A DNA stretch of 64,000 bases from an uncultured Parabacteroides sp. (GTDB lineage Bacteria; Bacteroidota; Bacteroidia; Bacteroidales; Tannerellaceae), in assembly GCA_944325345.1 (NCBI GenBank), contig CALUZV010000011.1, positions 24,920 to 88,919 on the forward strand. Reading direction: 5' to 3'. How positions within the stretch are numbered: position 1 is the first letter of the stretch; each line of letters opens with the position of its first letter. The notes beneath the pieces are model-generated. The model was not told the DNA's origin. It worked only from the letters and a program-made list of their open reading frames with translations, and searched no databases. Both the position numbers and the translations under genes were made by a program. Of the stretch, positions 1 to 64,000 are shown piece after piece.

Positions 1-182
1 ATAGTCTCGTGCGCCTTGGTGGAGATTTGTTGTCCGACAATCGAATGGACGAGGGCGGCAAACAAATCGGGGATGACACGGCGCTCGACTCGGCCGATGC
101 GGTCGATGATTTCTGCTAATTGCTTGTCTCGACTTCTTAGCCAGGCAAGTTCTGTCTCTCCATATTGGAAAAAGGAATCCAT
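1..182 (-). CDS. DNA-3-methyladenine glycosylase II / HhH-GPD base-excision repair protein; only the N-terminal 60 aa is present and the gene runs off the window
   Basis: Absent from the ORF track because there is no stop in the window. My reverse-strand translation from the ATG at 182-180 is MDSFFQYGETELAWLRSRDKQLAEIIDRIGRVERRVIPDLFAALVHSIVGQQISTKAHET. The 'DLF.AL..SI.GQQIS..A' stretch is typical of the start of AlkA-type HhH-GPD domains. Confidence 0.6.
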   Translation of the reverse strand, partial: MDSFFQYGETELAWLRSRDKQLAEIIDRIGRVERRVIPDLFAALVHSIVGQQISTKAHET

Positions 183-221
183 ATCTTTCGCTTTGCTAAA
201 TATGATGTTTACGCCTACGAA

Positions 222-1439
222 TTATCCTATTTTCGTCGGGCGAATATTGGGCAGGAATATCGCAATGATGCCGAAGAGTGGCAACCACGTGCTGACATGG
301 AAGATAAACTCAATACTCGTCTTATCCGCTAACCATCCGAAGAAGGCCGAGCCAATGCCGCCAAGCCCGAACATCAACCCAAAAAAGATGCCCGCAATCA
401 TCCCTAACTTGTCTGGCATCAAGTCAGTAGCATACACCACGATGGCCGAGAATGCCGAAGCGATAATCAGTCCCGTGATAACCGCCATCACGATAGTCCA
501 GCCTAAATTCAGGTAGGGCATGGCCAGCGTGAAGGGAGCTGCGCCAAGGATGGAGAAGAGAATGACATACTTCCGCCCATAGCGGTCGCCCAAGAAGCCA
601 CCGACCAATGTCCCGATGGCAAAGGCGGCGAGGTAGGCAAAGAGGCAATATTGCGAAGCCTGGACGGAAACGCCGAACTTCTCTATCAAGTAGAACGTGA
701 AGTAGCTCGTCATGCACGCATTGAAGAAGTATTTCGAGAAAATCATCAGGACTAAGATGCCGAGGGCTATATGTACCGTCCGCTTCGGCAAGTTGCACGG
801 CGCGAAGGTCTTCTTCCGGTGGTTCTCCTTGATTTCCGTCAGCACCAAACTATACCAATAACCGACGCGCGACAAGAGGAGTGATGCCAGCAACGCCGCC
901 AACGCAAACCATCCCACGGCGTGTTGCCCGTAAGGTATGACCACCAATGCCGCCAGCAAAGGACCGAACGCGCTCCCTCCGTTTCCCCCGACTTGGAAGA
1001 TGGATTGCGCCAAACTCTTCTTCCCTCCGGACGCCATCTGGGCAACCCGCGATGCTTCCGGGTGGAACACCGAAGAGCCGCAACCAATCAATGCCACGGA
1101 CAAGAGCAGCAGCATGAAGTTCGGCGCGAATGCCAATGCAATCAATCCCACAAGCGTGAAGCACATCCCCGTCGCCAGCGAATACGGCTGCGGATGCCGG
1201 TCTGCGTAAAGTCCGACGAACGGTTGCAAGACGGACGACGTCAGCTGGAACACCAGCGTGATAATCCCGATTTGTGCAAAGGTAAAACCGAACTTGTCTT
1301 TGAGTAGCGGATAGATGGCGGGGATGATGGACTGAATCATGTCATTCAGCAAATGACAGATTCCCATGGTGAACAATATCGCGTAGGCCGTCCCCTCTGT
1401 AACCTGCGGCTGTCCTTTGATAAAAGTTTTAATGCTCAT
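222..1439 (-). CDS. MFS transporter, Fsr (fosmidomycin-resistance)-like subfamily
   Basis: 405-aa ORF with about 12 hydrophobic spans. N-terminal 'HLLNDMIQSIIPAIYPLLK' and 'QPFVGLYADR' resemble the FSR family of MFS. ATG confirmed at 1439-1437. Confidence 0.75.
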   Translation of the reverse strand: MSIKTFIKGQPQVTEGTAYAILFTMGICHLLNDMIQSIIPAIYPLLKDKFGFTFAQIGIITLVFQLTSSVLQPFVGLYADRHPQPYSLATGMCFTLVGLIALAFAPNFMLLLLSVALIGCGSSVFHPEASRVAQMASGGKKSLAQSIFQVGGNGGSAFGPLLAALVVIPYGQHAVGWFALAALLASLLLSRVGYWYSLVLTEIKENHRKKTFAPCNLPKRTVHIALGILVLMIFSKYFFNACMTSYFTFYLIEKFGVSVQASQYCLFAYLAAFAIGTLVGGFLGDRYGRKYVILFSILGAAPFTLAMPYLNLGWTIVMAVITGLIIASAFSAIVVYATDLMPDKLGMIAGIFFGLMFGLGGIGSAFFGWLADKTSIEFIFHVSTWLPLFGIIAIFLPNIRPTKIG

Positions 1440-1455
1440 AGTGAAATTTTCGGTA

Positions 1456-1463
1456 CAAATGTA
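1456..1463 (-). promoter_or_regulatory. Bacteroides-type -7 box (TACATTTG)
   Basis: Matches the TAnnTTTG consensus on the gene strand, 17 nt upstream of the MFS start. Confidence 0.4.
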
Positions 1464-1485
1464 GGGAAAAACTTTGGAATAGTTC

Positions 1486-1493
1486 TATTTTTG
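1486..1493 (+). promoter_or_regulatory. Bacteroides-type -7 box (TATTTTTG)
   Basis: TAnnTTTG 41 nt upstream of the 1534 start. Divergent from the MFS promoter. Confidence 0.4.
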
Positions 1494-1533
1494 CATTCCC
1501 TATATTTCGATTTATAATTATTCCTAGAAATTT

Positions 1534-3381
1534 ATGTTAATAACTATTCTGATTCTTGTCATCGCGACTATCTTTTTCATGAGCGGGAAGGTCCGCTCCG
1601 ACTTAGTAGCCATCTGCGCCTTGCTCGCCCTAATCGTGTCTCACATCCTTACGCCAGAGGAAGGTCTCTCCGGTTTTTCAAACTCCGTCGTTATCATGAT
1701 GGTCGGATTGTTCGTTGTGGGCGGCGCGATTTTCCAGACAGGGCTCGCAAAGATGATAAGCAGCAAAATCCTCAAGCTGGCAGGGACGAGTGAATTGCGT
1801 CTCTTCCTCCTCGTCATGCTGGTAACGTCGGCCATCGGTGCTTTCGTGAGCAACACCGGGACGGTCGCCCTCATGTTGCCCATCGTCGTGAGCATGGCCG
1901 CAAGCGCGGGGACGAATCCCAGCCGTCTGTTGATGCCCCTGGCCTTCGCCAGCAGCATGGGCGGGATGATGACGCTTATCGGGACTCCGCCAAACCTGAT
2001 TATCGCCGATACTTTGGTGCACGCCGGCTTCCCACAGCTGTCTTTCTTCTCTTTCTTGCCTGTCGGACTTGTCTGCGTGCTAACGGGGACTCTGGTACTT
2101 TTGCCGCTTACCAAGCATTTCCTTTCCAAGAAGGGGCAAGCGGATGAAAGTACGCATTCCGGCAAGTCTCTGAAGCAATTAGTCAAAGAATATGGTCTGT
2201 CCAACAATCTTTTTCGCCTCCAAGTCCCTGCCTCGTCTCCGGCCGTCGGTTGTACGGTCATGGATTTGAACGTCCGCCAGAAGTACGGCGTTAATATCCT
2301 CGAGATTCGCCGCCAGCCAGCCTCCCAGCATCGTTTTCTGCATACGGTCAAGCAAATTTCTATTCCCGACGCGGTTTTGCAGGCCGGCGATGTCCTCTAC
2401 GTCTCCGGCCCGGCCGAAAATATAGAGCAGTTGAGAAACGAATGCGCCCTCTCCCTCATGGACGAGCACGCGACAGAGCTCGCCGGCCAGTCCCTCGGCT
2501 TTTACGACATCGGCATCGCCGAAATTGTCCTCATGTCCTCCTCTCGTATCATCAATCGCACGGTTAAGGAAGCTGCCTTCCGCGATAAGTTCAACGTCAA
2601 CGTCCTCGGAATTCGTCGCAAGAAGGAGTATCTGCTCAACGACTTGGGTAAAGAAAAGATGCGCGAGGGTGATGTCCTCCTTGTCCAGGGCGCGTGGAAG
2701 GACATCGCTCGTCTTTCAAAGGAAGAGGACCGTTGGGTTGTCCTCGGCCAGCCTTTAGAGGAGGCTGCAAGGGTTACTTTGGACTACAAAGCTCCTATTG
2801 CGGCCGCCATCATGCTTCTGATGATTGCTATGATGGTATTCGACTTCATCCCCATCGCCCCCGTTACCGCCGTGATGATTGCCGCTGTTCTGATGGTCGT
2901 TACCGGTTGCCTGCGCAGCGTCGAGGCCGCGTACAAGACGATAAATTGGGAGACAATCGTCCTTTTTGCCGCGATGATGCCCATGTCGCTGGCGCTCGAG
3001 AAGACTGGCGCATCGGATTACATCTCCAACGCTCTGGTCCAGTACATTGGCGGCTACGGCCCGCTCATCCTCCTCGCCGGCATCTACTTCACTGCCTCGT
3101 TGATGACAATGTTTATCAGCAACACCGTAACGGCCCTGCTGATGGCGCCCATCGCCCTGCAGAGCGCCCTCCAGTTGGGAGTAAGCCCGGTCCCGTACCT
3201 CTTCGCCGTTACCGTTGCCGCCAGTATGTGCTTCGCGTCGCCCTTCTCGACGCCACCTAACGCCCTGGTGATGCCCGCCGGCCAATACTCTTTCATGGAT
3301 TACATCAAGGTCGGGCTCCCGCTCCAGGTCATCATGGGCATTGTCATGGTGTTCATTCTCCCGCTCTTATTCCCGTTCTAA
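1534..3381 (+). CDS. SLC13/DASS-family anion permease with two central TrkA-C (RCK C-terminal) domains
   Basis: 615 aa. Multi-TM halves flank two soluble repeats ('VMDLNVRQKYGVNILEIRR', 'VKEAAFRDKFNVNVLGIRR'). Confidence 0.8.
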   Translation: MLITILILVIATIFFMSGKVRSDLVAICALLALIVSHILTPEEGLSGFSNSVVIMMVGLFVVGGAIFQTGLAKMISSKILKLAGTSELRLFLLVMLVTSAIGAFVSNTGTVALMLPIVVSMAASAGTNPSRLLMPLAFASSMGGMMTLIGTPPNLIIADTLVHAGFPQLSFFSFLPVGLVCVLTGTLVLLPLTKHFLSKKGQADESTHSGKSLKQLVKEYGLSNNLFRLQVPASSPAVGCTVMDLNVRQKYGVNILEIRRQPASQHRFLHTVKQISIPDAVLQAGDVLYVSGPAENIEQLRNECALSLMDEHATELAGQSLGFYDIGIAEIVLMSSSRIINRTVKEAAFRDKFNVNVLGIRRKKEYLLNDLGKEKMREGDVLLVQGAWKDIARLSKEEDRWVVLGQPLEEAARVTLDYKAPIAAAIMLLMIAMMVFDFIPIAPVTAVMIAAVLMVVTGCLRSVEAAYKTINWETIVLFAAMMPMSLALEKTGASDYISNALVQYIGGYGPLILLAGIYFTASLMTMFISNTVTALLMAPIALQSALQLGVSPVPYLFAVTVAASMCFASPFSTPPNALVMPAGQYSFMDYIKVGLPLQVIMGIVMVFILPLLFPF

Positions 3382-3391
3382 ATATCTTGAT

Positions 3392-3458
3392 AAATCGCGA
3401 AGTACGGATAAGGGGGCAAGTATATTTTCGCCCCTTGTCCGTACTTCGCGATTTTTTA
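3392..3458. terminator. Long bidirectional intrinsic terminator hairpin between convergent genes
   Basis: AAATCGCGAAGTACGGAtAAGGGG ... CCCCTTgTCCGTACTTCGCGATTTTTT. The stem is about 24 bp, with an A-run on the left and a T-run on the right. Confidence 0.65.
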
Positions 3459-3497
3459 TATCCTTATATTTGCATGGCTGATGGCCATCAACATACC

Positions 3498-4682
3498 TTA
3501 ATGCTTCTTTCCCATCCAAGTGAGCCTGTGCCAGATTGTCTCCAAGGGGCCGCGCTTGAAGTTGAGGAACCACCAGTGGGCAAACGCGAGCTGTAGCAGG
3601 AAGAAAACGACGCCGATCAACAGACTCACGGTCGTTCCGCAATAAAGATGCATCTCCAGGCCATAGCCATAGTAGATGAAACTACCTATGATGGACTGCG
3701 TTATGTAGTCCGTCAGGCTCATCTTGCCGTAGGGGACCAAAATTTTTTGCACCTTCCCTTTATTCACCCAGTAGAGCAGCAAAAACGCACTGACAATCAC
3801 CAACATAAAGGCTAAATTGTAATACGAGTTAAGTATCGTCTCCATTGTCTCCTTCAGGAACGGATTCGAGATTCTCCCAAAGATAAAGTCCTTGGTAAAA
3901 AAGAGAATCACCGCTATCGGCAGGCAATAAAAACATACGCGCTGCCAAAATCCCAATACCTTCTCGCGATTATTCTCATCCAGCTTGAAAAGTCCCAAAC
4001 GCCCGAGCAGCATTCCCAGCATGAAGAGGGCTGCGGTCTGAAACACACGACCATAGCACCACGCCCAGTTGAGGCTCGCCATTACGCCAGTCTCCAGATT
4101 CTGACGGACCATCTCCGTGAACGAGCTGCCTCTCAGTCCCGGATAGACGTCGCCGAGCGACCAAATCATCTGTTCCGGCCTTGCTTCGGGGAATATGGCC
4201 GCGTACGCTACCTTCAACCAATCGAGCGGCTGGAGCATGAAAATCAGCATAATCCAAAATACCGTTTTATTCGATAGCTTGCGAACCGGGACAAGCACGA
4301 AGCCCAGCAGCGCATAGAGAACAAGAATTTCCCCCGGAAAAAAGGACGAGTTTATTAAGCCAAAGCCCAAGAGCAAAACGAGCCGCCACATATACCGGTT
4401 GCGGAAGTCCTCGCCCCTCCGCTCGCAGTTATGATTCTGAAGGTAGAAGGTAAATCCGAACAAGAGCGCGAAGATGGCGTAGGCTTTGCCGGAAAAAATG
4501 AAGAAGAGCATGTCCCACAGATGGGTGTCGAGGCTCTGCAACCAATCCGGCGCGCCCGTTGGAAAGGAGTAGAAGTTAAAATGCTCTATGTTATGGAGCA
4601 ATATGATACCCATGACAGCGAATCCCCGGAGTGCATCGATGGCCAGCACTCTGTTTGACGAATTTGACGTATTGTTTTCCAT
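3498..4682 (-). CDS. DUF418 (YeiB-like) integral membrane protein
   Basis: 394 aa, polytopic. N-terminal 'RVLAIDALRGFAVMGIILLHNIEHF' is typical of the DUF418/YeiB family. Confidence 0.6.
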   Translation of the reverse strand: MENNTSNSSNRVLAIDALRGFAVMGIILLHNIEHFNFYSFPTGAPDWLQSLDTHLWDMLFFIFSGKAYAIFALLFGFTFYLQNHNCERRGEDFRNRYMWRLVLLLGFGLINSSFFPGEILVLYALLGFVLVPVRKLSNKTVFWIMLIFMLQPLDWLKVAYAAIFPEARPEQMIWSLGDVYPGLRGSSFTEMVRQNLETGVMASLNWAWCYGRVFQTAALFMLGMLLGRLGLFKLDENNREKVLGFWQRVCFYCLPIAVILFFTKDFIFGRISNPFLKETMETILNSYYNLAFMLVIVSAFLLLYWVNKGKVQKILVPYGKMSLTDYITQSIIGSFIYYGYGLEMHLYCGTTVSLLIGVVFFLLQLAFAHWWFLNFKRGPLETIWHRLTWMGKKH

Positions 4683-4722
4683 TTTTTTCTGATTGTTTTT
4701 TCTTCTTTTTTATTTATGGATG

Positions 4723-4730
4723 CAAATATA
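4723..4730 (-). promoter_or_regulatory. -7 box (TATATTTG)
   Basis: TAnnTTTG 41 nt upstream of the 4682 start. Confidence 0.4.
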
Positions 4731-4786
4731 CGGAATAAAAACGGATTTCAAACTATTTTCAATCTTTTTTTTCTATATGTTGAGGC

Positions 4787-5121
4787 AAAAATTTACCCCG
4801 TATAAAAATATTTTTGGGGCAAATGCAAAAAAAATACCCTGCATACGGCGGTATATGGCGTAAGGAGGAATAAATTTACCCCTCCGCACCGGTGTAAACA
4901 GTGTAAATTCATACACAAATACTCCCATACACCGTTGTAAACGGCGTAAATTCATGCCTCAATACTCCCACTACACCGATGTAAAAGGCGCAAAAACGGC
5001 TTGTTTTACCCCCAAAATATCAATGTGAGGGGTAATATAAGCTGCATTTGCCCCAATTTATAAAATAAAAGGGGTGTATAAAAACAAATTTACCCCATAC
5101 ATGGATATGCATGGGGTAAAT
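4787..5121. repeat. Intergenic repeat block: 43-bp tandem units plus dispersed (A)AATTTACCCC / GGGGTAAA words
   Basis: GTAAA(C/A) recurs at 4894/4937/4981, GTAAATTCAT at 4903/4946 and AATACTCCCA at 4918/4961. TTTACCCC or its complement occurs at least 5 times. Confidence 0.7.
5078..5121 (-). terminator. Intrinsic terminator after the SusC/SusD/phosphoesterase operon
   Basis: Reverse strand: ATTTACCCCAT-GCATATCCATGT-ATGGGGTAAAT followed by TTGTTTTT. Confidence 0.55.
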
Positions 5122-5156
5122 CCTATCCTCCCGGGGGAGAAAATCAGCGTGGAGGC

Positions 5157-6320
5157 TTATTTTTTGATCACGAGCTGGTCAATCATCTTCCCATCGAGGT
5201 CGTAGATTCGGATATCCAGCTTGCCAGCGTCTGCATCGGCCTTGAGGAGCGTGTTGTTCGAATTGACAATGAGCGGGAAGGCAACGCCGTCTTTGCCCGC
5301 CTCGTTGCGAATGTACTGATGGAGGTGGCCGGTGAGGTAAACATCTGGTTTAGCCTGGTTTAGGACAGGGATGAACTTCTTCAATATGTCCAATTCGCCG
5401 TGCCAGCCGCCGAAGGGGGGCATGTGGCATACGACAACCTTGAATGGCGCATTGCGGTAGAGGTCGCTCTGGGTGATTTCGCTGAGCCACAGGGCCTGCT
5501 TGGAGCGGTAATTGTCGTAATCGGTGATTCCGTAGTATTCGACGTCAGAATCCGGCTTGTCCTCGCCGCAGTCGAGCACGAGGAAGCAGACCGGCCCCTG
5601 GCGGAAGGCATAGAAGAGCTCGTCGGCCTTCGGGTTGAAGTAGTCCTTGAAGTTTGGGGCCATGGCGCCGCGCGTCTCGTGGTTGCCACGGCAGTAATAC
5701 ATAGGGAGATTGGACGCGAACAGCTCGACAGCCTTGTCCATGAAACCGCCGAACATCTGCTCCTCGTTGTCAGAGATGGAAACCATGTCGCCGTTGAAGA
5801 GGAAAAGGTCGGTCGTCTCGAGATTGCACTGGTTGATCATGTTCTCCAGGACGTCGTTGCGGCCGTGGATGTCGTTGACCATTGCGAACGAGACGGAAGG
5901 CTTCGTTGCGTCGTTGGTGGTGAACGAATTAGCCTCCTTAGCGTAGCTAAAGGCCGTGGTGATGTCGCCATATATGACCTTATGCCCCTCGTGGCTGATG
6001 ACTTCTTGCGCGCAGACCCTGTATCTGTAGGTTGTGGCCGGCTTGAGGCCCTCGAGCTTCACGCTGTGGATGCGGGAGGTGTTCTTGATACCGATTTTCG
6101 TGTCGAAAATCTTCTGGCGCTCGGTGGCGTAGAAGTGCGAACCGTCGTCGGGGGCGATTTCGAGCCAGCCGATGGACGGTTTATCGGAGACCCAGACGAT
6201 AGTTACCTCGTTTTCGCCGAGGTTTTGCAGGTACGGGCCGTGCAGGATTTTGATTTCGGCCAAGAGCGGTGCGACGGCGCAGGTAAGGAGAATGAGAAGT
6301 AAGTTTAATTTGTTGTACAT
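5157..6320 (-). CDS. Secreted metallophosphoesterase (purple-acid-phosphatase-like, calcineurin fold)
   Basis: Motifs VNDIHG, NGDMV, GNHE and GHLH are present in order. The N-terminal 'GPYLQNLGENEVTIVW' is PAP-like. I chose the start at MYNKLNLLLILL (ATG 6320), which gives a signal peptide, over the track start at 6374. Confidence 0.75.
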   Translation of the reverse strand: MYNKLNLLLILLTCAVAPLLAEIKILHGPYLQNLGENEVTIVWVSDKPSIGWLEIAPDDGSHFYATERQKIFDTKIGIKNTSRIHSVKLEGLKPATTYRYRVCAQEVISHEGHKVIYGDITTAFSYAKEANSFTTNDATKPSVSFAMVNDIHGRNDVLENMINQCNLETTDLFLFNGDMVSISDNEEQMFGGFMDKAVELFASNLPMYYCRGNHETRGAMAPNFKDYFNPKADELFYAFRQGPVCFLVLDCGEDKPDSDVEYYGITDYDNYRSKQALWLSEITQSDLYRNAPFKVVVCHMPPFGGWHGELDILKKFIPVLNQAKPDVYLTGHLHQYIRNEAGKDGVAFPLIVNSNNTLLKADADAGKLDIRIYDLDGKMIDQLVIKK

Positions 6321-6423
6321 GATGATAAAATTTAAAATGAAACACAAAGGAGGGACGCGGCAGGGCCTTGGCAAGACCCTGGAGAGCGCACCTCCTTTGC
6401 AAAGTTAGATATAGAATTCGAAA

Positions 6424-8118
6424 TTAATAGCCTTCGTTCTGCACCAAGTTGGGATTAGCATCCAATTCGGCTTGCTGGAGCGGCAAATGGAGCTGGCGCT
6501 TGTTGAAGTAGCGGACTTCGATGCGCTGATCCTCAATCGGGGCATCCGGGTTGATGACGGCGCGTCGGTCAGGATCGGGCTCATCATAATCCACCGTGCC
6601 GCAGAAGCGGAGAAGGTCGCCGGGCATGACGGTTTCGGCGACTTTGCGTCCCGTCTTGGCGCCGCTGGCATCGTATTCGTCCCAGCGGACGATATCCTCG
6701 TAGCGGAAGCCCTCGCCGGCGAGCTCGATGGTACGTTCACGGCGGACGAGCTCACGGATTTGAGCCTGCGTGGTGTATTTAGAGCGATCGACAGCGATGT
6801 GTCCGCCGCGCAAGCGCAGCTGATCGACGATGTTGAGGGCCTCGGACAAGTCCTGGTTTAGCTCAACGAGGCATTCAGCTTTCGTCAGCAGAATCTCGGC
6901 GTAACGAAAGAGGATGGGGCAGAGGGCGTCGTCGTTCATGGACGTAGAATACTGCGATTGATTCGGGTAAAGGTATTTCGCCCAAAGCATACCCGTGTGC
7001 GAAGCATTGTCGGCGGCGAGATAGTAGTCATTATTGTTCGAGCCGTCAGGGAGAGTCTTATCGAGGGTGTTAAAAATACGCGGCACGTTGTTGCGGCCCA
7101 TCCAGTCGAGGCCTGAATAGATGACGGTATTTTTCAGACGCGGGTCGCGGTTGGCAAATGGGTGGACAGGGTCGTAGCCAGAGCCGGGCTCGTCGATACG
7201 CATGCCGTTGGCCATTTCGAACATATCGACCATGTTCTTCGTAGGGGTGTAGGAAGCCCAGCCGCCGTCGGCGTTGTTGTAAAAACGGATGACGTCGGTG
7301 TAGGCGTACGTCGTCTTGACGTGCTCATAGGTGCAGATGATTTCCTTGGAGTTCTGCCCGTTCATAGAAAACATGTTCAGGAAGTCCGGATCCAATTCAT
7401 ATTGTCCCAAAGCGATGACTTGGTTGGCAGCGTCCAATGCCTCCTGGTAATTACCCCAGAGGAGATTGAAGCGAGCAATCATCGAGAGGACGGCACCCTT
7501 GGCGATACGACCTTTTTCGGCAGGCTTTTCATTAATATGCTCTACACTCCAACGCAGGTCTTCCATCGCGAAGGCTTTAACGTCGGCTTCGGGGTCGCGA
7601 GCAACTTTCGCTTCGTCGGCAGTTGCCGGAATGAAGTCCATGATGACGGCGTCGCCGTACCAAGTTGCCAAATATGCATGGCTGTATCCACGGATGGCGC
7701 GGACTTGAGCCAGATATTCATTCTTAGCCTCTTCAGACAGTTCCGAAGCCGGGACACGGTCGATATTTTCGATAACGAAGTTGCAACGACGGATCGTTTC
7801 GTATTGTCTCCAATAGTTCGGAGCGCCGGCAGCAGAAACACCACCACGTCCCATGTCGCGCATATAGGAAGCGTTCGTGTAGTTGAAGCCGATATCCGAA
7901 TAGCTATCTTCGTAGAAGATGAACTTCGAGCCTAAGTAGTTGTTCGGCCACCAGTTGTAGGCTGCGGTTACGGCGGCGTTGACGTCGCTTTCCGTCTGCC
8001 AGAAGTTGTTGTCCGTCAATTGGTCTTTCGGACTTAAATCAAAGAAATCGTCGCACGCCGTGAAAAGGCTTGTGCTTAACAGGCATATTGCCCAGACAAA
8101 TATTTTTTTGAGTTTCAT
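6424..8118 (-). CDS. SusD/RagB-family outer-membrane lipoprotein
   Basis: 564 aa with a lipoprotein signal '...LFTAC'. It lies immediately downstream of the SusC-like gene with a 24-bp gap. Confidence 0.9.
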   Translation of the reverse strand: MKLKKIFVWAICLLSTSLFTACDDFFDLSPKDQLTDNNFWQTESDVNAAVTAAYNWWPNNYLGSKFIFYEDSYSDIGFNYTNASYMRDMGRGGVSAAGAPNYWRQYETIRRCNFVIENIDRVPASELSEEAKNEYLAQVRAIRGYSHAYLATWYGDAVIMDFIPATADEAKVARDPEADVKAFAMEDLRWSVEHINEKPAEKGRIAKGAVLSMIARFNLLWGNYQEALDAANQVIALGQYELDPDFLNMFSMNGQNSKEIICTYEHVKTTYAYTDVIRFYNNADGGWASYTPTKNMVDMFEMANGMRIDEPGSGYDPVHPFANRDPRLKNTVIYSGLDWMGRNNVPRIFNTLDKTLPDGSNNNDYYLAADNASHTGMLWAKYLYPNQSQYSTSMNDDALCPILFRYAEILLTKAECLVELNQDLSEALNIVDQLRLRGGHIAVDRSKYTTQAQIRELVRRERTIELAGEGFRYEDIVRWDEYDASGAKTGRKVAETVMPGDLLRFCGTVDYDEPDPDRRAVINPDAPIEDQRIEVRYFNKRQLHLPLQQAELDANPNLVQNEGY

Positions 8119-8142
8119 ATTTCAAATGTAAATCGATTAGGA

Positions 8143-11100
8143 TTAGAAAGTAATATTAATACCAAAAGAGTGGGTCTGGCTCGACGGGTAACTTCTTCCA
8201 TCGCCTGAAGGGAATTCCGGATCGACATTGAACGGCAGGCTATCGATGGTGAAGAGGTTTTCACCCGTGTAGTAGATCTTGGCATTGGCAATGCCCAACT
8301 TGCTAGTCCACGATTTCGGCAACGTATAACTAAAGTTGATGTTCTTGAGGCGCAAGTAATTCGTGTTCATACACCAGAAGGTCGTGTTTACACGGTTCGG
8401 CGCGCTGATGGAGTTCTCTTCCAAGAACGTGCGAGGCCATTCGGTATCGGTATTCTGCGGAGTCCAAGCATCCAGCCAGTTTGTACTCGGGTGAGAAGTA
8501 TCGCCAATGAACGAACCAGCGACGTCGCGCTCGAAGTAACGATTTGTTCCCGTTACACCTTGGAAGAAGAGCGATAAATCGAAGTTCTTCCAGCCGGCGC
8601 TTAACGTCAAACCGTACGTCCCTTTTGGCTGCTGTGTCCCGCTGACAACTCTATCTTCTTCGCTCAGTTTGCCATCGCCATTGACATCCTTGATACGGAA
8701 ATCACCGCCCTTGAACGGCAATGCCCACGGGTTGCCATATTGAGCTTCGTAAGCTGCTGCTTCTTCGTCGCTCTGGAAGAGACCGTCCACTTGATAGACA
8801 TAGAAGGACTGATAAGCTTCCCCTACGCGGTTGATGGTGTATCCGCTGATAATTTCGTCCACGCCGGCAAGGTCGAGCAATTCATTTTTGTTATAGGCGA
8901 AGTTCGCATGGATGCCTATTCTCCAATCGTTGTTGAAGGAGTGATTCCAGCTGAAGTTCACTTCCACACCGCTATTGCGCAACGAACCTTTGTTGTCCTG
9001 GTATGTTCCGGAGATACCGAAGGTGTCGGAAACCGGGATATCCATGATAATGTCCGTTGTTTTGCGGTTGTAGTATTCTGCGCTCAACGAGAACTCGTTC
9101 AAGAAGACGGCATCGAAACCGATACCCCAGTTCGTTGATTGTTCCCAAGTAATGGTCGGCACTTTATAGCTTACCATCGTAATACCTTGGTTTACAGTCC
9201 CTCCGAACGGATAGTTCTTTCCAATATACAAAGTCTGCAAGGACGGATAATATTCATCCAAGGCATCTTGGTTACCTAAAAGACCCCAAGAACCTCTCAG
9301 TTTCAATGATTGTAACCAATCTTTAGCATCCGCCATGAAGTCTTCTTCCGAAATGCGCCATCCGGCAGAGAATGACGGGAAGTAACCCCAGCGATATCCT
9401 TTGGCAAAGCGTGAAGATGCATCCGCGCGGAAGTCTGCTTCCAACAAATACTTGCCTTTATAGTCATAATTGACGCGGCCGAAGTAGGAGAGCAAACCCA
9501 ACTCTGCGGAATTACCGCTATTGGTCTGCGTGGAGGAATCACCACCATTCAAGTCTGTAATGTCGCTATTGGGGAAGTCCTTACGGAAAGCAGTCAGCGT
9601 TCTCGTGTCGTATTTCTCCAATTTGTAACCGGCCAGAATCTTCAGGTTATGGTTTTCGTTAAACGTCTTTTCGTAGTTTGCCAAGATGTCCAACGTGTAT
9701 CGGCTCCAGCGATTGACGGTTTCTGTCAATTGGTCTGGCCCGTGATAATTCACTTCGTCGTACCAGCATTCTTTGCGATAGTCCTTCGTCTCTTTGATGT
9801 CTGTTACGTATGCGCCTTGCAATGTCAAGGTCAAACCATCGATGACATGGTAGTCGAAAGCCAAAACGCCCGAGAAGTTCTGCTGCAAGTAGCGTTTGCG
9901 GCTGTCAATGTCAATCCATGCTGCGGGGTTACCATCGGAAATGGAACCATAATTCCCATCTTCCTTCTTATAAGGAATCCACGGTGCCATACGGATAGCT
10001 TCCCAAATCACGGTTCCGTATCCGCCACCATAGGAAGCGTTCGGCTCGGAATAATTGTTGTTAATGAAGGCCATGTTGGTGCGCATATTGAATTTTTCAG
10101 ACAGCTTGATGTCCAAATTCGTACGCAAGTTAAACTGCTTGCGGTCTGAATTGCGCAACGTACCTTCCTGCCCCATGAAGCCTGCCGAAGCCATATATTT
10201 CACATCTTCCGTACCACCGCTGACATTCAGGTTGTGTTTGTGCATGAATCCCGTTCTGAAGATATAGTCTGTCCAAACCGTGTTCGGATGTCCGTAGGGA
10301 TCTGTTCCGTTTTGGAAAAGTTGGAGGTCTTCTTCCGTGAATCGCGGCGAGCTCCCGTCTTGTTGCAGCAACTGGTTGTAGAGGCGTGCATAGTCGTAAG
10401 AACTCAAGCGGTCCACCAAAGAATTGATCTTCGAGAAGCTAACATTGCCACTATACGATACCGTCGGTTTCCCCAGCTTCCCTCGTTTGGTCGTAACCAA
10501 GATAACGCCGTTGGCTGCCTTCGAACCATAAATGGCTGCCGAGGCTGCGTCTTTCAAGACGGAGATAGACTCGATATCGTTCGGATCGAGGGTATTGAAT
10601 GTCCCGGTTTCGATACCGTCCACCAAGATGTATGGGTCGGCATTGTTCAACGTACCGACACCGCGCACACGGATAGTTGCCGCATCCGCTCCCGGCTGTC
10701 CGGTTCCCGATGTAACCGTTACACCTGGTGTCAAACCTTGCAAGGCGGAGGATACGTTCGTTACCGGGCGGTCCAGCAACTCGTCGTTCGAGATGGTGCT
10801 GACGGCTCCCGTCAAGTTAACTTTCGTTTGCGTACCGTATCCCACGACTACAACTTCGTCCAGCGCCTCGGAATTCTCGCGGAGGGTGATGCTGAGCGTC
10901 TTTTCACCGTTAATTTTAATTTCTGCTGTGTTATAACCTATATAGGAAACTTGAAGTACGTCTCCAGGTGCTACCTGAAGCGTGAAATTGCCGTCGATGT
11001 CGGTTACCACACCATTTGTCGTCCCTTTCACCAAGATATTTGCGCCGATGATAGGAACTCCATGTTCATCAACTACATTACCAGTCAGATTATAAGTATT

Positions 11101-11229
11101 TTGCTGACTAACCCATGCCGTAGCATCTCCTGTATCTGTCGAAGCGAAGGCGGGAACGCCCCAAAGTTGGAAAGCTCCGACAAGACATAGCCCCATCAAA
11201 CCGGGAACTTGCTTCTTTTTCTTCTTCAT
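8143..11229 (-). CDS. SusC/RagA-family TonB-dependent outer-membrane transporter
   Basis: Carboxypeptidase-regulatory-like N-domain ('NLTGNVVDEHGVPIIGANILVKGT'), plug 'DEVVVVGYGTQTK', and C-terminal F. I chose the start at MKKKKKQVPG (ATG 11229). Confidence 0.9.
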   Translation of the reverse strand: MKKKKKQVPGLMGLCLVGAFQLWGVPAFASTDTGDATAWVSQQNTYNLTGNVVDEHGVPIIGANILVKGTTNGVVTDIDGNFTLQVAPGDVLQVSYIGYNTAEIKINGEKTLSITLRENSEALDEVVVVGYGTQTKVNLTGAVSTISNDELLDRPVTNVSSALQGLTPGVTVTSGTGQPGADAATIRVRGVGTLNNADPYILVDGIETGTFNTLDPNDIESISVLKDAASAAIYGSKAANGVILVTTKRGKLGKPTVSYSGNVSFSKINSLVDRLSSYDYARLYNQLLQQDGSSPRFTEEDLQLFQNGTDPYGHPNTVWTDYIFRTGFMHKHNLNVSGGTEDVKYMASAGFMGQEGTLRNSDRKQFNLRTNLDIKLSEKFNMRTNMAFINNNYSEPNASYGGGYGTVIWEAIRMAPWIPYKKEDGNYGSISDGNPAAWIDIDSRKRYLQQNFSGVLAFDYHVIDGLTLTLQGAYVTDIKETKDYRKECWYDEVNYHGPDQLTETVNRWSRYTLDILANYEKTFNENHNLKILAGYKLEKYDTRTLTAFRKDFPNSDITDLNGGDSSTQTNSGNSAELGLLSYFGRVNYDYKGKYLLEADFRADASSRFAKGYRWGYFPSFSAGWRISEEDFMADAKDWLQSLKLRGSWGLLGNQDALDEYYPSLQTLYIGKNYPFGGTVNQGITMVSYKVPTITWEQSTNWGIGFDAVFLNEFSLSAEYYNRKTTDIIMDIPVSDTFGISGTYQDNKGSLRNSGVEVNFSWNHSFNNDWRIGIHANFAYNKNELLDLAGVDEIISGYTINRVGEAYQSFYVYQVDGLFQSDEEAAAYEAQYGNPWALPFKGGDFRIKDVNGDGKLSEEDRVVSGTQQPKGTYGLTLSAGWKNFDLSLFFQGVTGTNRYFERDVAGSFIGDTSHPSTNWLDAWTPQNTDTEWPRTFLEENSISAPNRVNTTFWCMNTNYLRLKNINFSYTLPKSWTSKLGIANAKIYYTGENLFTIDSLPFNVDPEFPSGDGRSYPSSQTHSFGINITF

Positions 11230-11447
11230 ACAATAAAATAAAATAAACAAAAAACGTGTTTTTATTTCGACAACAAAGATACGAGAAAAAAAGTTGCAAA
11301 ACGATGACAAAATGGAAAAAAAATAATGAAAAATCACAACTCCTGCCCCTCCTTTCCCCTCCCTTTCCAAAATCACTACATTTAGTGATTGCCCATCCCG
11401 CCAAATCTTCCTTCCTTTGCATCCGCAATTAGAAAATGTAGCTTTAT

Positions 11448-13778
11448 ATGATGAAAAGAATAGCTTTGTGGAGCGCGATGGGGCTCTTTTGTGTGCAGAT
11501 GATGGCGAAGGCTGAAAATGATGAAATCGTTGATAACGACACGATTCGGATGATGAATGTCGATGAGGTGGTGATTACGTCATCGACGAAAGAGACGAAT
11601 GACTTCCGGACGCTCCCCAGCTCGGTCTCCGTCTTCACGCCGCAGCAAATCAACGGGCGACAGATCAGTGCTTTGAAAGATTTGAGCTCGTTCGTGCCGA
11701 ATCTTTATATCCCGGACTACGGTTCGCGCATGACATCGGCTATCTACATCCGCGGAATCGGAGCCCGGAGTAGCGGGCAGTCCATCGGGATGTATGTCGA
11801 TGATGTTCCCTATCTCGACAAGAGTACGTTCGATTTTGAGCTGAGCGACATCCAGCGTATCGAAGTTTTGCGCGGTCCGCAGGGGACGCTCTACGGACGC
11901 AACGCGATGGGGGGTATCGTAAAGATATATACCATTTCCCCCTTTGATTTCCAAGGGAAAAAAGTCTCACTATCGGCGGGAAACTACGGGCAAGTCAAAG
12001 CCAAGGCTTCGCACTACGGCCTTTTGAGCGAGAAGATCGGCTTCACGGCCGGAGTCTATTACGACCATACCAACGGATACTTTACCAATGAATATACAGG
12101 AGAAAAGGCGGACAAGGAGAATGTCGTCGGCGGGCGCCTGCGCCTCGAGGGACATTTCTCCCCGCATTTCTCGGCTTCCTACACGTTTTCGGCTGATTAT
12201 ACCGACCAGGGGGCTTTTCCCTACGGCCTTTATGACGCAGAGACGGGGACGGTTGCTCCCGTCAGCATGAACGACGAGTCGGCCTATTCCCGCACGATGT
12301 TCTCCAACCAGCTCCTCCTCGAATATCGCAACGACCTTTTCATCCTCTCCAGCACCACGGGCTACCAGTTTTTCAAAGACGATATGCGGATGGATCAGGA
12401 CTTTTCCCCGAAATCCATCTTTACCCTCAACCAGACGCAACGCCAACACGCCGTCAGCCAGGAACTTGCCCTGAAAGGCAACCGCGAGGGTAATTACCAA
12501 TGGTCGCTCGGTATGTACGGCTTTTACACGGGGCTGGAGACCGAGGGCCCCGTAACTTTCAAGGAGGACGGCATCCAGGAGATTTTCCAAGAACAGGTCT
12601 TCGACCCTATATATAATAATGTAGTAGCCGAAAATCCGAACACGATGATGCCCCGCCTCGTCGTCCTCGACAAGGAGCTGTACATCCCCGGCTCTTTCCA
12701 GACGCCTTCCTACGGCCTCGCCCTCTTCCACCAATCGACTTACAACAATCTCTTCGTCGATGGCCTCTCGCTGACTGCCGGGGTGCGTCTGGACTACGAA
12801 CATCAGCGGATGGACTACCAGAGCAACGCCAAGATGCAACTCGGCGCCCAATTCGGGAACAGTCCGGCGCTGATCGACCTCAGTTCGATGTACGACGAGA
12901 CGCGGGTCGATATTTCCACCTCGCAGGACTTCTGGCAGGTACTCCCGAAGGTCTCGCTCAAGTACGAATGCTCGCCCCGCACCTTCACCTACGTTTCTGT
13001 GGCCAAAGGATATAAGACCGGGGGGTATAACGTCCAAATGTCGGCAGACGTGATGCAGACACAGATGCAATACGATATGATGTCGGCTTTCAAGGCGATG
13101 ATTCCCACGGAAATCCCCGAGCCTTCGCCCATCGAGGATGTTGCCGCCTACAAGCCTGAGCAAAGCTGGAATTATGAGTTCGGCGCCCGTAGCGAGCTTC
13201 TTCCCGGCCGCCTGAATGCGGAGCTGACGTTCTTCTATATGGATATCACCGACCTCCAGCTCACCAAGTTTGTCAATAGCGGCAACGGCCGTGTCCTGAC
13301 CAACGCCGGGAGTGCGCGCAGCCTCGGCGTCGAGGCATCCCTCCGTGCGTATCTGCTTGAGGGGCTGACGGCCGACGTGAACTATGGATATACCCACGCA
13401 ACCTTCCGCGACTACGACACGGGCCAGGCCGACTATGCGGGAAACTATATCCCCTACACGCCGCGCCATACTGCCAGCCTCGCCCTCCAGTACGTCAAAC
13501 TTTTCCACGGCCTGTGGCTCGACCAGTTTTACGCCTCGGCCAACCTCAACGGGACGGGGAAAATCTTCTGGACCGAGCGCAACGACATCTCGCAAGACTT
13601 CTACCTGACGCTCAACGCCCGGGCAGGCGTCCGCCGGGGCATCTTGAACGTCGGCCTCTGGGCGCGCAACCTCACCAACACCGATTACGCCGCCTTCTAC
13701 TTCGAGTCGCGCAACCAGCCTTTCCTGCAAAAAGGGAAGCCCCTCCAAGTCGGTGTCGAGCTATCCATCAGTCTTTAA
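11448..13778 (+). CDS. TonB-dependent receptor (non-SusC type, 776 aa); substrate unknown
   Basis: Signal peptide, plug with 'DEVVITSS' and 'RIEVLRGPQGTLYGRNAMGG', then a long beta-barrel region. Confidence 0.85.
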   Translation: MMKRIALWSAMGLFCVQMMAKAENDEIVDNDTIRMMNVDEVVITSSTKETNDFRTLPSSVSVFTPQQINGRQISALKDLSSFVPNLYIPDYGSRMTSAIYIRGIGARSSGQSIGMYVDDVPYLDKSTFDFELSDIQRIEVLRGPQGTLYGRNAMGGIVKIYTISPFDFQGKKVSLSAGNYGQVKAKASHYGLLSEKIGFTAGVYYDHTNGYFTNEYTGEKADKENVVGGRLRLEGHFSPHFSASYTFSADYTDQGAFPYGLYDAETGTVAPVSMNDESAYSRTMFSNQLLLEYRNDLFILSSTTGYQFFKDDMRMDQDFSPKSIFTLNQTQRQHAVSQELALKGNREGNYQWSLGMYGFYTGLETEGPVTFKEDGIQEIFQEQVFDPIYNNVVAENPNTMMPRLVVLDKELYIPGSFQTPSYGLALFHQSTYNNLFVDGLSLTAGVRLDYEHQRMDYQSNAKMQLGAQFGNSPALIDLSSMYDETRVDISTSQDFWQVLPKVSLKYECSPRTFTYVSVAKGYKTGGYNVQMSADVMQTQMQYDMMSAFKAMIPTEIPEPSPIEDVAAYKPEQSWNYEFGARSELLPGRLNAELTFFYMDITDLQLTKFVNSGNGRVLTNAGSARSLGVEASLRAYLLEGLTADVNYGYTHATFRDYDTGQADYAGNYIPYTPRHTASLALQYVKLFHGLWLDQFYASANLNGTGKIFWTERNDISQDFYLTLNARAGVRRGILNVGLWARNLTNTDYAAFYFESRNQPFLQKGKPLQVGVELSISL

Positions 13779-13784
13779 GGGCAT

Positions 13785-13821
13785 AAAAAAAGGGTACCCG
13801 GGAAAAATTCCCGAGTACCCA
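13785..13821. terminator. Hairpin between convergent genes; it has a T-run only when read on the minus strand
   Basis: AAAAAAA-GGGTACCCGGG-aaaaatt-CCCGAGTACCC. Confidence 0.55.
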
Positions 13822-13859
13822 TACTTGATTATCAATTATGTATAACAGTAAAAAATGGT

Positions 13860-14687
13860 TCACTGTACAACCGGGCGATCGTCCGGTTCTTCCTCTTCCG
13901 GCTTCTCGTCCTTTTTGTTCTTGTTGCGCGTCGCACGGCTTTTCAGCGTCGTTTTCTGCGTTTCAATATGCTGGTTCACAGCGCCGATGAAAGCGTCGTA
14001 CGTCGTGCCTTCTTCCAGGTTAGCCACTACATTAATCGTATCGACCATCGCGCGGTAAGCCTCGTCGGCCTCCTGCCGAGCTTCCTTCACGACACCCACC
14101 TCACGCGCGTCTTTCTCCTCCGCTTTTTGCTGGATGGCAAGCAGAAACGCGTCGTTTTCCTTGCGCAGGCGAGCCGTCCACGGGTCGATGCCGAGGAGCG
14201 TCCGTTTCTCGGACGGAATCGCCTCAAGGTCTTGCAAAAAGTTGTGCAGCGTCCCGCTTTCCGCCGTATAGGAGAGGTTCGTCGGGTCGCCGTACTTATC
14301 TACCACTTCTTCACCCTCGACAGCCGCCGCAGCGACATCCGCGTCGGGATGCATCGTCATCGCTTTCAGATAATTGCTGACGCCGCGCCAAGCGTAATCG
14401 CGAGCGTCGTCGGCCTTCGTAACCAGGGCGGAGGAGGCCAGTTTCTCGGAGTCCTTCAGCGCCTCGTCGAATTTTTCGAAAGCCGCCACGAACGCCGCCA
14501 CCTTTGCGTCCACACCTGCCTTGAAAGTACCGGCGGCGACAGACTGGACCGAAGGTTGCCCCGGATTTTCCTCCTCATCTTCTGTCTCGTATCCCATTTT
14601 CGGCAACTCCTTATAGACTAGTTGCTGGAAACCGAAATCCTCTTCGACCCAGAGACGACTCAGACCAAATTCTTTGATTTTACTCAT
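13860..14687 (-). CDS. Uncharacterised protein, paralog A (275 aa), helical with an acidic C-terminal tail ending DDRPVVQ
   Basis: Alignable by eye with 27286..28218: KIK..L.RL.VEEDFGFQQLV, ARDYAWRG.S.Y.KA, DKYG.PT.L, C-terminal DDRPVVQ. I chose the start at MSKIKEF (ATG 14687). Confidence 0.7.
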   Translation of the reverse strand: MSKIKEFGLSRLWVEEDFGFQQLVYKELPKMGYETEDEEENPGQPSVQSVAAGTFKAGVDAKVAAFVAAFEKFDEALKDSEKLASSALVTKADDARDYAWRGVSNYLKAMTMHPDADVAAAAVEGEEVVDKYGDPTNLSYTAESGTLHNFLQDLEAIPSEKRTLLGIDPWTARLRKENDAFLLAIQQKAEEKDAREVGVVKEARQEADEAYRAMVDTINVVANLEEGTTYDAFIGAVNQHIETQKTTLKSRATRNKNKKDEKPEEEEPDDRPVVQ

Positions 14688-14769
14688 AGGCAAAAGTTTT
14701 TTAGATGTATATTCTTGTAACGGAGGCGAAGTTACGAACTTCTTTTGAGAAAAATCAAATTTTTCGGGG

Positions 14770-15027
14770 AAAATATGTACGACAGGACAACTTTTTTTCA
14801 AGCGGAGCCGTCGTAGGCTACGACAGGACTACTTTTCGCCAAGAAGTGCTGTTGTAGCCTACGACAGCCTCGCTTTTTCCCAAGAAGTGCTTTCGTACCC
14901 TACGACAGGGCAAATAATCCTCAAGAACCCTTGTCGTACCCTACGACAGCCTCGCTTTTTCTCAAGTCGCTCTGGTGGTGAAAATTTGTTAACGGATTGA
15001 GCCGAATTTCTCTTGTCGTAGGCTTGG
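14770..15027. repeat. 41-bp phased array of the 8-3-8 dyad CTGTCGTA-NNN-TACGACAG
   Basis: TACGACAG occurs at 14778, 14819, 14860, 14901 and 14942. A left-arm remnant GTCGTAGG at 15015 is in phase (+82). Confidence 0.85.
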
Positions 15028-15031
15028 CAAC

Positions 15032-15063
15032 AAAAAAAGGGCGCATCTTTCGATGCGCCCCCC
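15032..15063 (-). terminator. Intrinsic terminator of fba
   Basis: Reverse strand: GGGCGCATC-GAAA-GATGCGCCC followed by TTTTTTT. Confidence 0.7.
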
Positions 15064-15091
15064 GTCTAATGAACCTTAACTATGTAAAGGA

Positions 15092-16090
15092 TTATAACTT
15101 ATCGTTAGAACCCAAAACATTCAAGATTTTGTGCTTGTAGAGCTTCTCCATTTCGTCGCGAGCCGGGCCGAGGTATTTGCGCGGGTCGAATTCAGCCGGT
15201 TTTTCAGCAAATACTTTGCGGATGGCAGCCGTCATAGCCAGACGAGAGTCGGAGTCGATGTTGATCTTGCAAACGGCAGACTTAGCAGCCTTGCGGAGCT
15301 CGTCTTCCGGAATACCGATGGCAGCCTCGAGGTTTCCACCGTACTTGTTGATCATTTCAACATATTCCTGAGGAACAGAAGAAGAACCGTGGAGAACGAT
15401 AGGGAAGCCCGGGAGTTTTTCCATCACAGCGTCCAAAACGTCGAATGCCAAAGGAGGAGGAACCAAGCGGCCAGTAGCCGGGTCAACGTGGCACTGTTCG
15501 GGTTTGAACTTGTATGCGCCGTGAGAAGTACCGATGGAGATAGCCAAAGAATCGCAACCTGTACGAGTTGAGAAGTCGATTACTTCTTCAGGGTTCGTAT
15601 AAGTGTGGTGTTCAGCGCAAACTTCATCTTCAACGCCGGCCAGGACACCGAGTTCGCCCTCAACCGTTACGTCGTACTGGTGAGCATAATCAACAACCTT
15701 CTTTGTCAAGGCAACGTTCTCTTCGTAAGGCAGATGAGAACCGTCGATCATGACAGAAGAGAAACCTAAGTCCACGCAAGACTTACACAATTCGAAGGAA
15801 TCGCCGTGGTCCAAGTGGAGGACGATCTGCGGGTTTTCGCAACCTAATTCCTTGGCATATTGAACAGCACCTTCAGCCATGTAGCGCAGCAACGTCTGGT
15901 TTGCATAGTTACGTGCACCTTTGGAAACCTGCAGGATAACCGGAGATTTGGTTTCTACGGAAGCCTTGATGATGGCCTGCAATTGTTCCATGTTGTTGAA
16001 GTTGAAAGCTGGGATGGCGTAACCGCCTTTGATGGCCTTGGCAAACATCTCTTTCGTGTTCACCAAACCTAATTCTTTGTAACTTACCAT
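15092..16090 (-). CDS. fba: Class II fructose-1,6-bisphosphate aldolase
   Basis: Motifs 'VLHLDHGDSFE', 'VEGELGVLAGVED' and 'ISIGTSHGAYKF'; 332 aa. Confidence 0.92.
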   Translation of the reverse strand: MVSYKELGLVNTKEMFAKAIKGGYAIPAFNFNNMEQLQAIIKASVETKSPVILQVSKGARNYANQTLLRYMAEGAVQYAKELGCENPQIVLHLDHGDSFELCKSCVDLGFSSVMIDGSHLPYEENVALTKKVVDYAHQYDVTVEGELGVLAGVEDEVCAEHHTYTNPEEVIDFSTRTGCDSLAISIGTSHGAYKFKPEQCHVDPATGRLVPPPLAFDVLDAVMEKLPGFPIVLHGSSSVPQEYVEMINKYGGNLEAAIGIPEDELRKAAKSAVCKINIDSDSRLAMTAAIRKVFAEKPAEFDPRKYLGPARDEMEKLYKHKILNVLGSNDKL

Positions 16091-16130
16091 AATTGTATAT
16101 GTTATTACGTTAGTGATTAAAAATTTGACA

Positions 16131-16138
16131 CAAAGATA
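16131..16138 (-). promoter_or_regulatory. -7 box (TATCTTTG)
   Basis: TAnnTTTG 41 nt upstream of the fba start. Confidence 0.45.
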
Positions 16139-16242
16139 GGATATTCCCTTTAAAATAACGTCATCAAATGGATAAAATAACTGAAAATAAATTTCGTTGG
16201 AAAAAATGCGGGAAAAGCTATTGTTTATTCGCGAGATATATC

Positions 16243-16250
16243 TACCTTTG
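16243..16250 (+). promoter_or_regulatory. -7 box (TACCTTTG)
   Basis: TAnnTTTG about 60 nt upstream of the L31 gene. Confidence 0.45.
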
Positions 16251-16311
16251 CAAGCCGAAAATACCGGTTACCAATCTATAAGTAGAATAATAATTAAAAT
16301 CAGATAAGACA

Positions 16312-16566
16312 ATGAAGAAAGGTATTCATCCTGAGAATTATCGTCCTGTAGTGTTCAAGGACATGTCAAATGATGACACATTCATCACGCGTTCAACAAT
16401 CAATGCGAAAGATACGATTGTTATCGACGGCGTTGAATATCCGCTGGTCAAAGTGGAAATTTCTAACACCTCCCACCCGTTCTATACTGGTAAATCCAAG
16501 TTGGTTGATACGGCAGGTCGCGTAGATAAGTTCATGAGCCGCTACGGTAACCGCAAGAAGAAATAA
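16312..16566 (+). CDS. rpmE: 50S ribosomal protein L31, type B (no zinc-binding cysteines)
   Basis: '[10 protein letters not shown]...HPFYTGK'. The 84-aa sequence contains no Cys. Confidence 0.9.
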
Positions 16567-16589
16567 TTTAGCGGGAAAAGGCTAAAGGG

Positions 16590-16628
16590 AAGCCGCTCGG
16601 AGGGAGTCCGGGCGGCTTTCTTATTATA
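16590..16628 (+). terminator. Intrinsic terminator after rpmE
   Basis: AAGCCGCTCGG-agggagt-CCGgGCGGCTT followed by TCTTATTAT. Confidence 0.6.
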
Positions 16629-16641
16629 TAAAGGTAAAGGA

Positions 16642-17127
16642 TTAAGCAAAAATACTTGCCGGCACCTCACCCGTCCAGGCTTTAGGCTGTTCGACGCCGA
16701 AGAGGCGAAGGATGACAGCGGCGGTGTTCACGGTGTTGTTTGGTTCCGTCATCCGGAGTCCCTTCGCGATACCCGGTCCTGTAAGCCCCCAAGGGACGAT
16801 CATTTCGTCGGTGCTGACCCCGCCGTGGCCGTACTCGATGCCGCCATGGTCGGTGAGGAAGAAGAAATGGGTATCGTCGTAGATGCCGTTTTGTTTCATC
16901 TGTTCCAACAGCTTGCCGATTTTCACGTCGGCCTCTTCGATGGATTTGATGTATTCCGGGGACATCCATTTATATTTGTGGCCTGCATGGTCGGTACGGA
17001 CGGAATAGAGGAAGACAAGTGTAGGCTGATTGCGGTTTTGCTCTTCACCACCTCCGCCGGATTGTGGGGGAAAACGCTGAAGAAGGTACTGTCGGTGAAA
17101 ATAGTACGCATACGAGCGGGGATGCGG
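16642..17127 (-). pseudogene. 5'-truncated remnant of an alkaline-phosphatase-superfamily (type I phosphodiesterase/nucleotide pyrophosphatase-like) gene
   Basis: The frame is open from the TAG at 17128-17130 down to 16642. It reads ...QPTLVFLYSVRTDHAGHKYKWMSPEY...FFLTDHGGIEYGHGG..., with DHAGH and TDHGG metal motifs. The N-terminal half, which carries the nucleophile, is missing. The only start in frame (16965) lies after the DHAGH motif. Confidence 0.5.
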
Positions 17128-17147
17128 CTAAAGGTTTAGGAAAACCG

Positions 17148-17215
17148 CCGAAGAGCTTCGGGGATTACTCTGAGGCTTTCGGGAAGTCTCCGAAACCCTT
17201 CGGGAACCTCCCGAC
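17148..17215. repeat. 21-bp phased mini-hairpins (CCGAAG-ag-CTTCGG type)
   Basis: TTCGG occurs at 17157/17178/17199. Hairpins include CCGAAGAGCTTCGG, TTTCGGGAAGTCTCCGAAA and CCGAAACCCTTCGG. Confidence 0.6.
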
Positions 17216-17474
17216 GGCTGTAGGCTAACGACCTTTCAACCATTTCCGCCCGCTCTTGGTTTTTGTTATCCAAAAGAGGAAGCCACCGCCGAAGACGATG
17301 CACATGGAGTAAAACATAAGGAGATAATCAATGCTGTCCATATTATTTGTCTTTTAAAAGTTTATACCCAATTGCTGCAAATAAAACAGTTGACCAATTG
17401 CTCATAGTTGTTTGTTTTAATGATTTGCCGACAAAGTTCGATATTCTGAGTGAATTATCCAACCAAATCTTGCC

Positions 17475-18626
17475 TTAAATCATCCTCTTTTCATACCTAT
17501 GGTAAAAATAGAACAGCAACGCGAAGCCGACGAGGGCGAAGAAGAGTCCGATGAGCGCCGGGTAGCGATAATCCAAACCAGCCTCGATAGGCAGGCCTCC
17601 ACAATACGCCCCAACTGCATTCCCCAGGTTGAATGCCATCTGCACGCTCGCCGCGCCCAGCATCTCGCCACCGGGGGAAAACTTAATCAGAAGAAATTGC
17701 TGGGGACTGCTGACGCCGAAGAGACAGAATGTTACAATGCACATCAGGAAGACGGCTACCCAGCGGTAAGGCGCGAAGAAGAAAATGCAGAGCAGCGCAA
17801 TAGCCATCAGTCCCTGCATCGCTGCCGCCGTCCTTCCGGGGGAGAAATAGACGCTCAGCCGTCCGCCACAGAGATTCCCAAGCACCATCCCTGCGCCAGA
17901 GAGTATCATCAGGCCGGTGATAGCTTCGGGTTTAAAGCCGGAGATGTGTGTTAGCATCGGACTGACATAGCTGTACCAGCAGAACGCCCCGCCATTGCCC
18001 ATCATCGTTGCGGCGAGCAAAAGCCACGGTGCCAAATGGCGCAGGAAGCGGAATTGTCCACGAAAACCGGTGTCGGGCAAGGGTTCGATATAAGGAACCC
18101 AGTGATAAATCGCGTAGAGCGTCAGTGCTCCCCAAACGACTACGAGACCGAAGACCAGTCGCCACGAGAGATACGTACTGAGCAATGTCCCAAGCGGGAC
18201 GCCGAAGAGGTTCGCGAAGGTCATCCCGGCTATCATGATAGCTACCGCTTCTGATTCCTTTCCCTTCTCTGCCAATTTTGAAGCAACAATAGAGGCTACG
18301 CCGAAATACGCACCGTGCGGCAATCCGGAAATGAAACGCGCCGGAAGCATCATCCAATAACTTGGGGCAAGCGCGGCACAGAAGCTGCCGAGCATCATCA
18401 GCGACATCAGAAAAAGGAGGACTTGCTTCATCGGCCGTTTGCGCAAAAGTATCAGCATCGGTGCGCCGCAACAAACACCGAGGGCATAGGCGGAGATGAA
18501 ATGCCCGGCGGAGGGGATAGAGACATTCAGTGCATGTGCTACACGGGGCAGGATTCCCATCATCACAAATTCGGCAATGCCCAATCCCAACGTGCCGAAA
18601 GAGAGGGCAATCAGACTTTTCTTCAT
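17475..18626 (-). CDS. MFS transporter (DHA1/AraJ-like)
   Basis: 383 aa with 12 predicted hydrophobic spans. Confidence 0.75.
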   Translation of the reverse strand: MKKSLIALSFGTLGLGIAEFVMMGILPRVAHALNVSIPSAGHFISAYALGVCCGAPMLILLRKRPMKQVLLFLMSLMMLGSFCAALAPSYWMMLPARFISGLPHGAYFGVASIVASKLAEKGKESEAVAIMIAGMTFANLFGVPLGTLLSTYLSWRLVFGLVVVWGALTLYAIYHWVPYIEPLPDTGFRGQFRFLRHLAPWLLLAATMMGNGGAFCWYSYVSPMLTHISGFKPEAITGLMILSGAGMVLGNLCGGRLSVYFSPGRTAAAMQGLMAIALLCIFFFAPYRWVAVFLMCIVTFCLFGVSSPQQFLLIKFSPGGEMLGAASVQMAFNLGNAVGAYCGGLPIEAGLDYRYPALIGLFFALVGFALLFYFYHRYEKRMI

Positions 18627-18658
18627 AACCTAAACAAACGCTAATTTTTTTCGGGGTG

Positions 18659-18666
18659 CAAAGGTA
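18659..18666 (-). promoter_or_regulatory. -7 box (TACCTTTG)
   Basis: 33 nt upstream of the 18626 start. Confidence 0.45.
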
Positions 18667-18932
18667 GATATTCGGGTGGGATGCGCAACGGGGGACTGAT
18701 GAATTTTCGGTTACATACCGAGGTTTTTGAGGAAAGGCAAGAAGGCAGCGAGGCCAAAGGTTAGCAAAGATTAAGGAAAATGTGAAAAGCTCAATATTTG
18801 ACGAATAATGGACTTTTCTTGCGGAAGTTCAGAAAGAAGGCGTACCTTTACACCGAATCAGATACGAAAGAAGGGCGCATAGCCTTTCGTCAATCTCTTC
18901 TCAGTTATAAATCCTTTAAAACTTTTTAGGTT

Positions 18933-19901
18933 ATGAAACGGATAATGTTTTACATGGCAGCTCTCATCTGCCTTACTTCTGTCTTTACCTCATGCAGCAA
19001 AGACGAAGAGAGTTTAGTAACGCCTTCGGGCGAGAAACTGGTTACACCGACCGTGCGTGCCGCACTCGACGAGCCGAACGGCCAAAGTCCCTTGACGGGC
19101 ATCTTGCAGGCCTATCCCTGCCAGTCGGAATCTTCTACGTTCTTCGGGAACTATGTGAACGGACGGCTTCTGCCGGTTTGTGCTACATATCACATCACCG
19201 ATGGGCACGTGAGTGGGACGAACAGTCCGCTTAGCCTTCCGGCGGGTTCTTACAATGTGGTTTATTGGGCAACCCCCAACTACGAAGAACCGACGTTCGA
19301 CAAGCCGGCTATTCACGAGCCGGGATTCAGCGAAGGAGTCGATGTCTCCACCCTCTATTTTTCTCTCCGCGAGAATCCGGGCGAAGATACGTACCGTCCG
19401 GTCTATGATTTAGTCCATGCCGTGCAGGAAACGCATACAGCAGAAGATTTCCAAGCTACGCTCCGCCGTGTGGTAGCTGGCCTGAAAGTTACCGTAACGC
19501 GGGACGACCGGGGTGCGTTCAGCTCCGAAATCAAAGGAATGCAAGTCCGTATCGGAAGCATTGCGGAAAAGCTAAACTTTTATACCGGGGAGCCGGAAAA
19601 CCAGACCAAGACCGTCAAGTTCGACCTCGAGCGTTCAACCGACGGCACCTCGATGAGCAACGCGACAGTCATGCTCTTCCCCTCGGCTCCGAATCCAATG
19701 CTCGAGTTGCGTATTACCCGCGCTGACGGCTCGGTCGAAACCCTTTCTCAGAACCTCACTTCGACACTTTCTGCCAACACGCGCCTTGCGCTGGCTATCG
19801 TCATCAAAGAGCGGTTTCCCGGAGGAAACACGGGCAAGTTTCTCATCGAAAATTGGCACGAAGAGCAGGAAACCATCGAGTTTACAGTGGACGCTTTATG
19901 A
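18933..19901 (+). CDS. Lipoprotein of unknown function (weak resemblance to Bacteroidales Mfa2/FimB-like fimbrial-fold lipoproteins)
   Basis: Signal peptide plus lipobox 'LTSVFTSC'. The sequence looks beta-rich. No neighbouring fimbrial genes are present. Confidence 0.5.
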   Translation: MKRIMFYMAALICLTSVFTSCSKDEESLVTPSGEKLVTPTVRAALDEPNGQSPLTGILQAYPCQSESSTFFGNYVNGRLLPVCATYHITDGHVSGTNSPLSLPAGSYNVVYWATPNYEEPTFDKPAIHEPGFSEGVDVSTLYFSLRENPGEDTYRPVYDLVHAVQETHTAEDFQATLRRVVAGLKVTVTRDDRGAFSSEIKGMQVRIGSIAEKLNFYTGEPENQTKTVKFDLERSTDGTSMSNATVMLFPSAPNPMLELRITRADGSVETLSQNLTSTLSANTRLALAIVIKERFPGGNTGKFLIENWHEEQETIEFTVDAL

Positions 19902-20480
19902 GGAAACCGGCACCATGCCAATTTCCTCGAACATCTTCCGGTAAACAGCGGCTTTCTCCGTGAGCGGCTTTGGGTAGGCTCGGGACGATGAGGGCATCCG
20001 ATACAAACGGAGCCGCCGTCCCCGCCACTCGAAGCCTTCGCTCGTCCCCACGGCCGGAGCCGGCATAGGCGGCAGGATGCTGAGGAGCGTGCTTGCCGCC
20101 TTTTCTCCCGTAACGACTATGGCCTGGCATCGGGGAATCTTCTCCAGCACCTCGTCGAGGTCGATGGGCGTAACGATTTCCAAATGCTTGTCCGAGGCGT
20201 TGCCCTTTTGCCGGACGACTTCCTGCCCCGTATCTCCCAAGGCAATGCCGCGCGTAAGGCAGAACGACTTCGCTTTCTCGAGGCTGAACTTGCGTGGCTT
20301 TTCGACGAAGAAATCCTTGTCGTCATAGAAAATCAATCCCATGATGCGCCACATATCGTTCTGGAAGTTCGGGTAGTAGAACTCCATCGACCAGCGCGTC
20401 CGGGGAGGCGGAAAACTCCCCAGCATCAGCAGCTGCGCGTTGGCCGGAAGGAAAAAACCGAGCGGATGTCTCTCTACCAT
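19896..20480 (-). CDS. Uracil-DNA glycosylase superfamily protein (family-6 hypoxanthine-DNA glycosylase-like)
   Basis: 'LMLGSFPPPRTRWSMEFYYPNFQNDMWRIMG' matches the GSFP...YY.P.N.FW signature; 194 aa. Confidence 0.7.
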   Translation of the reverse strand: MVERHPLGFFLPANAQLLMLGSFPPPRTRWSMEFYYPNFQNDMWRIMGLIFYDDKDFFVEKPRKFSLEKAKSFCLTRGIALGDTGQEVVRQKGNASDKHLEIVTPIDLDEVLEKIPRCQAIVVTGEKAASTLLSILPPMPAPAVGTSEGFEWRGRRLRLYRMPSSSRAYPKPLTEKAAVYRKMFEEIGMVPVSS

Positions 20481-20489
20481 ACGTTTGCC

Positions 20490-21137
20490 TCAGGCTTTCT
20501 TCTTGCGTTTCTCCTTCGCCTCGCGTTTCTGGTCTTCACGGGCCAGCAGGACGACATTGTAAACGAAATCCGTAATCCATTGTTCCGAATAACCTAAGCG
20601 GTTGGCATAGGTCCGGACGCTCCACGCAGCTTTCTGCACGCTGACGTCTTTCCACTCCGAACGGGTCATGATTTCGTGCACCGTCTTGACGGTCTGCCCA
20701 TAGAGCAATTTCTTGAAGAGGATGGCGAAACGGAACTTGAGCGACATCAACCCGCCCATCAAATTGAACAATTCCTGGCTGAATCCTTGGAATTGGATGA
20801 AATAGCTCTGGATATCCTGTGGCTTCTTGCAGCTCCGTTTCACCGACGCGTCCATCTCGTGGAAAAAGCTCTCGCCCAAGCCGTAATCCTGCATCAGGAC
20901 TTTCTTGACCCGTGCTTTCTCGGCCGCGCCCAGCTTGTTGTTCTGCGTCGGCACTTTCAGCATCTGTTTGAACAGTTTCAAGTCGGGCAAGATGTTCAAG
21001 TTCGTGATGCCAAGGTTCATGGCCATGATTGCCTGATAATAAACGCGTACGAGGGAAACGAACTCTTCCACCGACCCTTTCGTGGCTTCTGCTTCCGCCG
21101 CCGCTTCTTTCTGGAATAATTTTGTAATGAAATTCAT
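20490..21137 (-). CDS. Hypothetical protein with a lysine-rich C-terminus
   Basis: 215-aa ORF. It is tightly packed between murQ and the glycosylase gene (10-bp gap) and has its own -7 box. Confidence 0.55.
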   Translation of the reverse strand: MNFITKLFQKEAAAEAEATKGSVEEFVSLVRVYYQAIMAMNLGITNLNILPDLKLFKQMLKVPTQNNKLGAAEKARVKKVLMQDYGLGESFFHEMDASVKRSCKKPQDIQSYFIQFQGFSQELFNLMGGLMSLKFRFAILFKKLLYGQTVKTVHEIMTRSEWKDVSVQKAAWSVRTYANRLGYSEQWITDFVYNVVLLAREDQKREAKEKRKKKA

Positions 21138-21176
21138 CGTATCTTCTTGTTTTGAATATTAGTTTGTAAAACGCGG

Positions 21177-21184
21177 CAAAGGTA
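21177..21184 (-). promoter_or_regulatory. -7 box (TACCTTTG)
   Basis: 40 nt upstream of the 21137 start. Confidence 0.4.
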
Positions 21185-21213
21185 ATGAAAAAAGTGCGAA
21201 AAATCACCGCCCT

Positions 21214-22044
21214 TCATTGGTTCAGCCGCCATTCGTGGGGATAGTTGTCCAGCACTTCGCTGACCGAGCCGTGCAGCAGGAGCAGCCGCCGCGCCTCTTC
21301 CTCGCCCAGCCCCAATTCGGCCTGCAACATCCGCGTGCCCCGGTCCACCAGCTTTTGGTTCGTGAGTTGCATGTTTACCATACGGTTTCCCCGCACCCGA
21401 CCGAGGCGAATCATCGTCGCCGTGCTAATCATGTTGAGAACCATCTTTTGCGCCGTGCCGCTTTTCATGCGGGTGCTGCCGGTTACAAACTCTGGTCCGA
21501 CGATAGGCTCGATGGCGATGTCGGCCTCTGCCGCCATGGGAGAATCGGGATTACAAGCGATGGCCGCCGTCAGGATTCCCCGTCGCCGGGCTTCGCGCAA
21601 AGCCCCTATCACGTATGGCGTCCGGCCGGATGCGGCGATGCCGACGACGGTGTCGAGCTCCGAGATTCCGCGTGCTTCCAGCTCTTGCCAGCCCCGCTCG
21701 GCGTCGTCTTCTGCGGCCTCGACGGGATGGCGCAACGCTCGGTCGCCGCCTGCGATGAGGCCGACTACCCACGTGTCGGGGACACCGAATGTCGGAGGCA
21801 GTTCGGAGGCATCGAGCACGCCGAGTCGCCCGCTGGTTCCGGCTCCGAGGTAAAACAGGCGTCCGCCCCGCTGCATCCGGGGGACGAGGGCCTCGACCAG
21901 CTTCTCTATCGCCGGCAGGACGCGGCGGACGGCAAGGGCGATTTTCTGATCTTCGCGGTTGATGTTATCAAGGATTTCGCTGACCGGCATCCGGTCTAAG
22001 TCGCGATAGTAGGATTCGGATTCTGTTATTTTTTCAAATGCCAT
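21214..22044 (-). CDS. murQ: N-acetylmuramic acid 6-phosphate etherase
   Basis: SIS domain 'LGAGTSGRLGVLDASE'; 276 aa. Confidence 0.9.
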   Translation of the reverse strand: MAFEKITESESYYRDLDRMPVSEILDNINREDQKIALAVRRVLPAIEKLVEALVPRMQRGGRLFYLGAGTSGRLGVLDASELPPTFGVPDTWVVGLIAGGDRALRHPVEAAEDDAERGWQELEARGISELDTVVGIAASGRTPYVIGALREARRRGILTAAIACNPDSPMAAEADIAIEPIVGPEFVTGSTRMKSGTAQKMVLNMISTATMIRLGRVRGNRMVNMQLTNQKLVDRGTRMLQAELGLGEEEARRLLLLHGSVSEVLDNYPHEWRLNQ

Positions 22045-22088
22045 CTGGAAAATTTGGAATGGTGAATTATGAATGATGAATTATATGA

Positions 22089-22226
22089 GCGTAGCCCTAC
22101 GAAAACGCGCTGCCGTCGGCGGGAAGCTTTCGTACCCCTACGAAACGCTGCTGCCGTCAGCAGGAGGCTTTCGTACCCCTACGAAACGTCGCTGCCGTCG
22201 GCGGGAGGTTTTCGTACCCCTACGCC
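22089..22226. repeat. 41-bp tandem units carrying the hairpin TTTCGTA-CCCC-TACGAAA plus a GC-rich dyad
   Basis: TTTCGTACCCC occurs at 22128/22169/22210, with a degenerate copy at about 22090. The second element is CTGCTG-CCGT-CAGCAG or GCCG-T-CGGC. Confidence 0.85.
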
Positions 22227-22269
22227 AGTATATTTTTCTCGTTTTATTCATATAATATAAGGTATAGCG

Positions 22270-23115
22270 TCATTTTTCGGGGGCATGGAAACGGATGAGG
22301 CCGTCCATCGGGTCGCGCACGACGTTCCCGAGGCGGATACCCACCGACGCAGCTGCCTCAGCCAGCACCGGGCGGTAGTAGTAGGCCACCGAGCCGGTGA
22401 AATGGACCGGCAGGCGGTTGTATCCCTCGTATGCCATCACATTGCGGCGGAAAAAACTTTGGAAACTGCCGAAGACGATGCGCCGGACTTCGGGCACATC
22501 CAGATGCCGGGCCAAGAACGGCGAGAGGCTGGCGAGGAACCGGTTGGGGAAGGGTTGCCGGTAAACGCGGTCGAGGATTATCTGCGGCGTCAAGCGATAT
22601 TCCTCCAGGAAGCGGCGCGAAATTTCCGGGGGAAGCTGCCCCTTCAGGCAGTCCCCTACCAAAAGTTTGCCCAAGACAGCCCCGCTCCCTTCGTCGCCAA
22701 GGATAAAGCCGAGGGGCGAGACCTGTTGCCGGATGCTGCGTCCATCGTATAGGCATGAATTCGAGCCCGTCCCGAGGATACAGGCGATTCCCGCCTCGTC
22801 TCCGCAGAGGGAATGCGCGGCGCCGACGAGGTCGCTCTCGACACGGACATCCGCCCCGTTCCAGAGTGAAAGTACAGCGCGGCGCACTGCTTCCGTCTGC
22901 GCGGGGAAAGCACAGCCGGCTCCGTAGAAGAAAACCTGCGTGATGGCAAAACCTTCTAGGCCGGGGAGCAATTCCTCGGCGAGGAGCCGCCGCATTTCCT
23001 CCTCCGACTGGAAAAACGGGTTCATCCCGCCCGTCAGCCTCTGCGCCACGGCGGAACCCTTGTCGGCCACGCACCAAGTCGTCTTGGTCGAGCCGCTATC
23101 AGCGATTAGTTGCAT
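22270..23115 (-). CDS. BadF/BadG/BcrA/BcrD-type ATPase (N-acetylglucosamine kinase-like)
   Basis: 'MQLIADSGSTKTTW' and 'ILGTGSN'. I chose the start at ATG 23115. The track's 5' extension crosses the divergent promoter region. Confidence 0.75.
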   Translation of the reverse strand: MQLIADSGSTKTTWCVADKGSAVAQRLTGGMNPFFQSEEEMRRLLAEELLPGLEGFAITQVFFYGAGCAFPAQTEAVRRAVLSLWNGADVRVESDLVGAAHSLCGDEAGIACILGTGSNSCLYDGRSIRQQVSPLGFILGDEGSGAVLGKLLVGDCLKGQLPPEISRRFLEEYRLTPQIILDRVYRQPFPNRFLASLSPFLARHLDVPEVRRIVFGSFQSFFRRNVMAYEGYNRLPVHFTGSVAYYYRPVLAEAAASVGIRLGNVVRDPMDGLIRFHAPEK

Positions 23116-23138
23116 AGTATTGTGAAGATAAAGCGGGG

Positions 23139-23146
23139 CAAAGGTA
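23139..23146 (-). promoter_or_regulatory. -7 box (TACCTTTG)
   Basis: 24 nt upstream of the 23115 start. Confidence 0.45.
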
Positions 23147-23166
23147 GGGATTCGTGGGAAAATATC

Positions 23167-23174
23167 TATCTTTG
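23167..23174 (+). promoter_or_regulatory. -7 box (TATCTTTG)
   Basis: 26 nt upstream of the 23200 start. Confidence 0.45.
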
Positions 23175-23199
23175 CGGGCAAGAAATCGGGGGGAAAGAT

Positions 23200-23631
23200 A
23201 TGGCGAAGAAAGAACAAGACATACGGTGGCAGCAACGCTTTTCGAATTATCGGAAAGCCCTCGCCCGGCTGACGCAGGCTGTAGAAATCATGCAGCAGCA
23301 CGAGACGGCAGGAAACGAGCTGGAGGCTCTGCTGCAAGAAGGTTTAATCCAGCGCTTTGAATATACGCACGAGTTGGCTTGGAAAGTCATGAAGGATTAT
23401 GCCGAGTACCAAGGATATACGGATATACGAGGCTCGCGCGACGCTATCCGGAAGGCGCTCGAGATGGGATTGATTGACGATCGGCGCTGGATGGAATCCA
23501 TCGAAGACCGCAACCTGACCTCGCACAATTACGATGACGAGACGGCGGAAGAAATCTATGAGAGTATCGTGCGCGTCTATCATCCTCTTTTCTGCCGCTT
23601 CGAGGCGGCCATGCTTGCGATTCCCGAATGA
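23200..23631 (+). CDS. HEPN-domain protein, HI0074-type 'nucleotidyltransferase substrate-binding' family (putative toxin)
   Basis: 'RFEYTHELAWKVMKDY' and an R-x4-H motif 'RNLTSH'. I chose the start at MAKKEQD (ATG 23200). Confidence 0.8.
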   Translation: MAKKEQDIRWQQRFSNYRKALARLTQAVEIMQQHETAGNELEALLQEGLIQRFEYTHELAWKVMKDYAEYQGYTDIRGSRDAIRKALEMGLIDDRRWMESIEDRNLTSHNYDDETAEEIYESIVRVYHPLFCRFEAAMLAIPE

Positions 23632-23646
23632 AAAACGGAGGGTTTT

Positions 23647-24045
23647 ATGTACGGACTGACAACTTTGGAATGGGAAACCCTGCGGAAAATATTCGCCCGG
23701 AACGAACGCATCGAACAGGTCGTCTTGTACGGCTCGCGGGCTAAAGGCACGCACAAGCCTTTCTCGGATGTCGATTTGACGCTGTTCGGCGAGCGATTGA
23801 CACGGCAGGACTTGAATCATTTGGCGGAAGCCCTCGATGAATCCTTCTTGCCATACCATTTTGATATTTCCCTCTTCAGGACTTTGAAAAACGAAGCATT
23901 GAAGGAGCACATCCACCGAATAGGCAAGCCCGTCTATCAGCGGCAAGAATCTCCCCGCGAGGGGTTGCAAACTTCGTCCGCTTGTCGTACCTTTGCCTCC
24001 CCAAATGAAAGAGACAAGCAAGATGAGAACAATCCAATTAAATGA
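23647..24045 (+). CDS. Minimal nucleotidyltransferase (MNT) domain protein (putative antitoxin)
   Basis: 'LYGSRAKGTHKPFSDVDL' fits the G-S-x9-11-D-x-D motif. About 32 aa of low-similarity C-terminal extension overlaps the hpt start. Confidence 0.8.
   Translation: MYGLTTLEWETLRKIFARNERIEQVVLYGSRAKGTHKPFSDVDLTLFGERLTRQDLNHLAEALDESFLPYHFDISLFRTLKNEALKEHIHRIGKPVYQRQESPREGLQTSSACRTFASPNERDKQDENNPIK
23988..23995 (+). promoter_or_regulatory. -7 box (TACCTTTG) for hpt, embedded in the 3' end of the MNT ORF
   Basis: 28 nt upstream of ATG 24023. Confidence 0.4.
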
Positions 24046-24586
24046 TAAGACTTTCGAGCTGTTTATCCCTGAGGCACAGATTCAGGAGGCAGTCGAGGAA
24101 GTAGCTTGGCAAATCAAGGCCGACTTGGGCCTTGCCGACGTGGAAGAGCAGGACGTGCTGTTCGTCTGTATGCTGAACGGTGCGTTTATGTTTGCATCCG
24201 AGCTGATGAAGGCCATAGACGGCCCGTATCGCTTGGCTTTTGCCCGTTATTCGTCGTACGAAGGGCTGGCAAGTACCGGCGTGCTGCACGAGGTGATGCC
24301 CGTCGTCGATGATGTGGAAGGCAAGACGGTTTTCCTCGTGGAAGACCTGATTGACACCGGTTTTACGATGGAATGCATGAAACGCATGATGGAGGAACGT
24401 GGCGCCAAGGAAGTCAAGATTGTCGCCATGCTTTTCAAGCCGGAAGCCCTGAAGTGCGAGCTGGAGCCGGATTATATCGGCTTAAATATCGCTCCGGACT
24501 TCATCGTCGGCCACGGTTTGGATTACGACGGTCTGGGCCGCGCCTACAAAGACATTTATAAGTTGAAAACAGAAGTTTATTCCTAA
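24023..24586 (+). CDS. hpt: Hypoxanthine phosphoribosyltransferase
   Basis: PRPP loop 'VFLVEDLIDTGFT'. I chose the start at MRTIQLND. Confidence 0.9.
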   Translation: MRTIQLNDKTFELFIPEAQIQEAVEEVAWQIKADLGLADVEEQDVLFVCMLNGAFMFASELMKAIDGPYRLAFARYSSYEGLASTGVLHEVMPVVDDVEGKTVFLVEDLIDTGFTMECMKRMMEERGAKEVKIVAMLFKPEALKCELEPDYIGLNIAPDFIVGHGLDYDGLGRAYKDIYKLKTEVYS

Positions 24587-24602
24587 TATAAGAAGAAATA
24601 AT

Positions 24603-25178
24603 ATGTTGAATATCGTTATTTTCGGTGCTCCGGGTTCCGGCAAAGGGACGCAGAGCGAGTTGATTATCAAAGAGTATGGTTTGGACCACATTTCGACGGG
24701 CGACGTGCTCCGCGCTGAAATGAAGAACGAAACCGAGTTAGGCAAGATCGCCAAGGATTATATCGAGAAGGGCCAGCTGGTTCCCGACGACCTTATCGTC
24801 AATATGTTGGCAAAAGTCCTCGACAGCAAGGAAAATTCCAAAGGCGTTATCTTCGACGGCTTCCCCCGCACCATCCCGCAGGCAAAAGCCCTCAAAGCCA
24901 TGCTCAACGAGCGCGGTACGGACGTTTCCGTCATGCTCAACCTGCAAGTCGATGAAGATGAACTGGTGAAGCGCCTCCTCGAGCGTGGCAAGATTTCCGG
25001 CCGCTCGGATGATAACCTCGAGACCATCAAGTCCCGCCTCGAAGTCTATCACAAGCAGACTGCGCCGTTGGCAGACTATTATATCGGCGAGGGCAAGCAC
25101 GTGGCCATTCACGGCATGGGCTCCATCGAAGAAATCTTCGGCCGTATCAAAGACGCTATCAATGCTGTAAATAAATAA
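24603..25178 (+). CDS. adk: Adenylate kinase
   Basis: P-loop '[10 protein letters not shown]'; 191 aa, short-lid type. Confidence 0.93.
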
Positions 25179-25189
25179 TCCTTCGCAAC

Positions 25190-26377
25190 GTGGCTGATTC
25201 CAACTTTGTAGATTACGTAAAGATTTATTGCCGTTCGGGTAAAGGCGGGCGCGGCTCCTCCCATTTCCGCCGTGCGAAGTACCTCCCGAAGGGCGGTCCC
25301 GACGGCGGCAACGGCGGCAGGGGCGGCCATATCTATTTGCGCGGAAACCGCAACTATTGGACACTTCTCCACCTCAAGTTCGAGCGGCATATCCTTGCCA
25401 CGAACGGCGAAAGCGGCGGAGCCAAGCGCAGCTTCGGCAAAGACGGCGAGGACCGCGTCATCGAAGTGCCCTGCGGTACGGTGGTCTATGATGCGGAAAC
25501 GGGCGAGTTTATTTGCGATGTTACGGAGGACGGACAGCAAGTTATGCTCCTCAAAGGCGGACGCGGCGGTCTGGGAAACTGGAATTTCCGGACGGCAACG
25601 AATCAAGCCCCGCGTTACGCCCAGCCCGGCGAACCTGCCCAGGAGCGGACGGTTATTCTCCAGCTGAAGCTCTTGGCCGACGTCGGTCTCGTGGGCTTTC
25701 CCAACGCCGGGAAGTCCACCCTCCTTTCCGTCGTCTCCGCTGCCAAACCGAAGATTGCCAACTATCCGTTTACCACGCTCGAGCCGAACCTCGGCATCGT
25801 GAGCTATCGCGACCACCGCTCTTTCGTCATGGCGGATATCCCCGGCATCATCGAGGGCGCCAGCGAGGGGAGGGGCCTGGGTTTGCGCTTCCTCCGTCAT
25901 ATCGAGCGGAATTCCTTGTTGCTTTTCATGGTTCCGGCGGACGCGGATGATATTCGACGGGAATATGCCATCCTCGACGGCGAACTGGTGAAGTACAACC
26001 CGGATTTGGCGACGAAGCCTCGCGTCCTGGCCATCACGAAGTGCGACATGCTCGACGAGGAGCTAATCGAGGAAATGCGTCGCGAATTGCCCGACGGCAT
26101 CCCCGCCGTCTTCATTTCCTCCATCACGCAGCTGGGAATTACCGAACTGAAGGATTTGCTTTGGAAAGAATTGAACCGCGAGACTTTCCACGAGGTCGAG
26201 CGTATCGTCCACAAGAACATCGACGTCTCCCAGCTTCCGGCCGACGAGGACGACGACTTTATCATCCCCGTGGCCGACGAGGACGACGATTTCGTGGATT
26301 ACGAAGACTACGACGACTGGGATGAGGATGACGACGATGAAGACAACCCCGACAACCCATCTTCTCCCAACGCCTGA
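25190..26377 (+). CDS. obg: GTPase Obg/CgtA with an acidic C-terminal extension
   Basis: Glycine-rich Obg fold 'GGRGG' and G motifs 'GFPNAGKST', 'DIPG', 'TKCD'. GTG start at 25190. Confidence 0.93.
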
Positions 26378-27182
26378 CGCGGAAATGTTGCAACTGAACG
26401 GCCTCGCCCGCTGTTGCAACATTTCTCATTTTATAACTACGCGCCGGGGCGGTGTCAGCACGGGCGCTTACGCCTCCATGAATCCGGGGGCCTTTGCGGG
26501 CGACAATCCGGCTGCCGTCCGCGAAAACCGCCGCCGTCTGGCGCATGTCATGGGCTTCCGCGTGGAAAGCCTTTTCGTCGCCGAGCAAGTCCACGGCGCC
26601 GTCGTCCGGGTCTTGGACGATACCTTCCTTTCCCTATCTCCTTCGGAAAAATCGAGCTGTTTGCAGGGCGTGGACGGACTGATTACCAACGTCCCCGGCA
26701 TCTGCGTCGCGGTTACGACGGCCGACTGCGTGCCGGTGCTGCTCTATTCGCCGGAGACGGAAACGGTCGCCGCGATACACGCCGGTTGGCGCGGAACGGT
26801 GAAAAACATCGTGGGCGTGGCAGTCGGCGAGATGGTCCGCCGCTTTGGTTGCCGGCCGGAGCGGATGTTGGCGGCGATAGGCCCCTCCATCAGCCGGGAA
26901 GCCTTCGAAGTGGGCGACGAGGTGCTCCGCGCTTTTGCCGCCTCCGGCAATTGGAGCGACGGCGAAATCTCCCGCCTCTCGTGCCGCAATCCGCTGACGC
27001 ATAAGGCGCATATCGACCTTTGGCTCGCCAACAGCCTTCTCTTGGAGAAAGCCGGCCTTATCGCTCGGAACATCGAGGTCGCCGGCATCTGCACCTATTC
27101 CAACCCCGAAGATTTCTTCTCGGCGCGGCGTCTCGGCGTCCGGAGCGGGCGGATTCTCACGGGTATCCTACTCCGCGAATAA
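26337..27182 (+). CDS. pgeF: Peptidoglycan editing factor PgeF (YfiH/DUF152 family)
   Basis: '[13 protein letters not shown]' and 'HAGWRG'. The start is ambiguous: ATG 26337 overlaps the obg tail, and ATG 26385 is the alternative. Confidence 0.8.
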
Positions 27183-27214
27183 TCCCGTAGGACTTATCCC
27201 ATGTTTTTCAAGAC

Positions 27215-27260
27215 AAAAAAAGAGGCCTCCCGATTCAGCGCGTTCGGGAGACCTCTTTCC
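27215..27260. terminator. Bidirectional terminator between convergent genes
   Basis: AAAAAAA-GAGGcCTCCCGA-ttcagcgcgt-TCGGGAGaCCTC-TTT. Confidence 0.6.
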
Positions 27261-27285
27261 ATTGATTACTTTACCTCATGGTGCA

Positions 27286-28218
27286 TCACTGCACGACCGG
27301 ACGGTCGTCGTCTTCCTGTCCGCCAGGTTGTTCGTCCGGATTTTCCGGAGTCTCGTCCGGCGTGTCGGTCGGCTGGTCCGGAGTTTCAGAAGGGTTGTCC
27401 GGTGTGTCGGTCGGCTCTTCCGGCGTCTCGTCGGTATCGTCCGAGTCGTCGTCGCCGCGCGATTCGCGGTTTTTCAACGTCTTCTGTTGTTTTTCAATGT
27501 GCTTGTTTACAACAGCAATGAAATCCTTATAATTCTCGTCGCCTTCGACCTCGACGAGCATGTTAATCATATTGACCAGCGAGCGGTAGGCGTTGTCGGC
27601 CTCCTTTCGCGATTGTTTGATGATACCGACGTTGAGGGCCGCCTCTTCCGCCGCTTTCTGCTTCACCAGCTGGACGAACTTGTCGTTTTCGGTGCGGAGG
27701 CGTTCATTCCATTCATCGATACCCATTTCCGTACGTTCTTCCTCCGGCATAGCCTCCAGTTCCTGCAGCGTGTTGTGAATCACACCGCTTTCTTCCGTCT
27801 GCGTGAGCGACGTCGGGTTCCCGTACTTATCCAAAATATCCTTCGTCTTTGATGCGAGCGCGACGACCTCGCTTCTCGGATGCATCAGCAACGCTTTCAC
27901 ATAACTGCTCAAACCTCTCCAAGCATAGTCGCGTGCTTCGTCAGCTTGCGAAACTGCTGCGCTGGAAGGGGCTTGCGAGTCGCCTTTCAGTGCGGCATCG
28001 AAATTTTCGTGTGCCGTTTTGAAAGTCTCGACCTTCGTCTTCAGGGCCTCGGCAAACGGCGAGTCCAGCGCGCTCTGGACTACCGGGAGGTCCTCGTCGC
28101 CGCCTCCGCTTTCCGTTTCCAGCTTCAGGCGGGGCGTCTCGGCCACCACCAACTGTTGAAAACCGAAATCTTCTTCGACGTGGAGGCGAGTTAATGCTAA
28201 CTGTTTAATTTTAGTCAT
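27286..28218 (-). CDS. Uncharacterised protein, paralog B (310 aa), with a long (T/S)(D/E)TP(D/E)-rich acidic tail ending DDRPVVQ
   Basis: Same conserved blocks as 13860..14687. I chose the start at MTKIKQL (ATG 28218); the track start at 28224 is a TTG. Confidence 0.7.
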   Translation of the reverse strand: MTKIKQLALTRLHVEEDFGFQQLVVAETPRLKLETESGGGDEDLPVVQSALDSPFAEALKTKVETFKTAHENFDAALKGDSQAPSSAAVSQADEARDYAWRGLSSYVKALLMHPRSEVVALASKTKDILDKYGNPTSLTQTEESGVIHNTLQELEAMPEEERTEMGIDEWNERLRTENDKFVQLVKQKAAEEAALNVGIIKQSRKEADNAYRSLVNMINMLVEVEGDENYKDFIAVVNKHIEKQQKTLKNRESRGDDDSDDTDETPEEPTDTPDNPSETPDQPTDTPDETPENPDEQPGGQEDDDRPVVQ

Positions 28219-28299
28219 AGACAATTCCCTTTTTGGTAAAACAACAAATTATCGGTCGTAAAGGTAGGTAATTTCATTGAGAGGAAAATATTTTTCTAT

Positions 28300-28520
28300 T
28301 TAAAAAATCTACGACGGTGCATTTTTTTGGAAAAAAGAGCCGTCGTAGCCTACGACAGCCGATTTTTCTGGAAAAAAGCTCTGTCGTAGGGTACGACAGC
28401 CGATTTTTCTGGAAAAAAGCCCTGTCGTAGGGTACGACGACCGATTTTTCTGAAAAAAAGCCCTGTCGTAGGCTACGACAGCATTTCCTGGAAAAAGGAA
28501 GCACCGTCGTAGATTTTTAT
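28300..28520. repeat. 41-bp phased array of the dyad CTGTCGTA-SSS-TACGACAG alternating with TTTTTC-TG-GAAAAA
   Basis: TACGAC occurs at 28310/28351/28392/28433/28474. The array is bounded by an 18-bp perfect inverted repeat: AAAAATCTACGACGGTGC (28303-28320) and GCACCGTCGTAGATTTTT (28501-28518). Confidence 0.9.
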
Positions 28521-28579
28521 TTCCGATATTTGCACCCGAAATAACAACAAATATTCACATTTATCTAAAAACAAAGACA

Positions 28580-29275
28580 ATGATACCTATCACGATATCA
28601 GAAGAAATCCTGAACGTCTGCCCCTACCTGCACGTCCTCGCGGTGGCAGCCCGGGTGGTGAATACGCCGAGCAACCCGGAACTTTGGGACGAAATCCGTG
28701 CCGAGGAAGAGGAGATACGCGCGACGGTCGCGCTCGAAGAAATCAACAAGTGGCAACCCATCGCGGCGACGCGCGTGGCCTACCGATGCTTCGGCAAAGA
28801 CCCGAACCGCTATCGCCCGTCGGCGGAATCGCTGCTGCGGCGCGTAGTCAAAGGGCTGTCGCTCTACCGCATAGATACGGTGGTCGATTTGGTGAACCTC
28901 GTCTCGTTGCGCAGCGGATTTTCCATCGGGGGCTTCGATGCGGAGAAAATTGTGGGCGCGCTCCGCTTGGGCGTCGGCCGGCGGGGAGAGCCGTACTGCG
29001 GTATCGGTCGCGGCGAGCTGAACATCGAGGGGCTGCCGGTCTATCGCGACGCGGTGGGGGGCGTCGGGACGCCGACGAGCGACGAGGAGCGGACGAAGAT
29101 TTCCGGCACGACGCGCAGCCTGCTCCTGCTCATCAACGGCTACTCGGGGCGCGAGGGACTCTTCGACGCGGGCGACTACGCCGTCCGGCTCCTGCGCCGC
29201 TATGCCGAGGCGGAGGAGGTAGAAATGAGCCTGATTACCTCCGGGGGACAGGCCGAGATGCGTGTCCTGGACTAA
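28580..29275 (+). CDS. B3/B4 tRNA-binding-domain protein (PheT beta-subunit-related)
   Basis: 'RVAYRCFGKDPNRYRPSAESLLRRVVKG...VVDLVNLVSL' is typical of stand-alone B3_4 proteins. Confidence 0.7.
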   Translation: MIPITISEEILNVCPYLHVLAVAARVVNTPSNPELWDEIRAEEEEIRATVALEEINKWQPIAATRVAYRCFGKDPNRYRPSAESLLRRVVKGLSLYRIDTVVDLVNLVSLRSGFSIGGFDAEKIVGALRLGVGRRGEPYCGIGRGELNIEGLPVYRDAVGGVGTPTSDEERTKISGTTRSLLLLINGYSGREGLFDAGDYAVRLLRRYAEAEEVEMSLITSGGQAEMRVLD

Positions 29276-29396
29276 AAAAAGGCGATTTGAGGCAGAAAAA
29301 GGAGAAATTTTATTTTATATTTTTTTGTGATTCCGATTTAATCTTTAATTTTGCCGCGTTTAGAAGAAAGAATATCTAACTAAATATAGAGCAAAA

Positions 29397-29597
29397 ATGA
29401 TTGAGTTAATTGGGACAAATGCCGGAGTTGTTTGGAATGCATTGAACAACGGAGGCAAAATGACGCTCAAAGCGTTGAAGAAAGCGACGAAAATCAAAGC
29501 TGAGAAAGACATGTACGCAGCTTTGGGCTGGTTGGCGAAGGAAGGCAAGTTAGTTTTCGAAGAGACAGCCGGCGAGATGTATGTCTCTTTGGCCTAA
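29397..29597 (+). CDS. Small winged-helix-like protein (66 aa)
   Basis: 'NAGVVWNALNNGGKMTLKALKKATKI...ALGWLAKEGKLVF' fits a helix-turn-helix plus wing pattern. A TAATTTTG box lies upstream. Confidence 0.5.
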   Translation: MIELIGTNAGVVWNALNNGGKMTLKALKKATKIKAEKDMYAALGWLAKEGKLVFEETAGEMYVSLA

Positions 29598-29615
29598 AGC
29601 CGAAGAATTCTGGTT

Positions 29616-29725
29616 CACGCAGACGAAATGGCGGACGCGAAAGAAGCCGCCCCGGTGTAAACGATTTATTCCCAGCAGGGAGGCCGGGGGGCGCAGGGCG
29701 GGCGGTTTCATCTGCGTGTTTTTTT
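29616..29725 (+). terminator. About 110-nt GC-rich multi-stem element closed by a 13-bp stem and followed by T7 (terminator or small structured RNA)
   Basis: CACGCAGAcGAAA (29616-29628) pairs with TTTCaTCTGCGTG (29706-29718), followed by TTTTTTT. Inner stems are GGCGG/CCGCC and CCCCGG/CCGGGG. Confidence 0.4.
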
Positions 29726-29821
29726 ATGCCCACCCGCCGCGGAAGATTTTACCCGAAAAAATCCGCGAAGTCTTGGAGAATTGAAATCTATACCCTATTT
29801 TTGTGTACATTTTGTTGCAAG

Positions 29822-30115
29822 ATGACCGAAGAAGGAGAAAAGCTACTGGCCGTGTTCGAGGTGCGGGTCCGCGACCTAATCGCCTTGTGCGAAGCACGTA
29901 AACAACGGATAGCCGAGCTCGAAACCGCGCTGGCAGAGCGGGAAAAGGCCCTGCAGGAAGCGCTTGGCCGGATACGGGACTTGACGACGAGATGCGACAA
30001 CCTGCTGACGGCACGCGTCGTTTCCGTGAGCGAAAACGACATGAAAGCGGCCAAGTCGAGGGTGTCGAGACTGGTGCGGGAAGTAGATAAGTGCATTGCA
30101 CTATTGAATGAATAA
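29822..30115 (+). CDS. Coiled-coil protein upstream of zapA (function unknown)
   Basis: 97 aa with heptad-like 'RIAELETALAEREKALQEAL'. I chose the start at MTEEGEK. There is a 6-bp gap to zapA. Confidence 0.55.
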   Translation: MTEEGEKLLAVFEVRVRDLIALCEARKQRIAELETALAEREKALQEALGRIRDLTTRCDNLLTARVVSVSENDMKAAKSRVSRLVREVDKCIALLNE

Positions 30116-30121
30116 AAGTCG

Positions 30122-30421
30122 ATGGACGACAAATTTCTTATACATATAGAAATAGCCGGGAGGCGTTACCCGCTGACAATCCGGCGGTCCGACGAGGAAC
30201 GGGCCCGGAAAGCGGCGGCGCAGATCAACAGCAAGATGTTCCAGTACAGGCATGAATTATTTGAGAACGATGCGTCGGTGGACGCGATGGACTTGCTGGC
30301 GATGACGGCTTTCCAGCTGTCGTTCCGCAACCTCCGCTACGAGGAGGTGAACGAAACGACCCCTTTCGTGGAAAAAATCAGCGAGCTGAAGCAAGAGCTG
30401 GAAGACTACCTGAAAGGGTGA
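30122..30421 (+). CDS. zapA: Cell division protein ZapA
   Basis: 99 aa, 'IEIAGRRYPLTIRRSDEE', with a coiled-coil C-terminus. The position before rny fits the usual Bacteroidales order. Confidence 0.8.
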   Translation: MDDKFLIHIEIAGRRYPLTIRRSDEERARKAAAQINSKMFQYRHELFENDASVDAMDLLAMTAFQLSFRNLRYEEVNETTPFVEKISELKQELEDYLKG

Positions 30422-30531
30422 AATGTGGCTATCGACATACGGATTCTCCGCACTGCTGGGCGTGCCATGGGCGCGCAAAGGAGTGCTTTTTTTGTATCAT
30501 AAAATATAAACGACTAAAAATTATTAATTAA

Positions 30532-32067
30532 ATGGTGTTATACATAATCATATCCTTAGGAGCCTTCATAGTGGGGGGCTTGCTAACATGGTTTGTTTTA
30601 CGCTTCTTGGCAAGGTCTCGTTACGAATCCGTGCTCCGCGAGGCTGAAAAAGAAGCAGAAGTAATCAAAAAGAACAAGTTGCTGGAGGTGAAGGAGAAGT
30701 TCCTGCACCTGAAATCTGATTTGGAGAAGCAGGTTTCGCAGCGCCAGGCGAAAATCCAGTCCGTCGAAGCCAAATTGAAGCAGCGCGAAATGTCGCTGAA
30801 CCAGCGGCAGGACGAATTGCAGCGCAAAAATGCCGAGATCGAGGCGGTGAAGGAGAATCTCGCATCGCAGCTGGAATTGGTCGAGAAGAAAAAGGAAGAA
30901 CTGGACGTCTTGCACCAGCGCGAGATCGAACACCTCGAAACCCTCTCCGGCCTCTCCGCCGAGGAAGCGAAAGAGCGGCTTGTCGAATCGCTCCAAGACG
31001 AGGCCAAGGCGCAAGCGGCTTCTTTCATCAACGAAATCATGGAGGATGCGAAAATGACGGCCAACAAGGAGGCCAAGAAAATCGTCATCCAGTCTATCCA
31101 GCGAGTAGCGACGGAAACGGCCATCGAGAACTCGATTACCGTTTTCCATATCGACTCCGACGAAATCAAGGGCCGCATCATCGGACGCGAGGGCCGCAAT
31201 ATCCGGGCGCTCGAAGCTGCCACGGGAATCGAAATCGTGGTGGACGATACGCCCGAAGCTATCGTTCTCTCGGGCTTCGACCCTGTCCGCCGCGAGATTG
31301 CCCGCCTCGCCCTGCACCAGTTGGTACAAGACGGACGTATCCACCCGGCACGCATCGAGGAAATCGTAAACAAAGTGCGGAAGCAGGTGGAGGAAGAAGT
31401 AATCGAGACCGGGAAACGCACGGCAATCGATTTAGGTATCCACGGATTGCATCCTGAGCTTATCCGCCTTATCGGTAAGATGAAATACCGCTCGTCCTAC
31501 GGGCAGAACCTGTTGCAACATGCTCGCGAGACGGCGAACCTCTGTGCAGTCATGGCATCGGAGTTAGGTTTGAATCCGAAGAAGGCAAAACGCGCTGGCT
31601 TGCTCCACGATATCGGAAAAGTGCCCGACGACGAGCCGGAACTGCCGCACGCAATCTTGGGCATGAAGTTGTGCGAGAAGTACAAGGAAAAACCGGATAT
31701 TTGCAACGCGGTGGGCGCTCACCACGACGAGGTGGAGATGCAATCGCTGCTCGCCCCGATTGTCCAGGTCTGCGACGCGATTTCAGGGGCACGTCCGGGT
31801 GCACGCCGCGAAATTGTCGAGGCTTACATCAAGCGACTGAACGATTTGGAACAACTCGCCCTTTCTTATCCGGGCGTAGTGAAGACATACGCTATACAGG
31901 CGGGCCGCGAGCTTCGCGTCATCGTAGGCGCCGATAAAATTAGCGATAAGGATACGGAAAACTTGTCGAACGAGATCGCCAAGCGTATCCAGGACGAGAT
32001 GACTTATCCGGGGCAGGTGAAAATCACGGTTATCCGCGAAACCCGCGCCGTAAGTTATGCCAAATAG
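30532..32067 (+). CDS. rny: Ribonuclease Y
   Basis: N-terminal TM helix, coiled coil, KH domain '[15 protein letters not shown]', HD domain 'LLHDIGK'. Confidence 0.93.
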
Positions 32068-32091
32068 TTTTGGTATTATGGGTTAGACGTG

Positions 32092-32127
32092 AGAGGGTGT
32101 GTCGAGAAAGATGCACCCTCTTTTTTA
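32092..32127 (+). terminator. Intrinsic terminator of rny
   Basis: AGAGGGTG-loop-CACCCTCT followed by TTTTT. Confidence 0.75.
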
Positions 32128-32184
32128 TCTTTTGCAAGTCTGATATTCAGATAGGATTACGAATTACTTAAATATAAATAGACC

Positions 32185-34230
32185 ATGAATAAATTAACAA
32201 CTTTTCTTTTGGCTTCGCTGGCTTCCGTGGCGATGGCGCAGGCCGGGAATGAATCGTCGGATGCGGTGTCCGGGAATTACCGGAATAATCGCCAACCGCT
32301 GTTGCAAAAAGAGTATATCGAGTTGCCCTTGGGCGCAATCAAGGCCGAAGGCTGGATGCAAGAGCAGTTGCTCCGGATGAAGAACGGGATGACGGGAAAC
32401 TTGGACCGGATTTACGAACCGGTGATGGGCTCGCGTAATGGCTGGCTCGGCGGCGACGGCGACGTGTGGGAACGCGGCCCGTATTGGATTGACGGCTTGC
32501 TTCCGCTTGCTTATATCCTGAATGACGAGGAACTGATAGCAAAAGTCAAACCCTGGGTGGAAAAAACCTTGGCTTCACAGAAACCGAACGGCTACTTCGG
32601 TCCGGATACCGACCGCGCGCCGGAACCCGGGTTGCAACGGGACAATGCGCACGATTGGTGGCCGAAGATGGTTATGCTGAAGGTTTTGCAGCAGTATTAT
32701 TCGGCTACGGAGGACGCGCGTGTCTTGGATTTCTTTACCAACTACTTCAAATACCAATTAACCGAATTACCGAAGACGCCGCTGGGGCATTGGACCTATT
32801 GGGGCGAACAGCGCGGCGGGGATAACCTGATGATGGTTTATTGGCTGTATAATATCACTGGCGACGCGTTTTTGTTGGACTTGGGCGAATTGATTCACCA
32901 GCAAACCTTCAATTGGACGGATATTTTCCTGAATCAAGACCATCTGAGCCGGCAGCATAGCCTCCACTGTGTCAATTTGGGGCAAGGCTTCAAAGAACCG
33001 GTCGTTTATTACCAGCAAAACAAAGATCCGAAGCAGATTGAAGCTGTTGAGAGCGCCGTCCGCCAAATCCATAACACGATAGGTTTGCCCACCGGACTTT
33101 GGGGCGGCGACGAGCTGTTGCGCTTCGGCAAGCCCACGGCAGGCTCGGAGTTGTGTACGGCCGTCGAAATGATGTATTCGCTGGAAGAAATCCTGGAAAT
33201 CACCGGCGACGTGCAGTGGGCGGATTATCTGGAGCGCGTGGCCTACAATGCTTTGCCGACACAGATAACGGACGATTATTCAGCCCGTCAATATTTCCAA
33301 CAGTTCAACCAGGTAGAGGTTTCCCGCGAATGGCGCGAGTTTTCTACGCCGCACGAGGATACGGATGTGGTTTTCGGTGTCCTGACGGGCTATCCGTGTT
33401 GTACGTCGAACCTGCATCAGGGCTGGCCTAAGTTCGTACAGAATTTATGGTATGCCACGGCGGATAATGGTGTTGCTGCGTTGGTTTATGCCCCCTCGAA
33501 TGTAACGGCAAAGGTGGCTAATGGAATAGAAGTACGGATTCAGGAACAGACCGCCTATCCGTTCGACGAAACCATCCGTTTCAACATCTCTTTTGCCGAC
33601 TCGAAAGCGAAAGAGGCCTTTTTCCCCTTCCATGTCCGTATCCCGGCATGGTGTGGACAACCTGTGCTGAAAGTGAACGGAAAACCGGTTGAGGCGGATG
33701 CCTATCCCGGACAAATCGCCCGTGTGAACCGAGCTTGGAAAGATGGCGACGTTTTGACGCTGGAACTTCCGATGCAAGTCGCCATCAGCCGCTGGTATGA
33801 TAACGGAGCGGTCGTGGAGCGTGGCCCGCTGCTCTATGCCTTGAAGATGGATGAAAAATGGGAGAAGAAAAAGATGGAGCCGGAGAAAGTCCGCGAATAC
33901 GGCGAATGGTATTACGAGGTAACCTCCGATACTCCTTGGAACTACGCCCTTCCCTCCAGTTCCTTTGCCCCGGAAAAAATCCAGACGGAATATGTGGTAG
34001 AGAAGGCTGCGCAGATAGCCGATTATCCCTGGAATGTGGAAAACGCGCCGATTACGATTAAGACAAAAGCCCGGCGGCTGAACAACTGGACCGTAGTCCG
34101 GGGTTCCGCCGGTCCGATAGCCTTTTTCACCGAGCAGGGCGATGATATGGGCGAAACGGAAACCATCGAATTGATTCCGTATGGTTGCACCACGCTCCGT
34201 ATTGCCGAGTTCCCCGTCCGTCGGTATTGA
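32185..34230 (+). CDS. GH127/DUF1680-type beta-L-arabinofuranosidase-like glycoside hydrolase (secreted)
   Basis: 681 aa with a signal peptide. 'SELCTAVE' and 'GYPCCTSN' match the Glu/Cys-Cys zinc and catalytic cysteine signatures of GH127-like enzymes. Confidence 0.65.
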   Translation: MNKLTTFLLASLASVAMAQAGNESSDAVSGNYRNNRQPLLQKEYIELPLGAIKAEGWMQEQLLRMKNGMTGNLDRIYEPVMGSRNGWLGGDGDVWERGPYWIDGLLPLAYILNDEELIAKVKPWVEKTLASQKPNGYFGPDTDRAPEPGLQRDNAHDWWPKMVMLKVLQQYYSATEDARVLDFFTNYFKYQLTELPKTPLGHWTYWGEQRGGDNLMMVYWLYNITGDAFLLDLGELIHQQTFNWTDIFLNQDHLSRQHSLHCVNLGQGFKEPVVYYQQNKDPKQIEAVESAVRQIHNTIGLPTGLWGGDELLRFGKPTAGSELCTAVEMMYSLEEILEITGDVQWADYLERVAYNALPTQITDDYSARQYFQQFNQVEVSREWREFSTPHEDTDVVFGVLTGYPCCTSNLHQGWPKFVQNLWYATADNGVAALVYAPSNVTAKVANGIEVRIQEQTAYPFDETIRFNISFADSKAKEAFFPFHVRIPAWCGQPVLKVNGKPVEADAYPGQIARVNRAWKDGDVLTLELPMQVAISRWYDNGAVVERGPLLYALKMDEKWEKKKMEPEKVREYGEWYYEVTSDTPWNYALPSSSFAPEKIQTEYVVEKAAQIADYPWNVENAPITIKTKARRLNNWTVVRGSAGPIAFFTEQGDDMGETETIELIPYGCTTLRIAEFPVRRY

Positions 34231-34238
34231 CAGACAAT

Positions 34239-34272
34239 AAAAAAGAGGGTGCTGTCCGGCACCCTCTTTTCT
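34239..34272. terminator. Bidirectional terminator
   Basis: AAAAGAGGGTGC-tgtcc-GGCACCCTCTTTT. Confidence 0.75.
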
Positions 34273-34274
34273 TT

Positions 34275-34481
34275 TCACCTGCTGACGTAGTATATCTCTT
34301 CCTCTTCGCGATTCTGTGTTATCAAGTTGTCTCGCATCAAGTTTGCGAGGGCGAGGCATAAATCCGTATTGCTCAGATGGCAGCCTCGTTGGAGTTCGTT
34401 AAAGGTACAGCGTGTAGAACGACAAAGCAGGTCGTACACCATCGTACTGTTCTGCTTGATGAAATCAAGATTGAAAGCCAT
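34275..34481 (-). CDS. Small winged-helix-like protein (68 aa), same size class as 29397..29597
   Basis: 'VYDLLCRSTRCTFNELQRGCHLSNTDLCLALANLMRDNLI' fits an HTH pattern. It is followed directly by a terminator. Confidence 0.4.
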   Translation of the reverse strand: MAFNLDFIKQNSTMVYDLLCRSTRCTFNELQRGCHLSNTDLCLALANLMRDNLITQNREEEEIYYVSR

Positions 34482-34657
34482 AATAAAAAGACCGTTTTAG
34501 TATTTCTGTTTTATAGGAAAACGCTTTCTGTCGTGTAAATGTTTTACGCGACTGACTTAAAAATTGTTCTAATTGGAATTTTTAAGGCCTGTTTACTTCC
34601 TTTGTTTGGAAAATATTCTGTTACTTCGCGTCGGTAATCAAACTTGGTTAGTTAGAT

Positions 34658-35548
34658 ATGGAAAGTATGTTAAATATAGGGACTTTAGAGAATGATGCTT
34701 TGCGGGAGGTGGCTATCTATTGCGATAACCATATCGCGTTGATTGAAAACATTCATAGCGTCGAATACGAAAAGGCTGTCCGTAGCGATGCCTTCATCAT
34801 GACCCTCTGCCTCGAAGGGAGCGGGACGGTCTATATCGACGGCACCTTGCATACGGTACGTGCCAACGAACTGCTGCTCTTCCGTCCCGGCATTGTCATC
34901 GAGCGGGGAAGCATCAGCGAACATAATAAATATCGTTGTGTCGTCTTATCGCGGGAATATATCCGGCAGATGTTCCTGGTTTCCAACAGCAGCTGGGATG
35001 TCCTCCAGTTCCTCCGCGAAAAGCCTGTCTTGCCGCTGACGGAGGATGAGGTACTTATTTTCAACAAATATTACGACTTGATTCGCACCAAGGCCACCCT
35101 TCCGCGCCGCCACAACCACCGCGAGGTGCTCGACGCGCTGATCTATGCCTTCGTCTGCGAGTTCCGCGATACGGTGGAGCGTTTCGTCCAGATCAAGCCG
35201 CCGGTCTATTCCGCAGGCGAGCGGCTGTTCAAGAATTTCCTCGAGGTGCTGGGCTCTTCGTTCCCGAAAGACCGGACGGTTATGTCTTACGCCGACCGGC
35301 TCCATATTACACCCAAATACCTTTCGTCTATCTGCAAGGAATTTAGCGGGAAAACGGCTTCCGACCTGATAGACGAGTCGGTCCTCAAGGATATCCGCTA
35401 TATGCTGGAGCGGAGCGACAAGTCGATTAAGGAAATCGCCAACGAACTGAATTTCCCCAACATCTCGTTCTTTGGGAAATACGTCAAGAAGCATACTGGC
35501 ATGTCCCCGAAGCAATATCGGGAGAATCTGAAACAGAAAGAAGCTTAA
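34658..35548 (+). CDS. AraC-family transcriptional regulator
   Basis: C-terminal dual HTH 'IKEIANELNFPNISFFGKYVKKHTGMSPKQYR' and an N-terminal cupin-like domain. Confidence 0.85.
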   Translation: MESMLNIGTLENDALREVAIYCDNHIALIENIHSVEYEKAVRSDAFIMTLCLEGSGTVYIDGTLHTVRANELLLFRPGIVIERGSISEHNKYRCVVLSREYIRQMFLVSNSSWDVLQFLREKPVLPLTEDEVLIFNKYYDLIRTKATLPRRHNHREVLDALIYAFVCEFRDTVERFVQIKPPVYSAGERLFKNFLEVLGSSFPKDRTVMSYADRLHITPKYLSSICKEFSGKTASDLIDESVLKDIRYMLERSDKSIKEIANELNFPNISFFGKYVKKHTGMSPKQYRENLKQKEA

Positions 35549-35560
35549 ATACAAAAATAT

Positions 35561-36031
35561 ATGGTCATTGAAATACATTATCTCGAAGTGTCGGCGGCCG
35601 GGCTGACTGCTGCCGACGCGCTCCTCCGCGAAGCCGCTTTGCAGGCCGCCGAGCGAGCCTATGCCCCTTATTCGGGTTTCCAAGTCGGCGCGGCGGCTTT
35701 GCTCGAAAACGGCGAGGTCGTTACGGGCTGCAACCAAGAGAATGCCGCTTCCCCCTCGGGACTATGTGCCGAGCGCGTGGCATTGTCCTATGCCGGTGCG
35801 CGTTATCCGGGCGTCCCGGTTTCGGCCTTGGCCATCATCGCGGTATCGGGCGGCGAAATCCGTCCACGCATCGCGCCCTGCGGCGCCTGCTGCCAGGTCT
35901 TGCTGGAGATGGAAAAACGCGGCGGCCGTCCGATGCGCATCCTGTTGTGCGGAAAAGAGACGGTGCGCATCCTGTCGTCCGTCTCGTCCCTCCTCCCGTT
36001 CTCGTTTACCGAGGAAGATTTGGAGATTTGA
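35561..36031 (+). CDS. cdd: Cytidine deaminase
   Basis: Zinc motifs 'CAER' and 'PCGACCQ'; 156 aa. Confidence 0.85.
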   Translation: MVIEIHYLEVSAAGLTAADALLREAALQAAERAYAPYSGFQVGAAALLENGEVVTGCNQENAASPSGLCAERVALSYAGARYPGVPVSALAIIAVSGGEIRPRIAPCGACCQVLLEMEKRGGRPMRILLCGKETVRILSSVSSLLPFSFTEEDLEI

Positions 36032-36034
36032 GGT

Positions 36035-36400
36035 AAACATACCCCTATGTTTGGCACTTTCCCATCCGGAAGTATCAAACATAGGGGTATGTTTTGCCCT
36101 TTCCCGTCCGGAAGTGCCAAACATAGGGGTATGTTTGGGGGAAAAGATGGTGTGGTTAGCCAAACCCAGGGGTGGATTTGGCACTTTTAAACCGGAAAGT
36201 ATCAAACCCAGGGGTGGATTTGGCACTTTTGAACCGGAAAGTATCAAACCCAGGGGTGGTTTTGGTACTTTTGAACTGGAAAGTGCCAAACCCAGGGGTG
36301 GATTTGGCACTTTTGGATTGGAAAGTACCAAACCCAGGGGTGGATTTGGCACTTTTGAATTGGAAAATAACAAACCCACCCCTGGGTTTGGCACTTCGGC
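36035..36400. repeat. 42-bp phased hairpin array with two subfamilies (CAAACATA-GGGG-TATGTTTG x3, CCAAAcCCA-GGGG-TGGaTTTGG x6)
   Basis: CAAACATA occurs at 36076/36118. CAAACCC occurs at 36161/36203/36245/36287/36329/36371. The first and last units carry the loop as CCCC, i.e. flipped. Confidence 0.9.
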
Positions 36401-36448
36401 GTTCCGGCCGGCCATTTCCAGGGGTGGGTTTCCTTCGTCGCCTACGGA

Positions 36449-38197
36449 TTAGATACCCAGCGAAGCCTTGATCGCCTCGATTTTCTCGGCAGCAGCCTTT
36501 TCGGCAGCCGGGATTTCATCGACGCTGTCAATCTTGGAGTGAACCTCGCAGTAGAACTTAATCTTAGGCTCGGTACCCGACGGGCGGATAGAGACTTTCG
36601 TCTTGTCTTCCGTGAAGTACTGGATGACGTTGGACGTAGTCGGCATGTCGAGCGTCAGCGTTTCGTTTTCCACGTAGTCCTTGCCCTTCAGCGTAGCGTA
36701 GTCGTACATGTAAGTTACCTTCGAGCCGGCGATTTCCGTCAACGGGTTTTCGCGGTAGTGCTTCATCATCGCCTCGATTTCCTCGGCGCCGCTCTTGCCC
36801 TTCTTTACGACAGAGATACCTTTTTCTTTCGAGAAACCATATTCGACGTAAATCTTCTGGAGCAATTGGAATACCGTGATGCCCTGGTCTTTTGCCCAAG
36901 CTGCGATTTCAGCCAAGATAGCGCAGGCCGAAACGGCGTCTTTGTCGCGAACGAAGTCTTCGCACAGGAAGCCGTAGCTTTCCTCGCCGCCGCCGATGTA
37001 GCTCTTCTTGCCTTCGTTTTCACGCATGACGTTGGCAATCCATTTGAAGCCCGTGTAAACGTCGTAGATTTCCACACCATTCTTTTCGGCGATGGTGCGG
37101 AGCGTTTCCGTCGTAACAATTGTCTTCACGATGTATTCCTTGCCGTTCAGCTTGCCCAGCTCTTTCCAGCGGGTAATCAGGTAGTAAGTGAAGAGGAGCG
37201 CATTCTGGTTGCCGTTGAGGAGCACCCATTCGCCCTTGTCGTTCTTCACGGCGCAGCCCATGCGGTCGCCGTCGGGGTCAGAAGCCATTACGAGGTCGGC
37301 ATCCACTTCCTTGGCTTTTTCTACAGCCATCGAGAGGGCAGCCGGTTCCTCGGGATTCGGGGAAACTACCGTCGGGAAGTCGCCGCTTACGACGTCTTGC
37401 TCCGGTACGTGGATAATGTTCGTGAAGCCGAAAGCAGCCAATGTGCGCGGAACAATCATGACGCCCGTCCCGTGAATCGGGGTATAGACAATCTTCATGT
37501 CGTGGTGGCGAGCGATAGCCTCCGGAGAGAGGGAAATCTTCGTCAAGTCTGCTACATACTGCTTGTCGATTTCTTCGCCGATGGTTTCAATGAGAGCAGG
37601 GTTGCCTTCGAACTTGATGTCGGCGGCACTGCGTACTTTGTTTACTTCGGCGATTGTGTTCTTGTCGTGCGGGGCAATCATCTGTGCGCCGTCGCTCCAG
37701 TAAGCCTTGTATCCGTTGTATTCCTTCGGGTTGTGCGAAGCCGTCAGGATGATACCGCTTTGGCATCCCAGTTTGCGGATAGCGTAAGACATTTCGGGAG
37801 TCGGGCGGAGGCTTTCGAAGATATAAACTTTGATGCCGTTAGCCGAGAAGATATTGGCCGAGATTTCGGCAAACTTGCGGCTGTTGTTGCGGCAATCGTG
37901 CCCGATGACCACCTTGATTTCGTCGAGGTCGTCAAATTCTTTCTTCAGGTAGTTGGACAAGCCCTGGGTGGCAGCACCCACGGTGTAAATGTTCATGCGG
38001 TTGGAGCCGACGCCCATGATGCCACGCAAGCCGCCCGTACCGAATTCCAGATCCTTGTAGAAGCATTCAATCAGCTCCGTCGGGTCTTCGTTGTTGAGCA
38101 GTGCTTGGACTTGTGCGCGGGTTTCCGCATCGTAACTGTCGGTAAGCCATCCTTGTGCCTTACTTCTTACCATTGCTAAAAGTTCGTTGTTTTCCAT
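36449..38197 (-). CDS. Phosphoglucomutase/phosphomannomutase (alpha-D-phosphohexomutase superfamily)
   Basis: 'TASHNP' phosphoserine loop, 'DPDGDR' metal loop, 'GEESYG' sugar loop; 582 aa. Confidence 0.88.
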   Translation of the reverse strand: MENNELLAMVRSKAQGWLTDSYDAETRAQVQALLNNEDPTELIECFYKDLEFGTGGLRGIMGVGSNRMNIYTVGAATQGLSNYLKKEFDDLDEIKVVIGHDCRNNSRKFAEISANIFSANGIKVYIFESLRPTPEMSYAIRKLGCQSGIILTASHNPKEYNGYKAYWSDGAQMIAPHDKNTIAEVNKVRSAADIKFEGNPALIETIGEEIDKQYVADLTKISLSPEAIARHHDMKIVYTPIHGTGVMIVPRTLAAFGFTNIIHVPEQDVVSGDFPTVVSPNPEEPAALSMAVEKAKEVDADLVMASDPDGDRMGCAVKNDKGEWVLLNGNQNALLFTYYLITRWKELGKLNGKEYIVKTIVTTETLRTIAEKNGVEIYDVYTGFKWIANVMRENEGKKSYIGGGEESYGFLCEDFVRDKDAVSACAILAEIAAWAKDQGITVFQLLQKIYVEYGFSKEKGISVVKKGKSGAEEIEAMMKHYRENPLTEIAGSKVTYMYDYATLKGKDYVENETLTLDMPTTSNVIQYFTEDKTKVSIRPSGTEPKIKFYCEVHSKIDSVDEIPAAEKAAAEKIEAIKASLGI

Positions 38198-38283
38198 GTC
38201 TTTTTATTTTGTGTTTTATGTTGAATGGATTATTCCGGATTAACGGAAACAAATATACGAATTGTCCGAAAGATAAAACCCTT

Positions 38284-40047
38284 TTATTGCTTTTTTTTCT
38301 TCTTCGGGGTCGATTTTCCTGTTTTTTCGCCCGAAAGGAAGGTCGAAACGTAGGTAGATTGGTTGCCGCAGGCGTCTGTCGCCGTTATTTTGAGGGTATG
38401 CTTCCCCGGGGCGAGGCGTTCGGCATCGAAGCGGTAGGTGATGACCGAACGACTGTTCATCTCGAAGAGCGCATACTTCCCGTCGATCTCCCCGCGATAA
38501 GTTTCCACACCGCTGAGGTCGTCGGAGAGGCGGAGCGAGATGCGCCGCTTCTGCCCCCACGTCGAAGGCTGGAGCGGGGTGATGGTTGGCTCCTTCGTAT
38601 CTTGCCGGACGGTGTATGCCCCCAGCTCGCGGATGTCGCCATCGACCCAGCCGTTGCGGTACTTGCCGCCGACCCAGCTGGCTTTCCCCCGTTTCCATTG
38701 GATGATACCGTACTGCCGTTTATTCGCCAACGTATCAAGCGTCGGGTTGAGGCGGATAGATAACCGGGCATTCTTATGGAGAGGCACTGGCTCGTCATTC
38801 AGATAATGCGTATCGGCCAATAAGGTAGAATCCCGCCGGACGGAATATTTCATGTAGAAGTTGCGGTAGAGGTTTCCCCGCGGTATCGTAAGTCGCACGC
38901 CCTTGGCACCGAAGCGGTTCGTCTGGCTCCAGTACATCAGCTCTTTGCCCTCGGTATCGACCGCCGGGATGTCCTGCTGCTTGCCTCGGACAGGGATAGT
39001 CAGTTTCGTCGTATTGCCAAACGCATCTTTCAGCGTATAAGTAAACTCGTAAGTCCGTTCCTCATTGATATTCACGATACCCCGGTTCTTGGCCGCGAGG
39101 AAGCTGAGGCGGTTACCCGGCTCGATGAAACTCTTGATATAGAACGAGCGTTTCGTCTGCCACAGCGCGTAGTCCGTCAAGCTGTTCAGATAGCGCGTCT
39201 CGCTGAAGGCAAAGCGTCCGATGTCGCTCCGGAATATCTCTTTCCCATCGACGGCAAGCGTTATCAGTCTGACGCCGTAGATATTGCTCGTCCCGTCCAT
39301 ATAGTCGTAGCATTTCACCCCAAAGCCGATTTCGCCCCAAGCCTCAATGGGAGCAGCCGTCTGTTCCCCGCCTTTCTGAGCCAGCAGTTTGACGTTCTGC
39401 TTTTTCGGCGAGCCATTGACGACGCCTGCCCCTTCCATCGGGTAGGCCATCACACCGAGGATGCGCGGCGCGGTCTTGTCCTTGATGCCCCCTTTAAAAT
39501 AAGGAATAGGGTCGAGGATGTCCTCGGTTCGCGTGTCGCGCACCTCGAAATGCAGGTGCGGTCCGCCGGAGCTGCCCGTGTTTCCGCTCCACGCCACCAC
39601 CTCGCCCTGCTTGACGGGGAACTTCTCGGCCGGGGGAAAGAGGTTCAGCGCGAACTTCTCTTCGGCATATTGCTGGGCTTTCACGTATTCGGCTATCGCC
39701 TTGGAAAAGCGCTGGAGGTGGGCATAGACGGTCGTCGTCCCGTCAGGATGCGTGATGTAGAGGCAGTTTCCATATCCCCAGGGACTGACGGCGATGCGCG
39801 AGACGTAGCCGTCCTTGACGACGTGGATAGCCTTTCCCTCGGCCCCCTGTGTCTTGAAGTCGATTCCCGAATGGAAATGGTTCGCGCGTAGTTCCCCGAA
39901 GTTCCCGCTCAGCAGGATGGGGAAGTCGAAAGGATTCGGCAGTTCCTGCGGCTCGGCGATATGTTGGTTGCGGATATCCTGCGGCTCGTTCTGGCTGTAG
40001 GCACAGAGCGAAAGGAGCAGGGCGGCAACGGTCAGTTTCAATTTCAT
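38284..40047 (-). CDS. M23-family metallopeptidase (secreted, long C-terminal extension)
   Basis: 'HSGIDF' and 'GPHLHFEV'. I chose the start at MKLKLTVAALLL (ATG 40047). Confidence 0.8.
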   Translation of the reverse strand: MKLKLTVAALLLSLCAYSQNEPQDIRNQHIAEPQELPNPFDFPILLSGNFGELRANHFHSGIDFKTQGAEGKAIHVVKDGYVSRIAVSPWGYGNCLYITHPDGTTTVYAHLQRFSKAIAEYVKAQQYAEEKFALNLFPPAEKFPVKQGEVVAWSGNTGSSGGPHLHFEVRDTRTEDILDPIPYFKGGIKDKTAPRILGVMAYPMEGAGVVNGSPKKQNVKLLAQKGGEQTAAPIEAWGEIGFGVKCYDYMDGTSNIYGVRLITLAVDGKEIFRSDIGRFAFSETRYLNSLTDYALWQTKRSFYIKSFIEPGNRLSFLAAKNRGIVNINEERTYEFTYTLKDAFGNTTKLTIPVRGKQQDIPAVDTEGKELMYWSQTNRFGAKGVRLTIPRGNLYRNFYMKYSVRRDSTLLADTHYLNDEPVPLHKNARLSIRLNPTLDTLANKRQYGIIQWKRGKASWVGGKYRNGWVDGDIRELGAYTVRQDTKEPTITPLQPSTWGQKRRISLRLSDDLSGVETYRGEIDGKYALFEMNSRSVITYRFDAERLAPGKHTLKITATDACGNQSTYVSTFLSGEKTGKSTPKKKKKQ

Positions 40048-40074
40048 CCTATACATTATATTATATATACGCGG

Positions 40075-40082
40075 CAAAGGTA
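40075..40082 (-). promoter_or_regulatory. -7 box (TACCTTTG)
   Basis: 28 nt upstream of the 40047 start. Confidence 0.45.
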
Positions 40083-40092
40083 CGATTTCCTT

Positions 40093-40258
40093 CCGAGAGA
40101 AACTTCGCTCGGTCCCGGGAAAACTTCGTTTAGTCCGAGGAAAACTTTCCTTCCCCGGGAGGGAAACTTAAAACCAAGCTTTAGTTTTCAAAAACTGAAC
40201 TTTTGTTTTTATAAACTAAGACTTGGTTTTTAAAAACTAAAGTTTGGTTTTAAGAATA
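40093..40258. repeat. Mini-hairpin array with a period of about 21 bp (GAAAACTT words, then AAAAC-N9-GTTTT units)
   Basis: AAACTT occurs at 40100/40121/40142/40164 and GTTTT at 40185/40205/40226/40247. Confidence 0.7.
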
Positions 40259-40361
40259 AGTCCTGACCAATTCAAGTATTCCTCGGACGTATTGAAGTAT
40301 TCTTCCGACCTTTTTCTCTTTTTTACGGGACAATTCACCAAAGAATCCGGATTAAATCCTT

Positions 40362-40369
40362 TATATTTG
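40362..40369 (+). promoter_or_regulatory. -7 box (TATATTTG)
   Basis: 27 nt upstream of the 40396 start. Confidence 0.45.
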
Positions 40370-40395
40370 CACATTAGACTTTTAAATATCCGAAT

Positions 40396-41304
40396 ATGAA
40401 AGCATTTTTCCGTCTGTTTATGTTCATCGCAGCCTTGGTTTGGTGCGCAGATACGCACGCCGAGAGCCAGAAGAAGATGACTTCCTATCAGAAATATATC
40501 AAGGAATACAAGGATTTAGCTATCGATCACATGCATCGCTACAAGATACCGGCGAGCATCACGCTGGCACAGGGCCTGCTCGAATCCGGCGCGGGGCGGA
40601 GCGAATTGGCGCGCAAGTCGAACAATCATTTCGGCATCAAGTGCCATAGCGACTGGAAGGGGAAGAAAGTCTATCATGACGATGACCGACGGGGCGAGTG
40701 CTTCCGCAAGTACAAGCGTGTGGCGGATTCCTACGAAGACCATTCGAAGTTCCTCCTCCGTCCGCGTTACTCCAGTCTTTTTCGTCTCAATATCCGTAAT
40801 TACAAGAAGTGGGCGAAGGGCTTGCAGAAGTGTGGCTACGCGACAGACCGCTCGTATGCCAACAAACTGATAAAGATAATCGAAGACTACGAACTGTATG
40901 AATATGACACGGTGAAGAAAGGGCGGCGGGAACGCGAGAAGGAAGCCGAAGTCTTGCCCGTCCTGAAGCGCGAAGTCTTCCTGGCCAACGGCTTGCTCTA
41001 TATCCATGCCACCGACGACGATACCTTCGAGAAGATAGCCCACGACACGGGCTTCAAGGCGAAGCATCTCCTGAAATACAACGAAGTGCCCGACGACTAC
41101 CCGCTCCAGCAAGGCGATATCGTCTATCTGGAAAAGAAGAAGAAGAAAGCCGACAAGCCGAACTACGAGCATGTGGTCGAGGTGGGCGAGTCGATGTATA
41201 GCATCTCCCAGCAGTACGGCATCCAGGTAAAAAGCCTCTACAAACTGAACAAAAAGGACGAGGATTATGTTCCCGAAGAAGGCGAAGTGCTGAGGTTGAG
41301 ATGA
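40396..41304 (+). CDS. Peptidoglycan hydrolase: N-acetylglucosaminidase (GH73) domain plus C-terminal LysM
   Basis: 'ITLAQGLLESGAG...NNHFGIK' is GH73-like. LysM: 'HVVEVGESMYSISQQYGIQVKSLYKLN'. Confidence 0.8.
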   Translation: MKAFFRLFMFIAALVWCADTHAESQKKMTSYQKYIKEYKDLAIDHMHRYKIPASITLAQGLLESGAGRSELARKSNNHFGIKCHSDWKGKKVYHDDDRRGECFRKYKRVADSYEDHSKFLLRPRYSSLFRLNIRNYKKWAKGLQKCGYATDRSYANKLIKIIEDYELYEYDTVKKGRREREKEAEVLPVLKREVFLANGLLYIHATDDDTFEKIAHDTGFKAKHLLKYNEVPDDYPLQQGDIVYLEKKKKKADKPNYEHVVEVGESMYSISQQYGIQVKSLYKLNKKDEDYVPEEGEVLRLR

Positions 41305-41331
41305 AACTTTGCTAAACTTGTAGAAATATAA

Positions 41332-41339
41332 TATCTTTG
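41332..41339 (+). promoter_or_regulatory. -7 box (TATCTTTG)
   Basis: 20 nt upstream of the 41359 start. Confidence 0.45.
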
Positions 41340-41358
41340 CAGCCAAATATTAATAGAA

Positions 41359-42528
41359 ATGAGCGATCAACGTTACAACCTGCGCGGAGTTTCCGCATCG
41401 AAGGAAGATGTTCACAATGCAATCAAGAACATCGACAAGGGTATATTCCCGAAAGCATTCTGTAAAATCATCCCGGATATATTGGGGGGCGACCCTGAGT
41501 ATTGCAACATTATGCACGCTGATGGGGCAGGGACGAAGTCTTCTTTGGCCTACCTCTATTGGAAAGAGACGGGCGACCTCTCGGTCTGGAAGGGCATTGC
41601 CCAGGATGCTTTGATTATGAACATCGACGACTTGCTTTGTGTCGGCGCAGTGGATAATATATTGGTATCTTCGACCATCGGACGAAACAAACTGCTTGTC
41701 CCCGGCGAAGTCATCTCGGCTATCATCAATGGGACGGACGAGCTGCTTGCCGAGCTGCGCGGAATGGGTGTAGGTGTCTATGCTACCGGCGGCGAGACGG
41801 CCGACGTGGGCGACTTGGTGCGGACTATCATCGTGGATAGCACCGTAACGTGCCGCATGAAGCGGAGCGACGTCATCGACAATGCGAATATCCGTCCGGG
41901 TGATGTCATCGTCGGCTTGGCATCCTTTGGGCAGGCGACATACGAGAGAGAATACAACGGCGGTATGGGTAGCAACGGCTTGACGAGTGCCCGCCACGAT
42001 GTCTTTGCTAAATACCTCGCCGAGAAATATCCGGAAAGCTATGATGCCGCCGTACCCGAGGACTTGGTTTATTCCGGCAAGCTGAAGCTGACCGATGCCG
42101 TGGGAGGCTCCCCATTGAACGCCGGTAAACTGGTACTTTCCCCGACGCGAACATACGCCCCGGTCGTTAAAAAACTATTAGATGCGCTGCGCCCTGAGAT
42201 ACATGGCATGGTGCATTGCTCTGGTGGGGCACAGACGAAGGTGCTGCATTTCGTAGGCGATAATTGCCGGGTGGTGAAGGATAATCTCTTCCCTGTTCCT
42301 CCCTTGTTCCGTACGATTCGCGAGCAGAGCGGGACGGATTGGTCGGAGATGTATAAAGTCTTCAATATGGGACACCGCTTGGAGGTCTATCTTTCGCCGG
42401 AACATGCTGAGGAAGTTATTGCTATTTCCAAGTCCTTTAATATCGATGCCCGCATCATCGGACGTATCGAAGCCAGCGAGAAGAAGGAACTTATCATCCG
42501 TTCGGAGTTCGGTGAATTTACCTATTAA
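41359..42528 (+). CDS. purM: AIR-synthase-family protein (Bacteroidota-type phosphoribosylformylglycinamidine cyclo-ligase, PurM-like)
   Basis: 389 aa. 'HADGAGTKS' and 'GGETAD' are PurM-superfamily motifs. The N-terminus is divergent compared with E. coli PurM. Confidence 0.7.
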   Translation: MSDQRYNLRGVSASKEDVHNAIKNIDKGIFPKAFCKIIPDILGGDPEYCNIMHADGAGTKSSLAYLYWKETGDLSVWKGIAQDALIMNIDDLLCVGAVDNILVSSTIGRNKLLVPGEVISAIINGTDELLAELRGMGVGVYATGGETADVGDLVRTIIVDSTVTCRMKRSDVIDNANIRPGDVIVGLASFGQATYEREYNGGMGSNGLTSARHDVFAKYLAEKYPESYDAAVPEDLVYSGKLKLTDAVGGSPLNAGKLVLSPTRTYAPVVKKLLDALRPEIHGMVHCSGGAQTKVLHFVGDNCRVVKDNLFPVPPLFRTIREQSGTDWSEMYKVFNMGHRLEVYLSPEHAEEVIAISKSFNIDARIIGRIEASEKKELIIRSEFGEFTY

Positions 42529-42539
42529 ACCGTTTGGAG

Positions 42540-43649
42540 ATGGCAGGAAACAAGACAATCTTGGAAAAGTTAGACGGGCTGATGGCTCGCTTCGAGGAGG
42601 TTTCAACCCTGATTACCGACCCGAACGTCATTGCCGACCAGCGCCGCTACGTCAAGCTCACCAAAGAATATAAAGAACTGAACGAGCTGATGAAGGCTCG
42701 CAAAGAATATGTGCAGACCCTCGCCGGCTTGGAGGAGGCGCATCAGATGATGTCTGAGAGCGACCCCGAAATGAAAGAAATGGCTCGCGAGGAAGCCGCC
42801 GCTTGCGAGGCTCGCATCCCCGAACTGGAGGAACAAATCAAGCTTCTCCTTGTTCCTGCCGATCCGCAGGACGACCGCAACGCTATCCTCGAAATCCGTG
42901 GAGGAACGGGGGGAGATGAGGCGGCTATCTTTGCCGGCGACCTCTTCCGTATGTATTCCAAGTATTGTGAATCGAAAGGCTGGCGGATGGAAATCTCCAG
43001 CTTTACCGAAGGGGCGTCGGGTGGTTATAAGGAAATCATCTGTTCGGTCAGCGGGGAAAAGGTCTATGGTACGCTGAAGTATGAGTCCGGTGTGCACCGT
43101 GTCCAGCGTGTCCCGGCGACAGAGACACAGGGGCGTGTCCATACCTCGGCGGCATCCGTAGCGGTCTTGCCCGAAGCTGAACCTTTCGACGTGGAAATCA
43201 ATGAAGGAGAAATCAAATGGGATACTTTCCGAAGCGGTGGCGCGGGTGGCCAAAATGTCAATAAGGTCGAATCCGGTGTCCGCCTGCGTTATAATTGGAA
43301 GAACCCCAATACCGGAGAAGTGGAGGAAATCCTCATCGAATGTACCGAGACGCGCGACCAGCCCAAGAACAAGGAGCGTGCCCTCTCTCGTCTCCGTACT
43401 TTCATCTACGATAAAGAACATCAGAAATATATCGATGATATCGCCAGCAAGCGTAAGACGATGGTTAGCACCGGCGACCGTTCGGCAAAAATCCGGACGT
43501 ACAACTATCCGCAGGGACGCATCACCGACCATCGTATCAACTACACTATCTATAATCTCGCTGCCTTCATGGATGGCGACATCCAGGATTGCATCGACCA
43601 TTTGATTGTGGCGGAGAATGCGGAAAGGCTGAAGGAATCGGAATTATAA
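42540..43649 (+). CDS. prfA: Peptide chain release factor 1
   Basis: '[13 protein letters not shown]' (GGQ) and the RF1-type 'PAT' tripeptide ('RVPATE'). I chose ATG 42540; the track start at 42534 is a TTG. Confidence 0.93.
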
Positions 43650-43675
43650 ATCATTTAAAAACAACGAAAGACATT

Positions 43676-44506
43676 ATGAACAAACAGCAACTCATCGAGA
43701 ATATCCGGAGGAAGCAATCTTTCCTCTGCGTCGGTCTGGATACGGACATCAAGAAGATTCCGCAACACCTCTTGCAGGAGGAAGACCCTATCTTCGCTTT
43801 CAACCAAGCGATTATCGAAGCTACTGCTCCCTATTGCGTGGCCTATAAGCCGAACATGGCATTCTACGAATCGCTCGGCGTGCAAGGCATCATGGCCTTC
43901 GAGAAGACGGTGAAGTACCTTCGTGAGCATCATCCCGACCAGTTTATCATTGCCGACGCGAAACGTGGCGACATTGGCAATACGTCGGAGATGTACGCCC
44001 GCTCGTTCTTCGACCACATCAAGGTGGATGCCGTTACCGTCGCTCCCTATATGGGCGAGGACAGCGTGAAGCCTTTCCTCCTCTATCCCGAGGCATGGGT
44101 TATCCTTTTGGCACTCACATCGAACAAGGGTTCGCATGACTTCCAACTGACGGAAGATGCCCAAGGCGAACGCCTCTTTGAAAAGGTTTTGCGGAAGTCG
44201 CAAGAGTGGGCTACGGACGAACAGATGATGTACGTCGTCGGTGCCACGCAGGGCAGTATGTTCCTCGACATCCGTCGCCATGCGCCGCATCATTTCCTCC
44301 TCGTGCCGGGTGTCGGTGCACAGGGCGGTAGTCTGGCTGAGGTAGCCAAGTATGGTATGAACGACGAGTGCGGCCTCTTGGTCAATTCCTCGCGTGCCAT
44401 CATCTATGCCGACAAGTCGGAGCGGTTTGCCGAGACTGCCGGTGAAGCTGCCAAGGCGGTACAAGAGGAGATGGCCGGATATTTAAAAGAAAAGGGATTG
44501 ATTTGA
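43676..44506 (+). CDS. pyrF: Orotidine 5'-phosphate decarboxylase (type 2)
   Basis: 'LCVGLDTD' and '[10 protein letters not shown]'. I chose the start at MNKQQLI (ATG 43676). Confidence 0.9.
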
Positions 44507-44542
44507 GAGAATTGAATTCGGAAAAAAGAAGAATGGGATGAG

Positions 44543-44733
44543 CCGCCCTCTCGGGCGGAGACGATCCGCCCTATAAGGCGGCAGTGTCCCGCCCAGTAAG
44601 GCGGCGATGAACCGCCCGAGAGGGCGGAGGTGTTCCGCCCGATAAGGCGGTAGTGTCCCGCCCAGTAAGGCGGCGATGAACCGCCCGAGAGGGCGGAGGT
44701 GTTCCGCCCGATAAGGCGGTAGTGTCCCGCCGT
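44543..44733. repeat. Nine CCGCCC-loop-GGCGG hairpins on a 23-bp period (69-bp super-period of three loop variants)
   Basis: CCGCCC occurs at 44543/44566/44589/44612/44635/44658/44681/44704/44727. The loops cycle GAGA(G), (G/T)ATAA, AGTAA. The last hairpin is followed by a T-run. Confidence 0.9.
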
Positions 44734-44781
44734 CTTTTTTTCAAGAAAAAGAACAGTGAATACATATAATAATATATAGTA

Positions 44782-45822
44782 ATGGAGTTTTCAGCTCAAC
44801 AAATTGCTGCCTTTTTGAAGGGAACTGTCGTAGGGGACCCGGAGGTGAAAGTAAGCAACTTTTCTAAAATAGAAGAAGGGAAACCGGGGACGTTGACGTT
44901 CTTGGCGAATCCGAAGTATGAACATTATATCTACGGTACGAAGGCAAGTATTGTTTTGGTGAACAACGACTTTACTCCTTCCGAACCTGTTGAGGCGACG
45001 CTGGTGAAAGTCGAGAATGCATACGCCTCGCTCGCTCTCTTGCTCGACGTAGCCGAGCAGACGAAGCAAAGGAAGGAAGGCATCGCGTCGTCGGCCTATA
45101 TCAGTGCGTCGGCTTCGGTAGGCGAGGGATGCTACGTGGGAGCATTTGCTTATATCGGCGACGGCACGAAGGTGGGGCAGAATTGCCGCATCTATCCTCA
45201 TGCATATATCGGCGACCATGTAACGATAGGGGATAATACGACGGTCTATCCGCACGCGACTATCTATACAGGCTGCGTTGTCGGGAGTAATTGTATCCTG
45301 CATGCCGGTTCGGTCGTGGGGGCTGATGGTTTCGGCTTTGCCCCTGAAGGCGAAGAGTATAAGAAGATACCGCAGATAGGAAATGTGGTGATTGAGGATA
45401 ATGTAGAGATAGGTGCCAATACGACAATCGACCGTGCGGTCATGGATTCGACCATCCTCCGCCGGGGCGTGAAGTTGGACAATCTGGTGCAGATAGCCCA
45501 CAACGTCGAGGTCGGGGAAAATACCGTGATGGCAGCCCAGGTAGGCATCGCCGGTTCGACGAAGATAGGCAAACATTGTATGTTCGGCGGACAAGTAGGG
45601 TTGGCTGGGCATATCAAGATAGCAGACCACGTGAATTTCGGGGCGCAGTCGGGTGTTATCAGCGACATCAAAGAGCCGACGACTGTCCTTGGCGCACCGG
45701 CTATCCAAGCGCGGAACTTCATGCGTTCGAGTGCCATCTTCAACAAGCTGCCGGAGATGTACCGTACACTCGGGCAGTTGCAACGCGAGATAGAAGAACT
45801 GAAGAAACAATTAAATAAATAA
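44782..45822 (+). CDS. lpxD: UDP-3-O-acylglucosamine N-acyltransferase
   Basis: 346 aa. Left-handed beta-helix hexapeptide repeats with an LpxD-type N-terminus. Confidence 0.92.
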
Positions 45823-45831
45823 TATACGATT

Positions 45832-47214
45832 ATGCAGAAACAGAATACGCTTGCCGGTAGCTTTACCTTGGAAGGGAAAGGCTTGCATACGGGGTTGGAT
45901 ATTCAGATAACCTTCAATCCTGCGCCGGAGAATCATGGATACAAGATTAAACGTACCGACTTGGAAGGACAGCCTGTCCTCGATGCCCTTGCCGAGAACG
46001 TGGAGACGACCCAGCGGGGTACGGTCATCTCGAAGAATGGGGTGAAAGTCGGAACGGTGGAACACGCGATGGCTGCACTCTATGCCTTGGGCGTGGATAA
46101 CTGTCTGATTGAGGTCAATGCCCCGGAATTTCCCATCCTCGACGGTAGTGCCCGTTATTATGTCGAGAATATCCAGCGGGTAGGCTTGACGGAGCAGAAC
46201 GCATATCGAGATTACTACATCGTGAAGCACAAGATTGAAGTGAAGGACGAAAGCGGTGCCTCGCTTATGCTCCTGCCGGATGATAATTTCAGTGCGAATG
46301 TCCTCGTATCCTACGATTCGCCGGTACTCTCCAACCAATATGCGACGATGAACGACCTGAGTGAGTTCCCGACGGAGATAGCTGCATCACGCACTTTCGT
46401 CTTTGTCCGTGAGGTAGAAGCGTTACTTCAGAACAACCTGATTAAGGGCGGAGACTTAGACAATGCTATTGTTATCTACGACCAGAAGATTTCGCAAGAG
46501 TCGCTCGATAAATTGGCAGATATGATGGGCTTGCCGCACAAGAACGTGCAGGATCTCGGCTATATCAACAATAAACCTCTTGTATTTGACAACGAGCCGG
46601 CTCGCCACAAACTCCTCGACGTGATAGGCGACCTTGCTTTGATTGGCAAACCTATCCGTGGCCGTATCATCGCTACCCATCCCGGTCATGGTATCAACAA
46701 CAAGCTGGCACGGGTAATCCGCAAGGATATCCGTTTGAACGATGTGCAGGCTCCGGTTTACGATCCGAATGCTACGCCGGTCATGGATATCAACCGCATC
46801 CGCGAGTTGTTGCCCCATCGTTATCCCTTCCTTTTGGTGGACAAGATTATCGAAATCGGTCAGACACATATCGTCGGCGTGAAGAATATCTCGGTGAATG
46901 AGCCTTTCTTCCAAGGACATTTCCCCGAAGAGCCGGTGATGCCGGGTGTCTTGCAGATAGAGGCTATGGCGCAGACAGGAGGTTTGCTGGTCTTGAATAC
47001 CGTGGACGAGCCGGAGCGTTATTCAACGTATTTCATGAAGATAGACGGGGTGAAGTTCCGCCAGAAAGTAGTTCCGGGGGATACCTTGATTCTGCGTCTT
47101 GAGTTGTTAGCTCCTATCCGTCGTGGCATTTCGACGATGAAAGGGTATGTCTTCGTCGGGGATAAGCTGGTGAGTGAAGCAGAGTTTATGGCGCAGATTA
47201 TTAAGAATAAATAA
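45832..47214 (+). CDS. lpxC-fabZ: Bifunctional UDP-3-O-acyl-GlcNAc deacetylase / 3-hydroxyacyl-ACP dehydratase
   Basis: The N-terminal LpxC domain ('GLHTG', 'HEPARHK-like') is fused to FabZ ('LPHRYPFLLVD...FFQGHFP'). This fusion is characteristic of Bacteroidota. Confidence 0.93.
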   Translation: MQKQNTLAGSFTLEGKGLHTGLDIQITFNPAPENHGYKIKRTDLEGQPVLDALAENVETTQRGTVISKNGVKVGTVEHAMAALYALGVDNCLIEVNAPEFPILDGSARYYVENIQRVGLTEQNAYRDYYIVKHKIEVKDESGASLMLLPDDNFSANVLVSYDSPVLSNQYATMNDLSEFPTEIAASRTFVFVREVEALLQNNLIKGGDLDNAIVIYDQKISQESLDKLADMMGLPHKNVQDLGYINNKPLVFDNEPARHKLLDVIGDLALIGKPIRGRIIATHPGHGINNKLARVIRKDIRLNDVQAPVYDPNATPVMDINRIRELLPHRYPFLLVDKIIEIGQTHIVGVKNISVNEPFFQGHFPEEPVMPGVLQIEAMAQTGGLLVLNTVDEPERYSTYFMKIDGVKFRQKVVPGDTLILRLELLAPIRRGISTMKGYVFVGDKLVSEAEFMAQIIKNK

Positions 47215-47229
47215 ACGAAAGGAACAGAC

Positions 47230-48018
47230 ATGAACATATCCCCATTAGCTGTTGTTCATCCCGAGGCTAAGCTCGGAGAGAACGTTACTATCGACCCTTT
47301 CGCAGTGATAGAGAAGGATGTCGTCATCGGCGACAACTGCCACATCTTCCCTCATGCCGTTATCCTCGACGGGGCGCGCATCGGCAACAACTGCCGCATC
47401 TTCCCCGGCGCCGTGATTGCCGGAATCCCGCAGGACTTGAAGTTCCGGGGGGAAATCACTACGGCAGAGATAGGCGACAACACGACTATCCGCGAATGTG
47501 TAACCATCAATCGGGGAACAGCCTCGAAGGGACGTACCATCGTGGGACGCAACTGCCTCATTATGGCCTATTCCCACGTGGCACACGATTGCGTGGTGCG
47601 TGATAATGTGATTATCGGGAATGCTTCGCAGATTGCTGGTGAAGTCGAAATAGATGATTACGCTATCGTCAGTGGAGGTACTTTAGTCCATCAGTTCACC
47701 CGCATCTCGAAGCATGTGATGATTCAGGGCGGCTCGCGCATCGGCAAGGATATTCCTCCCTATACATTGGTGGGTCGCGACCCGATTACTTACTGCGGTA
47801 TCAACATCGTAGGCTTGCGCCGTCGTGGTTTTACCAACCAGCAAGTCTATCTGATACAAGACATCTACCGTACGATTTACACCCGGGGGCTGAACAATTC
47901 AGATGCCTTGAAAGCCATTGAGACGGAATATGAACCGAGCGAGGAGCGCGATCTTATCCTCGACTTCATCAAGTCGTCGAAGCGCGGGATCGTCCGTGGT
48001 TCCATCGATGAGCTTTAG
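47230..48018 (+). CDS. lpxA: Acyl-ACP--UDP-GlcNAc O-acyltransferase
   Basis: 262 aa, hexapeptide repeats, conserved operon position. Confidence 0.93.
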   Translation: MNISPLAVVHPEAKLGENVTIDPFAVIEKDVVIGDNCHIFPHAVILDGARIGNNCRIFPGAVIAGIPQDLKFRGEITTAEIGDNTTIRECVTINRGTASKGRTIVGRNCLIMAYSHVAHDCVVRDNVIIGNASQIAGEVEIDDYAIVSGGTLVHQFTRISKHVMIQGGSRIGKDIPPYTLVGRDPITYCGINIVGLRRRGFTNQQVYLIQDIYRTIYTRGLNNSDALKAIETEYEPSEERDLILDFIKSSKRGIVRGSIDEL

Positions 48019-48042
48019 CTTTCTCCCCTTTGGTATAAAACA

Positions 48043-48080
48043 AAAACGGCTACTTTGTTCCACGCAAGGTAGCCGTTTTA
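48043..48080 (+). terminator. Intrinsic terminator of the lpx operon
   Basis: AAAACGGCTAC-loop-GTAGCCGTTTT. Confidence 0.7.
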
Positions 48081-48134
48081 GGATATTGTAGTACTTATGG
48101 TTTAAACAACATCCCCAATCCAAGAATAATCATA

Positions 48135-48169
48135 ACAAAAAAAGCAGCTATCTTTACTAGATAACTGCT
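48135..48169 (-). terminator. Intrinsic terminator after tRNA-Thr
   Basis: Reverse strand: AGCAGTTATCT-agtaa-AGATAGCTGCT followed by TTTTTTGTT. Confidence 0.7.
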
Positions 48170-48179
48170 TAATTTAGTG

Positions 48180-48252
<73 letters not shown>

Positions 48253-48284
48253 AACTTGTCAACTGTCTTTCTTTTTTGACGGTG

Positions 48285-48292
48285 CAAAGGTA
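48285..48292 (-). promoter_or_regulatory. -7 box (TACCTTTG) for tRNA-Thr
   Basis: 33 nt upstream of the tRNA 5' end. Confidence 0.45.
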
Positions 48293-48298
48293 AGTACT

Positions 48299-48760
48299 TT
48301 ATTCGACATCTGAAAGAAGTTTGGCTAAAAAATTATCTAAATCTGCATCTAAATCTTTCAGAAGCGGGTCGTCGAGGCGGAGATTATCATCGTCGAGAAA
48401 GAGAAGTTCTTCAATGACAACGAAATCCTCATCGGTCAAGTTTACTGAGAAAGGTTTGATGAAACAGGGCTTCTCGAAGACTCCCTTGGTGGAGAGGATT
48501 GCAAGGACGGCACGCAGGACAGGGGCGACCTTCTTGTTGAACGCCTCTTCATCTTCGGGGCTATTGACCCAATCGAAGATAACTGTCTTCTCGACCATTT
48601 GTTCGTCTTCGTTGTAAATCTGGACTTCGCCGCTTTCGGCATCCACTTGTACGAAGATGTCATTGATGAATTTCCCGTCGTTGTTCTTCTCCATCTTGTC
48701 TAAAGCCTTGGCGAAGGTGGACTCCAAAACGGATTGGATATTTGTTTTTGTTTCGCTCAT
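48299..48760 (-). CDS. Acidic hypothetical protein (153 aa)
   Basis: Clean ORF, very D/E-rich. No family recognised. Confidence 0.55.
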   Translation of the reverse strand: MSETKTNIQSVLESTFAKALDKMEKNNDGKFINDIFVQVDAESGEVQIYNEDEQMVEKTVIFDWVNSPEDEEAFNKKVAPVLRAVLAILSTKGVFEKPCFIKPFSVNLTDEDFVVIEELLFLDDDNLRLDDPLLKDLDADLDNFLAKLLSDVE

Positions 48761-48815
48761 ATTGTCGATTCCTTTCTTTAATTAAGCCTCCAAAAGTAGT
48801 AAAAAAACGGGAATG

Positions 48816-49853
48816 TTATTCTCCGATTTGAATATTTAGTTTTTTATCGGCATTTATTCGGTCGCCCAAGACTTGGACATAGGCACGGAGCAGGAGCGCA
48901 TCTTTACCTTCGGCATCTTCTTCGTCGAACAAAGCTTGAGCCTTGCGCGCCCAGTCATACGCCTCAGGAAAGCGGTTTTGCATCTCGCAGGCTAAGGCAA
49001 GGTTCGTATAGACTTCGGCAAGGTCGCTCTTCCGCGTGGTGTTTTGGGCTATGGCTTGCCAGCGTTCTTCGGCTTCTTTCCATTTTCCGGCGGCGGCAAA
49101 GGCCGAGGCTTCTTTCCAACGGGCTCCAGGACTGGTATAAAACCAGCGGGAGGCTTCACTCCAATGTGGAACGAAGTGGGGCGACATCTTGGCTCCGATG
49201 TAAGCTGCCGCTATCGTCAGAGCATCGTCAGGCTGGGGCAGCAGTTCATTGAGTTGGAAGATATTGGCCGCCATTTCTTCCCATATCACTGAATCGGCCA
49301 GCAAGATAGTGCCCAAGGGTTGCGCCTTCGTGGGGACATAAGTCCGCAGAAGTCCCGAGGCACGTACTTTGACCACTCCGTATTCTGCTCCCATTGAGGG
49401 GATAGATTCGACGCTCCGCTCCATCGAAAACGTTAAACGGTCGAGGGAAAGCACTGCCTCTGTGCCGTTCTCGTCGCATAGCATGCGTACCTGTTCAGGC
49501 GTCAGCTTCTTGTCTGTCAGATAATTTTTGTCCGTCCGAACGGCATCGTGGTAGAGCAATACGTCTTCAAAATAAGAAGCATCCACGATGGCCATGCCCA
49601 ACGAACGGCAGAAGGCGACCAGCGCGCTATCGGCCTCGGCGCGGCACGTGTCTTGCAGTTCGCCTCGGAGCGTATAATGGTAACCCACGCTATCGGGCTG
49701 AGGGACGGCGTTGTTCACCATCAAGAGTTTCTTTACCTCGGCGGGATAGGTTACGTCTGCCGGCTCGTAGGTCTCGATTTGGAACGTACGCATATTCCCG
49801 CAAGCGAAACAAAGGGCGCAAAGGGCCACCAAGAGGATGCTTCTCATCTTCAT
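48816..49853 (-). CDS. Lipoprotein with C-terminal TPR-like repeats
   Basis: Signal peptide plus lipobox 'LCALCFAC'. The C-terminal 'WKEAEERWQAIA...AEVYTNLALACEMQNRFPEAYDWARKA' is TPR-like. Confidence 0.6.
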   Translation of the reverse strand: MKMRSILLVALCALCFACGNMRTFQIETYEPADVTYPAEVKKLLMVNNAVPQPDSVGYHYTLRGELQDTCRAEADSALVAFCRSLGMAIVDASYFEDVLLYHDAVRTDKNYLTDKKLTPEQVRMLCDENGTEAVLSLDRLTFSMERSVESIPSMGAEYGVVKVRASGLLRTYVPTKAQPLGTILLADSVIWEEMAANIFQLNELLPQPDDALTIAAAYIGAKMSPHFVPHWSEASRWFYTSPGARWKEASAFAAAGKWKEAEERWQAIAQNTTRKSDLAEVYTNLALACEMQNRFPEAYDWARKAQALFDEEDAEGKDALLLRAYVQVLGDRINADKKLNIQIGE

Positions 49854-49861
49854 ATTCTCAT

Positions 49862-50710
49862 TTAATAATCACTTATCGCTTTGAAATACCCGATGGATTC
49901 GGCGATGCCAAGGAACGGGTCTTTCATATCTTTCTCATATTCCAAGCTACACATACCTGTGTAATTCACCTCGCGAAGCATAGCTATAAGGGCAGGAAAA
50001 TCTATCTTTCCGCGTCCTATCTCGATGGCTACGCCGGCCTTCGAGGAATCGGTTACGTCTTTGATGTGCATATCGAAGACGCGGGTATGGTATTTCTTGA
50101 GGTCGGCCACGGGGTCGCACCCGTTGCGTAGGTCATGTCCGACGTCGAGGCACATGCCGATGCGCAGGTCGAGGTCTTTCGTATGCTCCCAAACATCCGT
50201 AGCATCGGGATATATTTTAATGTCAGGACCATGCAGGTGGATGGCATAGTGGAAGTCATATTCCTTGACTTTCTTCTCCACGTATGGGAGCAACTCATAA
50301 TTAGGAACGCCGACGATAGTTTTCACCCCCACGCGCTTGGCATACTCGAATGCCCGGTCTACCTCTGCCTCGCTCCTCATATAAATCGGACCGACGGCGT
50401 AACCCGTTACGTCATACTCGGCGCATTTGGCATGAAAGGCCGCGATTTGCTCCTCGTTGCTATCCAACGGAAGGTGGAAATCCTTGATGCAGAGGTAATG
50501 GATATCCAATCGCTTGAGGGTCTTCAATGTCGTCTCGAGGTCGAAGTTCACGAATGTATAACCCGCCATCCCCAGTTTGAAGGGATTGACCACCTTTGCT
50601 GCCTTGGGCTTCACCGGGTCTGCCCAGGCATTAACGCCTGACGCTAAGCCTCCTATGGCCAGCGTGCCGACCAAACTTTTTCGGAAAAAGTCTCTTCTTG
50701 AATGATTCAT
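49862..50710 (-). CDS. Sugar phosphate isomerase/epimerase (xylose-isomerase-like TIM barrel) with a Tat signal
   Basis: I chose the start at MNHSRRDFFRKSLVGTLAIGGLASGVNAWA (twin-arginine motif; ATG 50710). The track's 5' extension overlaps the divergent gene. Confidence 0.8.
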   Translation of the reverse strand: MNHSRRDFFRKSLVGTLAIGGLASGVNAWADPVKPKAAKVVNPFKLGMAGYTFVNFDLETTLKTLKRLDIHYLCIKDFHLPLDSNEEQIAAFHAKCAEYDVTGYAVGPIYMRSEAEVDRAFEYAKRVGVKTIVGVPNYELLPYVEKKVKEYDFHYAIHLHGPDIKIYPDATDVWEHTKDLDLRIGMCLDVGHDLRNGCDPVADLKKYHTRVFDMHIKDVTDSSKAGVAIEIGRGKIDFPALIAMLREVNYTGMCSLEYEKDMKDPFLGIAESIGYFKAISDY

Positions 50711-50738
50711 GTGTATCAAATTTAAAATTATCGTGCGA

Positions 50739-50746
50739 CAAATATA
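50739..50746 (-). promoter_or_regulatory. -7 box (TATATTTG)
   Basis: 29 nt upstream of the 50710 start. Confidence 0.4.
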
Positions 50747-50781
50747 CGCGTTTTCGAGTAAAACTTTCGTCAGGAAAGCTG

Positions 50782-50789
50782 TATTTTTG
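50782..50789 (+). promoter_or_regulatory. -7 box (TATTTTTG)
   Basis: 19 nt upstream of the 50808 start. Confidence 0.4.
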
Positions 50790-50807
50790 CCTTCAAATCT
50801 ACATCTG

Positions 50808-52073
50808 ATGAAATCATCCGTCCTCGACAAACTCAAGATTCTCGCGGAGTCGGCCAAGTATGACGTCTCCTGCGCCTCCAGCGGAACCTCGCGCTCGCAT
50901 CGGAGTGGGGCGATAGGGAGCGCCGCAGGCTGGGGCATCTGCCATAGCTTCGCGGCTGACGGACGTTGCATCTCGTTGCTCAAAATCATGCTGACGAACT
51001 ATTGCATGTATGATTGCGCCTATTGCATCAACAGGCGGAGCAACGATATCCCCCGCGCCACCTTCTCCGTCTCCGAGCTGGTAGAGCTAACCATCGAGTT
51101 TTATCGCCGGAACTACATCGAGGGTTTGTTTCTTTCTTCGGGCGTCGTGCGTAATCCCGATTACACGATGGAGCGGATGGTTCGCGTGGCCAAAGACCTC
51201 CGGACGGTGCATCATTTCAACGGATATATCCATCTGAAGAGCATCCCCGGGGCAAGCGAGGCGTTGGTGCACGAGGCTGGTCTCTATGCCGACCGCCTGA
51301 GTGTGAACATCGAAATCCCCAACGAGCAAAGCCTCCAAATGCTGGCGCCGGACAAGAATTTCCAAAGCGTCTTCTCGCCGATGCGTTATATCCAGCAGGG
51401 TGTGCTCCAGAGCGCGGAGGAACGCAAACATTTCCGCTCCGCCCCACGCTTCGCACCGGCCGGCCAGAGTACGCAGATGATTATCGGGGCCACGCCCGAT
51501 AGCGACCAGAGCATCCTCCGCCTCTCCTCGGCCCTCTACCGGAGGCAATCGATGAAGCGCGTCTATTACTCGGGCTATATACATATAAATAAATACGACA
51601 CGCGCCTGCCTGCCCTCCGCCAAGCTCCCTTGGTGCGCGAAAACCGCCTCTACCAGGCCGATTGGCTCCTGCGTTTTTATCAATTCCAAGTGGATGAGAT
51701 TGTGAACGATGCTTATCCGAATCTCGACCTCGAGGTGGACCCGAAACTCTCGTGGGCACTCCGCCACCCGGAGTTTTTCCCGGTGGATATCAACAAAGCG
51801 GACTACGAGCTCCTCCTCCGCATCCCCGGTGTGGGCGTGAAATCGGCCAAGGCCATCCTCTTCGCCCGGCGATACGGACGCTTGGGAACGTACCAGTTGA
51901 AGAAGATTGGGGTCGTGATGAAAAAGGCGCAATATTTTATCACCACCGCCGAACTGCCTTCGCCCACCATCCAGGAAATCTCGCCTGAAGGCGTGCGCCG
52001 CCTCTTAGTCAAACCGAACAAGCAAGCGGCCGACGAACGGCAACTCGCCCTTTCTTTTCCCGACGACGTATGA
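50808..52073 (+). CDS. Radical SAM protein of the 'putative DNA modification/repair' family
   Basis: 'NYCMYDCAYC' gives the CxxxCxxC cluster. The N-terminus 'LDKLKILAESAKYDVSC' and a C-terminal HhH-like 'LLLRIPGVGVKSAKAI' are also present. I chose the start at MKSSVLDK (ATG 50808). Confidence 0.8.
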   Translation: MKSSVLDKLKILAESAKYDVSCASSGTSRSHRSGAIGSAAGWGICHSFAADGRCISLLKIMLTNYCMYDCAYCINRRSNDIPRATFSVSELVELTIEFYRRNYIEGLFLSSGVVRNPDYTMERMVRVAKDLRTVHHFNGYIHLKSIPGASEALVHEAGLYADRLSVNIEIPNEQSLQMLAPDKNFQSVFSPMRYIQQGVLQSAEERKHFRSAPRFAPAGQSTQMIIGATPDSDQSILRLSSALYRRQSMKRVYYSGYIHINKYDTRLPALRQAPLVRENRLYQADWLLRFYQFQVDEIVNDAYPNLDLEVDPKLSWALRHPEFFPVDINKADYELLLRIPGVGVKSAKAILFARRYGRLGTYQLKKIGVVMKKAQYFITTAELPSPTIQEISPEGVRRLLVKPNKQAADERQLALSFPDDV

Positions 52074-52843
52074 CCATTTACCGTTATGACAAATCGTTCG
52101 AAGGCCTCCTGACCGCCATCTTCTATGCCTACACCCGGCGGCAATTCCCCGACAGGCTCGTGGGCTGCGGCGAACCGTTGCCTCTCTTTGCCGACGAGGT
52201 CTTCGAGGTCGTCAGCGATGCCGCCCATGCCGACCGCGTCTGGAAAGGTCTGGAGCGAAAGGTGAAACAGCGCGAACTGCTCTCGGCCATCACTTTTGCC
52301 TGGCTCTCGGAGCTGCCCGAGGTCGATATGCTCCTCTTCCGCTACATCCGCAAGTTATTTGATTTCAAAGGAAACTTCTCCTTCAATCTGGGGGATGCCG
52401 ATGTCCTGCAAGTCCACAAAATCTGGCGGAAAGTCAGTCAGGAGCGCCTGCGCGTCTGCCAATTCCTTCGTTTTCAGAAGACCGCCGACGGGATATACTT
52501 CGCCGCCCTCGCCCCATTATATAATGTATTGCCCCTGACCCTGCCGCATCTGACGGACCGCTTTGCCGACCAGTCGTGGCTCCTCTACGACCTCAAACGC
52601 GAGTATGGCTATTATTATAATGGAAAGGAAGCCGAGGAAGTACGCTTCGCCGACCGCCCCGAGCACCTCCGCACCGGCCGCCTCGATGCCTCGCAGATGG
52701 ACGCGGACGAAGCCGCCTTCCAGCAACTCTGGCAGACCTATTTCCAAGCCACCGCCATCCGCGAACGCCTCAACCCGCGACTGCACCGGCAAAACATGCC
52801 CGCGCGCTTCTGGCCCTACCTGACGGAGAAATACGGCAAATGA
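52070..52843 (+). CDS. DUF4130-type 'probable DNA metabolism protein', the usual partner of the radical SAM gene
   Basis: 4-bp overlap (ATGA) with the upstream gene. 'MTIYRYDKSFEGLLTAIFYAY' is the typical N-terminus of this partner family, from memory. Confidence 0.65.
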   Translation: MTIYRYDKSFEGLLTAIFYAYTRRQFPDRLVGCGEPLPLFADEVFEVVSDAAHADRVWKGLERKVKQRELLSAITFAWLSELPEVDMLLFRYIRKLFDFKGNFSFNLGDADVLQVHKIWRKVSQERLRVCQFLRFQKTADGIYFAALAPLYNVLPLTLPHLTDRFADQSWLLYDLKREYGYYYNGKEAEEVRFADRPEHLRTGRLDASQMDADEAAFQQLWQTYFQATAIRERLNPRLHRQNMPARFWPYLTEKYGK

Positions 52844-52869
52844 CAGGAACGCCGCCGGTGCTGAAAAAG

Positions 52870-53139
52870 GTTTCCTGCAATTTGCAAGACGCTTGCGACG
52901 GCGTCGCGAGCGTCCTTACATTTGCAGAGTTGCTTGCGACGGCGTCGCAAAGCCCAAAATATTTGCAGAGTTCTTTGCGACGGCGTCGCAAGCGTCCTTT
53001 TTTTTGCAGAGTCGTTTGCGACGGCGTCGCAAGCGTCTTGTTTTTTGCAGAGTTCTTTGCGACGGCGTCGCAAACGTCTTGTTTTTTTGCAGAGCTCTTT
53101 GCGACGGCGTCGCAAGCTACTCTGCAAATTGCAGGAAAC
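52870..53139. repeat. Six 41-bp units carrying the palindrome TTGCGACG-G-CGTCGCAA, bounded by a 17-bp perfect inverted repeat
   Basis: GCGACGGCGTCGC occurs at 52895/52936/52977/53018/53059/53101. The terminal inverted repeat is GTTTCCTGCAATTTGCA (52870-52886) and TGCAAATTGCAGGAAAC (53123-53139). Confidence 0.9.
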
Positions 53140-53251
53140 TATTTTTCGCCTATATTGTACTTTTAACATTAATAAAACATCAAATCCGAAAAATATCCCG
53201 TAAATTCGTGCCAACAAATACAAATAACAACCTTATAAATTATAATTTATC

Positions 53252-54883
53252 ATGGACAATGCTTTATTTCGGTTTGCTAAACCGATAAACGAGCCGGTAA
53301 AGAGCTATGCACCCGGCACGAGCGAGAAAGCAGCTTTGAAGCAAGCTCTGGCTCAGTTATCATCTGAAAAGTGGGATATCCCATTGGTTATCGGCGGAAA
53401 AGAAATCCGCACGGGCGATACGGGCAATGTTGTCATGCCGCACGACCACCATCATGTCCTCGCTACCTACCACAAGGCAGGTGAGAAGGAAGTGCAAATG
53501 GCCATCGACGCTGCGATGAAGGCACACAAGGACTGGTCGGAACTTCCTTGGACAGAACGCGCTTCGGTAGTCCTCCGTATCGCAGAACTCCTCTCGACGA
53601 AATACCGCTATATCTTGAATGCTTCGGTGATGCTGGGACAGAGTAAGAATCCCTTCCAGGCAGAAATCGATGCACCTTGCGAATTGATTGACTTCTTGCG
53701 CTTCAGCACATTCTATGCAAGCCAGGTATATGCCGACCAGCCGTATTCCGAAACAGGGACGCTGAACCGCATGGAATACCGCGCGCTGGAAGGCTTCATC
53801 TTCTCTTTGACGCCGTTCAACTTCACTTCTATCGCTTCAAACCTGAACATGGGTCCGGCCATGATGGGTAACGTAGCTGTTTGGAAGCCTTCGACCACGG
53901 CGCTTTATTCCAACTACCTTTTGATGAAGGTATTCAAGGAAGCAGGTCTGCCTGACGGCGTTGTGAACTTCATCCCGGGCAAGGGAAGCGTCATTGGCAA
54001 GGTGGTAACAGCAAGTCCCGACTTGGCAGGTTTCCACTTCACAGGTTCTACTTCGACATTCAACACGTTGTGGCGCCAGATGGGTGAGAACCTCGGACAC
54101 TACAAGTCCTATCCGAAGATTGTAGGCGAGACGGGCGGAAAGAACTTCATCGTAGCTCATCCGTCAGCTTGCCCGTTGGAAGTAGCCACGGCGATTGTTC
54201 GCGGTGCCTTCGAATACCAGGGACAGAAGTGCTCGGCAGGTTCTCGTGCATACATTCCGAAGTCTTTGTGGGGACAGGTGAAAGATTACGTAGGCGATAT
54301 GCTGAAGGAAATCAAGATGGGTGATGTGCAGGACTTCACGAACTTCATCAATGCCGTTATCGACGAAGCATCGTTTGACAACATTATGGGCTATATCAAT
54401 TATGCCAAGGAATCACCTGATGCAGAAATCATCTTCGGCGGAAATGGAGACAAGTCTGTAGGTTACTTCGTCGAGCCGACGGTTATCCAGACAACCGACC
54501 CGAAGTTCAAGACGATGGTGGAAGAAATCTTCGGTCCGGTCATCACAATCTTCGTTTATGACGATGACAAGTATGAAGAGACCCTCGAACTCTGCGACCA
54601 GACATCACCGTATGGCCTGACAGGTTCAATCTTCTCGCACGACCGGTATGCTATCGACAAAGCGTTCAACAAGCTGCGCTATTCAGCAGGTAATTTCTAT
54701 ATCAACGACAAACCGACAGGCGCCGTTATTGCCCAGCAGCCGTTTGGTGGCTCTCGTGCTTCGGGTACGAACGACAAGGCCGGAGGTCCGTTGAACCTTA
54801 TCCGCTGGACGAACCCGCGTTGTATCAAAGAAGCGTTGGTTCCGCCGACAAGCTACGGTTATCCGTTCTTGGGCGAGAAGTAA
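53252..54883 (+). CDS. pruA: L-glutamate gamma-semialdehyde (1-pyrroline-5-carboxylate) dehydrogenase
   Basis: 543 aa aldehyde dehydrogenase with 'ETGGKNF' and the catalytic 'GQKCSAGSR'. Confidence 0.88.
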   Translation: MDNALFRFAKPINEPVKSYAPGTSEKAALKQALAQLSSEKWDIPLVIGGKEIRTGDTGNVVMPHDHHHVLATYHKAGEKEVQMAIDAAMKAHKDWSELPWTERASVVLRIAELLSTKYRYILNASVMLGQSKNPFQAEIDAPCELIDFLRFSTFYASQVYADQPYSETGTLNRMEYRALEGFIFSLTPFNFTSIASNLNMGPAMMGNVAVWKPSTTALYSNYLLMKVFKEAGLPDGVVNFIPGKGSVIGKVVTASPDLAGFHFTGSTSTFNTLWRQMGENLGHYKSYPKIVGETGGKNFIVAHPSACPLEVATAIVRGAFEYQGQKCSAGSRAYIPKSLWGQVKDYVGDMLKEIKMGDVQDFTNFINAVIDEASFDNIMGYINYAKESPDAEIIFGGNGDKSVGYFVEPTVIQTTDPKFKTMVEEIFGPVITIFVYDDDKYEETLELCDQTSPYGLTGSIFSHDRYAIDKAFNKLRYSAGNFYINDKPTGAVIAQQPFGGSRASGTNDKAGGPLNLIRWTNPRCIKEALVPPTSYGYPFLGEK

Positions 54884-54898
54884 GTGCGACACATTATG

Positions 54899-54968
54899 AT
54901 GAGTTCCGAGTTATGAGTCATGAGTTCTCTGCTCGGAACTCATATTTCATAACTTATGACTCTCATAA
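54899..54968. promoter_or_regulatory. Interleaved inverted repeats between pruA and the proline dehydrogenase gene
   Basis: A = ATGAGTTCCGAG (54899-54910) pairs perfectly with CTCGGAACTCAT (54932-54943). B = GTTATGAGTCAT (54910-54921) pairs imperfectly with ATGACTCTCATAA (54956-54968). The order is A-B-A'-B'. Confidence 0.45.
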
Positions 54969-54987
54969 TTCCTTAAATACATTTGCC

Positions 54988-56160
54988 ATGTTAGACTTTA
55001 ACAATACCGAAATAGCATTTTCTGCTAAATCACAATCCGAATTGCAAAATGCTTACCTTTTATTCAATACAATCAAACATCCGTGGATTGTCAAATGTGC
55101 CAGTGCCGCAAGCAATATAGCCTTGAAGATACACTTCCCCTTGGCATGGGCGGTCAAACCTACCCTCTATAAGCAATTCGTAGGAGGAGAAACCTTGGAA
55201 GATTGCCGCAAAGTCATAGACCATCTGCGGAGCTTTAATGTCCGTTCCACATTGGACTTCTCGGCCGAGGGCGAACAGACACCGGCGGGTATCCAAGCGA
55301 CTTTTGAAGAAACACTCCGCTCCATCGACTTTGCCAAAGGGAATGATAACCTGGCGTATGCCGTATTCAAACCCTCGACCATCATTACGGATGAACTATT
55401 AACCAAAGCCTCGGAGAAACGGGAAGAACTGACCATAGAAGAAATTAAAGAGTTCCGCGAGTTCAAAGAACGCTTCATGGCTTTTTGCCAACGGGCTTAC
55501 GAGAATGATGTCCGTCTTATCGTCGATGCAGAGGACTATAGTTTCCAAAATGCTTTGGACGAACTGACCGACGAAGCTATGCGCAAGTATAACAAGAAAC
55601 GGGCTATTGTCTTTGCCACTCTCCAGATGTATCGCCATGACAGAATGCCCTATCTGCGTCAGATTTTGGCTGATGCCCAGGAGAAAGACTACATTGCGGG
55701 CGTGAAGTTTGTGCGTGGGGCTTATATGGAGGCCGAGCGTGCCCGTGCTGCCGCTATGGGATACCCCGACCCGATATGTAAGGACAAACCGACCACGGAT
55801 GCCAACTTCAACGAGGGAGTCAGCTTCGCGATGGATCATTTGGATCGGTTTGAAATATTCATGGGGACGCATAACGAGGAAAGCAACTATATGCTTGCCA
55901 AGTTAATAGACGAGAAAGGGCTGGCTCGCGATGACAAACGCATCTTTTTCGCCCAGCTTTTGGGTATGAGCGATAATATCTCCTTCAACTTGGCCCATGA
56001 GGGATATAACGTAACAAAGTATGTTCCTTATGCTAAAGTACGCGATGTCTTGCCTTACTTAATCCGTCGTGCCGAGGAAAATACCTCCGTAGCCGGACAG
56101 ACAGGACGCGAGCTAAAAATGCTGAAGACGGAGATTGAAAGAAGGAAACATACTAAATAA
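54988..56160 (+). CDS. Proline dehydrogenase (monofunctional)
   Basis: 390 aa TIM-barrel PRODH with 'LIVDAEDYSFQ' and 'FAQLLGMSD'. I chose the start at MLDFNNTE (ATG 54988). Confidence 0.8.
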   Translation: MLDFNNTEIAFSAKSQSELQNAYLLFNTIKHPWIVKCASAASNIALKIHFPLAWAVKPTLYKQFVGGETLEDCRKVIDHLRSFNVRSTLDFSAEGEQTPAGIQATFEETLRSIDFAKGNDNLAYAVFKPSTIITDELLTKASEKREELTIEEIKEFREFKERFMAFCQRAYENDVRLIVDAEDYSFQNALDELTDEAMRKYNKKRAIVFATLQMYRHDRMPYLRQILADAQEKDYIAGVKFVRGAYMEAERARAAAMGYPDPICKDKPTTDANFNEGVSFAMDHLDRFEIFMGTHNEESNYMLAKLIDEKGLARDDKRIFFAQLLGMSDNISFNLAHEGYNVTKYVPYAKVRDVLPYLIRRAEENTSVAGQTGRELKMLKTEIERRKHTK

Positions 56161-56175
56161 GGTATGAAAACATGG

Positions 56176-56222
56176 GGAATAAGGAACGAAAAACACATGT
56201 TTGATTCATCGTTCCTTATTCC
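56176..56222. terminator. Hairpin between convergent genes
   Basis: GGAATAAGGAACGA-loop-TCGTTCCTTATTCC (14-bp stem). Confidence 0.55.
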
Positions 56223-56240
56223 TCACATTTTATTCCCCGA

Positions 56241-57035
56241 TCACTTGCTGGCCTTCAATCCACGCACAACCGATGCGCTGAAGCCGGCGATTTCCATTTC
56301 ATTCAGACCTTTGATGGTGATACCGCCAGGGGTTGTTACCTTGTCAATCTCGGTTTCCGGGTTTGAACCATTGGCAATGAGGAGGTCCACCGCACCCTTG
56401 ACGGTGTGGATGACTATCTCGCGGGCGACTTGGGGGTAGAAACCCATCTCGACACCTCCCTCCATAGCGGCACGAATATAGCGCATGGCGTAAGCTATAC
56501 CGCTGGAAGCAAGAGCCGTGGCCGCAGGCATGAGCTGCTCTTCAACAAGCATCGCATGACCCAACTCCTTGAAGATGGAGAGGATTGTTTCTTTTTGGTC
56601 TTGCGAGGCATTGTGGGAAGCCACGAATGTCATACTGCTCATAACGGCGATGGCCGTATTAGGCATGACGCGGAAGAGCGTGGGGTGGACTGTCTTGTAC
56701 TTACGCGGAATATACGAAAGTAGCTGCTCGAAGGTGATACCTGCGGCTATCGAAACGACTATCTGCCGGCTGAAGTCGAGCGCGGGGCAGATTTCACTCA
56801 GGGTTGGCTCCATCCTCCAAGGCTTTACGGCCAGGACGATGATGTCTGCCTCGCGGACAGCCGCTTGGTTGTCTTGCGTGGTGTTGATGTCGCTATTGAA
56901 GGCTTTAATCTTCTCAAGATTAGCTTCAAATATATCCGTGCAGGTGATGTCAGAGGCACTAAAGAAGGCGCCTTGAGCCAAACCACGGACGATGGAACTT
57001 CCGATATTACCGGTACCTATAACTGTAATCTTCAT
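56241..57035 (-). CDS. proC: Pyrroline-5-carboxylate reductase
   Basis: 'MKITVIGTGNIGSS' Rossmann motif; 264 aa. Confidence 0.9.
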   Translation of the reverse strand: MKITVIGTGNIGSSIVRGLAQGAFFSASDITCTDIFEANLEKIKAFNSDINTTQDNQAAVREADIIVLAVKPWRMEPTLSEICPALDFSRQIVVSIAAGITFEQLLSYIPRKYKTVHPTLFRVMPNTAIAVMSSMTFVASHNASQDQKETILSIFKELGHAMLVEEQLMPAATALASSGIAYAMRYIRAAMEGGVEMGFYPQVAREIVIHTVKGAVDLLIANGSNPETEIDKVTTPGGITIKGLNEMEIAGFSASVVRGLKASK

Positions 57036-57068
57036 GGTGATATTTTATATTACGTTATCAATAGGCCG

Positions 57069-57076
57069 CAAATGTA
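57069..57076 (-). promoter_or_regulatory. -7 box (TACATTTG)
   Basis: 34 nt upstream of the proC start. Confidence 0.4.
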
Positions 57077-57200
57077 GGCAAAAGGTTTGTATTTCCCTAA
57101 TACTATCCAATTTTTCATAAAATAAAAGGGCGCAAAGGAGGGACTTCCTATAATTTCGTTAATAAACAAGGCGAAGCCATCCTATGTCATGAGATATTCG

Positions 57201-57208
57201 TACTTTTG
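57201..57208 (+). promoter_or_regulatory. -7 box (TACTTTTG)
   Basis: 36 nt upstream of the 57244 start. Confidence 0.4.
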
Positions 57209-57243
57209 CTTTATTATTGTTAAACATCAAATATCATCATAAT

Positions 57244-58431
57244 ATGAAAAAGACTATTATCGCAGCTGTCTTGCTGCTGGCATGTGCTTTCCCTGAGGTG
57301 AAGGCACAGACGACCGAAGGTTATACCTTTACAACCGTCAAGGAGAATAAGATTACTTCCGTGAAGAATCAGAACCGGACAGGAACTTGCTGGTGCTTCT
57401 CGGGCTTGGGCTTTATTGAAGCAGAATTGCTTCGGATGGGCAAAGGCGAGTATGATTTGTCGGAGATGTTCATCGTGAGCAAGAATTACAAAGATAAGGC
57501 GGACAAGTACGTCCGGTTGCATGGTATCCTGAACTTCGCGCAAGGTGGGTCTTTCGACGATGTATTGTGTGCCATCCGCGATTATGGTGTTGTTCCCGAA
57601 TCGGAAATGACGGGCTTGCAGTACGGAGAAGATATGCACGTACACGGAGAGATGGAACAAGCTGCTGCAGGTTACCTGAAGGCTATCGTCGAGAATCCGA
57701 ACCGCAAACTCTCGACTGCATGGAAGAAAGGCTTTGATGGAATCATCGATGCTTATCTGGGTGAGGCACCTGAGAAGTTTACTTACAACGGAAAAGAATA
57801 TACGCCGAAGAGCTTCGCACAAGAATTAGGTATTGATGCGGACAATTATATCTCCCTGACGTCTTATACACACCATCCGTTCTATACGGCTTTCCCTATT
57901 GAGGTGCAGGACAATTGGAGATGGACAAACTCGTATAATCTGCCTATTGACGAATTGATGCAGGTCTTCGATAATGCTATTAATAATGGATATACGGTAG
58001 CTTGGGCTTCTGACGTAAGCGAGAAAGGATTTACCCGCAATGGCATCGCCGTCATGCCGGATATCGAATCTATGGAGCGTAGCGGTTCGGACCAAGACCA
58101 TTGGTTAGGTTTGAGCCAGGCAGAGAAGAATAAGGAAATCCAGAAGATGCTTGAAAGACCTTGCCAAGAGATTAACGTAACGCAGGAGATGCGCCAAGAG
58201 GCTTACGATAATTATGAAACGACGGACGACCATGGTATGCTCATCTACGGTATCGCCAAGGACCAGACCGGGAAAAAGTTCTATATGGTGAAGAACTCTT
58301 GGGGTACAGATAGCAAGTATAAAGGAACTTGGTATGCGTCGGAGACATTCGTTAAGTATAAGACCATGACTATCGTGGTAAACAAGAATGCCCTCCCGGC
58401 TGCTATCAAGACAAAACTGGGTATTAAATAA
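57244..58431 (+). CDS. Secreted C1-family cysteine peptidase (aminopeptidase C/bleomycin-hydrolase-like)
   Basis: 'QNRTGTCWCFS' contains the active-site Cys. Signal peptide MKKTIIAAVLLLACAF (ATG 57244). Confidence 0.8.
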   Translation: MKKTIIAAVLLLACAFPEVKAQTTEGYTFTTVKENKITSVKNQNRTGTCWCFSGLGFIEAELLRMGKGEYDLSEMFIVSKNYKDKADKYVRLHGILNFAQGGSFDDVLCAIRDYGVVPESEMTGLQYGEDMHVHGEMEQAAAGYLKAIVENPNRKLSTAWKKGFDGIIDAYLGEAPEKFTYNGKEYTPKSFAQELGIDADNYISLTSYTHHPFYTAFPIEVQDNWRWTNSYNLPIDELMQVFDNAINNGYTVAWASDVSEKGFTRNGIAVMPDIESMERSGSDQDHWLGLSQAEKNKEIQKMLERPCQEINVTQEMRQEAYDNYETTDDHGMLIYGIAKDQTGKKFYMVKNSWGTDSKYKGTWYASETFVKYKTMTIVVNKNALPAAIKTKLGIK

Positions 58432-58535
58432 CTATCCTCTTCTTCTATAATGTGTGCCGGTTTGCGTCATTCTTCATGGCGTAGGCTGGCACTTTTCCTA
58501 TCACCCTATCCATATAACCCCTAAAAAACACAAGG

Positions 58536-59855
58536 ATGAACTGGCAACAACTCCTATCAGACAAGCGCTTTGGCTTGGAAGAATATCATGGACACAAACA
58601 AGAGCGGACGGACTTCCAGCGCGACTATGACCGGCTTATCTTCTCTTCTCCCTTCCGCCGGATGCAGAACAAAACCCAAGTATTCCCTTTGCCCGGGAGT
58701 ATTTTCGTGCACAATAGATTGACGCATAGCTTGGAGGTCTCGTGTGTAGGCCGCTCTTTGGGGAATCATATCGCGAAGGAATTGAGTGTAAAGTATCCGG
58801 CGTTGGTTAGCAACCTGTCAGAGATTGGGGCTATCGTGTCTGCCGCTTGCTTGGCGCATGATATGGGGAACCCGCCCTTTGGCCATTCGGGAGAGCGTGC
58901 TATCTCTGCCTACTTCGCCGAGGGATATGGGAAGAAGTTGGAAGAAACTATCAGGGAAGAAGGCGGGAGATGGGAAGACTTTATTCATTTTGAAGGGAAT
59001 GCCAATGCCTTGCGCCTGTTGACTCACCAGTTCAATGGGCGGCGCAAAGGAGGTTTTGTCCTGACTTACTCTACCTTGGCTTCTATCATCAAATATCCCT
59101 ATTCCTCTCTCTATGCCGGAGAGAAAGGGAAGTTCGGCTTCTTTCAGAGCGAGGAAGAATCGTTCCTCCGCATAGCCGAAGAGTTGGGGATCGGGCATGA
59201 CCCTAAGGATGACAAGCGTTTCCTTCGCCATCCCTTGGTGTACTTGGTTGAAGCGGCTGATGATATATGTTACCAAATCATGGATATTGAGGATGCGCAT
59301 AAGCTCCATATATTAACGAAGGAAGAAACTATAGACCTCCTCCTCAGCTTCTTTGACGAGAAAAGACGGGAGCGTAGTTTATATGTGATGAAGATGGTGG
59401 ACGATACCAACGAGCAGATAGCCTACCTCCGCTCGTGCATCGTCGGCATTCTGGTGGATGAATGTAGCCGAGTCTTCCTTGAGAATGAGGCGGGAATACT
59501 CGATGGAACGTATCACGGGGCACTGATTGACCACATCAGCGATATTCCCCGATTGGCATATAAAGAGTGTACGAAAACCGCATGGAATAAGATATACAAA
59601 GCCAAAGAAGTATTGGATATTGAGCTTGCGGGCTATCATATCTTCAGCCATCTGATTGATAGCTTGGCCGAAGCCGTCATGCGCCCCGAGCACGCTTATA
59701 GCAAGCTCCTGCTCCAACGTATTCCCGAGCAGTACAACGTCAAAGCCCCGACCGTCTATGGAAAGATACAATGCGTGCTTGACTATATATCCGGGATGAC
59801 TGATGTCTATGCCTTGGATCTATACAGGAAGGTTACGGGTAATGCCTTATTCTAA
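58536..59855 (+). CDS. dgt: dGTP triphosphohydrolase-family HD-domain protein
   Basis: 'RLTHSLEV' and 'AHDMGNPPFGHSGE'; 439 aa. Confidence 0.88.
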   Translation: MNWQQLLSDKRFGLEEYHGHKQERTDFQRDYDRLIFSSPFRRMQNKTQVFPLPGSIFVHNRLTHSLEVSCVGRSLGNHIAKELSVKYPALVSNLSEIGAIVSAACLAHDMGNPPFGHSGERAISAYFAEGYGKKLEETIREEGGRWEDFIHFEGNANALRLLTHQFNGRRKGGFVLTYSTLASIIKYPYSSLYAGEKGKFGFFQSEEESFLRIAEELGIGHDPKDDKRFLRHPLVYLVEAADDICYQIMDIEDAHKLHILTKEETIDLLLSFFDEKRRERSLYVMKMVDDTNEQIAYLRSCIVGILVDECSRVFLENEAGILDGTYHGALIDHISDIPRLAYKECTKTAWNKIYKAKEVLDIELAGYHIFSHLIDSLAEAVMRPEHAYSKLLLQRIPEQYNVKAPTVYGKIQCVLDYISGMTDVYALDLYRKVTGNALF

Positions 59856-59860
59856 GATCG

Positions 59861-59957
59861 TCCCAGTACTTCCCGGGAAGTACTCCAATCCTTCCCCAGC
59901 AGTACTCCAGTACTCTCGGGGAAGTACTGCACTCCTCTCTGGGGAGGACTGGGCACA
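59861..59957. repeat. AGTACT-word repeat block including a perfect 20-bp palindrome
   Basis: AGTACTTCCCGGGAAGTACT lies at 59866-59885. AGTACT also occurs at 59902, 59910 and 59924. The outer arms GTCCCAGTACTTCC / GGAGGACTGGGCAC are partially complementary. Confidence 0.65.
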
Positions 59958-60009
59958 ACCTCTGGATTTAGATACGCGCTGACTCTGCGGCGTGTTGATA
60001 ATGATATTG

Positions 60010-60047
60010 AAAGAGGCACGGATGCTTATTCCCCGTGCCTCTTTTTT
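60010..60047. terminator. Terminator between convergent dgt and the efflux gene
   Basis: AAGAGGCACGG-loop-CCGTGCCTCTT followed by TTTT. Confidence 0.75.
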
Positions 60048-60050
60048 CGC

Positions 60051-63000
60051 TTATCGTATGATGCCCCCACCCAAGGAACGGTAGAGGTAAACATGGTTAA
60101 TGCACTTTGCCGTGTTCAGTTCTATGCGCTCCAACTCGCAGTCCAAGTACCGCTCGTCGGCAGAGAGCACCTCCAGATAGCCTACAAAGCTCAACTGGAA
60201 CAACTCCTTAGCGTTTTCGATAGAGCGGTGGTGAGTCTCACTCTCCTCTTCTTTCAATTCGCAACGGAGGGTCAGCTTCTCGTGGGCCGTAGCCAGATTG
60301 ACGACTTCCTCGTAGGCTTTCAGTGCCGCTTCATGGTATTGCAGGAGAGCTATCCGCTGGTTGCTCTTCGCTTCATTCCACAGAAGTTTCAACTCATGCT
60401 GGTTGAAGATTGGAGCGGATAAGCCTGCGGCCAAATTATACACCAAGGAGGCGGGAGCTGTAAACCAGTGGCTGAGGTCAAAGGCATTGAATCCTCCTCC
60501 TGCTCCAATGACCAGCGAGGGGAAGAACGCCTTGCGAGCCGCCTGCAAATCAGCTTTGGAGGCCAGCAACTCCCATTCTGCCGCCCGGATATCTGGCCGA
60601 TAGCGCAGGAGTTGAGCCGGGACACCTGTCTGCACGGGGAACTCCAATGTCCTCATCTCGTCGAAGGAAATCCGCTTGACCTCGAAGGGGAAACCTCCCA
60701 ATAACGTCGCCAAAGCCCGTTCCGTCTCGTCCGTCAGTTGTTCCGTTTCCAAGAGGAGGCCCTTGAGCCTAAGAAGGCGGGACTGGAATTGATCCACGGC
60801 GAGTTGCGTTACTTCTCCTTCCTGTTTTAGCTCGTAGGTCAAGCGATAGGAGAACTCCGTATTCTCTATCGCATCCCGCAGGATTTCTTGTTGCTTATCT
60901 AAGCCAATCAACTCGAAATAGCGAGAGGCGACTTCCGAGATAAGCAAGGTCCGGGCATATTGCGCAGCCTCGGCAGAGGCCATCCATCGTGCGGCGGCGG
61001 CCCGCTTCTTCTGACTCAGTTTGCCCCAAATGTCGGCTTCCCATTGGAACTGGACGCCGAAGTAGAGGTCTTTGTAGGGATCGGGGATATGTCTTTCCCT
61101 CTCCAAATCAGGCGTATTTGTTGTAGCATTACCCACACCATCCATGGTATATTCTCCGAAGCGTTGTATGCCTGCACTGAGACTTGCCGAGAGCTGGGGA
61201 AAGAGCGCCTGTTTCCGCTGCTTCATTTGGCTCTGAGCCAGATAAACCTGTTCCAAAGTCTGCTGGAAGCTATGGTTGTTTTGGAGCGCCGTATGGATGT
61301 AGCCCTGCAAGAGCGTATCAGGGAAAAAGTGTTCCCAAGAGAGGAGCGCGAGGGTAGTCGTGTCCGTCTCCGACTGATTCTCTATATACGTCTCTGGCAG
61401 TGTCATCTTCTCCTCCGATGTCAATTCCGGAGCCTTGCAACTCCAGAGGGAAACGCTTGCGAGGAGGAGGATGGCAGGAGCGGCTATCTGCGGAGCATTC
61501 ACCTTGACTTTCTTAGTCTTCAGCTTCGTCTCTAATGCCTCGAAGAGTATATAAAGCCCAGGAATCAAGAAGATTCCGACCATAGTCCCTAAGAACATGC
61601 CCCCGGCCGCAGCCGTACCGATGGAGCGATTACCCAGTGCCCCAGCCCCAGTTGCGAATACGAGGGGGATAAGTCCACAAATGAAGGCAAAGGAAGTCAT
61701 CAAGATAGGACGGAGTCGGCTAGTCGCGCCTTTGAGGGCGGCTTCCAGGATACCGGCTCCTTGTTGCCTGTATTGGTTGGCCATCTCGATAATCAGAATG
61801 GCATTCTTCCCCAACAAACCGATGAGCATCACCAATGCAACCTGCGCATAGATATTGTTCTCCAACCCGGCTATTTGCAGGAATAGATAGGAACCGAAGA
61901 CTCCCGCAGGCAAAGAGAGGATAACCGGGAATGGCAACAGAAGGCTTTCATATTGTGCAGCCAAGAGCAGGTAAACGAACAAGAGGCAGATAGCGAAGGT
62001 TGCTATCGTCTGTCCGCCAGATTCCTTCTCTTCCTTGGTTACACCCGACCATTCGGTATGATAGCCACGCGGCAAGACATCCTTGGCGATTTCTTCCACG
62101 GCGGCGATGGCTTCGCCCGAGCTGACACCTTCTGCGGCATCGCCCGTAATCAAGGCTGAGGTAAACATATTGTAGCGGGTAATCTGGCTCGGACCATAGA
62201 TACGTTCCATTGTCATGAAATTGGAATACGGTACCATGTTCCCTTCCTTGTTCTTGGCGAACAGGCTAAAGACATCGTCCGGGTCCATGCGGTATTCGGG
62301 CGAGGCTTGGAGCATCACTTTGTACATCTGTCCGAAGCGGATGAAGTTGGAGGAGTAGAAACTTCCGATATAGGACTGGAGGGTCTCCATGGACTCCTGG
62401 AGGTCCACACCTAATTTCGCGGCTTTCGCCAAATCTACCTTTAATAAATACATCGGGAAGTTCGGATTGAATCCCGAAGACACCCCTTCCAACCGTGGGT
62501 CTGCATTCAACCGTTCCACCAACTCGTTGGCTACTGTTGCCAAATCTTCGAATGAACCTGCTGTCCTATCCTGAAGGCGAAGCTCAAAACCGCTGGCATT
62601 ACCAAAACCAGGTACTGCGGGCGGCAAGAAAAACTGTATTTGCGCATCCTTAATATGGGCTGTGCGGTCGGCAAAGACGGTCATTAGTTCGTCCGCACTC
62701 TTGTCGCGGTCGCTCCAAGGTGTGAGGTTGATCATACCCATACCGAAACTTGCGCCTTCGGTCTCGGTCATCAAGCTGTAACCGGCCAGCGTCGAGATGC
62801 TTTCTACTTCCTCGAAAGGCAAAAGGGTTGCCTGGACACTGCTCAGTGCAGCCTCACTTCGTTCCAAGGTGGCACCCGGAGGTGTATCGACGTTCACATA
62901 AATCATACTCTGGTCCTCATTCGGGATAAAGCCGGTTGGCAGGATGCTGCTCATCCCCCAAGTGGCGAGGAAGAAGATGATAAGCGTAGCGTAGGTAAAG

Positions 63001-64000
63001 AACCGTCTGCCCAAGAAGCGTTGCAACCCGGAGGCATAGCCGGTCTCAAACTTCTGGTAATGTTTATTAAAGAGACGGAAGAAACGCCCCATCAGCCCGA
63101 CTTTCTTATGCAATTCTCCGGGCGGCTTCAGCATCATCGCACAAAGAGCGGGCGAAAGGGTGAGGGCATTGATACCGGAGATGAAAATTGCTGCCGCCAA
63201 GGTCAATGAGAACTGCCTGTAAAAGATACCGACCGTCCCTTCCATAAACCCTACCGGCAAGAACACGGCGGACATCACCAAGGTAATGGCGATAATCGCG
63301 CTCCCGATTTCCTTGATGGCGGCAACGGATGCCTCAAAGGGTTGGAGCCTCAACTGGTGCATCTTCACATGGACGGCCTCGACGACCACGATGGCATTAT
63401 CCACCACAATACCAATGGAAAGGACGAGGGCAAAGAGGGTCAGCATATTGATGGAGAAGCCCATCGCATCCATAAAGAAGAATGTCCCGATGAGCGAGAC
63501 GGGCACCGCTATGGCGGGTATCAACGTCGAACGGAAATCTTGCAAGAAGATATAGACTACGACGAATACCAAGAGAAAGGCTTCCAGCAGCGTCCGCAAC
63601 ACGGCTGAGATAGAGGCGTCGAGGAAGCGCGAGACGTCGTAGGAGATATTATAGTCCATGCCGGGCACGAAGCTGCTCTCCTTCACTTCTTCCATCTTCG
63701 CCTTGATGTTCTGGATGACTTCGCGGGCGTTCGAGCCCGGGCGCTGCTTGATCATGATGGAGGCGGAGGGGCGGCCGTCGGTCATGGAGATCATGTTATA
63801 GTCTTCGGAGTCGAATTCTATCTTCGCCACGTCTTTGAGGCGCAGGAGGGAGCCGTCGGACATGGCCTTGAGGACAATCTCGCCATATTCTTCAGGCGTA
63901 GAGAACTTTCCGGTGTATTGCAAAACATACTGGAGGTGTTGCGGGAGCTTGTCGGAACTGATGCCGGTCTTGCCCGGCGCCGCCTCGATGTTCTGGCTGC
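60051..64000 (-). CDS. RND (HAE1-type) efflux permease fused in frame to a NodT/TolC-family outer-membrane-factor lipoprotein; the 5' end runs off the window
   Basis: A single ORF with no stop. I checked that the frame stays open upstream of the track's TTG 'start' to position 64000 (...SQNIEAAPGKTGISSDKLPQHLQYVLQYTGKF). The RND part ends ...IPGLYILFEALETKLKTKK. An OMF-type signal/lipobox VNAPQIAAPAILLLASVSLWS-C follows (Cys codon 61439-61437), then about 460 aa of typical OMF sequence. Confidence 0.85.
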   Translation of the reverse strand, partial: SQNIEAAPGKTGISSDKLPQHLQYVLQYTGKFSTPEEYGEIVLKAMSDGSLLRLKDVAKIEFDSEDYNMISMTDGRPSASIMIKQRPGSNAREVIQNIKAKMEEVKESSFVPGMDYNISYDVSRFLDASISAVLRTLLEAFLLVFVVVYIFLQDFRSTLIPAIAVPVSLIGTFFFMDAMGFSINMLTLFALVLSIGIVVDNAIVVVEAVHVKMHQLRLQPFEASVAAIKEIGSAIIAITLVMSAVFLPVGFMEGTVGIFYRQFSLTLAAAIFISGINALTLSPALCAMMLKPPGELHKKVGLMGRFFRLFNKHYQKFETGYASGLQRFLGRRFFTYATLIIFFLATWGMSSILPTGFIPNEDQSMIYVNVDTPPGATLERSEAALSSVQATLLPFEEVESISTLAGYSLMTETEGASFGMGMINLTPWSDRDKSADELMTVFADRTAHIKDAQIQFFLPPAVPGFGNASGFELRLQDRTAGSFEDLATVANELVERLNADPRLEGVSSGFNPNFPMYLLKVDLAKAAKLGVDLQESMETLQSYIGSFYSSNFIRFGQMYKVMLQASPEYRMDPDDVFSLFAKNKEGNMVPYSNFMTMERIYGPSQITRYNMFTSALITGDAAEGVSSGEAIAAVEEIAKDVLPRGYHTEWSGVTKEEKESGGQTIATFAICLLFVYLLLAAQYESLLLPFPVILSLPAGVFGSYLFLQIAGLENNIYAQVALVMLIGLLGKNAILIIEMANQYRQQGAGILEAALKGATSRLRPILMTSFAFICGLIPLVFATGAGALGNRSIGTAAAGGMFLGTMVGIFLIPGLYILFEALETKLKTKKVKVNAPQIAAPAILLLASVSLWSCKAPELTSEEKMTLPETYIENQSETDTTTLALLSWEHFFPDTLLQGYIHTALQNNHSFQQTLEQVYLAQSQMKQRKQALFPQLSASLSAGIQRFGEYTMDGVGNATTNTPDLERERHIPDPYKDLYFGVQFQWEADIWGKLSQKKRAAAARWMASAEAAQYARTLLISEVASRYFELIGLDKQQEILRDAIENTEFSYRLTYELKQEGEVTQLAVDQFQSRLLRLKGLLLETEQLTDETERALATLLGGFPFEVKRISFDEMRTLEFPVQTGVPAQLLRYRPDIRAAEWELLASKADLQAARKAFFPSLVIGAGGGFNAFDLSHWFTAPASLVYNLAAGLSAPIFNQHELKLLWNEAKSNQRIALLQYHEAALKAYEEVVNLATAHEKLTLRCELKEEESETHHRSIENAKELFQLSFVGYLEVLSADERYLDCELERIELNTAKCINHVYLYRSLGGGIIR

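Follow-up and report, generated by a model that had tools for sequence, protein, structure and literature searches.

What fills the intergenic DNA of this stretch, and why do so many of its gaps carry evenly spaced hairpins? In the 64,000 nucleotides of Parabacteroides DNA analyzed here (the window), a preliminary description had marked ten intergenic arrays of phased hairpin repeats, each with its own sequence and none belonging to a repeat class that it recognized. Are the arrays real, how do they change between strains, which known elements do they resemble, and are they more than by-products of replication?

Extent of the arrays

Tandem Repeats Finder (TRF) called all but one of the ten arrays, at the periods originally given. 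The exception, 17148-17215, is absent from the TRF calls and is just a weak run of hairpins; the region at 4787-5121 does have hairpins throughout, but its extent had been drawn generously, the true tandem repeat being 108 bp. At a score of at least 60 and a period of at least 12, the window gave 16 TRF rows, against 0 in block shuffles of the same sequence (n = 20); two of the 16 represent a coding repeat at 27332-27443 and are not intergenic. For most arrays the folding energy is far lower than that of mononucleotide shuffles (z from -2.4 to -18.5), the sub-array at 40255-40312 not being significant by this comparison. By these measures the arrays are genuine, and so are the periods and hairpins ascribed to them. 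An assembly artefact, which the preliminary description had named as a possible refutation, is ruled out, since independent assemblies contain the arrays too, among them contigs of 0.88 and 2.2 Mb.

Arrays make up 2162 of 6922 intergenic bp (31%), in keeping with the large non-coding share first claimed. Of the 17 gaps that measure 150 bp or more, 10 hold an array, and every type of junction is represented (tandem, divergent and convergent), as had also been described. Self-BLAST of the window found a sole cross-locus similarity, between the arrays at 14770 and 28300, so that about nine families are present among ten arrays in 64 kb. The arrays, with some of their neighboring genes, are:

A1, 4787..5121: hairpin cluster TTTACCCC/GGGGTAAA enclosing a 43-bp tandem repeat (x2.5) at 4887-4994 (TRF)
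A1 neighbors: Metallophos and DUF418 genes on its flanks, both on the - strand
DUF6261 paralogue 1, 13860..14687, - strand: 275 aa, gene downstream of A2
A2, 14770..15027: 41-bp array (TRF 14778-14966), arms TACGACAG/CTGTCGTA, centers GGC/GCC/CCC; begins some 85 bp upstream of DUF6261 paralogue 1
A3, 17148..17215: weak CCGAAG/CTTCGG hairpins spaced about 21 bp apart, no TRF call; adjoins a gene-content hotspot
A4, 22089..22226: 41 bp x3.3 (TRF 22090-22224), TTTCGTAccccTACGAAA plus a GC hairpin
DUF6261 paralogue 2, 27286..28218, - strand: 310 aa, partner of A5; the coding repeat at 27332-27443 (21/42 bp) lies inside it
A5, 28300..28520: 41 bp x4.4 (TRF 28321-28496), in the divergent gap between DUF6261 paralogue 2 and B3_4; perfect 18-bp outer inverted repeat at 28303-28320 / 28501-28518
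A6a, 36035..36140: 42 bp x2.2 (TRF 36046-36138), CAAACATAggggTATGTTTG plus ACTTCC..GGAAGT; begins immediately 3' of the cdd stop codon
A6b, 36150..36400: 42 bp x5.6 (TRF 36160-36396), a diverged relative of A6a
A7, 40093..40310: three adjacent 21-bp sub-arrays (TRF 40100-40147, 40170-40251, 40270-40309) between divergent M23 peptidase and glucosaminidase genes
A8, 44543..44733: 23 bp (TRF 44553-44731), GGCGG-loop-CCGCC hairpins in the pyrF / lpxD gap; superperiod of 69 bp at 95% identity (TRF)
A9, 52864..53146: 41 bp x5.5 (TRF 52893-53117), TTGCGACGgCGTCGCAA plus a T-rich segment; 23-bp terminal inverted repeat at 52864-52886 / 53123-53145
A10, 59861..59957: 22 bp x2 (TRF 59901-59945), AGTACTTCCcgGGAAGTACT type, in the convergent HD / ACR_tran gap

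Structure of the units

Each unit contains one or two short palindromes, and the periods are restricted to two classes (21-23 and 41-43 bp) in all lineages sampled. The basic module is probably a hairpin of about 21 bp, with a stem of 5-8 bp and a center of 1-7 nt: one module type would give the 21-23 bp period, and two different palindromes in alternation the 41-43 bp period, in which case each of the longer units would also be a long imperfect hairpin. The suggestion in the preliminary description that the dyads would lie on one face of the helix agrees with periods of 21 and 41-42 bp; the 23-bp arrays do not fit it.

Within each array the units are homogenized. The nine palindrome centers of A2 and A5 are solely GGC/GCC and GGG/CCC, the final unit of A6b has its CCCC center flipped, and arrays at L025, L030 and L035 include single-base G<->C center variants; the A4 center, CCCC in the window vs GCCC in L003, is not a clean inversion. 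Stems are maintained through compensatory changes in the arms. Pair 3-15 of A8 is C-G in 11/11 units of two alleles and T-A in 6/6 units of the allele in strain L021, and pair 6-12 shows a compensatory change to C-G in the same comparison; A6a and A6b differ by a compensatory CATA/TATG -> CCCA/TGGA, and the L025 array has matched arm changes too, in its units 3-4. One possibility is that template switching inside a hairpin copies palindrome arms and centers onto each other, which would produce the complement-type centers (GGG/CCC, GGC/GCC, G/C) as well as the matched changes in the arms. Template-switch mutagenesis at quasipalindromes has been described in E. coli; it is a mechanism, not an element, and could explain both kinds of change.

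The preliminary description had also seen iterated terminator-like modules, and this proved true of some arrays only. A scan for a hairpin followed by a T-run was positive for 28300 on both strands, for 52870 on the + strand, for two units of 14770 and for the last unit only of 44543; 36035 has a single such site, and the scan of 22089, 40093 and 59861 found no terminator-like site. Strand asymmetry is inconsistent, the sense strand folding more stably in 3/5 tandem-gene contexts. Units with T-runs might act as terminator- or insulator-like hairpins, a terminator role being a misfit for A5 and A7, which lie at divergent promoters.

Variation and replacement between strains

Copy number differs between strains, as local amplification of a hairpin would predict: orthologous gaps differ in length by whole units. 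The anchored A4 gap is 137, 178, 219 or 301 bp (41-bp steps), A8 has alleles of 139/162/231 bp (23-bp steps), and A10 is 115/137 bp, being 22 bp shorter in strain L018. The shortest A9 is that of L024 (about 146 bp) and the longest that of L020 (more than 480 bp), and A7 has the same length in all 5 strains seen. Arrays may lengthen and shorten by replication slippage or by unequal exchange between units.

Whole arrays also differ. The A8 array is absent in two related species, and in sister species L025 the gap orthologous to A7 is far shorter, at 145 bp, and gave no array call. In strain L013 the A6 array of the cdd-pgm gap is wholly replaced by an unrelated 41-bp array, and L025 has yet another there (41 bp x7). 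Strain L014 carries, upstream of DUF6261, a diverged A5 allele of equal length, and the A8 allele of strain L021 (154 bp) is diverged with the 23-bp period kept. The genes flanking these three replaced or strongly diverged gaps (L013, L021, L014) are 97-98% identical.

Arrays upstream of DUF6261 genes

The similarity between 14770 and 28300, noted as an exception in the preliminary description, is no coincidence: each of the two arrays lies upstream of a DUF6261 gene, and these genes are paralogues. Among 80 metagenome DUF6261 loci, 52 have an upstream array called by TRF at 41, 42 or 82 bp, and in 22 of the 24 distinct upstream regions that these loci represent the best autocorrelation lag is 41-42 or 82-84 bp. 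DUF6261 genes are almost invariably preceded by a 41-42 bp array. The array ends some 100 bp short of the ATG and retains this position and its period in lineages whose DUF6261 proteins are just 38-46% identical to those of the window. A right half-site, xxxGACA(R)C, is conserved between lineages as well, with co-variation of the inner 3 bp (TGTCGTA..TACGACA, TGTCCCC..GGGGACA, TGTCCGAG..CTCGGACA, GTCGAC..GTCGAC). When units from different lineages were compared, 19 pairs scored above the 99.9th percentile of shuffles, vs 0.3 expected. The arrays stop just upstream of TTTG-N21-TAACTTCG, which we take to be a plausible Bacteroidetes-type promoter, and it may be that in this subtype they serve as phased upstream DNA beside the promoter.

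Dispersal and relation to known elements

That each array has a private sequence holds inside the window, but the 52870 family is also found at an unrelated locus, L035, possibly in another species, where the leader and terminal inverted repeat are the same. A unit related to this family lies upstream of a DUF6261 gene at L036, and the 36035 family has relatives elsewhere. A9 has thus been seen at two loci (L035 being the second), A2/A5 at two, and the others once in 64 kb. Some families may disperse as non-autonomous mobile elements; neither a transposase nor a target-site duplication nor an empty-site pair demonstrates transposition of any array.

The preliminary description did not recognize a named class, and here it has to be corrected: compared by periods and description, this kind of repeat is already known from Porphyromonas gingivalis (PMC4596501). 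Described there are BrickBuilt, MITE464/PgRS and tandem direct repeats that lie between genes and have units of 41, 23 and 22 nt (noted, as cited there, in strain W83). BrickBuilt (Klein et al. 2015, PMC4596501) is a 23-nt intergenic tandem direct repeat without spacers, a single family of 19 copies per genome with IS5-like ends GAGACCTTTGCA, a copy number that varies between strains, and a leader and tail with inverted-repeat ends. P. gingivalis is a member of the same bacterial order as the source of the window. The window arrays are similarly intergenic, without spacers and variable in copy number, with dyad-symmetric stem-loop units (two dyads per unit); A8 and its L021 allele share the 23-bp period, and A9 (23 bp) and A5 (18 bp) have outer inverted repeats, of other sequences than GAGACCTTTGCA, an end that does not occur in the window above chance. 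They differ in comprising many unrelated families and in having no evident long leader or tail segments. The likeness to MITE464/PgRS, as cited in PMC4596501, lies in the same three period classes, the intergenic position and the 41-nt repeats within an element bearing terminal inverted repeats, as in A9.

Other repeat systems fit less well. Mycobacterial MIRUs are bacterial VNTR minisatellites, with tandem units of 40-100 bp between genes and a copy number that varies among strains; they differ in forming few, dispersed families without marked dyad symmetry, and they are not known to be confined to two period classes or to give way to unrelated arrays in the same gap. CRISPR arrays were rejected, the units abutting without spacers and the gene lists containing no cas domains, as were integron attC/cassette arrays, in which each gene cassette ends in an imperfect palindrome: there is no integrase in the window, and its units abut without cassettes. 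A toxin-antitoxin cassette is inserted at the distal edge of A2 in other strains; this single insertion shows no clean shared core site. Plasmid-type iterons, which are spaced at about 22 bp beside a rep gene and an AT-rich origin, were excluded too: there is no rep gene, and the ten regions lie among chromosomal housekeeping genes. An Rfam search gave no family at gathering score.

Possible origins and roles

On balance, the arrays are probably hairpin minisatellites of the BrickBuilt/PgRS kind, driven by slippage and template switching, partly mobile, and in some cases selected as cis-elements that would act as DNA or RNA structure. A possible but rather unlikely alternative is that they are purely neutral or selfish by-products without a cell function: hairpins would stall replication and slippage would duplicate them, so that arrays persist as long as amplification outruns decay, and hairpins are kept as only hairpin-forming units amplify. 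Rapid turnover and copy-number variation agree with this, as do the absence of A8 and the short, array-free A7 gap in close relatives, the occupation of every junction type and the lack of shared sequence among most families. The conserved position and period of the DUF6261 arrays, at such low protein identity, and the re-occupation of one gap by arrays that are different but share a period class would be unexpected for neutral DNA. Could each family instead be an operator or enhancer array for its own transcription factor, with 41-42 bp as four helical turns and dimers bound on one face? The DUF6261 data argue for this, through the conserved half-site with its co-varying inner bases, the promoter just beyond the arrays and the cross-lineage relatedness of the units; but about as many dedicated factors would be required as there are unrelated families (nine in 64 kb), the arrays have no regulator gene beside them, A6 and A10 lie in convergent gaps with no promoter to control, and arms can be wholly different between strains of one species. 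We regard this explanation as improbable.

Action at the RNA level, with the arrays transcribed as iterated terminators, mRNA-stabilizing hairpins or small-RNA precursors, seems quite improbable. It is consistent with the T-runs of A9 (on the + strand, the coding direction), the last A8 unit and A5, and with G.T pairs, which occur on the coding-direction strand in the A8 allele of L021 and on the pgm-sense strand in A6b. Yet A5 is terminator-like on both strands while lying between divergent promoters, A4, A7 and A10 have no such site, the L025 array sits between two separate convergent terminators and so outside both transcription units, the sense strand is not consistently the stabler one, and Rfam is silent. 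More improbable again is a REP/BIME system, in which a RAYT (TnpA-REP) transposase multiplies extragenic palindromes that have proposed roles in termination and mRNA stability. Its short imperfect palindromes clustered between genes resemble the 20-40 bp units of the window, and tags of the GTAG and CGTC type, a concept found in the abstract of PMC3733652, occur as GTAG/CTAC in A2, A5 and A4 and as CGTC/GACG in A9. REP families, however, are one or a few sequences in hundreds of copies with alternating units, whereas the window has about nine families per ten arrays, few copies and head-to-tail direct units, and there is no Y1 transposase among its annotated genes.

The restriction of periods to 21-23 and 41-43 bp exceeds what slippage alone explains. 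Being common to unrelated sequences and to two bacterial families, it points to a constraint or mechanism that is now testable. A bolder and rather doubtful idea is that a lineage-specific molecular ruler in Tannerellaceae and Porphyromonadaceae, either a structure-recognizing protein or a replication or repair step, makes or selects dyads spaced about 21 bp apart. The arrays would then be a distinct class of architectural cis DNA, read by shape and not by sequence, with the DUF6261 arrays as the best-conserved use, and replacement of an array would rewire expression. For DUF6261, a protein family of unknown function, the near-constant upstream array offers the first experimental lead.

If the minisatellite reading holds, a common human gut bacterium would have a third of its non-coding DNA in a fast-changing layer that breaks short-read assemblies and that annotation ignores or mis-calls as genes. 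The arrays would tell apart strains that are 97-98% identical, making them useful for strain typing and for the cleanup of gene calls. The mis-calling, as the preliminary description had warned, does occur: spurious ORFs are called across arrays (L001 3831-4004 and P0216-P0227).

Repeat arrays in the window

The arrays, named here by their start in the window, are real, abundant, fast-changing hairpin minisatellites. Tandem Repeats Finder (TRF) agrees with the preliminary description on arrays and periods for all the regions it listed except 17148-17215.

Arrays in the window (Tandem Repeats Finder, except the last)
4887-4994: array, period 43 bp
14778-14966: array, period 41 bp
22090-22224: array, period 41 bp
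28321-28496: array, period 41 bp
52893-53117: array, period 41 bp
36046-36138: array, period 42 bp
36160-36396: array, period 42 bp
40100-40309: array of three adjoining blocks, period 21 bp
44553-44731: array, period 23 bp, with a 69-bp superperiod at 95% identity
59901-59945: array, period 22 bp
17148-17215: weak CCGAAG/CTTCGG hairpin run, below TRF detection

At a score of at least 60 and a period of at least 12, the window gives 16 TRF rows, two of them a coding repeat within a DUF6261 gene, and twenty block shuffles give none; fold stability is far above that of mononucleotide shuffles in most arrays (z -2.4 to -18.5). Counted on a gene map transferred from annotated relatives, the arrays fill 2162 of 6922 intergenic bp (31%), a large share as first proposed, and are present in 10 of the 17 gaps that reach 150 bp; by the same map they lie at tandem, divergent and convergent gene pairs, in keeping with the absence of any restriction to one type of junction. 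They are not assembly artefacts, since independent assemblies contain them too, some in contigs of 0.88 and 2.2 Mb. Gene callers do produce the spurious repetitive ORFs foreseen across them (window 52840-53166; comparison locus L001, 3831-4004; protein-search entries P0216-P0227), and these ORFs are a handle for tracing repeat families through protein databases. The sole Rfam match at gathering score is a tRNA, and of the 20 window occurrences of a shared TTCC..GGAA motif, 4 fall in arrays, a weak enrichment.

Judged by its LpxD (78-81% identical to Parabacteroides proteins) and its GC content (~52%), the window comes from a Parabacteroides-like Tannerellaceae bacterium that is frequent in human gut metagenomes. 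One ENA contig, ERZ28614617 scaffold_430, is identical to the window at all arrays compared.

Unit structure and stem changes

The hairpins reported within the units are confirmed and follow a common plan: a ~21-bp palindrome module whose arms measure 5-8 bp and whose centre has 1-7 nt. The 21-23 bp arrays repeat a single module, and those of 41-43 bp alternate two different palindromes with centres ~19-21 bp apart, such as CTGTCGTA-GGC-TACGACAG and ATTTTTC-TG-GAAAAAA in 28300, or TTGCGACG-G-CGTCGCAA and a T-rich segment in 52870. As each half is palindromic, the unit as a whole is a long imperfect hairpin and the array approximates its own reverse complement. Outer inverted repeats exceeding this unit symmetry occur in two arrays, 52870 (23 bp, AAAAAGGTTTCCTGCAATTTGCA) and 28300 (18 bp, perfect, AAAAATCTACGACGGTGC).

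Alleles of the 23-bp array, placed in register by 15 of 23 shared positions, differ at paired stem positions: pair 3-15 is C-G in 11/11 window-type units and T-A in 6/6 units of comparison locus L021, and pair 6-12, unpaired or A-T in the window type, is C-G in L021. The alignment offers good but not perfect evidence of compensatory stem change; comparable paired changes are found between 36035a and 36035b, the two arrays at 36035, and between units inside the L025 array. Palindrome centres differ mainly by complement: the nine in 14770 and 28300 are GGC/GCC and GGG/CCC only, and in the L025, L030 and L035 arrays the one-base centres are G in some units and C in others. The exception is 22089, with CCCC versus GCCC, so ordinary point changes occur too. 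Quasipalindrome mutagenesis is a known process, and by extension from it, template switching inside the hairpin could give rise to both the complement-type centre variants and the matched arm changes.

The earlier suggestion that many units amount to a hairpin plus T-run holds for part of the arrays: a consensus scan places such sites in the 28300 units (both strands), the 52870 units (coding strand), two 14770 units and the last 44543 unit only, and none in 22089, 40093 or 59861. Since these three lack sites and the L025 array lies between the convergent cdd and pgm terminators, outside both transcription units, iterated terminators, as predicted from the scan, fit some arrays and cannot be a general explanation. 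As a test of RNA-level function, sense versus antisense fold stability is inconsistent across arrays.

Variation between strains

The loci compared in other strains match the window at 97-98% identity in their flanks. The anticipated copy-number variation is evident among them, with lengths changing in unit steps: the anchored gap at 22089 is 137, 178, 219 or 301 bp, 44543 is 139, 162 or 231 bp, 59861 is 115 or 137 bp, and 52870 ranges from ~146 bp to more than 480 bp. Arrays also fragment assemblies: three short-read contigs break off within 52870 (L022-L024, ends near 10957-11063). One scaffold has an N gap at this array (L020, ~11000-11200).

Whole gaps are replaced between strains as well, with breakpoints that coincide with the flanking gene ends: the cdd-pgm gap of L013 holds an unrelated 41-bp x4.8 array, and the pyrF-lpxD gap of L021 a diverged 23-bp array. 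The L014 allele of 28300 has new arms (GTCAACAG/CTGGAAAC), its total length and A/T-rich palindrome being unchanged. In a sister species (LpxD 88% identical), the cdd-pgm gap contains yet another 41-bp x7 array, and there is no array before lpxD.

Gene content also changes at array edges and nearby, at two sites in particular.

Gene-content changes beside arrays
L002-L006 11077-11768 (insertion point, window 15015-15021): toxin-antitoxin cassette
L002, L003, L005 ~6900-9450 (window 16642-17224): hotspot region

Five strains have the cassette (Gp49/HigB-like plus HTH_3, 690 bp, with a promoter of its own) inserted at the distal edge of 14770; the window and L001 lack it. An integron-like reading of it was rejected: the junctions share ~5 bp (ACGAC) with the unit arm, with no clean recombination core. 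The hotspot, between a 38-aa gene and rpmE (L31) and bordered by the weak 17148 array, holds a MacB/FtsX gene, a full sulfatase or a TRL gene depending on strain; in the window's copy the sulfatase is truncated through an internal deletion. One strain carries a DDE_Tnp_1-type insertion sequence between lpxA and tRNA-Thr (L018 4510-5838; window ~48030), with inverted ends that bear no relation to any array. The window, L001, L004 and L006 share a toxin-antitoxin-like nucleotidyltransferase/NTase_sub_bind pair (window 23200-24045); at its position L003 has nothing called, and L002 and L005 have a CorA gene.

Dispersal, periods and known relatives

A private sequence for each locus, as first described, stands within the window, where the sole cross-locus match is between 14770 and 28300, and fails beyond it. 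Each of these two arrays lies upstream of one member of a pair of DUF6261 paralogues (window 13860-14687 and 27286-28218) with ~66% DNA identity. When the spurious ORF through 52870 was searched against a protein collection, most matches came from the same locus in other strains. In P0222 (locus L035) the 52870 41-bp unit and leader lie between genes for a DUF362 ferredoxin and an NAD kinase, and the left L035 end is the reverse complement of the window's right 52870 end; P0227 (locus L036) has a related unit immediately before a further DUF6261 gene. The 36035 ORF retrieves related 14-residue repeat ORFs, in one of which every unit centre is flipped to CCCC. By these matches at least three array families, found also elsewhere, are not private, and one resembles a non-autonomous mobile element in layout. 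None of the arrays showed a target duplication, a transposase or an empty-site pair. Across 185,579 species genomes, CTGTCGTASSSTACGACAG has five unrelated single matches, none from this species; a metagenome scan with the 52870 unit gave 0 matches, and three viral-contig scans with array units, looking for a phage link, gave nothing or chance-level single palindromes.

Two period classes, 21-23 and 41-43 bp, predominate in every lineage sampled.

Array periods in other lineages
Sister species: 41 and 22 bp
Species at 84% LpxD identity: 22/44 and 23 bp
Species carrying L029-L031: 42, 41 and 42 bp, plus one 165-bp repeat
P. distasonis: 23 bp
Two further relatives: 23 and 22 bp
L035: 41 and 22/44 bp
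L036: 41 and 41 bp, plus one 15-bp repeat

The 86 arrays in 900 kb around DUF6261 genes have periods of 41 (n = 31), 42 (14), 82 (9), 23 (10), 22 (7) and 21 bp (4), with other periods in 11; when DUF6261-upstream arrays are excluded and duplicates collapsed, 13 of 22 families have periods of 21-23 or 41 bp. The claim is one of dominance in the lineages sampled and does not extend to absence from others. When 26 units are compared all against all, 19 pairs score above the 99.9th percentile of shuffles (0.3 expected), and several families (4787, 22089, the L013 allele, L025, L030a-c) have no link. Judged from these unit similarities, part of the restriction could be inheritance of the period inside old repeat superfamilies.

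According to PMC4596501, Porphyromonas gingivalis has tandem direct repeats of 41, 23 and 22 nt, with a 23-nt repeat in the BrickBuilt element and 41-nt repeats in MITE464/PgRS. The window arrays are of the same kind, and the view that they form an unnamed repeat class gives way to a match with this little-studied group; unlike BrickBuilt, the window lacks that element's terminal repeat above chance. The literature searched yielded no report of such arrays in the present bacterial group.

Arrays upstream of DUF6261 genes and overall interpretation

All DUF6261 genes first examined (two in the window, one each in L030 and L036) have a 41-bp array just upstream. Among 80 metagenome DUF6261 loci, 52 have a TRF-called 41-, 42- or 82-bp array within 450 bp upstream; the arrays end 51-155 bp, most commonly 96-103 bp, before the start codon. 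The 80 loci collapse to 24 different upstream regions, and in 22 of these the strongest autocorrelation within lags of 12-89 bp falls at 41-42 or 82-84 bp. The units differ across lineages yet are mutually related: the right half-site xxxGACA(R)C is kept, and the inner three base pairs co-vary. For arm co-variation within a genome, there is no locus with two DUF6261 copies among 94 DUF6261-carrying loci. In the window, a plausible Bacteroidetes-type promoter follows shortly after the end of the array.

These arrays are probably a selected upstream element, because neutral DNA would be unlikely to hold position and period across divergence. The same constancy across divergent lineages counts against the arrays being purely neutral, which appears rather unlikely. 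We lean, by a little, towards hairpin minisatellites that are partly dispersed, whose growth and change would be driven by slippage and template switching, and of which at least a subset may be kept by selection as cis-acting structure. New here are the number of sequence families, the exchange of one array for another in the same gap between strains of one species, the maintenance of stems by compensatory change, the return of the same two period classes in lineage after lineage, and the near-constant 41-42 bp array upstream of DUF6261.

The DUF6261 protein itself is acidic (pI 4.4-4.7) and all-helical, with a conserved C-terminal PDDRPVVQ motif. It has no structural match in PDB at an E-value below 0.05 and no informative match beyond the DUF itself in Pfam, NCBIfam, PHROGs or PADLOC; being acidic and all-helical with no fold or family match, it was rejected as a transposase, nuclease or DNA binder. 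The window's 310-aa version is 85-90% identical to most database versions in a protein search, and its gene is 98-100% identical in DNA among five strains aligned directly. In its acidic T/P/D/E-rich tail lies an in-frame coding tandem repeat of 21/42 bp (window 27332-27443), a period numerically equal to that of the non-coding arrays. One search entry, P0209, is a 480-aa protein with sigma-54 domains that matches 31% of the DUF6261 query at 84% identity; it comes from a 2-kb contig and may represent either a gene fusion or a mis-call. In L036, hairpins of a second family (AGCCCGGCAATTCATTGCCGGG) flank the DUF6261 gene and its upstream array on both sides (7859-7971 and 9400-9600), and it looks as if the whole module sits inside another array.

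Follow-up and report, generated by a model that had tools for sequence, protein, structure and literature searches.

A 41-bp phased dyad array upstream of DUF6261 genes in Bacteroidales

The DUF6261 genes and their upstream arrays in the window

We analysed a 64,000-nucleotide stretch of DNA (the window) from an uncultured Parabacteroides sp., in which two genes of the DUF6261 family, paralogs A and B, are each preceded by a tandem array of short dyads. The two proteins are 49% identical. The exact paralog A protein is present on many gut-metagenome contigs, and a locus near-identical to that of the window was found in the NCBI metagenome-assembled genome GCA_949292405.1. The features at locus A are listed below by position in the window, with the strand where one applies.

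13860..14687, minus strand: coding sequence of DUF6261 paralog A, 275 aa (Pfam PF19775, E 1.2e-34)
14688..14777, minus strand: promoter-proximal region and 5' leader of paralog A
14727-14734 and 14756-14763, minus strand: candidate -7 boxes of paralog A, TAACTTCG and AAAATTTG, both 5/6 matches; the choice of box is presumptive
14778..14966: whole tandem array A, period 41 (Tandem Repeats Finder), with 22-bp locus-specific spacers
Within 14778..14966, gene-sense strand: array A spacer type, GCACTTCTTGGGAAAAAGCGAGG, kept in strains with other cores
14778..14785: promoter-proximal half-core TACGACAG, without a partner arm
14808..14826: core dyad 1, CCGTCGTA-GGC-TACGACAG, 1 mismatch
14849..14867: core dyad 2, CTGTTGTA-GCC-TACGACAG, 1 mismatch
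14890..14908: core dyad 3, CTTTCGTA-CCC-TACGACAG, 1 mismatch
14931..14949: core dyad 4, TTGTCGTA-CCC-TACGACAG, 1 mismatch
14967..15011: non-repeat linker from the last full unit to the distal remnant, conserved among strains with type-1 cores
15012..15022: left-arm remnant cTTGTCGTAgg on the distal side, two periods past dyad 4, at the outer edge of the conserved block
15036..15063, minus strand: intrinsic terminator of the upstream fba gene, a 12-bp stem followed by a T run, which bounds array A and lies outside it

The first-pass annotation had described array A as five octamers exactly 41 bp apart, four of them serving as the invariant right arm of an 8-3-8 dyad, and its coordinates were confirmed. 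The octamer TACGACAG starts at 14778, 14819, 14860, 14901 and 14942 (n = 5, spacing exactly 41 bp). It occurs 13 times in the window against 0.96 expected, a count that 0/100 shuffles reached. A search of the window for the full dyad CTGTCGTA-NNN-TACGACAG with at most 3 mismatches returned 8 matches against 0.18 expected, and these lie only at 14808, 14849, 14890 and 14931 in array A and at 28340, 28381, 28422 and 28463 in array B. The dyads of array A carry 1 mismatch apiece, in the left arm every time. The distal remnant also stood up: its GTCGTA (15015-15020) is exactly 82 bp, or two periods past the last dyad, from the GTCGTA at 14933. Between strains, the loop of core dyad 2 is polymorphic (ggc or ccc on the gene-sense strand), as is that of core dyad 4 (ggg or gtg). 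The promoter-proximal region contains a 6-bp hairpin, GAAGTT-cgt-AACTTC, and an inserted Gp49/HTH gene pair sits right past the distal remnant in other strains.

Paralog B has the same layout, with period 41 by Tandem Repeats Finder and dyads spanning 28340-28481.

27286..28218, minus strand: coding sequence of DUF6261 paralog B, 310 aa (Pfam DUF6261, E 4e-31)
28259..28266, minus strand: candidate -7 box of paralog B, TACCTTTA, proposed from the motif, 83 bp downstream of the last full core centre
28310..28511: array B, with the proximal half-core TACGACGG at 28310
28340-28358, 28381-28399, 28422-28440 and 28463-28481: dyads of array B, at most 2 mismatches each
28504-28511: distal left-arm remnant of array B, CCGTCGTA, one period after 28463
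Gene-sense strand: array B spacers, GGGCTTTTTTCCAGAAAAATCGG

The half-core nearest the gene is 91 bp from the start codon of paralog A (14687) and 92 bp from that of paralog B (28218), offsets that agree with the first reading of the sequence. The same reading called the spacers of the two arrays unrelated, which overstates their difference: they share TTTTTCT...AA.AAG, with 10/22 positions identical in an ungapped alignment, and only 180/5000 shuffles align as well, so that the two are weakly related. P0100, a third paralog from this species, carries a 41-bp array of its own, built on a different dyad, TTTCCTGC-c-GCAGGAAA.

The 3' ends of the A and B coding sequences are identical at 20/24 nt, which reflects ordinary codon conservation over a DDRPVVQ tail. 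The AlphaFold model of DUF6261 (pLDDT 83) is a long helical bundle for which Foldseek returned nothing from the PDB at E <0.001, and a sequence search against the PDB gave no match. We rejected the idea that DUF6261 is its own DNA-binding regulator, given a helical-bundle model that matches no DNA-binding fold and the empty PDB sequence search. An association with phages or defence was likewise discarded, as only 2 homolog loci were present in IMG/VR and no arrays were found in viral contigs; DUF6261 has no PADLOC or PHROGs match.

Arrays across the DUF6261 family and their register with the predicted promoter

We examined 80 loci on metagenome contigs that encode DUF6261 homologs (40-48% identity). 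Tandem Repeats Finder called an array of period 41, 42 or 82 at 53/80 of them, spanning positions of about -260 to -90 relative to the start codon. Because many of the sampled sites share descent, site counts overstate the number of independent events. The strongest autocorrelation lag was 41, 42, 82 or 83 in 32/34 non-redundant upstream regions, compared with 17/204 control windows taken from those same DUF6261 loci. Four further lineages recovered by a second protein search show the same 41/42-bp pattern, or twice that. Overall, about 95% of the sampled DUF6261 upstream regions carry an array, across proteins that are just 40-50% identical. Throughout the ~398 kb of homolog loci, arrays of period 41, 42 or 82 were confined to the DNA directly upstream of the DUF6261 gene, with 0 elsewhere. 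Array A is the local copy of a conserved upstream control-region design, comprising 1-5 tandem 41-bp units and present at nearly all sampled Bacteroidales DUF6261 genes. We found no description of these arrays in the searchable literature.

We further analysed the position of the arrays relative to candidate promoters. A perfect Bacteroidetes -7 box (TAnnTTTG) occurs in 57/80 loci and clusters at -51, -53 and -81 from the start codon. Core centres are 41.0 bp apart (42.0 in one clade), and as 41 bp corresponds to about four helical turns, successive cores are presented on one side of the duplex. Measured to the start of the best -7-box match, the centre of the last full core is 81-83 bp upstream in eight regions whose core sequences differ (L112, L136, L138, L142, L148, L149, array B and, if its 5/6 box at -47 is real, array A). 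The distance is 72 bp in L121 and L145, which belong to one clade. Both A and B then have a half-core one more period nearer the gene. Judged by these core-to-box distances, which are based on motif matches, the arrays appear to lie immediately upstream of the predicted core promoter and in fixed phase with it. The presence of an array upstream of nearly all sampled homologs, in register with the predicted promoter, supports the view that it is a selected cis-element tied to the DUF6261 family and not neutral repeat DNA, as the first-pass annotation had argued.

This distribution has to be weighed against a non-regulatory origin, in which the array would be a selfish or neutral minisatellite like those of Porphyromonas gingivalis, persisting through slippage and concerted evolution, with palindromes maintained by templated repair rather than by function. 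Bacteroidales do carry 41-nt and 23-nt tandem repeats within MITE-like elements (PMC4596501, PMC2575886). The window itself has five other 41-43-bp arrays, with unrelated palindromes, and one 23-bp array, all at unrelated intergenic sites. Whole-unit changes in copy number between strains, fast core turnover and the mixing of core types in one array, described below, are also what a minisatellite would produce. Such an element is nevertheless hard to reconcile with ~95% retention at the same place and in the same -7-box register upstream of such divergent proteins, or with the lack of 41/42/82-bp arrays elsewhere in the 398 kb from other lineages. Its outer half-sites are conserved, and the core is not dispersed, being found in the window at A and B only. 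We therefore consider a neutral or selfish repeat quite unlikely.

The P. gingivalis elements MITEPgRS (MITE464) and BrickBuilt are likewise intergenic repeats of Bacteroidales, made of tandem 41-nt (PgRS) or 23-nt (BrickBuilt) units that vary in number, and the window shows both of these periods (41/42 bp and 23 bp). BrickBuilt elements have predicted stem-loops, lie near genes and show promoter activity (PMC4596501, PMC2575886). Both are MITEs that have leader and tail segments, end in IS5-type terminal inverted repeats and are scattered over unrelated loci in 11-20 copies. When MITEPgRS and the DUF6261 array are compared by description, rather than by repeat sequence, the latter differs in serving one gene family, in its fixed distance from the predicted promoter and, within the window, in having its core at the paralogs only. 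It shares the 41-nt tandem repeats with these MITEs and lacks dispersed copies at unrelated loci, both in the window and at the loci of other lineages. No IS-type terminal inverted repeats flanking A and B were apparent when the sequences were read by eye. The arrays do end in inverted half-cores, a consequence of the dyad units themselves.

Two other kinds of repeat were considered. REP/BIME sequences associated with RAYT transposases are short imperfect palindromes common to many loci and variable between strains, sometimes in regular tandem arrays, and in this they resemble the same core joined to locus-specific linkers seen here. REPs differ in being dispersed by the hundreds, mostly at the 3' ends of genes, with no single gene family or promoter register; the 64-kb window shows no such dispersal of the core. 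A CRISPR array was rejected because spacers within each array are related and the units are too short (19-bp core, 22-bp spacer); no cas genes were apparent among the open reading frames listed next to the arrays.

The link between dyad and gene family proposed in the first-pass annotation held in the window, where the 19-mer occurs at A and B only, but did not extend to the exact sequence elsewhere, as the same 19-mer is found at unrelated loci in other genera. A scan for the perfect dyad in one genome per species, covering 185,579 species, returned 75 stretches, of which 0 adjoin a DUF6261 gene and 0 form arrays. The Bacteroidales matches in that scan (Phocaeicola, Bacteroides and Alistipes) are hairpins resembling trp-leader terminators.

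No conserved regulator adjoining the DUF6261 genes was found among 34 loci. An HU-HIG gene adjoins the DUF6261 gene in 8/34 loci, where it is directly upstream, and a sigma-54-type activator does so in 7/34. Each is limited to one clade, and both were rejected as a conserved neighbouring regulator on that ground.

Sequence, symmetry and folding of the core

Unit sequences are strongly unlike between lineages, while the main dyads have their outer five bp in common. These define a 19-bp family core, CTGTC-N9-GACAG, which is ~67-fold enriched upstream of the homologs relative to flanking DNA. Allowing at most 1 mismatch, 34 copies were found in 11.8 kb of non-redundant upstream DNA versus 7 in 162 kb of flanks (2.87 and 0.043 per kb, respectively), and other spacings were near zero. 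In a matrix of 60 sites, positions T4, C5, G15 and A16 are 87-98% conserved and the outer positions overall 80-98%, and the core flanks tend to AAGC-n-...-n-GCTT. The prediction that the dyad would be conserved upstream of homologs was therefore borne out for the arrays and for the outer CTGTC/GACAG half-sites, and failed for the inner core, whose 3-4 bp per arm are not conserved.

Instead, the inner core is held by symmetry. Its three inner pairs vary in sequence and are complementary in 78-82% of sites, with counts spread over several pairings (GC 16 / CG 13 for the first; CG 10 / UA 8 / AU 7 / GC 4 for the second; CG 14 / AU 8 / GC 4 for the third). Across 34 distinct 33-mers, the covariation score of the inner pairs is 0.357, compared with 0.176 in shuffles, 0/500 of which reach it, and with 0.08-0.13 when the partner columns are slid as a control. 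The symmetry constraint on the dyad suspected at first reading is thus upheld. Folded as DNA, single cores give hairpins of -5.9 to -6.9 kcal/mol (z -3.4 to -4.5), and no positions vary more between strains than the 3-nt loops.

The symmetry shows no preference for a strand. G:U-type and C:A-type mismatches are equally common, so that sense and antisense are even, and by folding energy 8 arrays favour the sense strand and 12 the antisense strand. This indicates that the symmetry belongs to duplex DNA, or to both strands equally, and not to one transcript, and a one-strand RNA structure was rejected on these grounds.

The same measurements bear on an RNA-level or termination element, in which the array would be transcribed as a string of hairpins, forming a leader or a small RNA, or would act as tandem bidirectional terminators insulating the DUF6261 promoter. 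Array B received 9 terminator-like calls over both strands versus 0.4 in shuffles, every unit scoring both ways, and array A received 2, both on the + strand. The same 19-mer is an apparent trp-leader terminator stem in Phocaeicola and Bacteroides, and the RNA folding z-scores of the arrays range from -3 to -10. This explanation is countered by the even folding energies and wobble-type mismatches of the two strands, and by the T run after the hairpin, which is missing in most other lineages (for example in those with GTCGAC and GTCCCC types). A conserved -7 box also sits between array and gene. In Rfam 15 the window's only match at the gathering threshold is a tRNA, the array region giving only sub-threshold noise, and no Rfam family matches the array by gathering threshold or by E-value. 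We regard a role in RNA or termination as very improbable.

Part of the folding evidence would fit an element recognised by its structure, whose cores would extrude as cruciforms or hairpins when the DNA is negatively supercoiled, or when it is single-stranded in the course of replication. Such an element could act directly next to the promoter, as an insulator or supercoil sink, or serve as the target of an HU/IHF-type protein that recognises structure and not sequence. Inner stems that covary freely, polymorphic loops and the DNA folding of whole arrays (z -6 to -10 on both strands) all speak for it, as does the HU-HIG gene that is the immediate upstream neighbour in one clade. The conservation in sequence of the outer 5 bp per arm across lineages is more than structure alone would need, however, and the array persists in one lineage after its inner symmetry was lost. 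Stems of 8 bp are also short for cruciform extrusion in vivo. As for HU-HIG, Burroughs et al. (PMC5499826) described no conserved linkage to other genes and considered a role as transcription factor improbable for it. Taken together, a structure-based element seems unlikely to us.

The core also recalls two known operators. The CIRCE element bound by HrcA, TTAGCACTC-N9-GAGTGCTAA, is likewise an inverted repeat with a 9-bp spacer, located at promoters and conserved over wide phylogenetic distances. It differs from the DUF6261 core in its half-site, is usually present as a single copy, precedes heat-shock operons and shows neither 41-bp repetition nor core swapping. The LexA SOS box, CTGT-N8-ACAG, has the same outer CTGT/ACAG half-sites, which are spaced here as CTGT-N11-ACAG with no SOS genes, and Bacteroidetes LexA-like repressors bind GGA-N5-TCC or CTAA-N5-TTAG (PMC8565304). 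A LexA box was rejected, since both spacing and motif are wrong and an N8 spacer between the 5-mers gave 0 upstream matches.

Exchange of cores and a possible operator function

We further compared the arrays between closely related strains. Unit number varies: L126 has 1 unit and L112 has 3, with coding sequences 100% identical over 783 nt and the same flanks, and a sister lineage of the two (90% nucleotide identity) has two or three. Multiple units are thus not essential, as a strain with a single one exists. In the window's own species, the unit number of array A is constant across 14 strain loci and the window.

Core sequence varies in another manner. In a close relative, the ortholog of paralog B has the same synteny, with a 2.5-kb locus 94% identical and a protein 98% identical to those of the window. 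It keeps the same unit number and the T-run/A-run spacers, yet its cores are CTGTTGAC-ggc-GTTTCCAG. Between these B orthologs the DNA on the far side of the array is ~99% identical, and the promoter-proximal 90 bp have also diverged. At locus A, strains with a 96% identical paralog A protein keep the A-type spacer GCACTTCTTGAGAAAAAGCGAG and have cores of CTGGCAAC-ggc-GTTTTCAG and CYGGCGAC-gag-GTYGCCGG. The two allelic forms at each locus compare as follows.

Locus A, two allelic forms: cores 36/76 identical (47%), spacers 52/66 identical (79%)
Locus B, two allelic forms: cores 31/76 identical (41%), spacers 50/66 identical (76%)

The first-pass annotation had seen conserved cores and diverged spacers across an old duplication. 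The comparison of near-identical strains reverses this picture, as these keep their spacers (76-79%) and replace their cores (41-47%). The type-2 cores at A and B are themselves alike, the best-matching units being identical at 15/19 positions, which means that in both classes the core is common to loci with differing spacers. In the window, A and B have one core in common despite diverged proteins, promoters and spacers.

The two loci need not change together. On contig NODE_93_length_241861, A is of type 1 (GTCGTA core) and B of type 2 (CTGTTGAC..GTTTCCAG core), so that the core states of (A,B) are (1,1) in the window and (1,2) on this contig; the state (2,2) presumably exists too. Strict within-genome co-variation of A and B cores was rejected on the basis of this contig, and the core shared by A and B in the window is consequently a recent, exchangeable state. 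At least three core types coexist in the species (GTCGTA, CTGTTGAC/GTTTCCAG and TTCCTGC..GCAGGAA), and core types are mixed within single arrays. One lineage has cores that lost their inner symmetry (CTGTTGAC-ggc-GTTTCCAG) and has kept the array. Altogether, the cores are a module that is exchanged surprisingly fast between paralogous loci and strains, while the spacers are locus-specific. A plausible route is that a single core moves between arrays and that slippage of units then spreads it through the array, which would fit the mixed core types inside one array.

The function that we find most likely, with a probability of roughly 45%, is a phased operator array for a putative dimeric DNA-binding protein acting on the adjacent promoter. 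Each unit consists of a 19-bp two-fold-symmetric core (here CTGTCGTA-N3-TACGACAG) and a 22-bp locus-specific spacer. The cores would be operators whose sequence the dimer reads; its binding, which may be cooperative, would run along a single face of the helix immediately upstream of the core promoter and set the expression level of the DUF6261 gene. The strain-variable number of units could tune the strength of this control, and the cores are exchanged as a module among paralogous loci and strains. Much of what this reading builds on was observed directly, namely the anatomy of the array, its link to the gene family, its phasing, its symmetry and covariation, the variation in copy number and the exchange of cores. 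An operator array accounts best for the conserved outer half-sites, the 41-bp phasing, the register with the -7 box, the unbiased two-fold symmetry and the cores common to several loci.

Several observations count against operators. A candidate binding protein was not found, and no regulator is conserved beside the DUF6261 genes. An inner core that covaries while its sequence is not conserved is what one would sooner expect of a base-paired hairpin than of a protein-binding site. With at least three core types in one species, a protein model requires several readers or one flexible reader. The lineage that lost its inner core symmetry and the single-unit strain are further difficulties, and the promoter position relies on a motif match that for paralog A is just 5/6.

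Core exchange also raises the prospect of an exchangeable address code, in which DUF6261 promoters would be wired to fast-diversifying trans-acting readers of 19-bp dyads, one candidate being the lineage-expanded HU-HIG proteins, whose genes adjoin DUF6261 genes in one clade. Between strains, a paralog could then switch readers through replacement of its cores alone, with the spacers retained. We hold this to be a long shot, on a par with the structure-based element. If true, it would represent a fast-evolving cis-trans regulatory system, possibly engaged in biological conflict, that has no described counterpart.

An array of operators at this spacing has a known likeness in the sopC centromere of the F plasmid, where 12 tandem 43-bp repeats each contain a short inverted repeat bound by SopB. 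Both consist of tandem units of ~41-43 bp with one short dyad each, in a phased array that binds, or here would bind, a dimeric protein. The sopC array is a plasmid partition site accompanied by a ParA/ParB-type operon, whereas the arrays described here are chromosomal and promoter-adjacent, have no partition genes nearby and vary in their cores. The repeat tracts upstream of Neisseria and Haemophilus adhesin genes are likewise strain-variable tandem repeats upstream of a promoter; their units of 1-7 bp alter promoter spacing, whereas the 41-bp units with a dyad found here preserve helical phase. We read the DUF6261 array as a putative tandem operator or variable-repeat promoter array whose modular mode of evolution is unusual.

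Genes of the uncharacterised DUF6261 family are widespread among gut Bacteroidales, and it is common for one genome to have several paralogs. Their promoters have one of the most regular cis-architectures seen in Bacteroidales, and the array offers a testable handle on transcription control in this order, which is poorly understood and unlike the E. coli paradigm. The finding also ties in with the 41-nt and 23-nt repeats of Porphyromonas gingivalis, which are long familiar and as yet unexplained. Natural variants in unit number and core type are available in an exact 41-bp phased dyad array, and a pan-genome association could use the core types to find the binding factor. Core swapping with locus-specific spacers provides an unusually clean natural experiment in regulatory rewiring.

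Occurrences of the dyad away from DUF6261 genes

The dyad of arrays A and B, the tandem 41-bp arrays upstream of DUF6261 paralogs A and B, was also found at loci with no link to this gene family. In genomes of Phocaeicola, Bacteroides and Alistipes, a GGG...CCC hairpin with a T run behind it is built around the perfect 19-mer CTGTCGTAnnnTACGACAG (L021, L029, L036, L045, L046, L048, L055, L060-L062, L069, L072 and L077). The hairpin is flanked by a leader with TGGTGG (two Trp codons) and by a TrpB-like gene beginning MKTYQVNEEGYYGEFGG; it looks like a trp-leader attenuator terminator and bears no relation to DUF6261. In the distant lineage of Fodinibius salsisoli, a dyad cluster lies 3' of a gene end (L041, 5222-5320), with CTGTCGTAGGCTACGACAG, then ACGTCGTAATCTACGACAG 45 bp further on and more half-sites after it. 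This locus has neither the 41-bp period nor a DUF6261 gene.

Neighbors and coding features of DUF6261 genes

Two clades carry distinctive genes next to DUF6261. In one (L089, L095, L099-L109, L140, L174), a HU-HIG (PF18291) gene, whose product ends in an acidic ...ENPLG tail, sits directly upstream of the DUF6261 gene and has its own upstream tandem array with a period of 23 bp (unit CAAGGTAGCTACCAAGCCACCCC, dyad GGTAGCTACC), at roughly -830 to -772 relative to the start of DUF6261. In the other (L121, L133, L145, L146, L151, L154, L156), a sigma-54-type activator gene encoding an AAA+ domain and a Fis-type HTH is divergent from the DUF6261 array region, and no -24/-12 promoter is evident upstream of the DUF6261 gene in this clade.

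Within the family itself, a short (D/E)DRPxV motif appears twice, once following the N-terminal helix and once at the C-terminal end. The paralog B coding sequence also contains an internal 21/42-bp tandem repeat (27332-27443) that encodes the protein's repetitive acidic tail (PDxTPE...).

The interval between fba and array A, and assembly breaks

In many strains (L080-L083, L188-L197), the interval from fba to array A carries an inserted gene pair encoding a Gp49 (HigB-like) toxin and an HTH antitoxin, directly past the distal half-core remnant of the array, as seen by comparison with window positions 15023-15091; the window strain lacks the pair. At 15029-15092 (-), a sub-threshold match to FopS, a Bacteroidetes small-RNA family in Rfam, overlaps the fba terminator. 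It scores 25.6 bits (E 0.11) where the family's gathering score is 56, and probably reflects no more than terminator similarity.

Two short-read contigs with paralog B (L179, L180) stop inside the array, 153 bp upstream of the gene. Because assemblies break at the array repeats, copy-number variation of the arrays may be under-sampled.

Further tandem arrays in the window

At 44554-44731, with the end of one gene on one side and an lpxD-like gene on the other, the window carries a tandem array with a period of 23 bp, a super-period of 69 bp and the hairpin unit GGGCGGA-ggtgt-TCCGCCC. It shares the 23-nt period with the BrickBuilt minisatellite of P. gingivalis.

Besides arrays A and B, the window has five further tandem arrays with a period of 41-43 bp and unrelated palindromic cores:

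Additional 41-43-bp arrays, with core or unit
4887-4994, CCGTTgtaAACGG
22090-22224, TTTCGTAccccTACGAAA
36046-36138 and 36160-36396, CCAAACATAGGGGTATGTTTGG and a related unit
52893-53117, TTGCGACGGCGTCGCAA

Their sites are unrelated and intergenic (upstream of murQ, upstream of pruA, between the convergent cdd and pgm), and a 17-bp inverted repeat, GTTTCCTGCAATTTGCA / TGCAAATTGCAGGAAAC, lies on either side of the array at 52893. Since no extra arrays of such period occur in ∼398 kb of DUF6261 homolog loci from other lineages, 41-bp hairpin arrays seem to have expanded in the window's species.

Follow-up and report, generated by a model that had tools for sequence, protein, structure and literature searches.

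The array of 41-bp repeats at positions 28303-28518 of the 64,000-nucleotide stretch of Parabacteroides DNA analysed here (the window) looks, judged from its sequence, like a conserved gene-linked DNA element of gut Bacteroidales and not like a random repeat. It belongs to the minus-strand DUF6261 gene on its left and not to both of the genes that flank it. It is a tandem series of hairpin units linked to DUF6261, whose period and register are conserved, whose arms remain complementary as they change, and which varies among strains.

Structure of the array

With a GC content of ~52% and genes for Obg, RNase Y, ZapA, lpxD/C/A, pyrF and RF-1, the window is a housekeeping part of the chromosome of a Bacteroidales species that is represented by gut metagenome assemblies and one NCBI contig only. 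No transposase, recombinase or Y1_Tnp protein was found among the proteins searched in its 64 kb. Positions 28303-28518 contain five tandem units in 41-bp phase, each of which is a 38-nt imperfect hairpin composed of an 8-nt arm, a 22-nt spacer and a second 8-nt arm, with 3-nt G/C linkers between them. The units are arranged as follows: unit 1 (28310-28347) is TACGACGG, a 22-nt spacer and CCGTCGTA, then linker GCC (28348-28350); unit 2 (28351-28388) is TACGACAG, CCGATTTTTCTGGAAAAAAGCT and CTGTCGTA, then linker GGG (28389-28391); unit 3 (28392-28429) is followed by linker GGG (28430-28432); unit 4 (28433-28470) has the right arm TACGACGA and is followed by linker GGC (28471-28473); and unit 5 (28474-28511) carries a divergent spacer type, CATTTCCTGGAAAAAGGAAGCA, that is also present in allele 2 (L004, below). 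Tandem Repeats Finder reports 28321-28496 with period 41, 4.4 copies, 86% matches and a score of 247. Full dyads of the form TGTCGTA-SSS-TACGACA are centered at 28349, 28390, 28431 and 28472, and there are eight such dyads in the window (two or fewer mismatches), all of them within two arrays, against 0.00 expected from shuffles. The lone right arm TACGACGG (28310-28317) and the lone left arm CCGTCGTA (28504-28511) both keep the 41-bp phase, and the A-run and T-run that flank the five units complete an 18-bp terminal inverted repeat, AAAAATCTACGACGGTGC (28303-28320) and GCACCGTCGTAGATTTTT (28501-28518), which are perfect reverse complements. The entire array is self-complementary (arms of 107 nt, 71% complementary, with a 2-nt gap), and its folding relative to shuffled sequences gives z ~ -12 on either strand, as DNA or as RNA.

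The preliminary description of this region had reported the anatomy from 28300 to 28520, including the 18-bp perfect inverted repeat formed by the lone arms, and each of its features was found where it had been placed. Its formula for the architecture, R-(L.R)x4-L, names elements that are indeed present, but a simpler parse is five whole units of right arm, 22-nt spacer and left arm. It also singled out a palindrome in the spacers and the near-identity of the two strands, and these exist as well; however, a near-palindromic unit repeated in tandem has a dyad center at each half period and makes an array that reads nearly alike on both strands, so the alternating palindromes and the near self-complementarity are an automatic outcome and the "second palindrome" is not an independent feature. 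No flanking direct repeat (target-site duplication) was seen in the sequence at 28303-28518. The terminal inverted repeat is just the outer unit arms plus the A/T run, and other arrays in the window have unrelated ends.

The array accompanies DUF6261 genes

The array lies between two divergent genes, as had been described. The 27286-28218 gene (minus strand; locus B) encodes a 310-aa, acidic, all-helical DUF6261 protein, and the 28580-29275 gene (plus strand) encodes a B3_4-domain protein whose nearest named relative, from Parabacteroides bouchesdurhonensis, is 64% identical. To which of these genes does the array belong? The order Obg, Cu-oxidase_4, B3_4, DUF2582, ZapA, RNase Y is shared by species with B3_4 proteins that are 68% identical; there the distance from Cu-oxidase_4 to B3_4 is 120 bp (~40 bp in another contig, L095), and neither DUF6261 nor the array is present. 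The motif ATATTTGC in the B3_4 upstream region (28519-28579, plus strand) is kept in these array-less relatives. Their gene order indicates that the DNA from ~27183 to 28518 is a lineage-specific insert whose right edge is the last arm of the array, and the shared ATATTTGC motif indicates that the right end of the array abuts the probable B3_4 promoter. The array thus appears from these sequence comparisons to have entered locus B together with the DUF6261 gene, with which it travels, and the proposal that it is a joint feature of both divergent genes does not survive, since relatives keep the B3_4 gene and its upstream motif with neither array nor DUF6261. A hairpin with A-run and T-run flanks at 27215-27259, which is 3' of both DUF6261 and Cu-oxidase_4, is probably a terminator-like left part of the same insert.

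The ~90-nt gap between the array and the DUF6261 gene (28219-28302, minus strand) probably holds the core promoter and the 5' UTR. A sequence close to the Bacteroidetes -7 motif, TAATTTG (CAAATTA on the plus strand, 28245-28251), lies in this gap, which can be aligned among alleles and weakly with the corresponding block of paralog A. Near matches to this motif also lie between array and gene in other organisms (TAAATTTG in L126, TACATTTG in L109 and L117), so DUF6261 seems to own a promoter downstream of the array. Inspection of the locus-B units by eye found no consistent match to a sigma-54 or Bacteroidetes -7 motif inside them.

A sister array with the same arms is present at 14778-15020 (locus A), where a lone right arm is followed by four full dyads, one degenerate position (14981) and, at the end, a left arm that is in phase (15013-15020). 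This array starts 90 nt 5' of DUF6261 paralog A (13860-14687, minus strand; 275 aa, 50% identical to the 27286-28218 gene product). Both CTGTCGTA arrays of the window are thus ~90 nt 5' of DUF6261 paralogs, and the distance from first arm to ATG is 90-91 nt at loci A and B. Other members of this family (the paralogs are 44-50% identical) have upstream 41-bp arrays with different arms. At locus C, the third paralog P0220 (44% identical; L120-L125), which shares a large contig with the locus-A ortholog, the arms are the unrelated CTTTCCTG/CAGGAAAG, and at the P0200 DUF6261 locus (L128-L130) they are GGGGACAG/CTATTCCC. The distance from AAAAAGCAC to ATG is 107, 107 and 108 nt (+41n) at loci B, C and P0200, respectively. 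In other organisms the arrays have GTCGACAG in L126 and GGGGACAG in L127 (two IMG/VR contigs), a distant DUF6261 homolog (L132, 33% identity) has an array with TTGATT-RY-AATCAA, and the arrays of the L109, L117 and L131 homologs are degenerate.

Autocorrelation of 12 DUF6261 upstream regions peaked at lag 41 in every one, and the value there was above the shuffle maximum of 0.46 in 11 of them. Within the species group the values were 0.71 (A), 0.89 (B), 0.83 (allele 3 of B), 0.75 (C) and 0.93 (P0200 locus), and in other species they were 0.70 (L126), 0.72 (L127), 0.53 (L109), 0.47 (L117), 0.53 (L131) and 0.54 (L132); the sole exception of the 12 was L111, whose value of 0.35 was not significant. 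DUF6261 genes are found in contexts that include restriction-modification genes, conjugative-transposon genes and contigs called viral; a tblastn search for them on plasmids found nothing. The idea of HU-HIG as a constant neighbor was rejected: it lies ahead of the array in L109, L117 and L131, but the upstream proteins at L120, L111 and L126 are of other kinds, and loci A and B lack it.

Arrays of this type are not confined to DUF6261. The window has six or seven with periods of 41-43 bp in addition to 23- and 21-bp ones, in all gene orientations, and those of similar plan at 22084-22224, 36034-36400 and 52868-53140 are beside unrelated genes or between convergent genes. The class thus extends beyond DUF6261 and could have arisen from some general process of repeat formation. 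A 23-bp array at 44541-44731 has a period like that of BrickBuilt (below).

The plan is conserved while arms and spacers turn over

All of the arrays have the plan 8 + 22 + 8 + 3 = 41. Their arm cells are paired in 76.6% of cases, compared with 63.9 +/- 1.4% in shuffles and 31-52% with slid partners, and the arm covariation score of 0.424 (vs 0.195), which was reached by 0 of 500 shuffles, reflects only about 6-8 independent arm changes. Pairing within the unit is favored over pairing across the junction by a few changes, namely CAGGATTT..GAATCCTG at locus C and AGGGAAAG..CTTTCCCC in the last unit of L127. Arms are common to two loci of the window and spacers are not; counted by hand, the spacers of loci A and C agree at 16 of 22 positions when both are read in the same direction with respect to the gene.

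Mismatches in the stems have no strand bias (32 G-T vs 38 A-C), and the asymmetric spacer motif is inverted in L109 and L117. Together these observations argue against a single functional RNA strand, and the lack of mismatch bias fits a constraint on duplex DNA, or on either strand, better than one on a single RNA strand. In every allele and paralog the last arm on the promoter side is followed by a T-run, and the sense-strand runs in the units at loci A, C and P0200 are A-runs and not T-runs.

Scans for the exact pattern TGTCGTASSSTACGACAG found 26 stretches in 185,579 GTDB species genomes and 57 in the JGI metagenomes, all of them isolated single matches and none in arrays, and those that were inspected lie in non-repetitive, coding-like sequence. 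That only isolated matches were found suggests that the array family is lineage-restricted. A scan of viral contigs for the spacer consensus returned nothing; the same consensus, with 3 mismatches allowed, is also absent from the window.

Variation within the species

Three alleles of locus B were recognized in 16 readable contigs. Their flanks are 97-100% identical and the array region (~28186-28500) only 53-73%, which makes the array the most variable stretch of the locus. Allele 1 is the form in the window. Allele 2 (L004) shares these arms but combines them with CACTTCCTGAAAAAAGGAAG spacers. In allele 3 (L112-L116) it is the spacers that are retained, with GTCAACAG/CTGGAAAC arms that are complementary at only 5 of 8 positions; its outermost arms, GTCAACAG...CTGTTGAC, are perfect partners, a compensating change relative to allele 1, and the units run X X X X rc(X). 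The idea that the units grew inside one outer hairpin fits allele 3 and the P0200 locus, where the outermost arms are perfect and the interior arms imperfect. The DUF6261 protein encoded beside allele 3 is 99% identical to that of the window, which disposes of the view that the CTGTCGTA arms are a conserved recognition sequence.

The cross-strain comparison of copy number proposed in the preliminary description was carried out. Five units are present in 15 of the 16 locus-B contigs and six, an extra 41 bp, in L009. The P0200 locus has 4 or 5 units, and the unrelated 41-bp array at 22084-22224 has 2, 3 or 6 spacers depending on the strain. Linker triplets vary among strains (GCC, GGC, GGG and CCC), and at one locus-A dyad two bases differ at once (GGC vs CCC). 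In some strains a Gp49/HTH_3 (HigBA-like) toxin-antitoxin cassette is inserted exactly at the distal arm of the locus-A array, and others have there a hybrid junction, GCGACGAC|AAGAG, that is consistent with deletion between arm copies. The scaffold of L005 breaks at the array. Such arrays are hypervariable, assembly-breaking sites in common gut bacteria, and they also supply a natural allelic series of 4, 5 or 6 units and three arm types.

Free gain and loss with no effect on either flanking gene had been named as an observation that would argue against a role for the array. Sequence and copy number do vary among strains, but none of the 16 contigs lacks the array at locus B, and it is absent only where DUF6261 is also missing. 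No inversion of the whole array was seen in these contigs, in which the unit 5 spacer type is always rightmost, although assembled contigs may hide minority orientations. An invertible promoter (inverton) was considered because of the 18-bp inverted repeat and was rejected, given one orientation in 16 of 16 contigs and no recombinase in the window.

The DUF6261 protein

DUF6261 proteins are 260-320 aa long and acidic (pI 4.4-4.7). An AlphaFold2 model is a bundle of long helices (pLDDT 83), and PF19775 is the only Pfam match. Searches of PDB sequences, of the PDB with Foldseek, and of PADLOC, PHROGs and NCBIfam gave no significant match (noise only), and nothing relevant was found in the literature on DUF6261. 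It is unlikely that DUF6261 reads its own array. The candidate was set aside because the protein is acidic, matches no DNA-binding fold, and is unchanged in allele 3 although the arms there have changed.

Possible functions of the array

Our preferred reading, which we hold tentatively and at somewhat less than even odds, is that the array acts as phased DNA lying upstream of the DUF6261 promoter; its symmetry or shape would be what is read, and slippage and conversion would keep it homogeneous. The run of 41-bp units directly upstream of the core promoter would be a DNA-level platform that works through its phasing (each 41-bp unit spans about four turns of the helix, and dyads recur at intervals of two) and through its local dyad symmetry; the latter could make the DNA prone to form a hairpin or cruciform, or could suit it to the binding of a dimer, and a fixed arm sequence would apparently not be required. 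Replication slippage and gene conversion would keep the units alike within each array and could generate the 41-bp differences between alleles, the flips of linker triplets and the replacement of whole blocks. Such an element might be expected to affect transcription, to act as DNA and not as RNA, and to be read by a putative factor. The exact period and register across paralogs and species, the fact that the gene was never seen without it, and its stable size argue that the array is maintained as an upstream part of DUF6261; freely changing arms and the lack of strand asymmetry among mismatches argue for conservation of symmetry and phasing and not of any fixed sequence. A promoter-proximal role, as had been favored earlier, is plausible, and the constant spacing from the DUF6261 start makes it more so, but not as an element common to both divergent genes. 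Arms of 8 bases are short for stable cruciforms. The 5-of-8 complementarity of the allele 3 arms is a counterpoint to the DNA-element reading.

The main rival is that the array is a hitch-hiking hairpin minisatellite, a selfish or neutral slippage product at a palindrome (like BIMEs, REPs or MITEPgRS) that moved with DUF6261 and has no role of its own, which we consider a serious possibility though an unlikely one. It is favored by copy numbers that differ in 41-bp steps at locus B, P0200 and the 22084 array, by the peak of locus-B variability within the array, by the flipping linker triplets, by the gain or loss of the toxin-antitoxin cassette exactly at the terminal arm of array A with a hybrid junction in one allele, and by the abundance in the window of similar arrays in every gene orientation beside unrelated genes; there is also the P. 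gingivalis precedent of 41-, 23- and 22-nt tandem repeats, the 41-nt ones within MITEPgRS (PMC4596501; PMC2575886). Neutral repeats should decay or disappear, however, yet here an exact 41-bp period and a register that holds to within 1 nt of the ATG persist among species and among paralogs that are 44-50% identical, no gene-bearing contig is without the array, and the window has no IS-type terminal repeat, target duplication or transposase. If the array is neutral after all, it is still a clean case of concerted evolution in a hairpin minisatellite. Alternatively, DUF6261 and the 41-nt array could be a previously unrecognized two-part mobile module of gut Bacteroidales, with the array as the functional partner of the gene, either as a processed repeat RNA or as a hairpin-based recombination or attachment site for cassettes such as the HigBA-like pair. 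This is an unlikely proposal, with about one chance in five in our judgment; were it true, the conserved 41-nt unit length would be a molecular ruler in a putative enzyme or complex. We regard it as quite unlikely that the tandem hairpins are transcribed as a repeat RNA that partners DUF6261, a ToxI-like or small-RNA array acting on or with the protein or its mRNA. Its attraction is a layout that may be called type III-like (a protein gene immediately preceded by a short tandem array, the units of which keep their length while their sequence diverges fast), together with compensating stem changes around a partly conserved spacer/loop, which at the unit level include the locus C and L127 pairs given above, a T-run after the last hairpin, and the nearby restriction-modification and conjugative-transposon genes and contigs called viral. 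Against it are the absence of wobble asymmetry, the inferred DUF6261 promoter downstream of the array in L126, L109 and L117, the reversed spacer motif in the latter two, and a partner that is acidic and helical, not a ToxN-like RNase, with no meaningful PADLOC match. In Rfam 15 only a tRNA passed the gathering score, a search by E-value brought nothing relevant either, and the array resembled miRNA-hairpin models below threshold (34 vs 117 bits).

Could the units act as terminators instead? In a scan of 27100-28700, nine terminator-like sites on both strands were all inside the array, where 2.5 were expected. Stacked hairpin-plus-T-run units might stop stray transcription in both directions and shield the DUF6261 promoter, and the T-run behind the promoter-proximal last arm in every allele and paralog would suit such a bidirectional terminator or insulator, as would the layout at locus A, where the array separates the DUF6261 promoter from an upstream gene or from the toxin-antitoxin cassette. 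We nevertheless think this very unlikely, since both locus-B neighbors point away and no gene reads into the array, array A is already preceded by a separate canonical terminator at ~15040-15065, the units of A, C and P0200 have sense-strand A-runs and not T-runs, and a single hairpin would suffice, which leaves the exact 41-bp period unexplained. Assignment to the intrinsic terminator class was also rejected; stem-loop and T-run are present, but the array is between two start codons (28218 and 28580) and not at a 3' end, so the earlier judgment that it is no usual terminator holds in spite of the enriched hairpin-plus-T-run patterns. The least credible of these explanations, to which we give almost no weight, is that the array is a set of operators for a dimeric regulator that recognizes the specific sequence CTGTCGTA-N3-TACGACAG. 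An 8-3-8 palindrome is typical of dimer binding sites, and the same arms are present at two loci with different spacers, but allele 3 has swapped its arms to GTCAACAG/CTGGAAAC between flanks that are 97-100% identical, the other DUF6261 arrays have unrelated arms, and the exact dyad occurs in the genomes and metagenomes scanned only as isolated matches. Arms that differ between alleles with the same protein would exclude a classical sequence-specific operator, and such an operator seems already largely refuted by allele 3.

Comparison with known systems

The REPs and BIMEs of Proteobacteria are extragenic imperfect palindromes of ~35-40 nt that are clustered and belong to several sequence families per genome; REPs have hundreds of dispersed copies and RAYT transposases, and BIME neighbors alternate in orientation and have variable linkers. 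The array resembles them in being an intergenic cluster of palindromes (five tandem 38-nt units) and in having GTAG/CTAC beside the stem (GTCGTAG-G-CTACGAC), and it differs in its strict 41-bp period and its link to a gene. In type III toxin-antitoxin systems, ToxI arrays are short-unit tandem arrays directly 5' of a protein gene, with conserved length and quickly diverging sequence, in mobile or defense-like contexts. Here too tandem repeats are 5' of a gene, at ~90 nt at loci A and B and in the same register at C and P0200, but the partner is not a ToxN/AbiQ/CptN-type RNase, the units are palindromic on both strands, and promoter-like sequence precedes the gene. In plasmid centromeres of the sopC type, SopB binds 12 tandem units of 43 bp that each contain a short inverted repeat; the likeness to ~41-43-bp tandem units with a short dyad points to phased binding of a dimeric protein, but the present array is chromosomal, several unrelated arrays lie within 64 kb, there are no partition genes, and the neighboring protein is acidic. 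A CRISPR array was rejected because the "repeat" and "spacer" parts both recur in each unit and Pfam found no cas genes.

The closest published analogue is MITEPgRS (MITE464) of P. gingivalis, which contains a 41-nt tandem "Repeat C" of variable copy number, up to 14 (Naito 2008, PMC2575886; Klein 2015, PMC4596501), and which has 12-bp terminal repeats identical to those of the IS5-family element ISPg1, distinct blocks called Repeat A and Repeat B, and some 20 dispersed copies (PMC2575886, PMC4596501). Like the array, MITEPgRS is an intergenic Bacteroidales element with 41-nt tandem direct repeats and inverted-repeat bounds, a likeness to Repeat C judged by period and organization. The P. gingivalis genome also has 23- and 22-nt repeats, and the window has 23- and 21-nt arrays (periods here are 41/42, 23 and 21). 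MITEPgRS has ISPg1-type ends, in contrast to the outer unit arms plus A/T run of the array, which has no IS nearby and is linked to a single gene family, from which it keeps a fixed distance. Assignment of the array to the MITE class is not supported, as there is no target duplication and the array is in 16 of 16 contigs and missing only along with DUF6261. The second analogue is BrickBuilt, a 23-nt species-restricted intergenic minisatellite of P. gingivalis with predicted long stem-loops, strain-variable copy number and reported promoter activity (PMC4596501); unlike the array, it has not been reported to be associated with any single gene family.

Literature searches on 41-bp tandem repeats in Bacteroides and on type III toxin-antitoxin systems in Bacteroidetes found nothing relevant, and in them the gene link, the fixed register and the 41-bp period across species were not found described. 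The tandem 41-nt repeats of P. gingivalis have been known for about twenty years without explanation, and the same period is now tied to DUF6261, which turns a curiosity into a testable cis-element and gives a handle on an uncharacterized protein family.

Additional 41- and 42-bp arrays in the window

A 41-bp array of 6 copies lies at 52868-53140, between the DUF4130 and aldehyde dehydrogenase genes, and consists of the dyad TTGCGAC-GGC-GTCGCAA and a T-rich spacer. It is enclosed by a 17-bp perfect inverted repeat, GTTTCCTGCAATTTGCA, and its terminal piece is an inverted copy of the unit end, so that it has the same X..X rc(X) plan as allele 3 of the main hairpin element upstream of DUF6261. 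Another 41-bp array (22084-22224) is found about 45 nt 5' of the SIS-domain gene and combines the dyad TTTCGTA-CCCC-TACGAAA with a spacer hairpin, CTGC..GCAG. The number of its spacers is 3 in the window, 6 in the strain contig L106 and 2 in L108, and its copies carry compensating changes in the spacer stem (CGCTG/CGGCG versus TGCTG/CAGCA).

Two 42-bp arrays abut at 36034-36400 in the order CCAAACATA-GGGG-TATGTTTGG, then CCAAACCCA-GGGG-TGGATTTGG, with a single loop flipped (CCCC versus GGGG). In the first dyad type, TATGTTTG matches the Bacteroidetes -7 motif TAnnTTTG perfectly on both strands. These arrays apparently lie between convergent genes, those for an AraC-type regulator and phosphoglucomutase; the ORF that spans them (35661-36452) has no Pfam match and is probably spurious.

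Array A and the DUF6261 loci

Array A, the sister array upstream of the DUF6261 paralog, carries an insertion in some strains. The inserted sequence, a toxin-antitoxin pair of Gp49 (HigB-like) and HTH_3 (HigA-like), lies precisely at the array's distal arm (9042-9666 in L105-L108, orthologous to window position ~15021) and is preceded by an arm-like hairpin of the cassette's own, GACGGA..TCCGTC. The pair is absent from the window and from L100-L102, and L099 and L103 have a hybrid deletion junction at this site.

The DUF6261 coding sequence itself contains 21/42-bp tandem repeats (27332-27443), which encode an acidic, Pro/Thr/Asp/Glu-rich C-terminal tail (..TDTPD..); the paralogs share the terminal motif DDRPVVQ. 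At three DUF6261 loci of other species (L109, L117 and L131) the degenerate array and its DUF6261 gene are directly preceded by a gene for an HU-HIG (PF18291) DNA-binding protein; conjugative-transposon genes (TraO, DUF4138) adjoin L117, and an EcoRII-type restriction-modification system with Vsr adjoins L109.

Distribution of the arrays and comparison with other periodic repeats

An Alloprevotella MAG contig (L029) that was matched by chance carries a 42-bp array at 6138-6351 (5.1 copies, 93% matches). Its plan is similar to that of the window arrays: arms CGTCGC/GCGACG enclose a spacer that contains a small stem of its own. This occurrence suggests that such arrays are widespread in Bacteroidales. 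In the L005 scaffold a run of N replaces the array together with the 5' portion of DUF6261 (orthologous to window ~28100-28555), a demonstration that short-read assemblies break at arrays of this kind.

Other intergenic stretches of the window are also periodic: a 43-bp repeat of 2.5 copies at 4887-4994, between two minus-strand genes, in a region that varies strongly between strains (L105-L108); three short runs of 21-bp repeats at 40100-40310, between the divergent M23 peptidase and glucosaminidase genes; and, between pyrF and lpxD, a minisatellite of short hairpins (CCGCCC-N5-GGGCGG) at 44541-44731. The last was scored alternatively as period 69 (95% matches), and its 23-bp period is the same as that of the BrickBuilt repeats of P. 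gingivalis.
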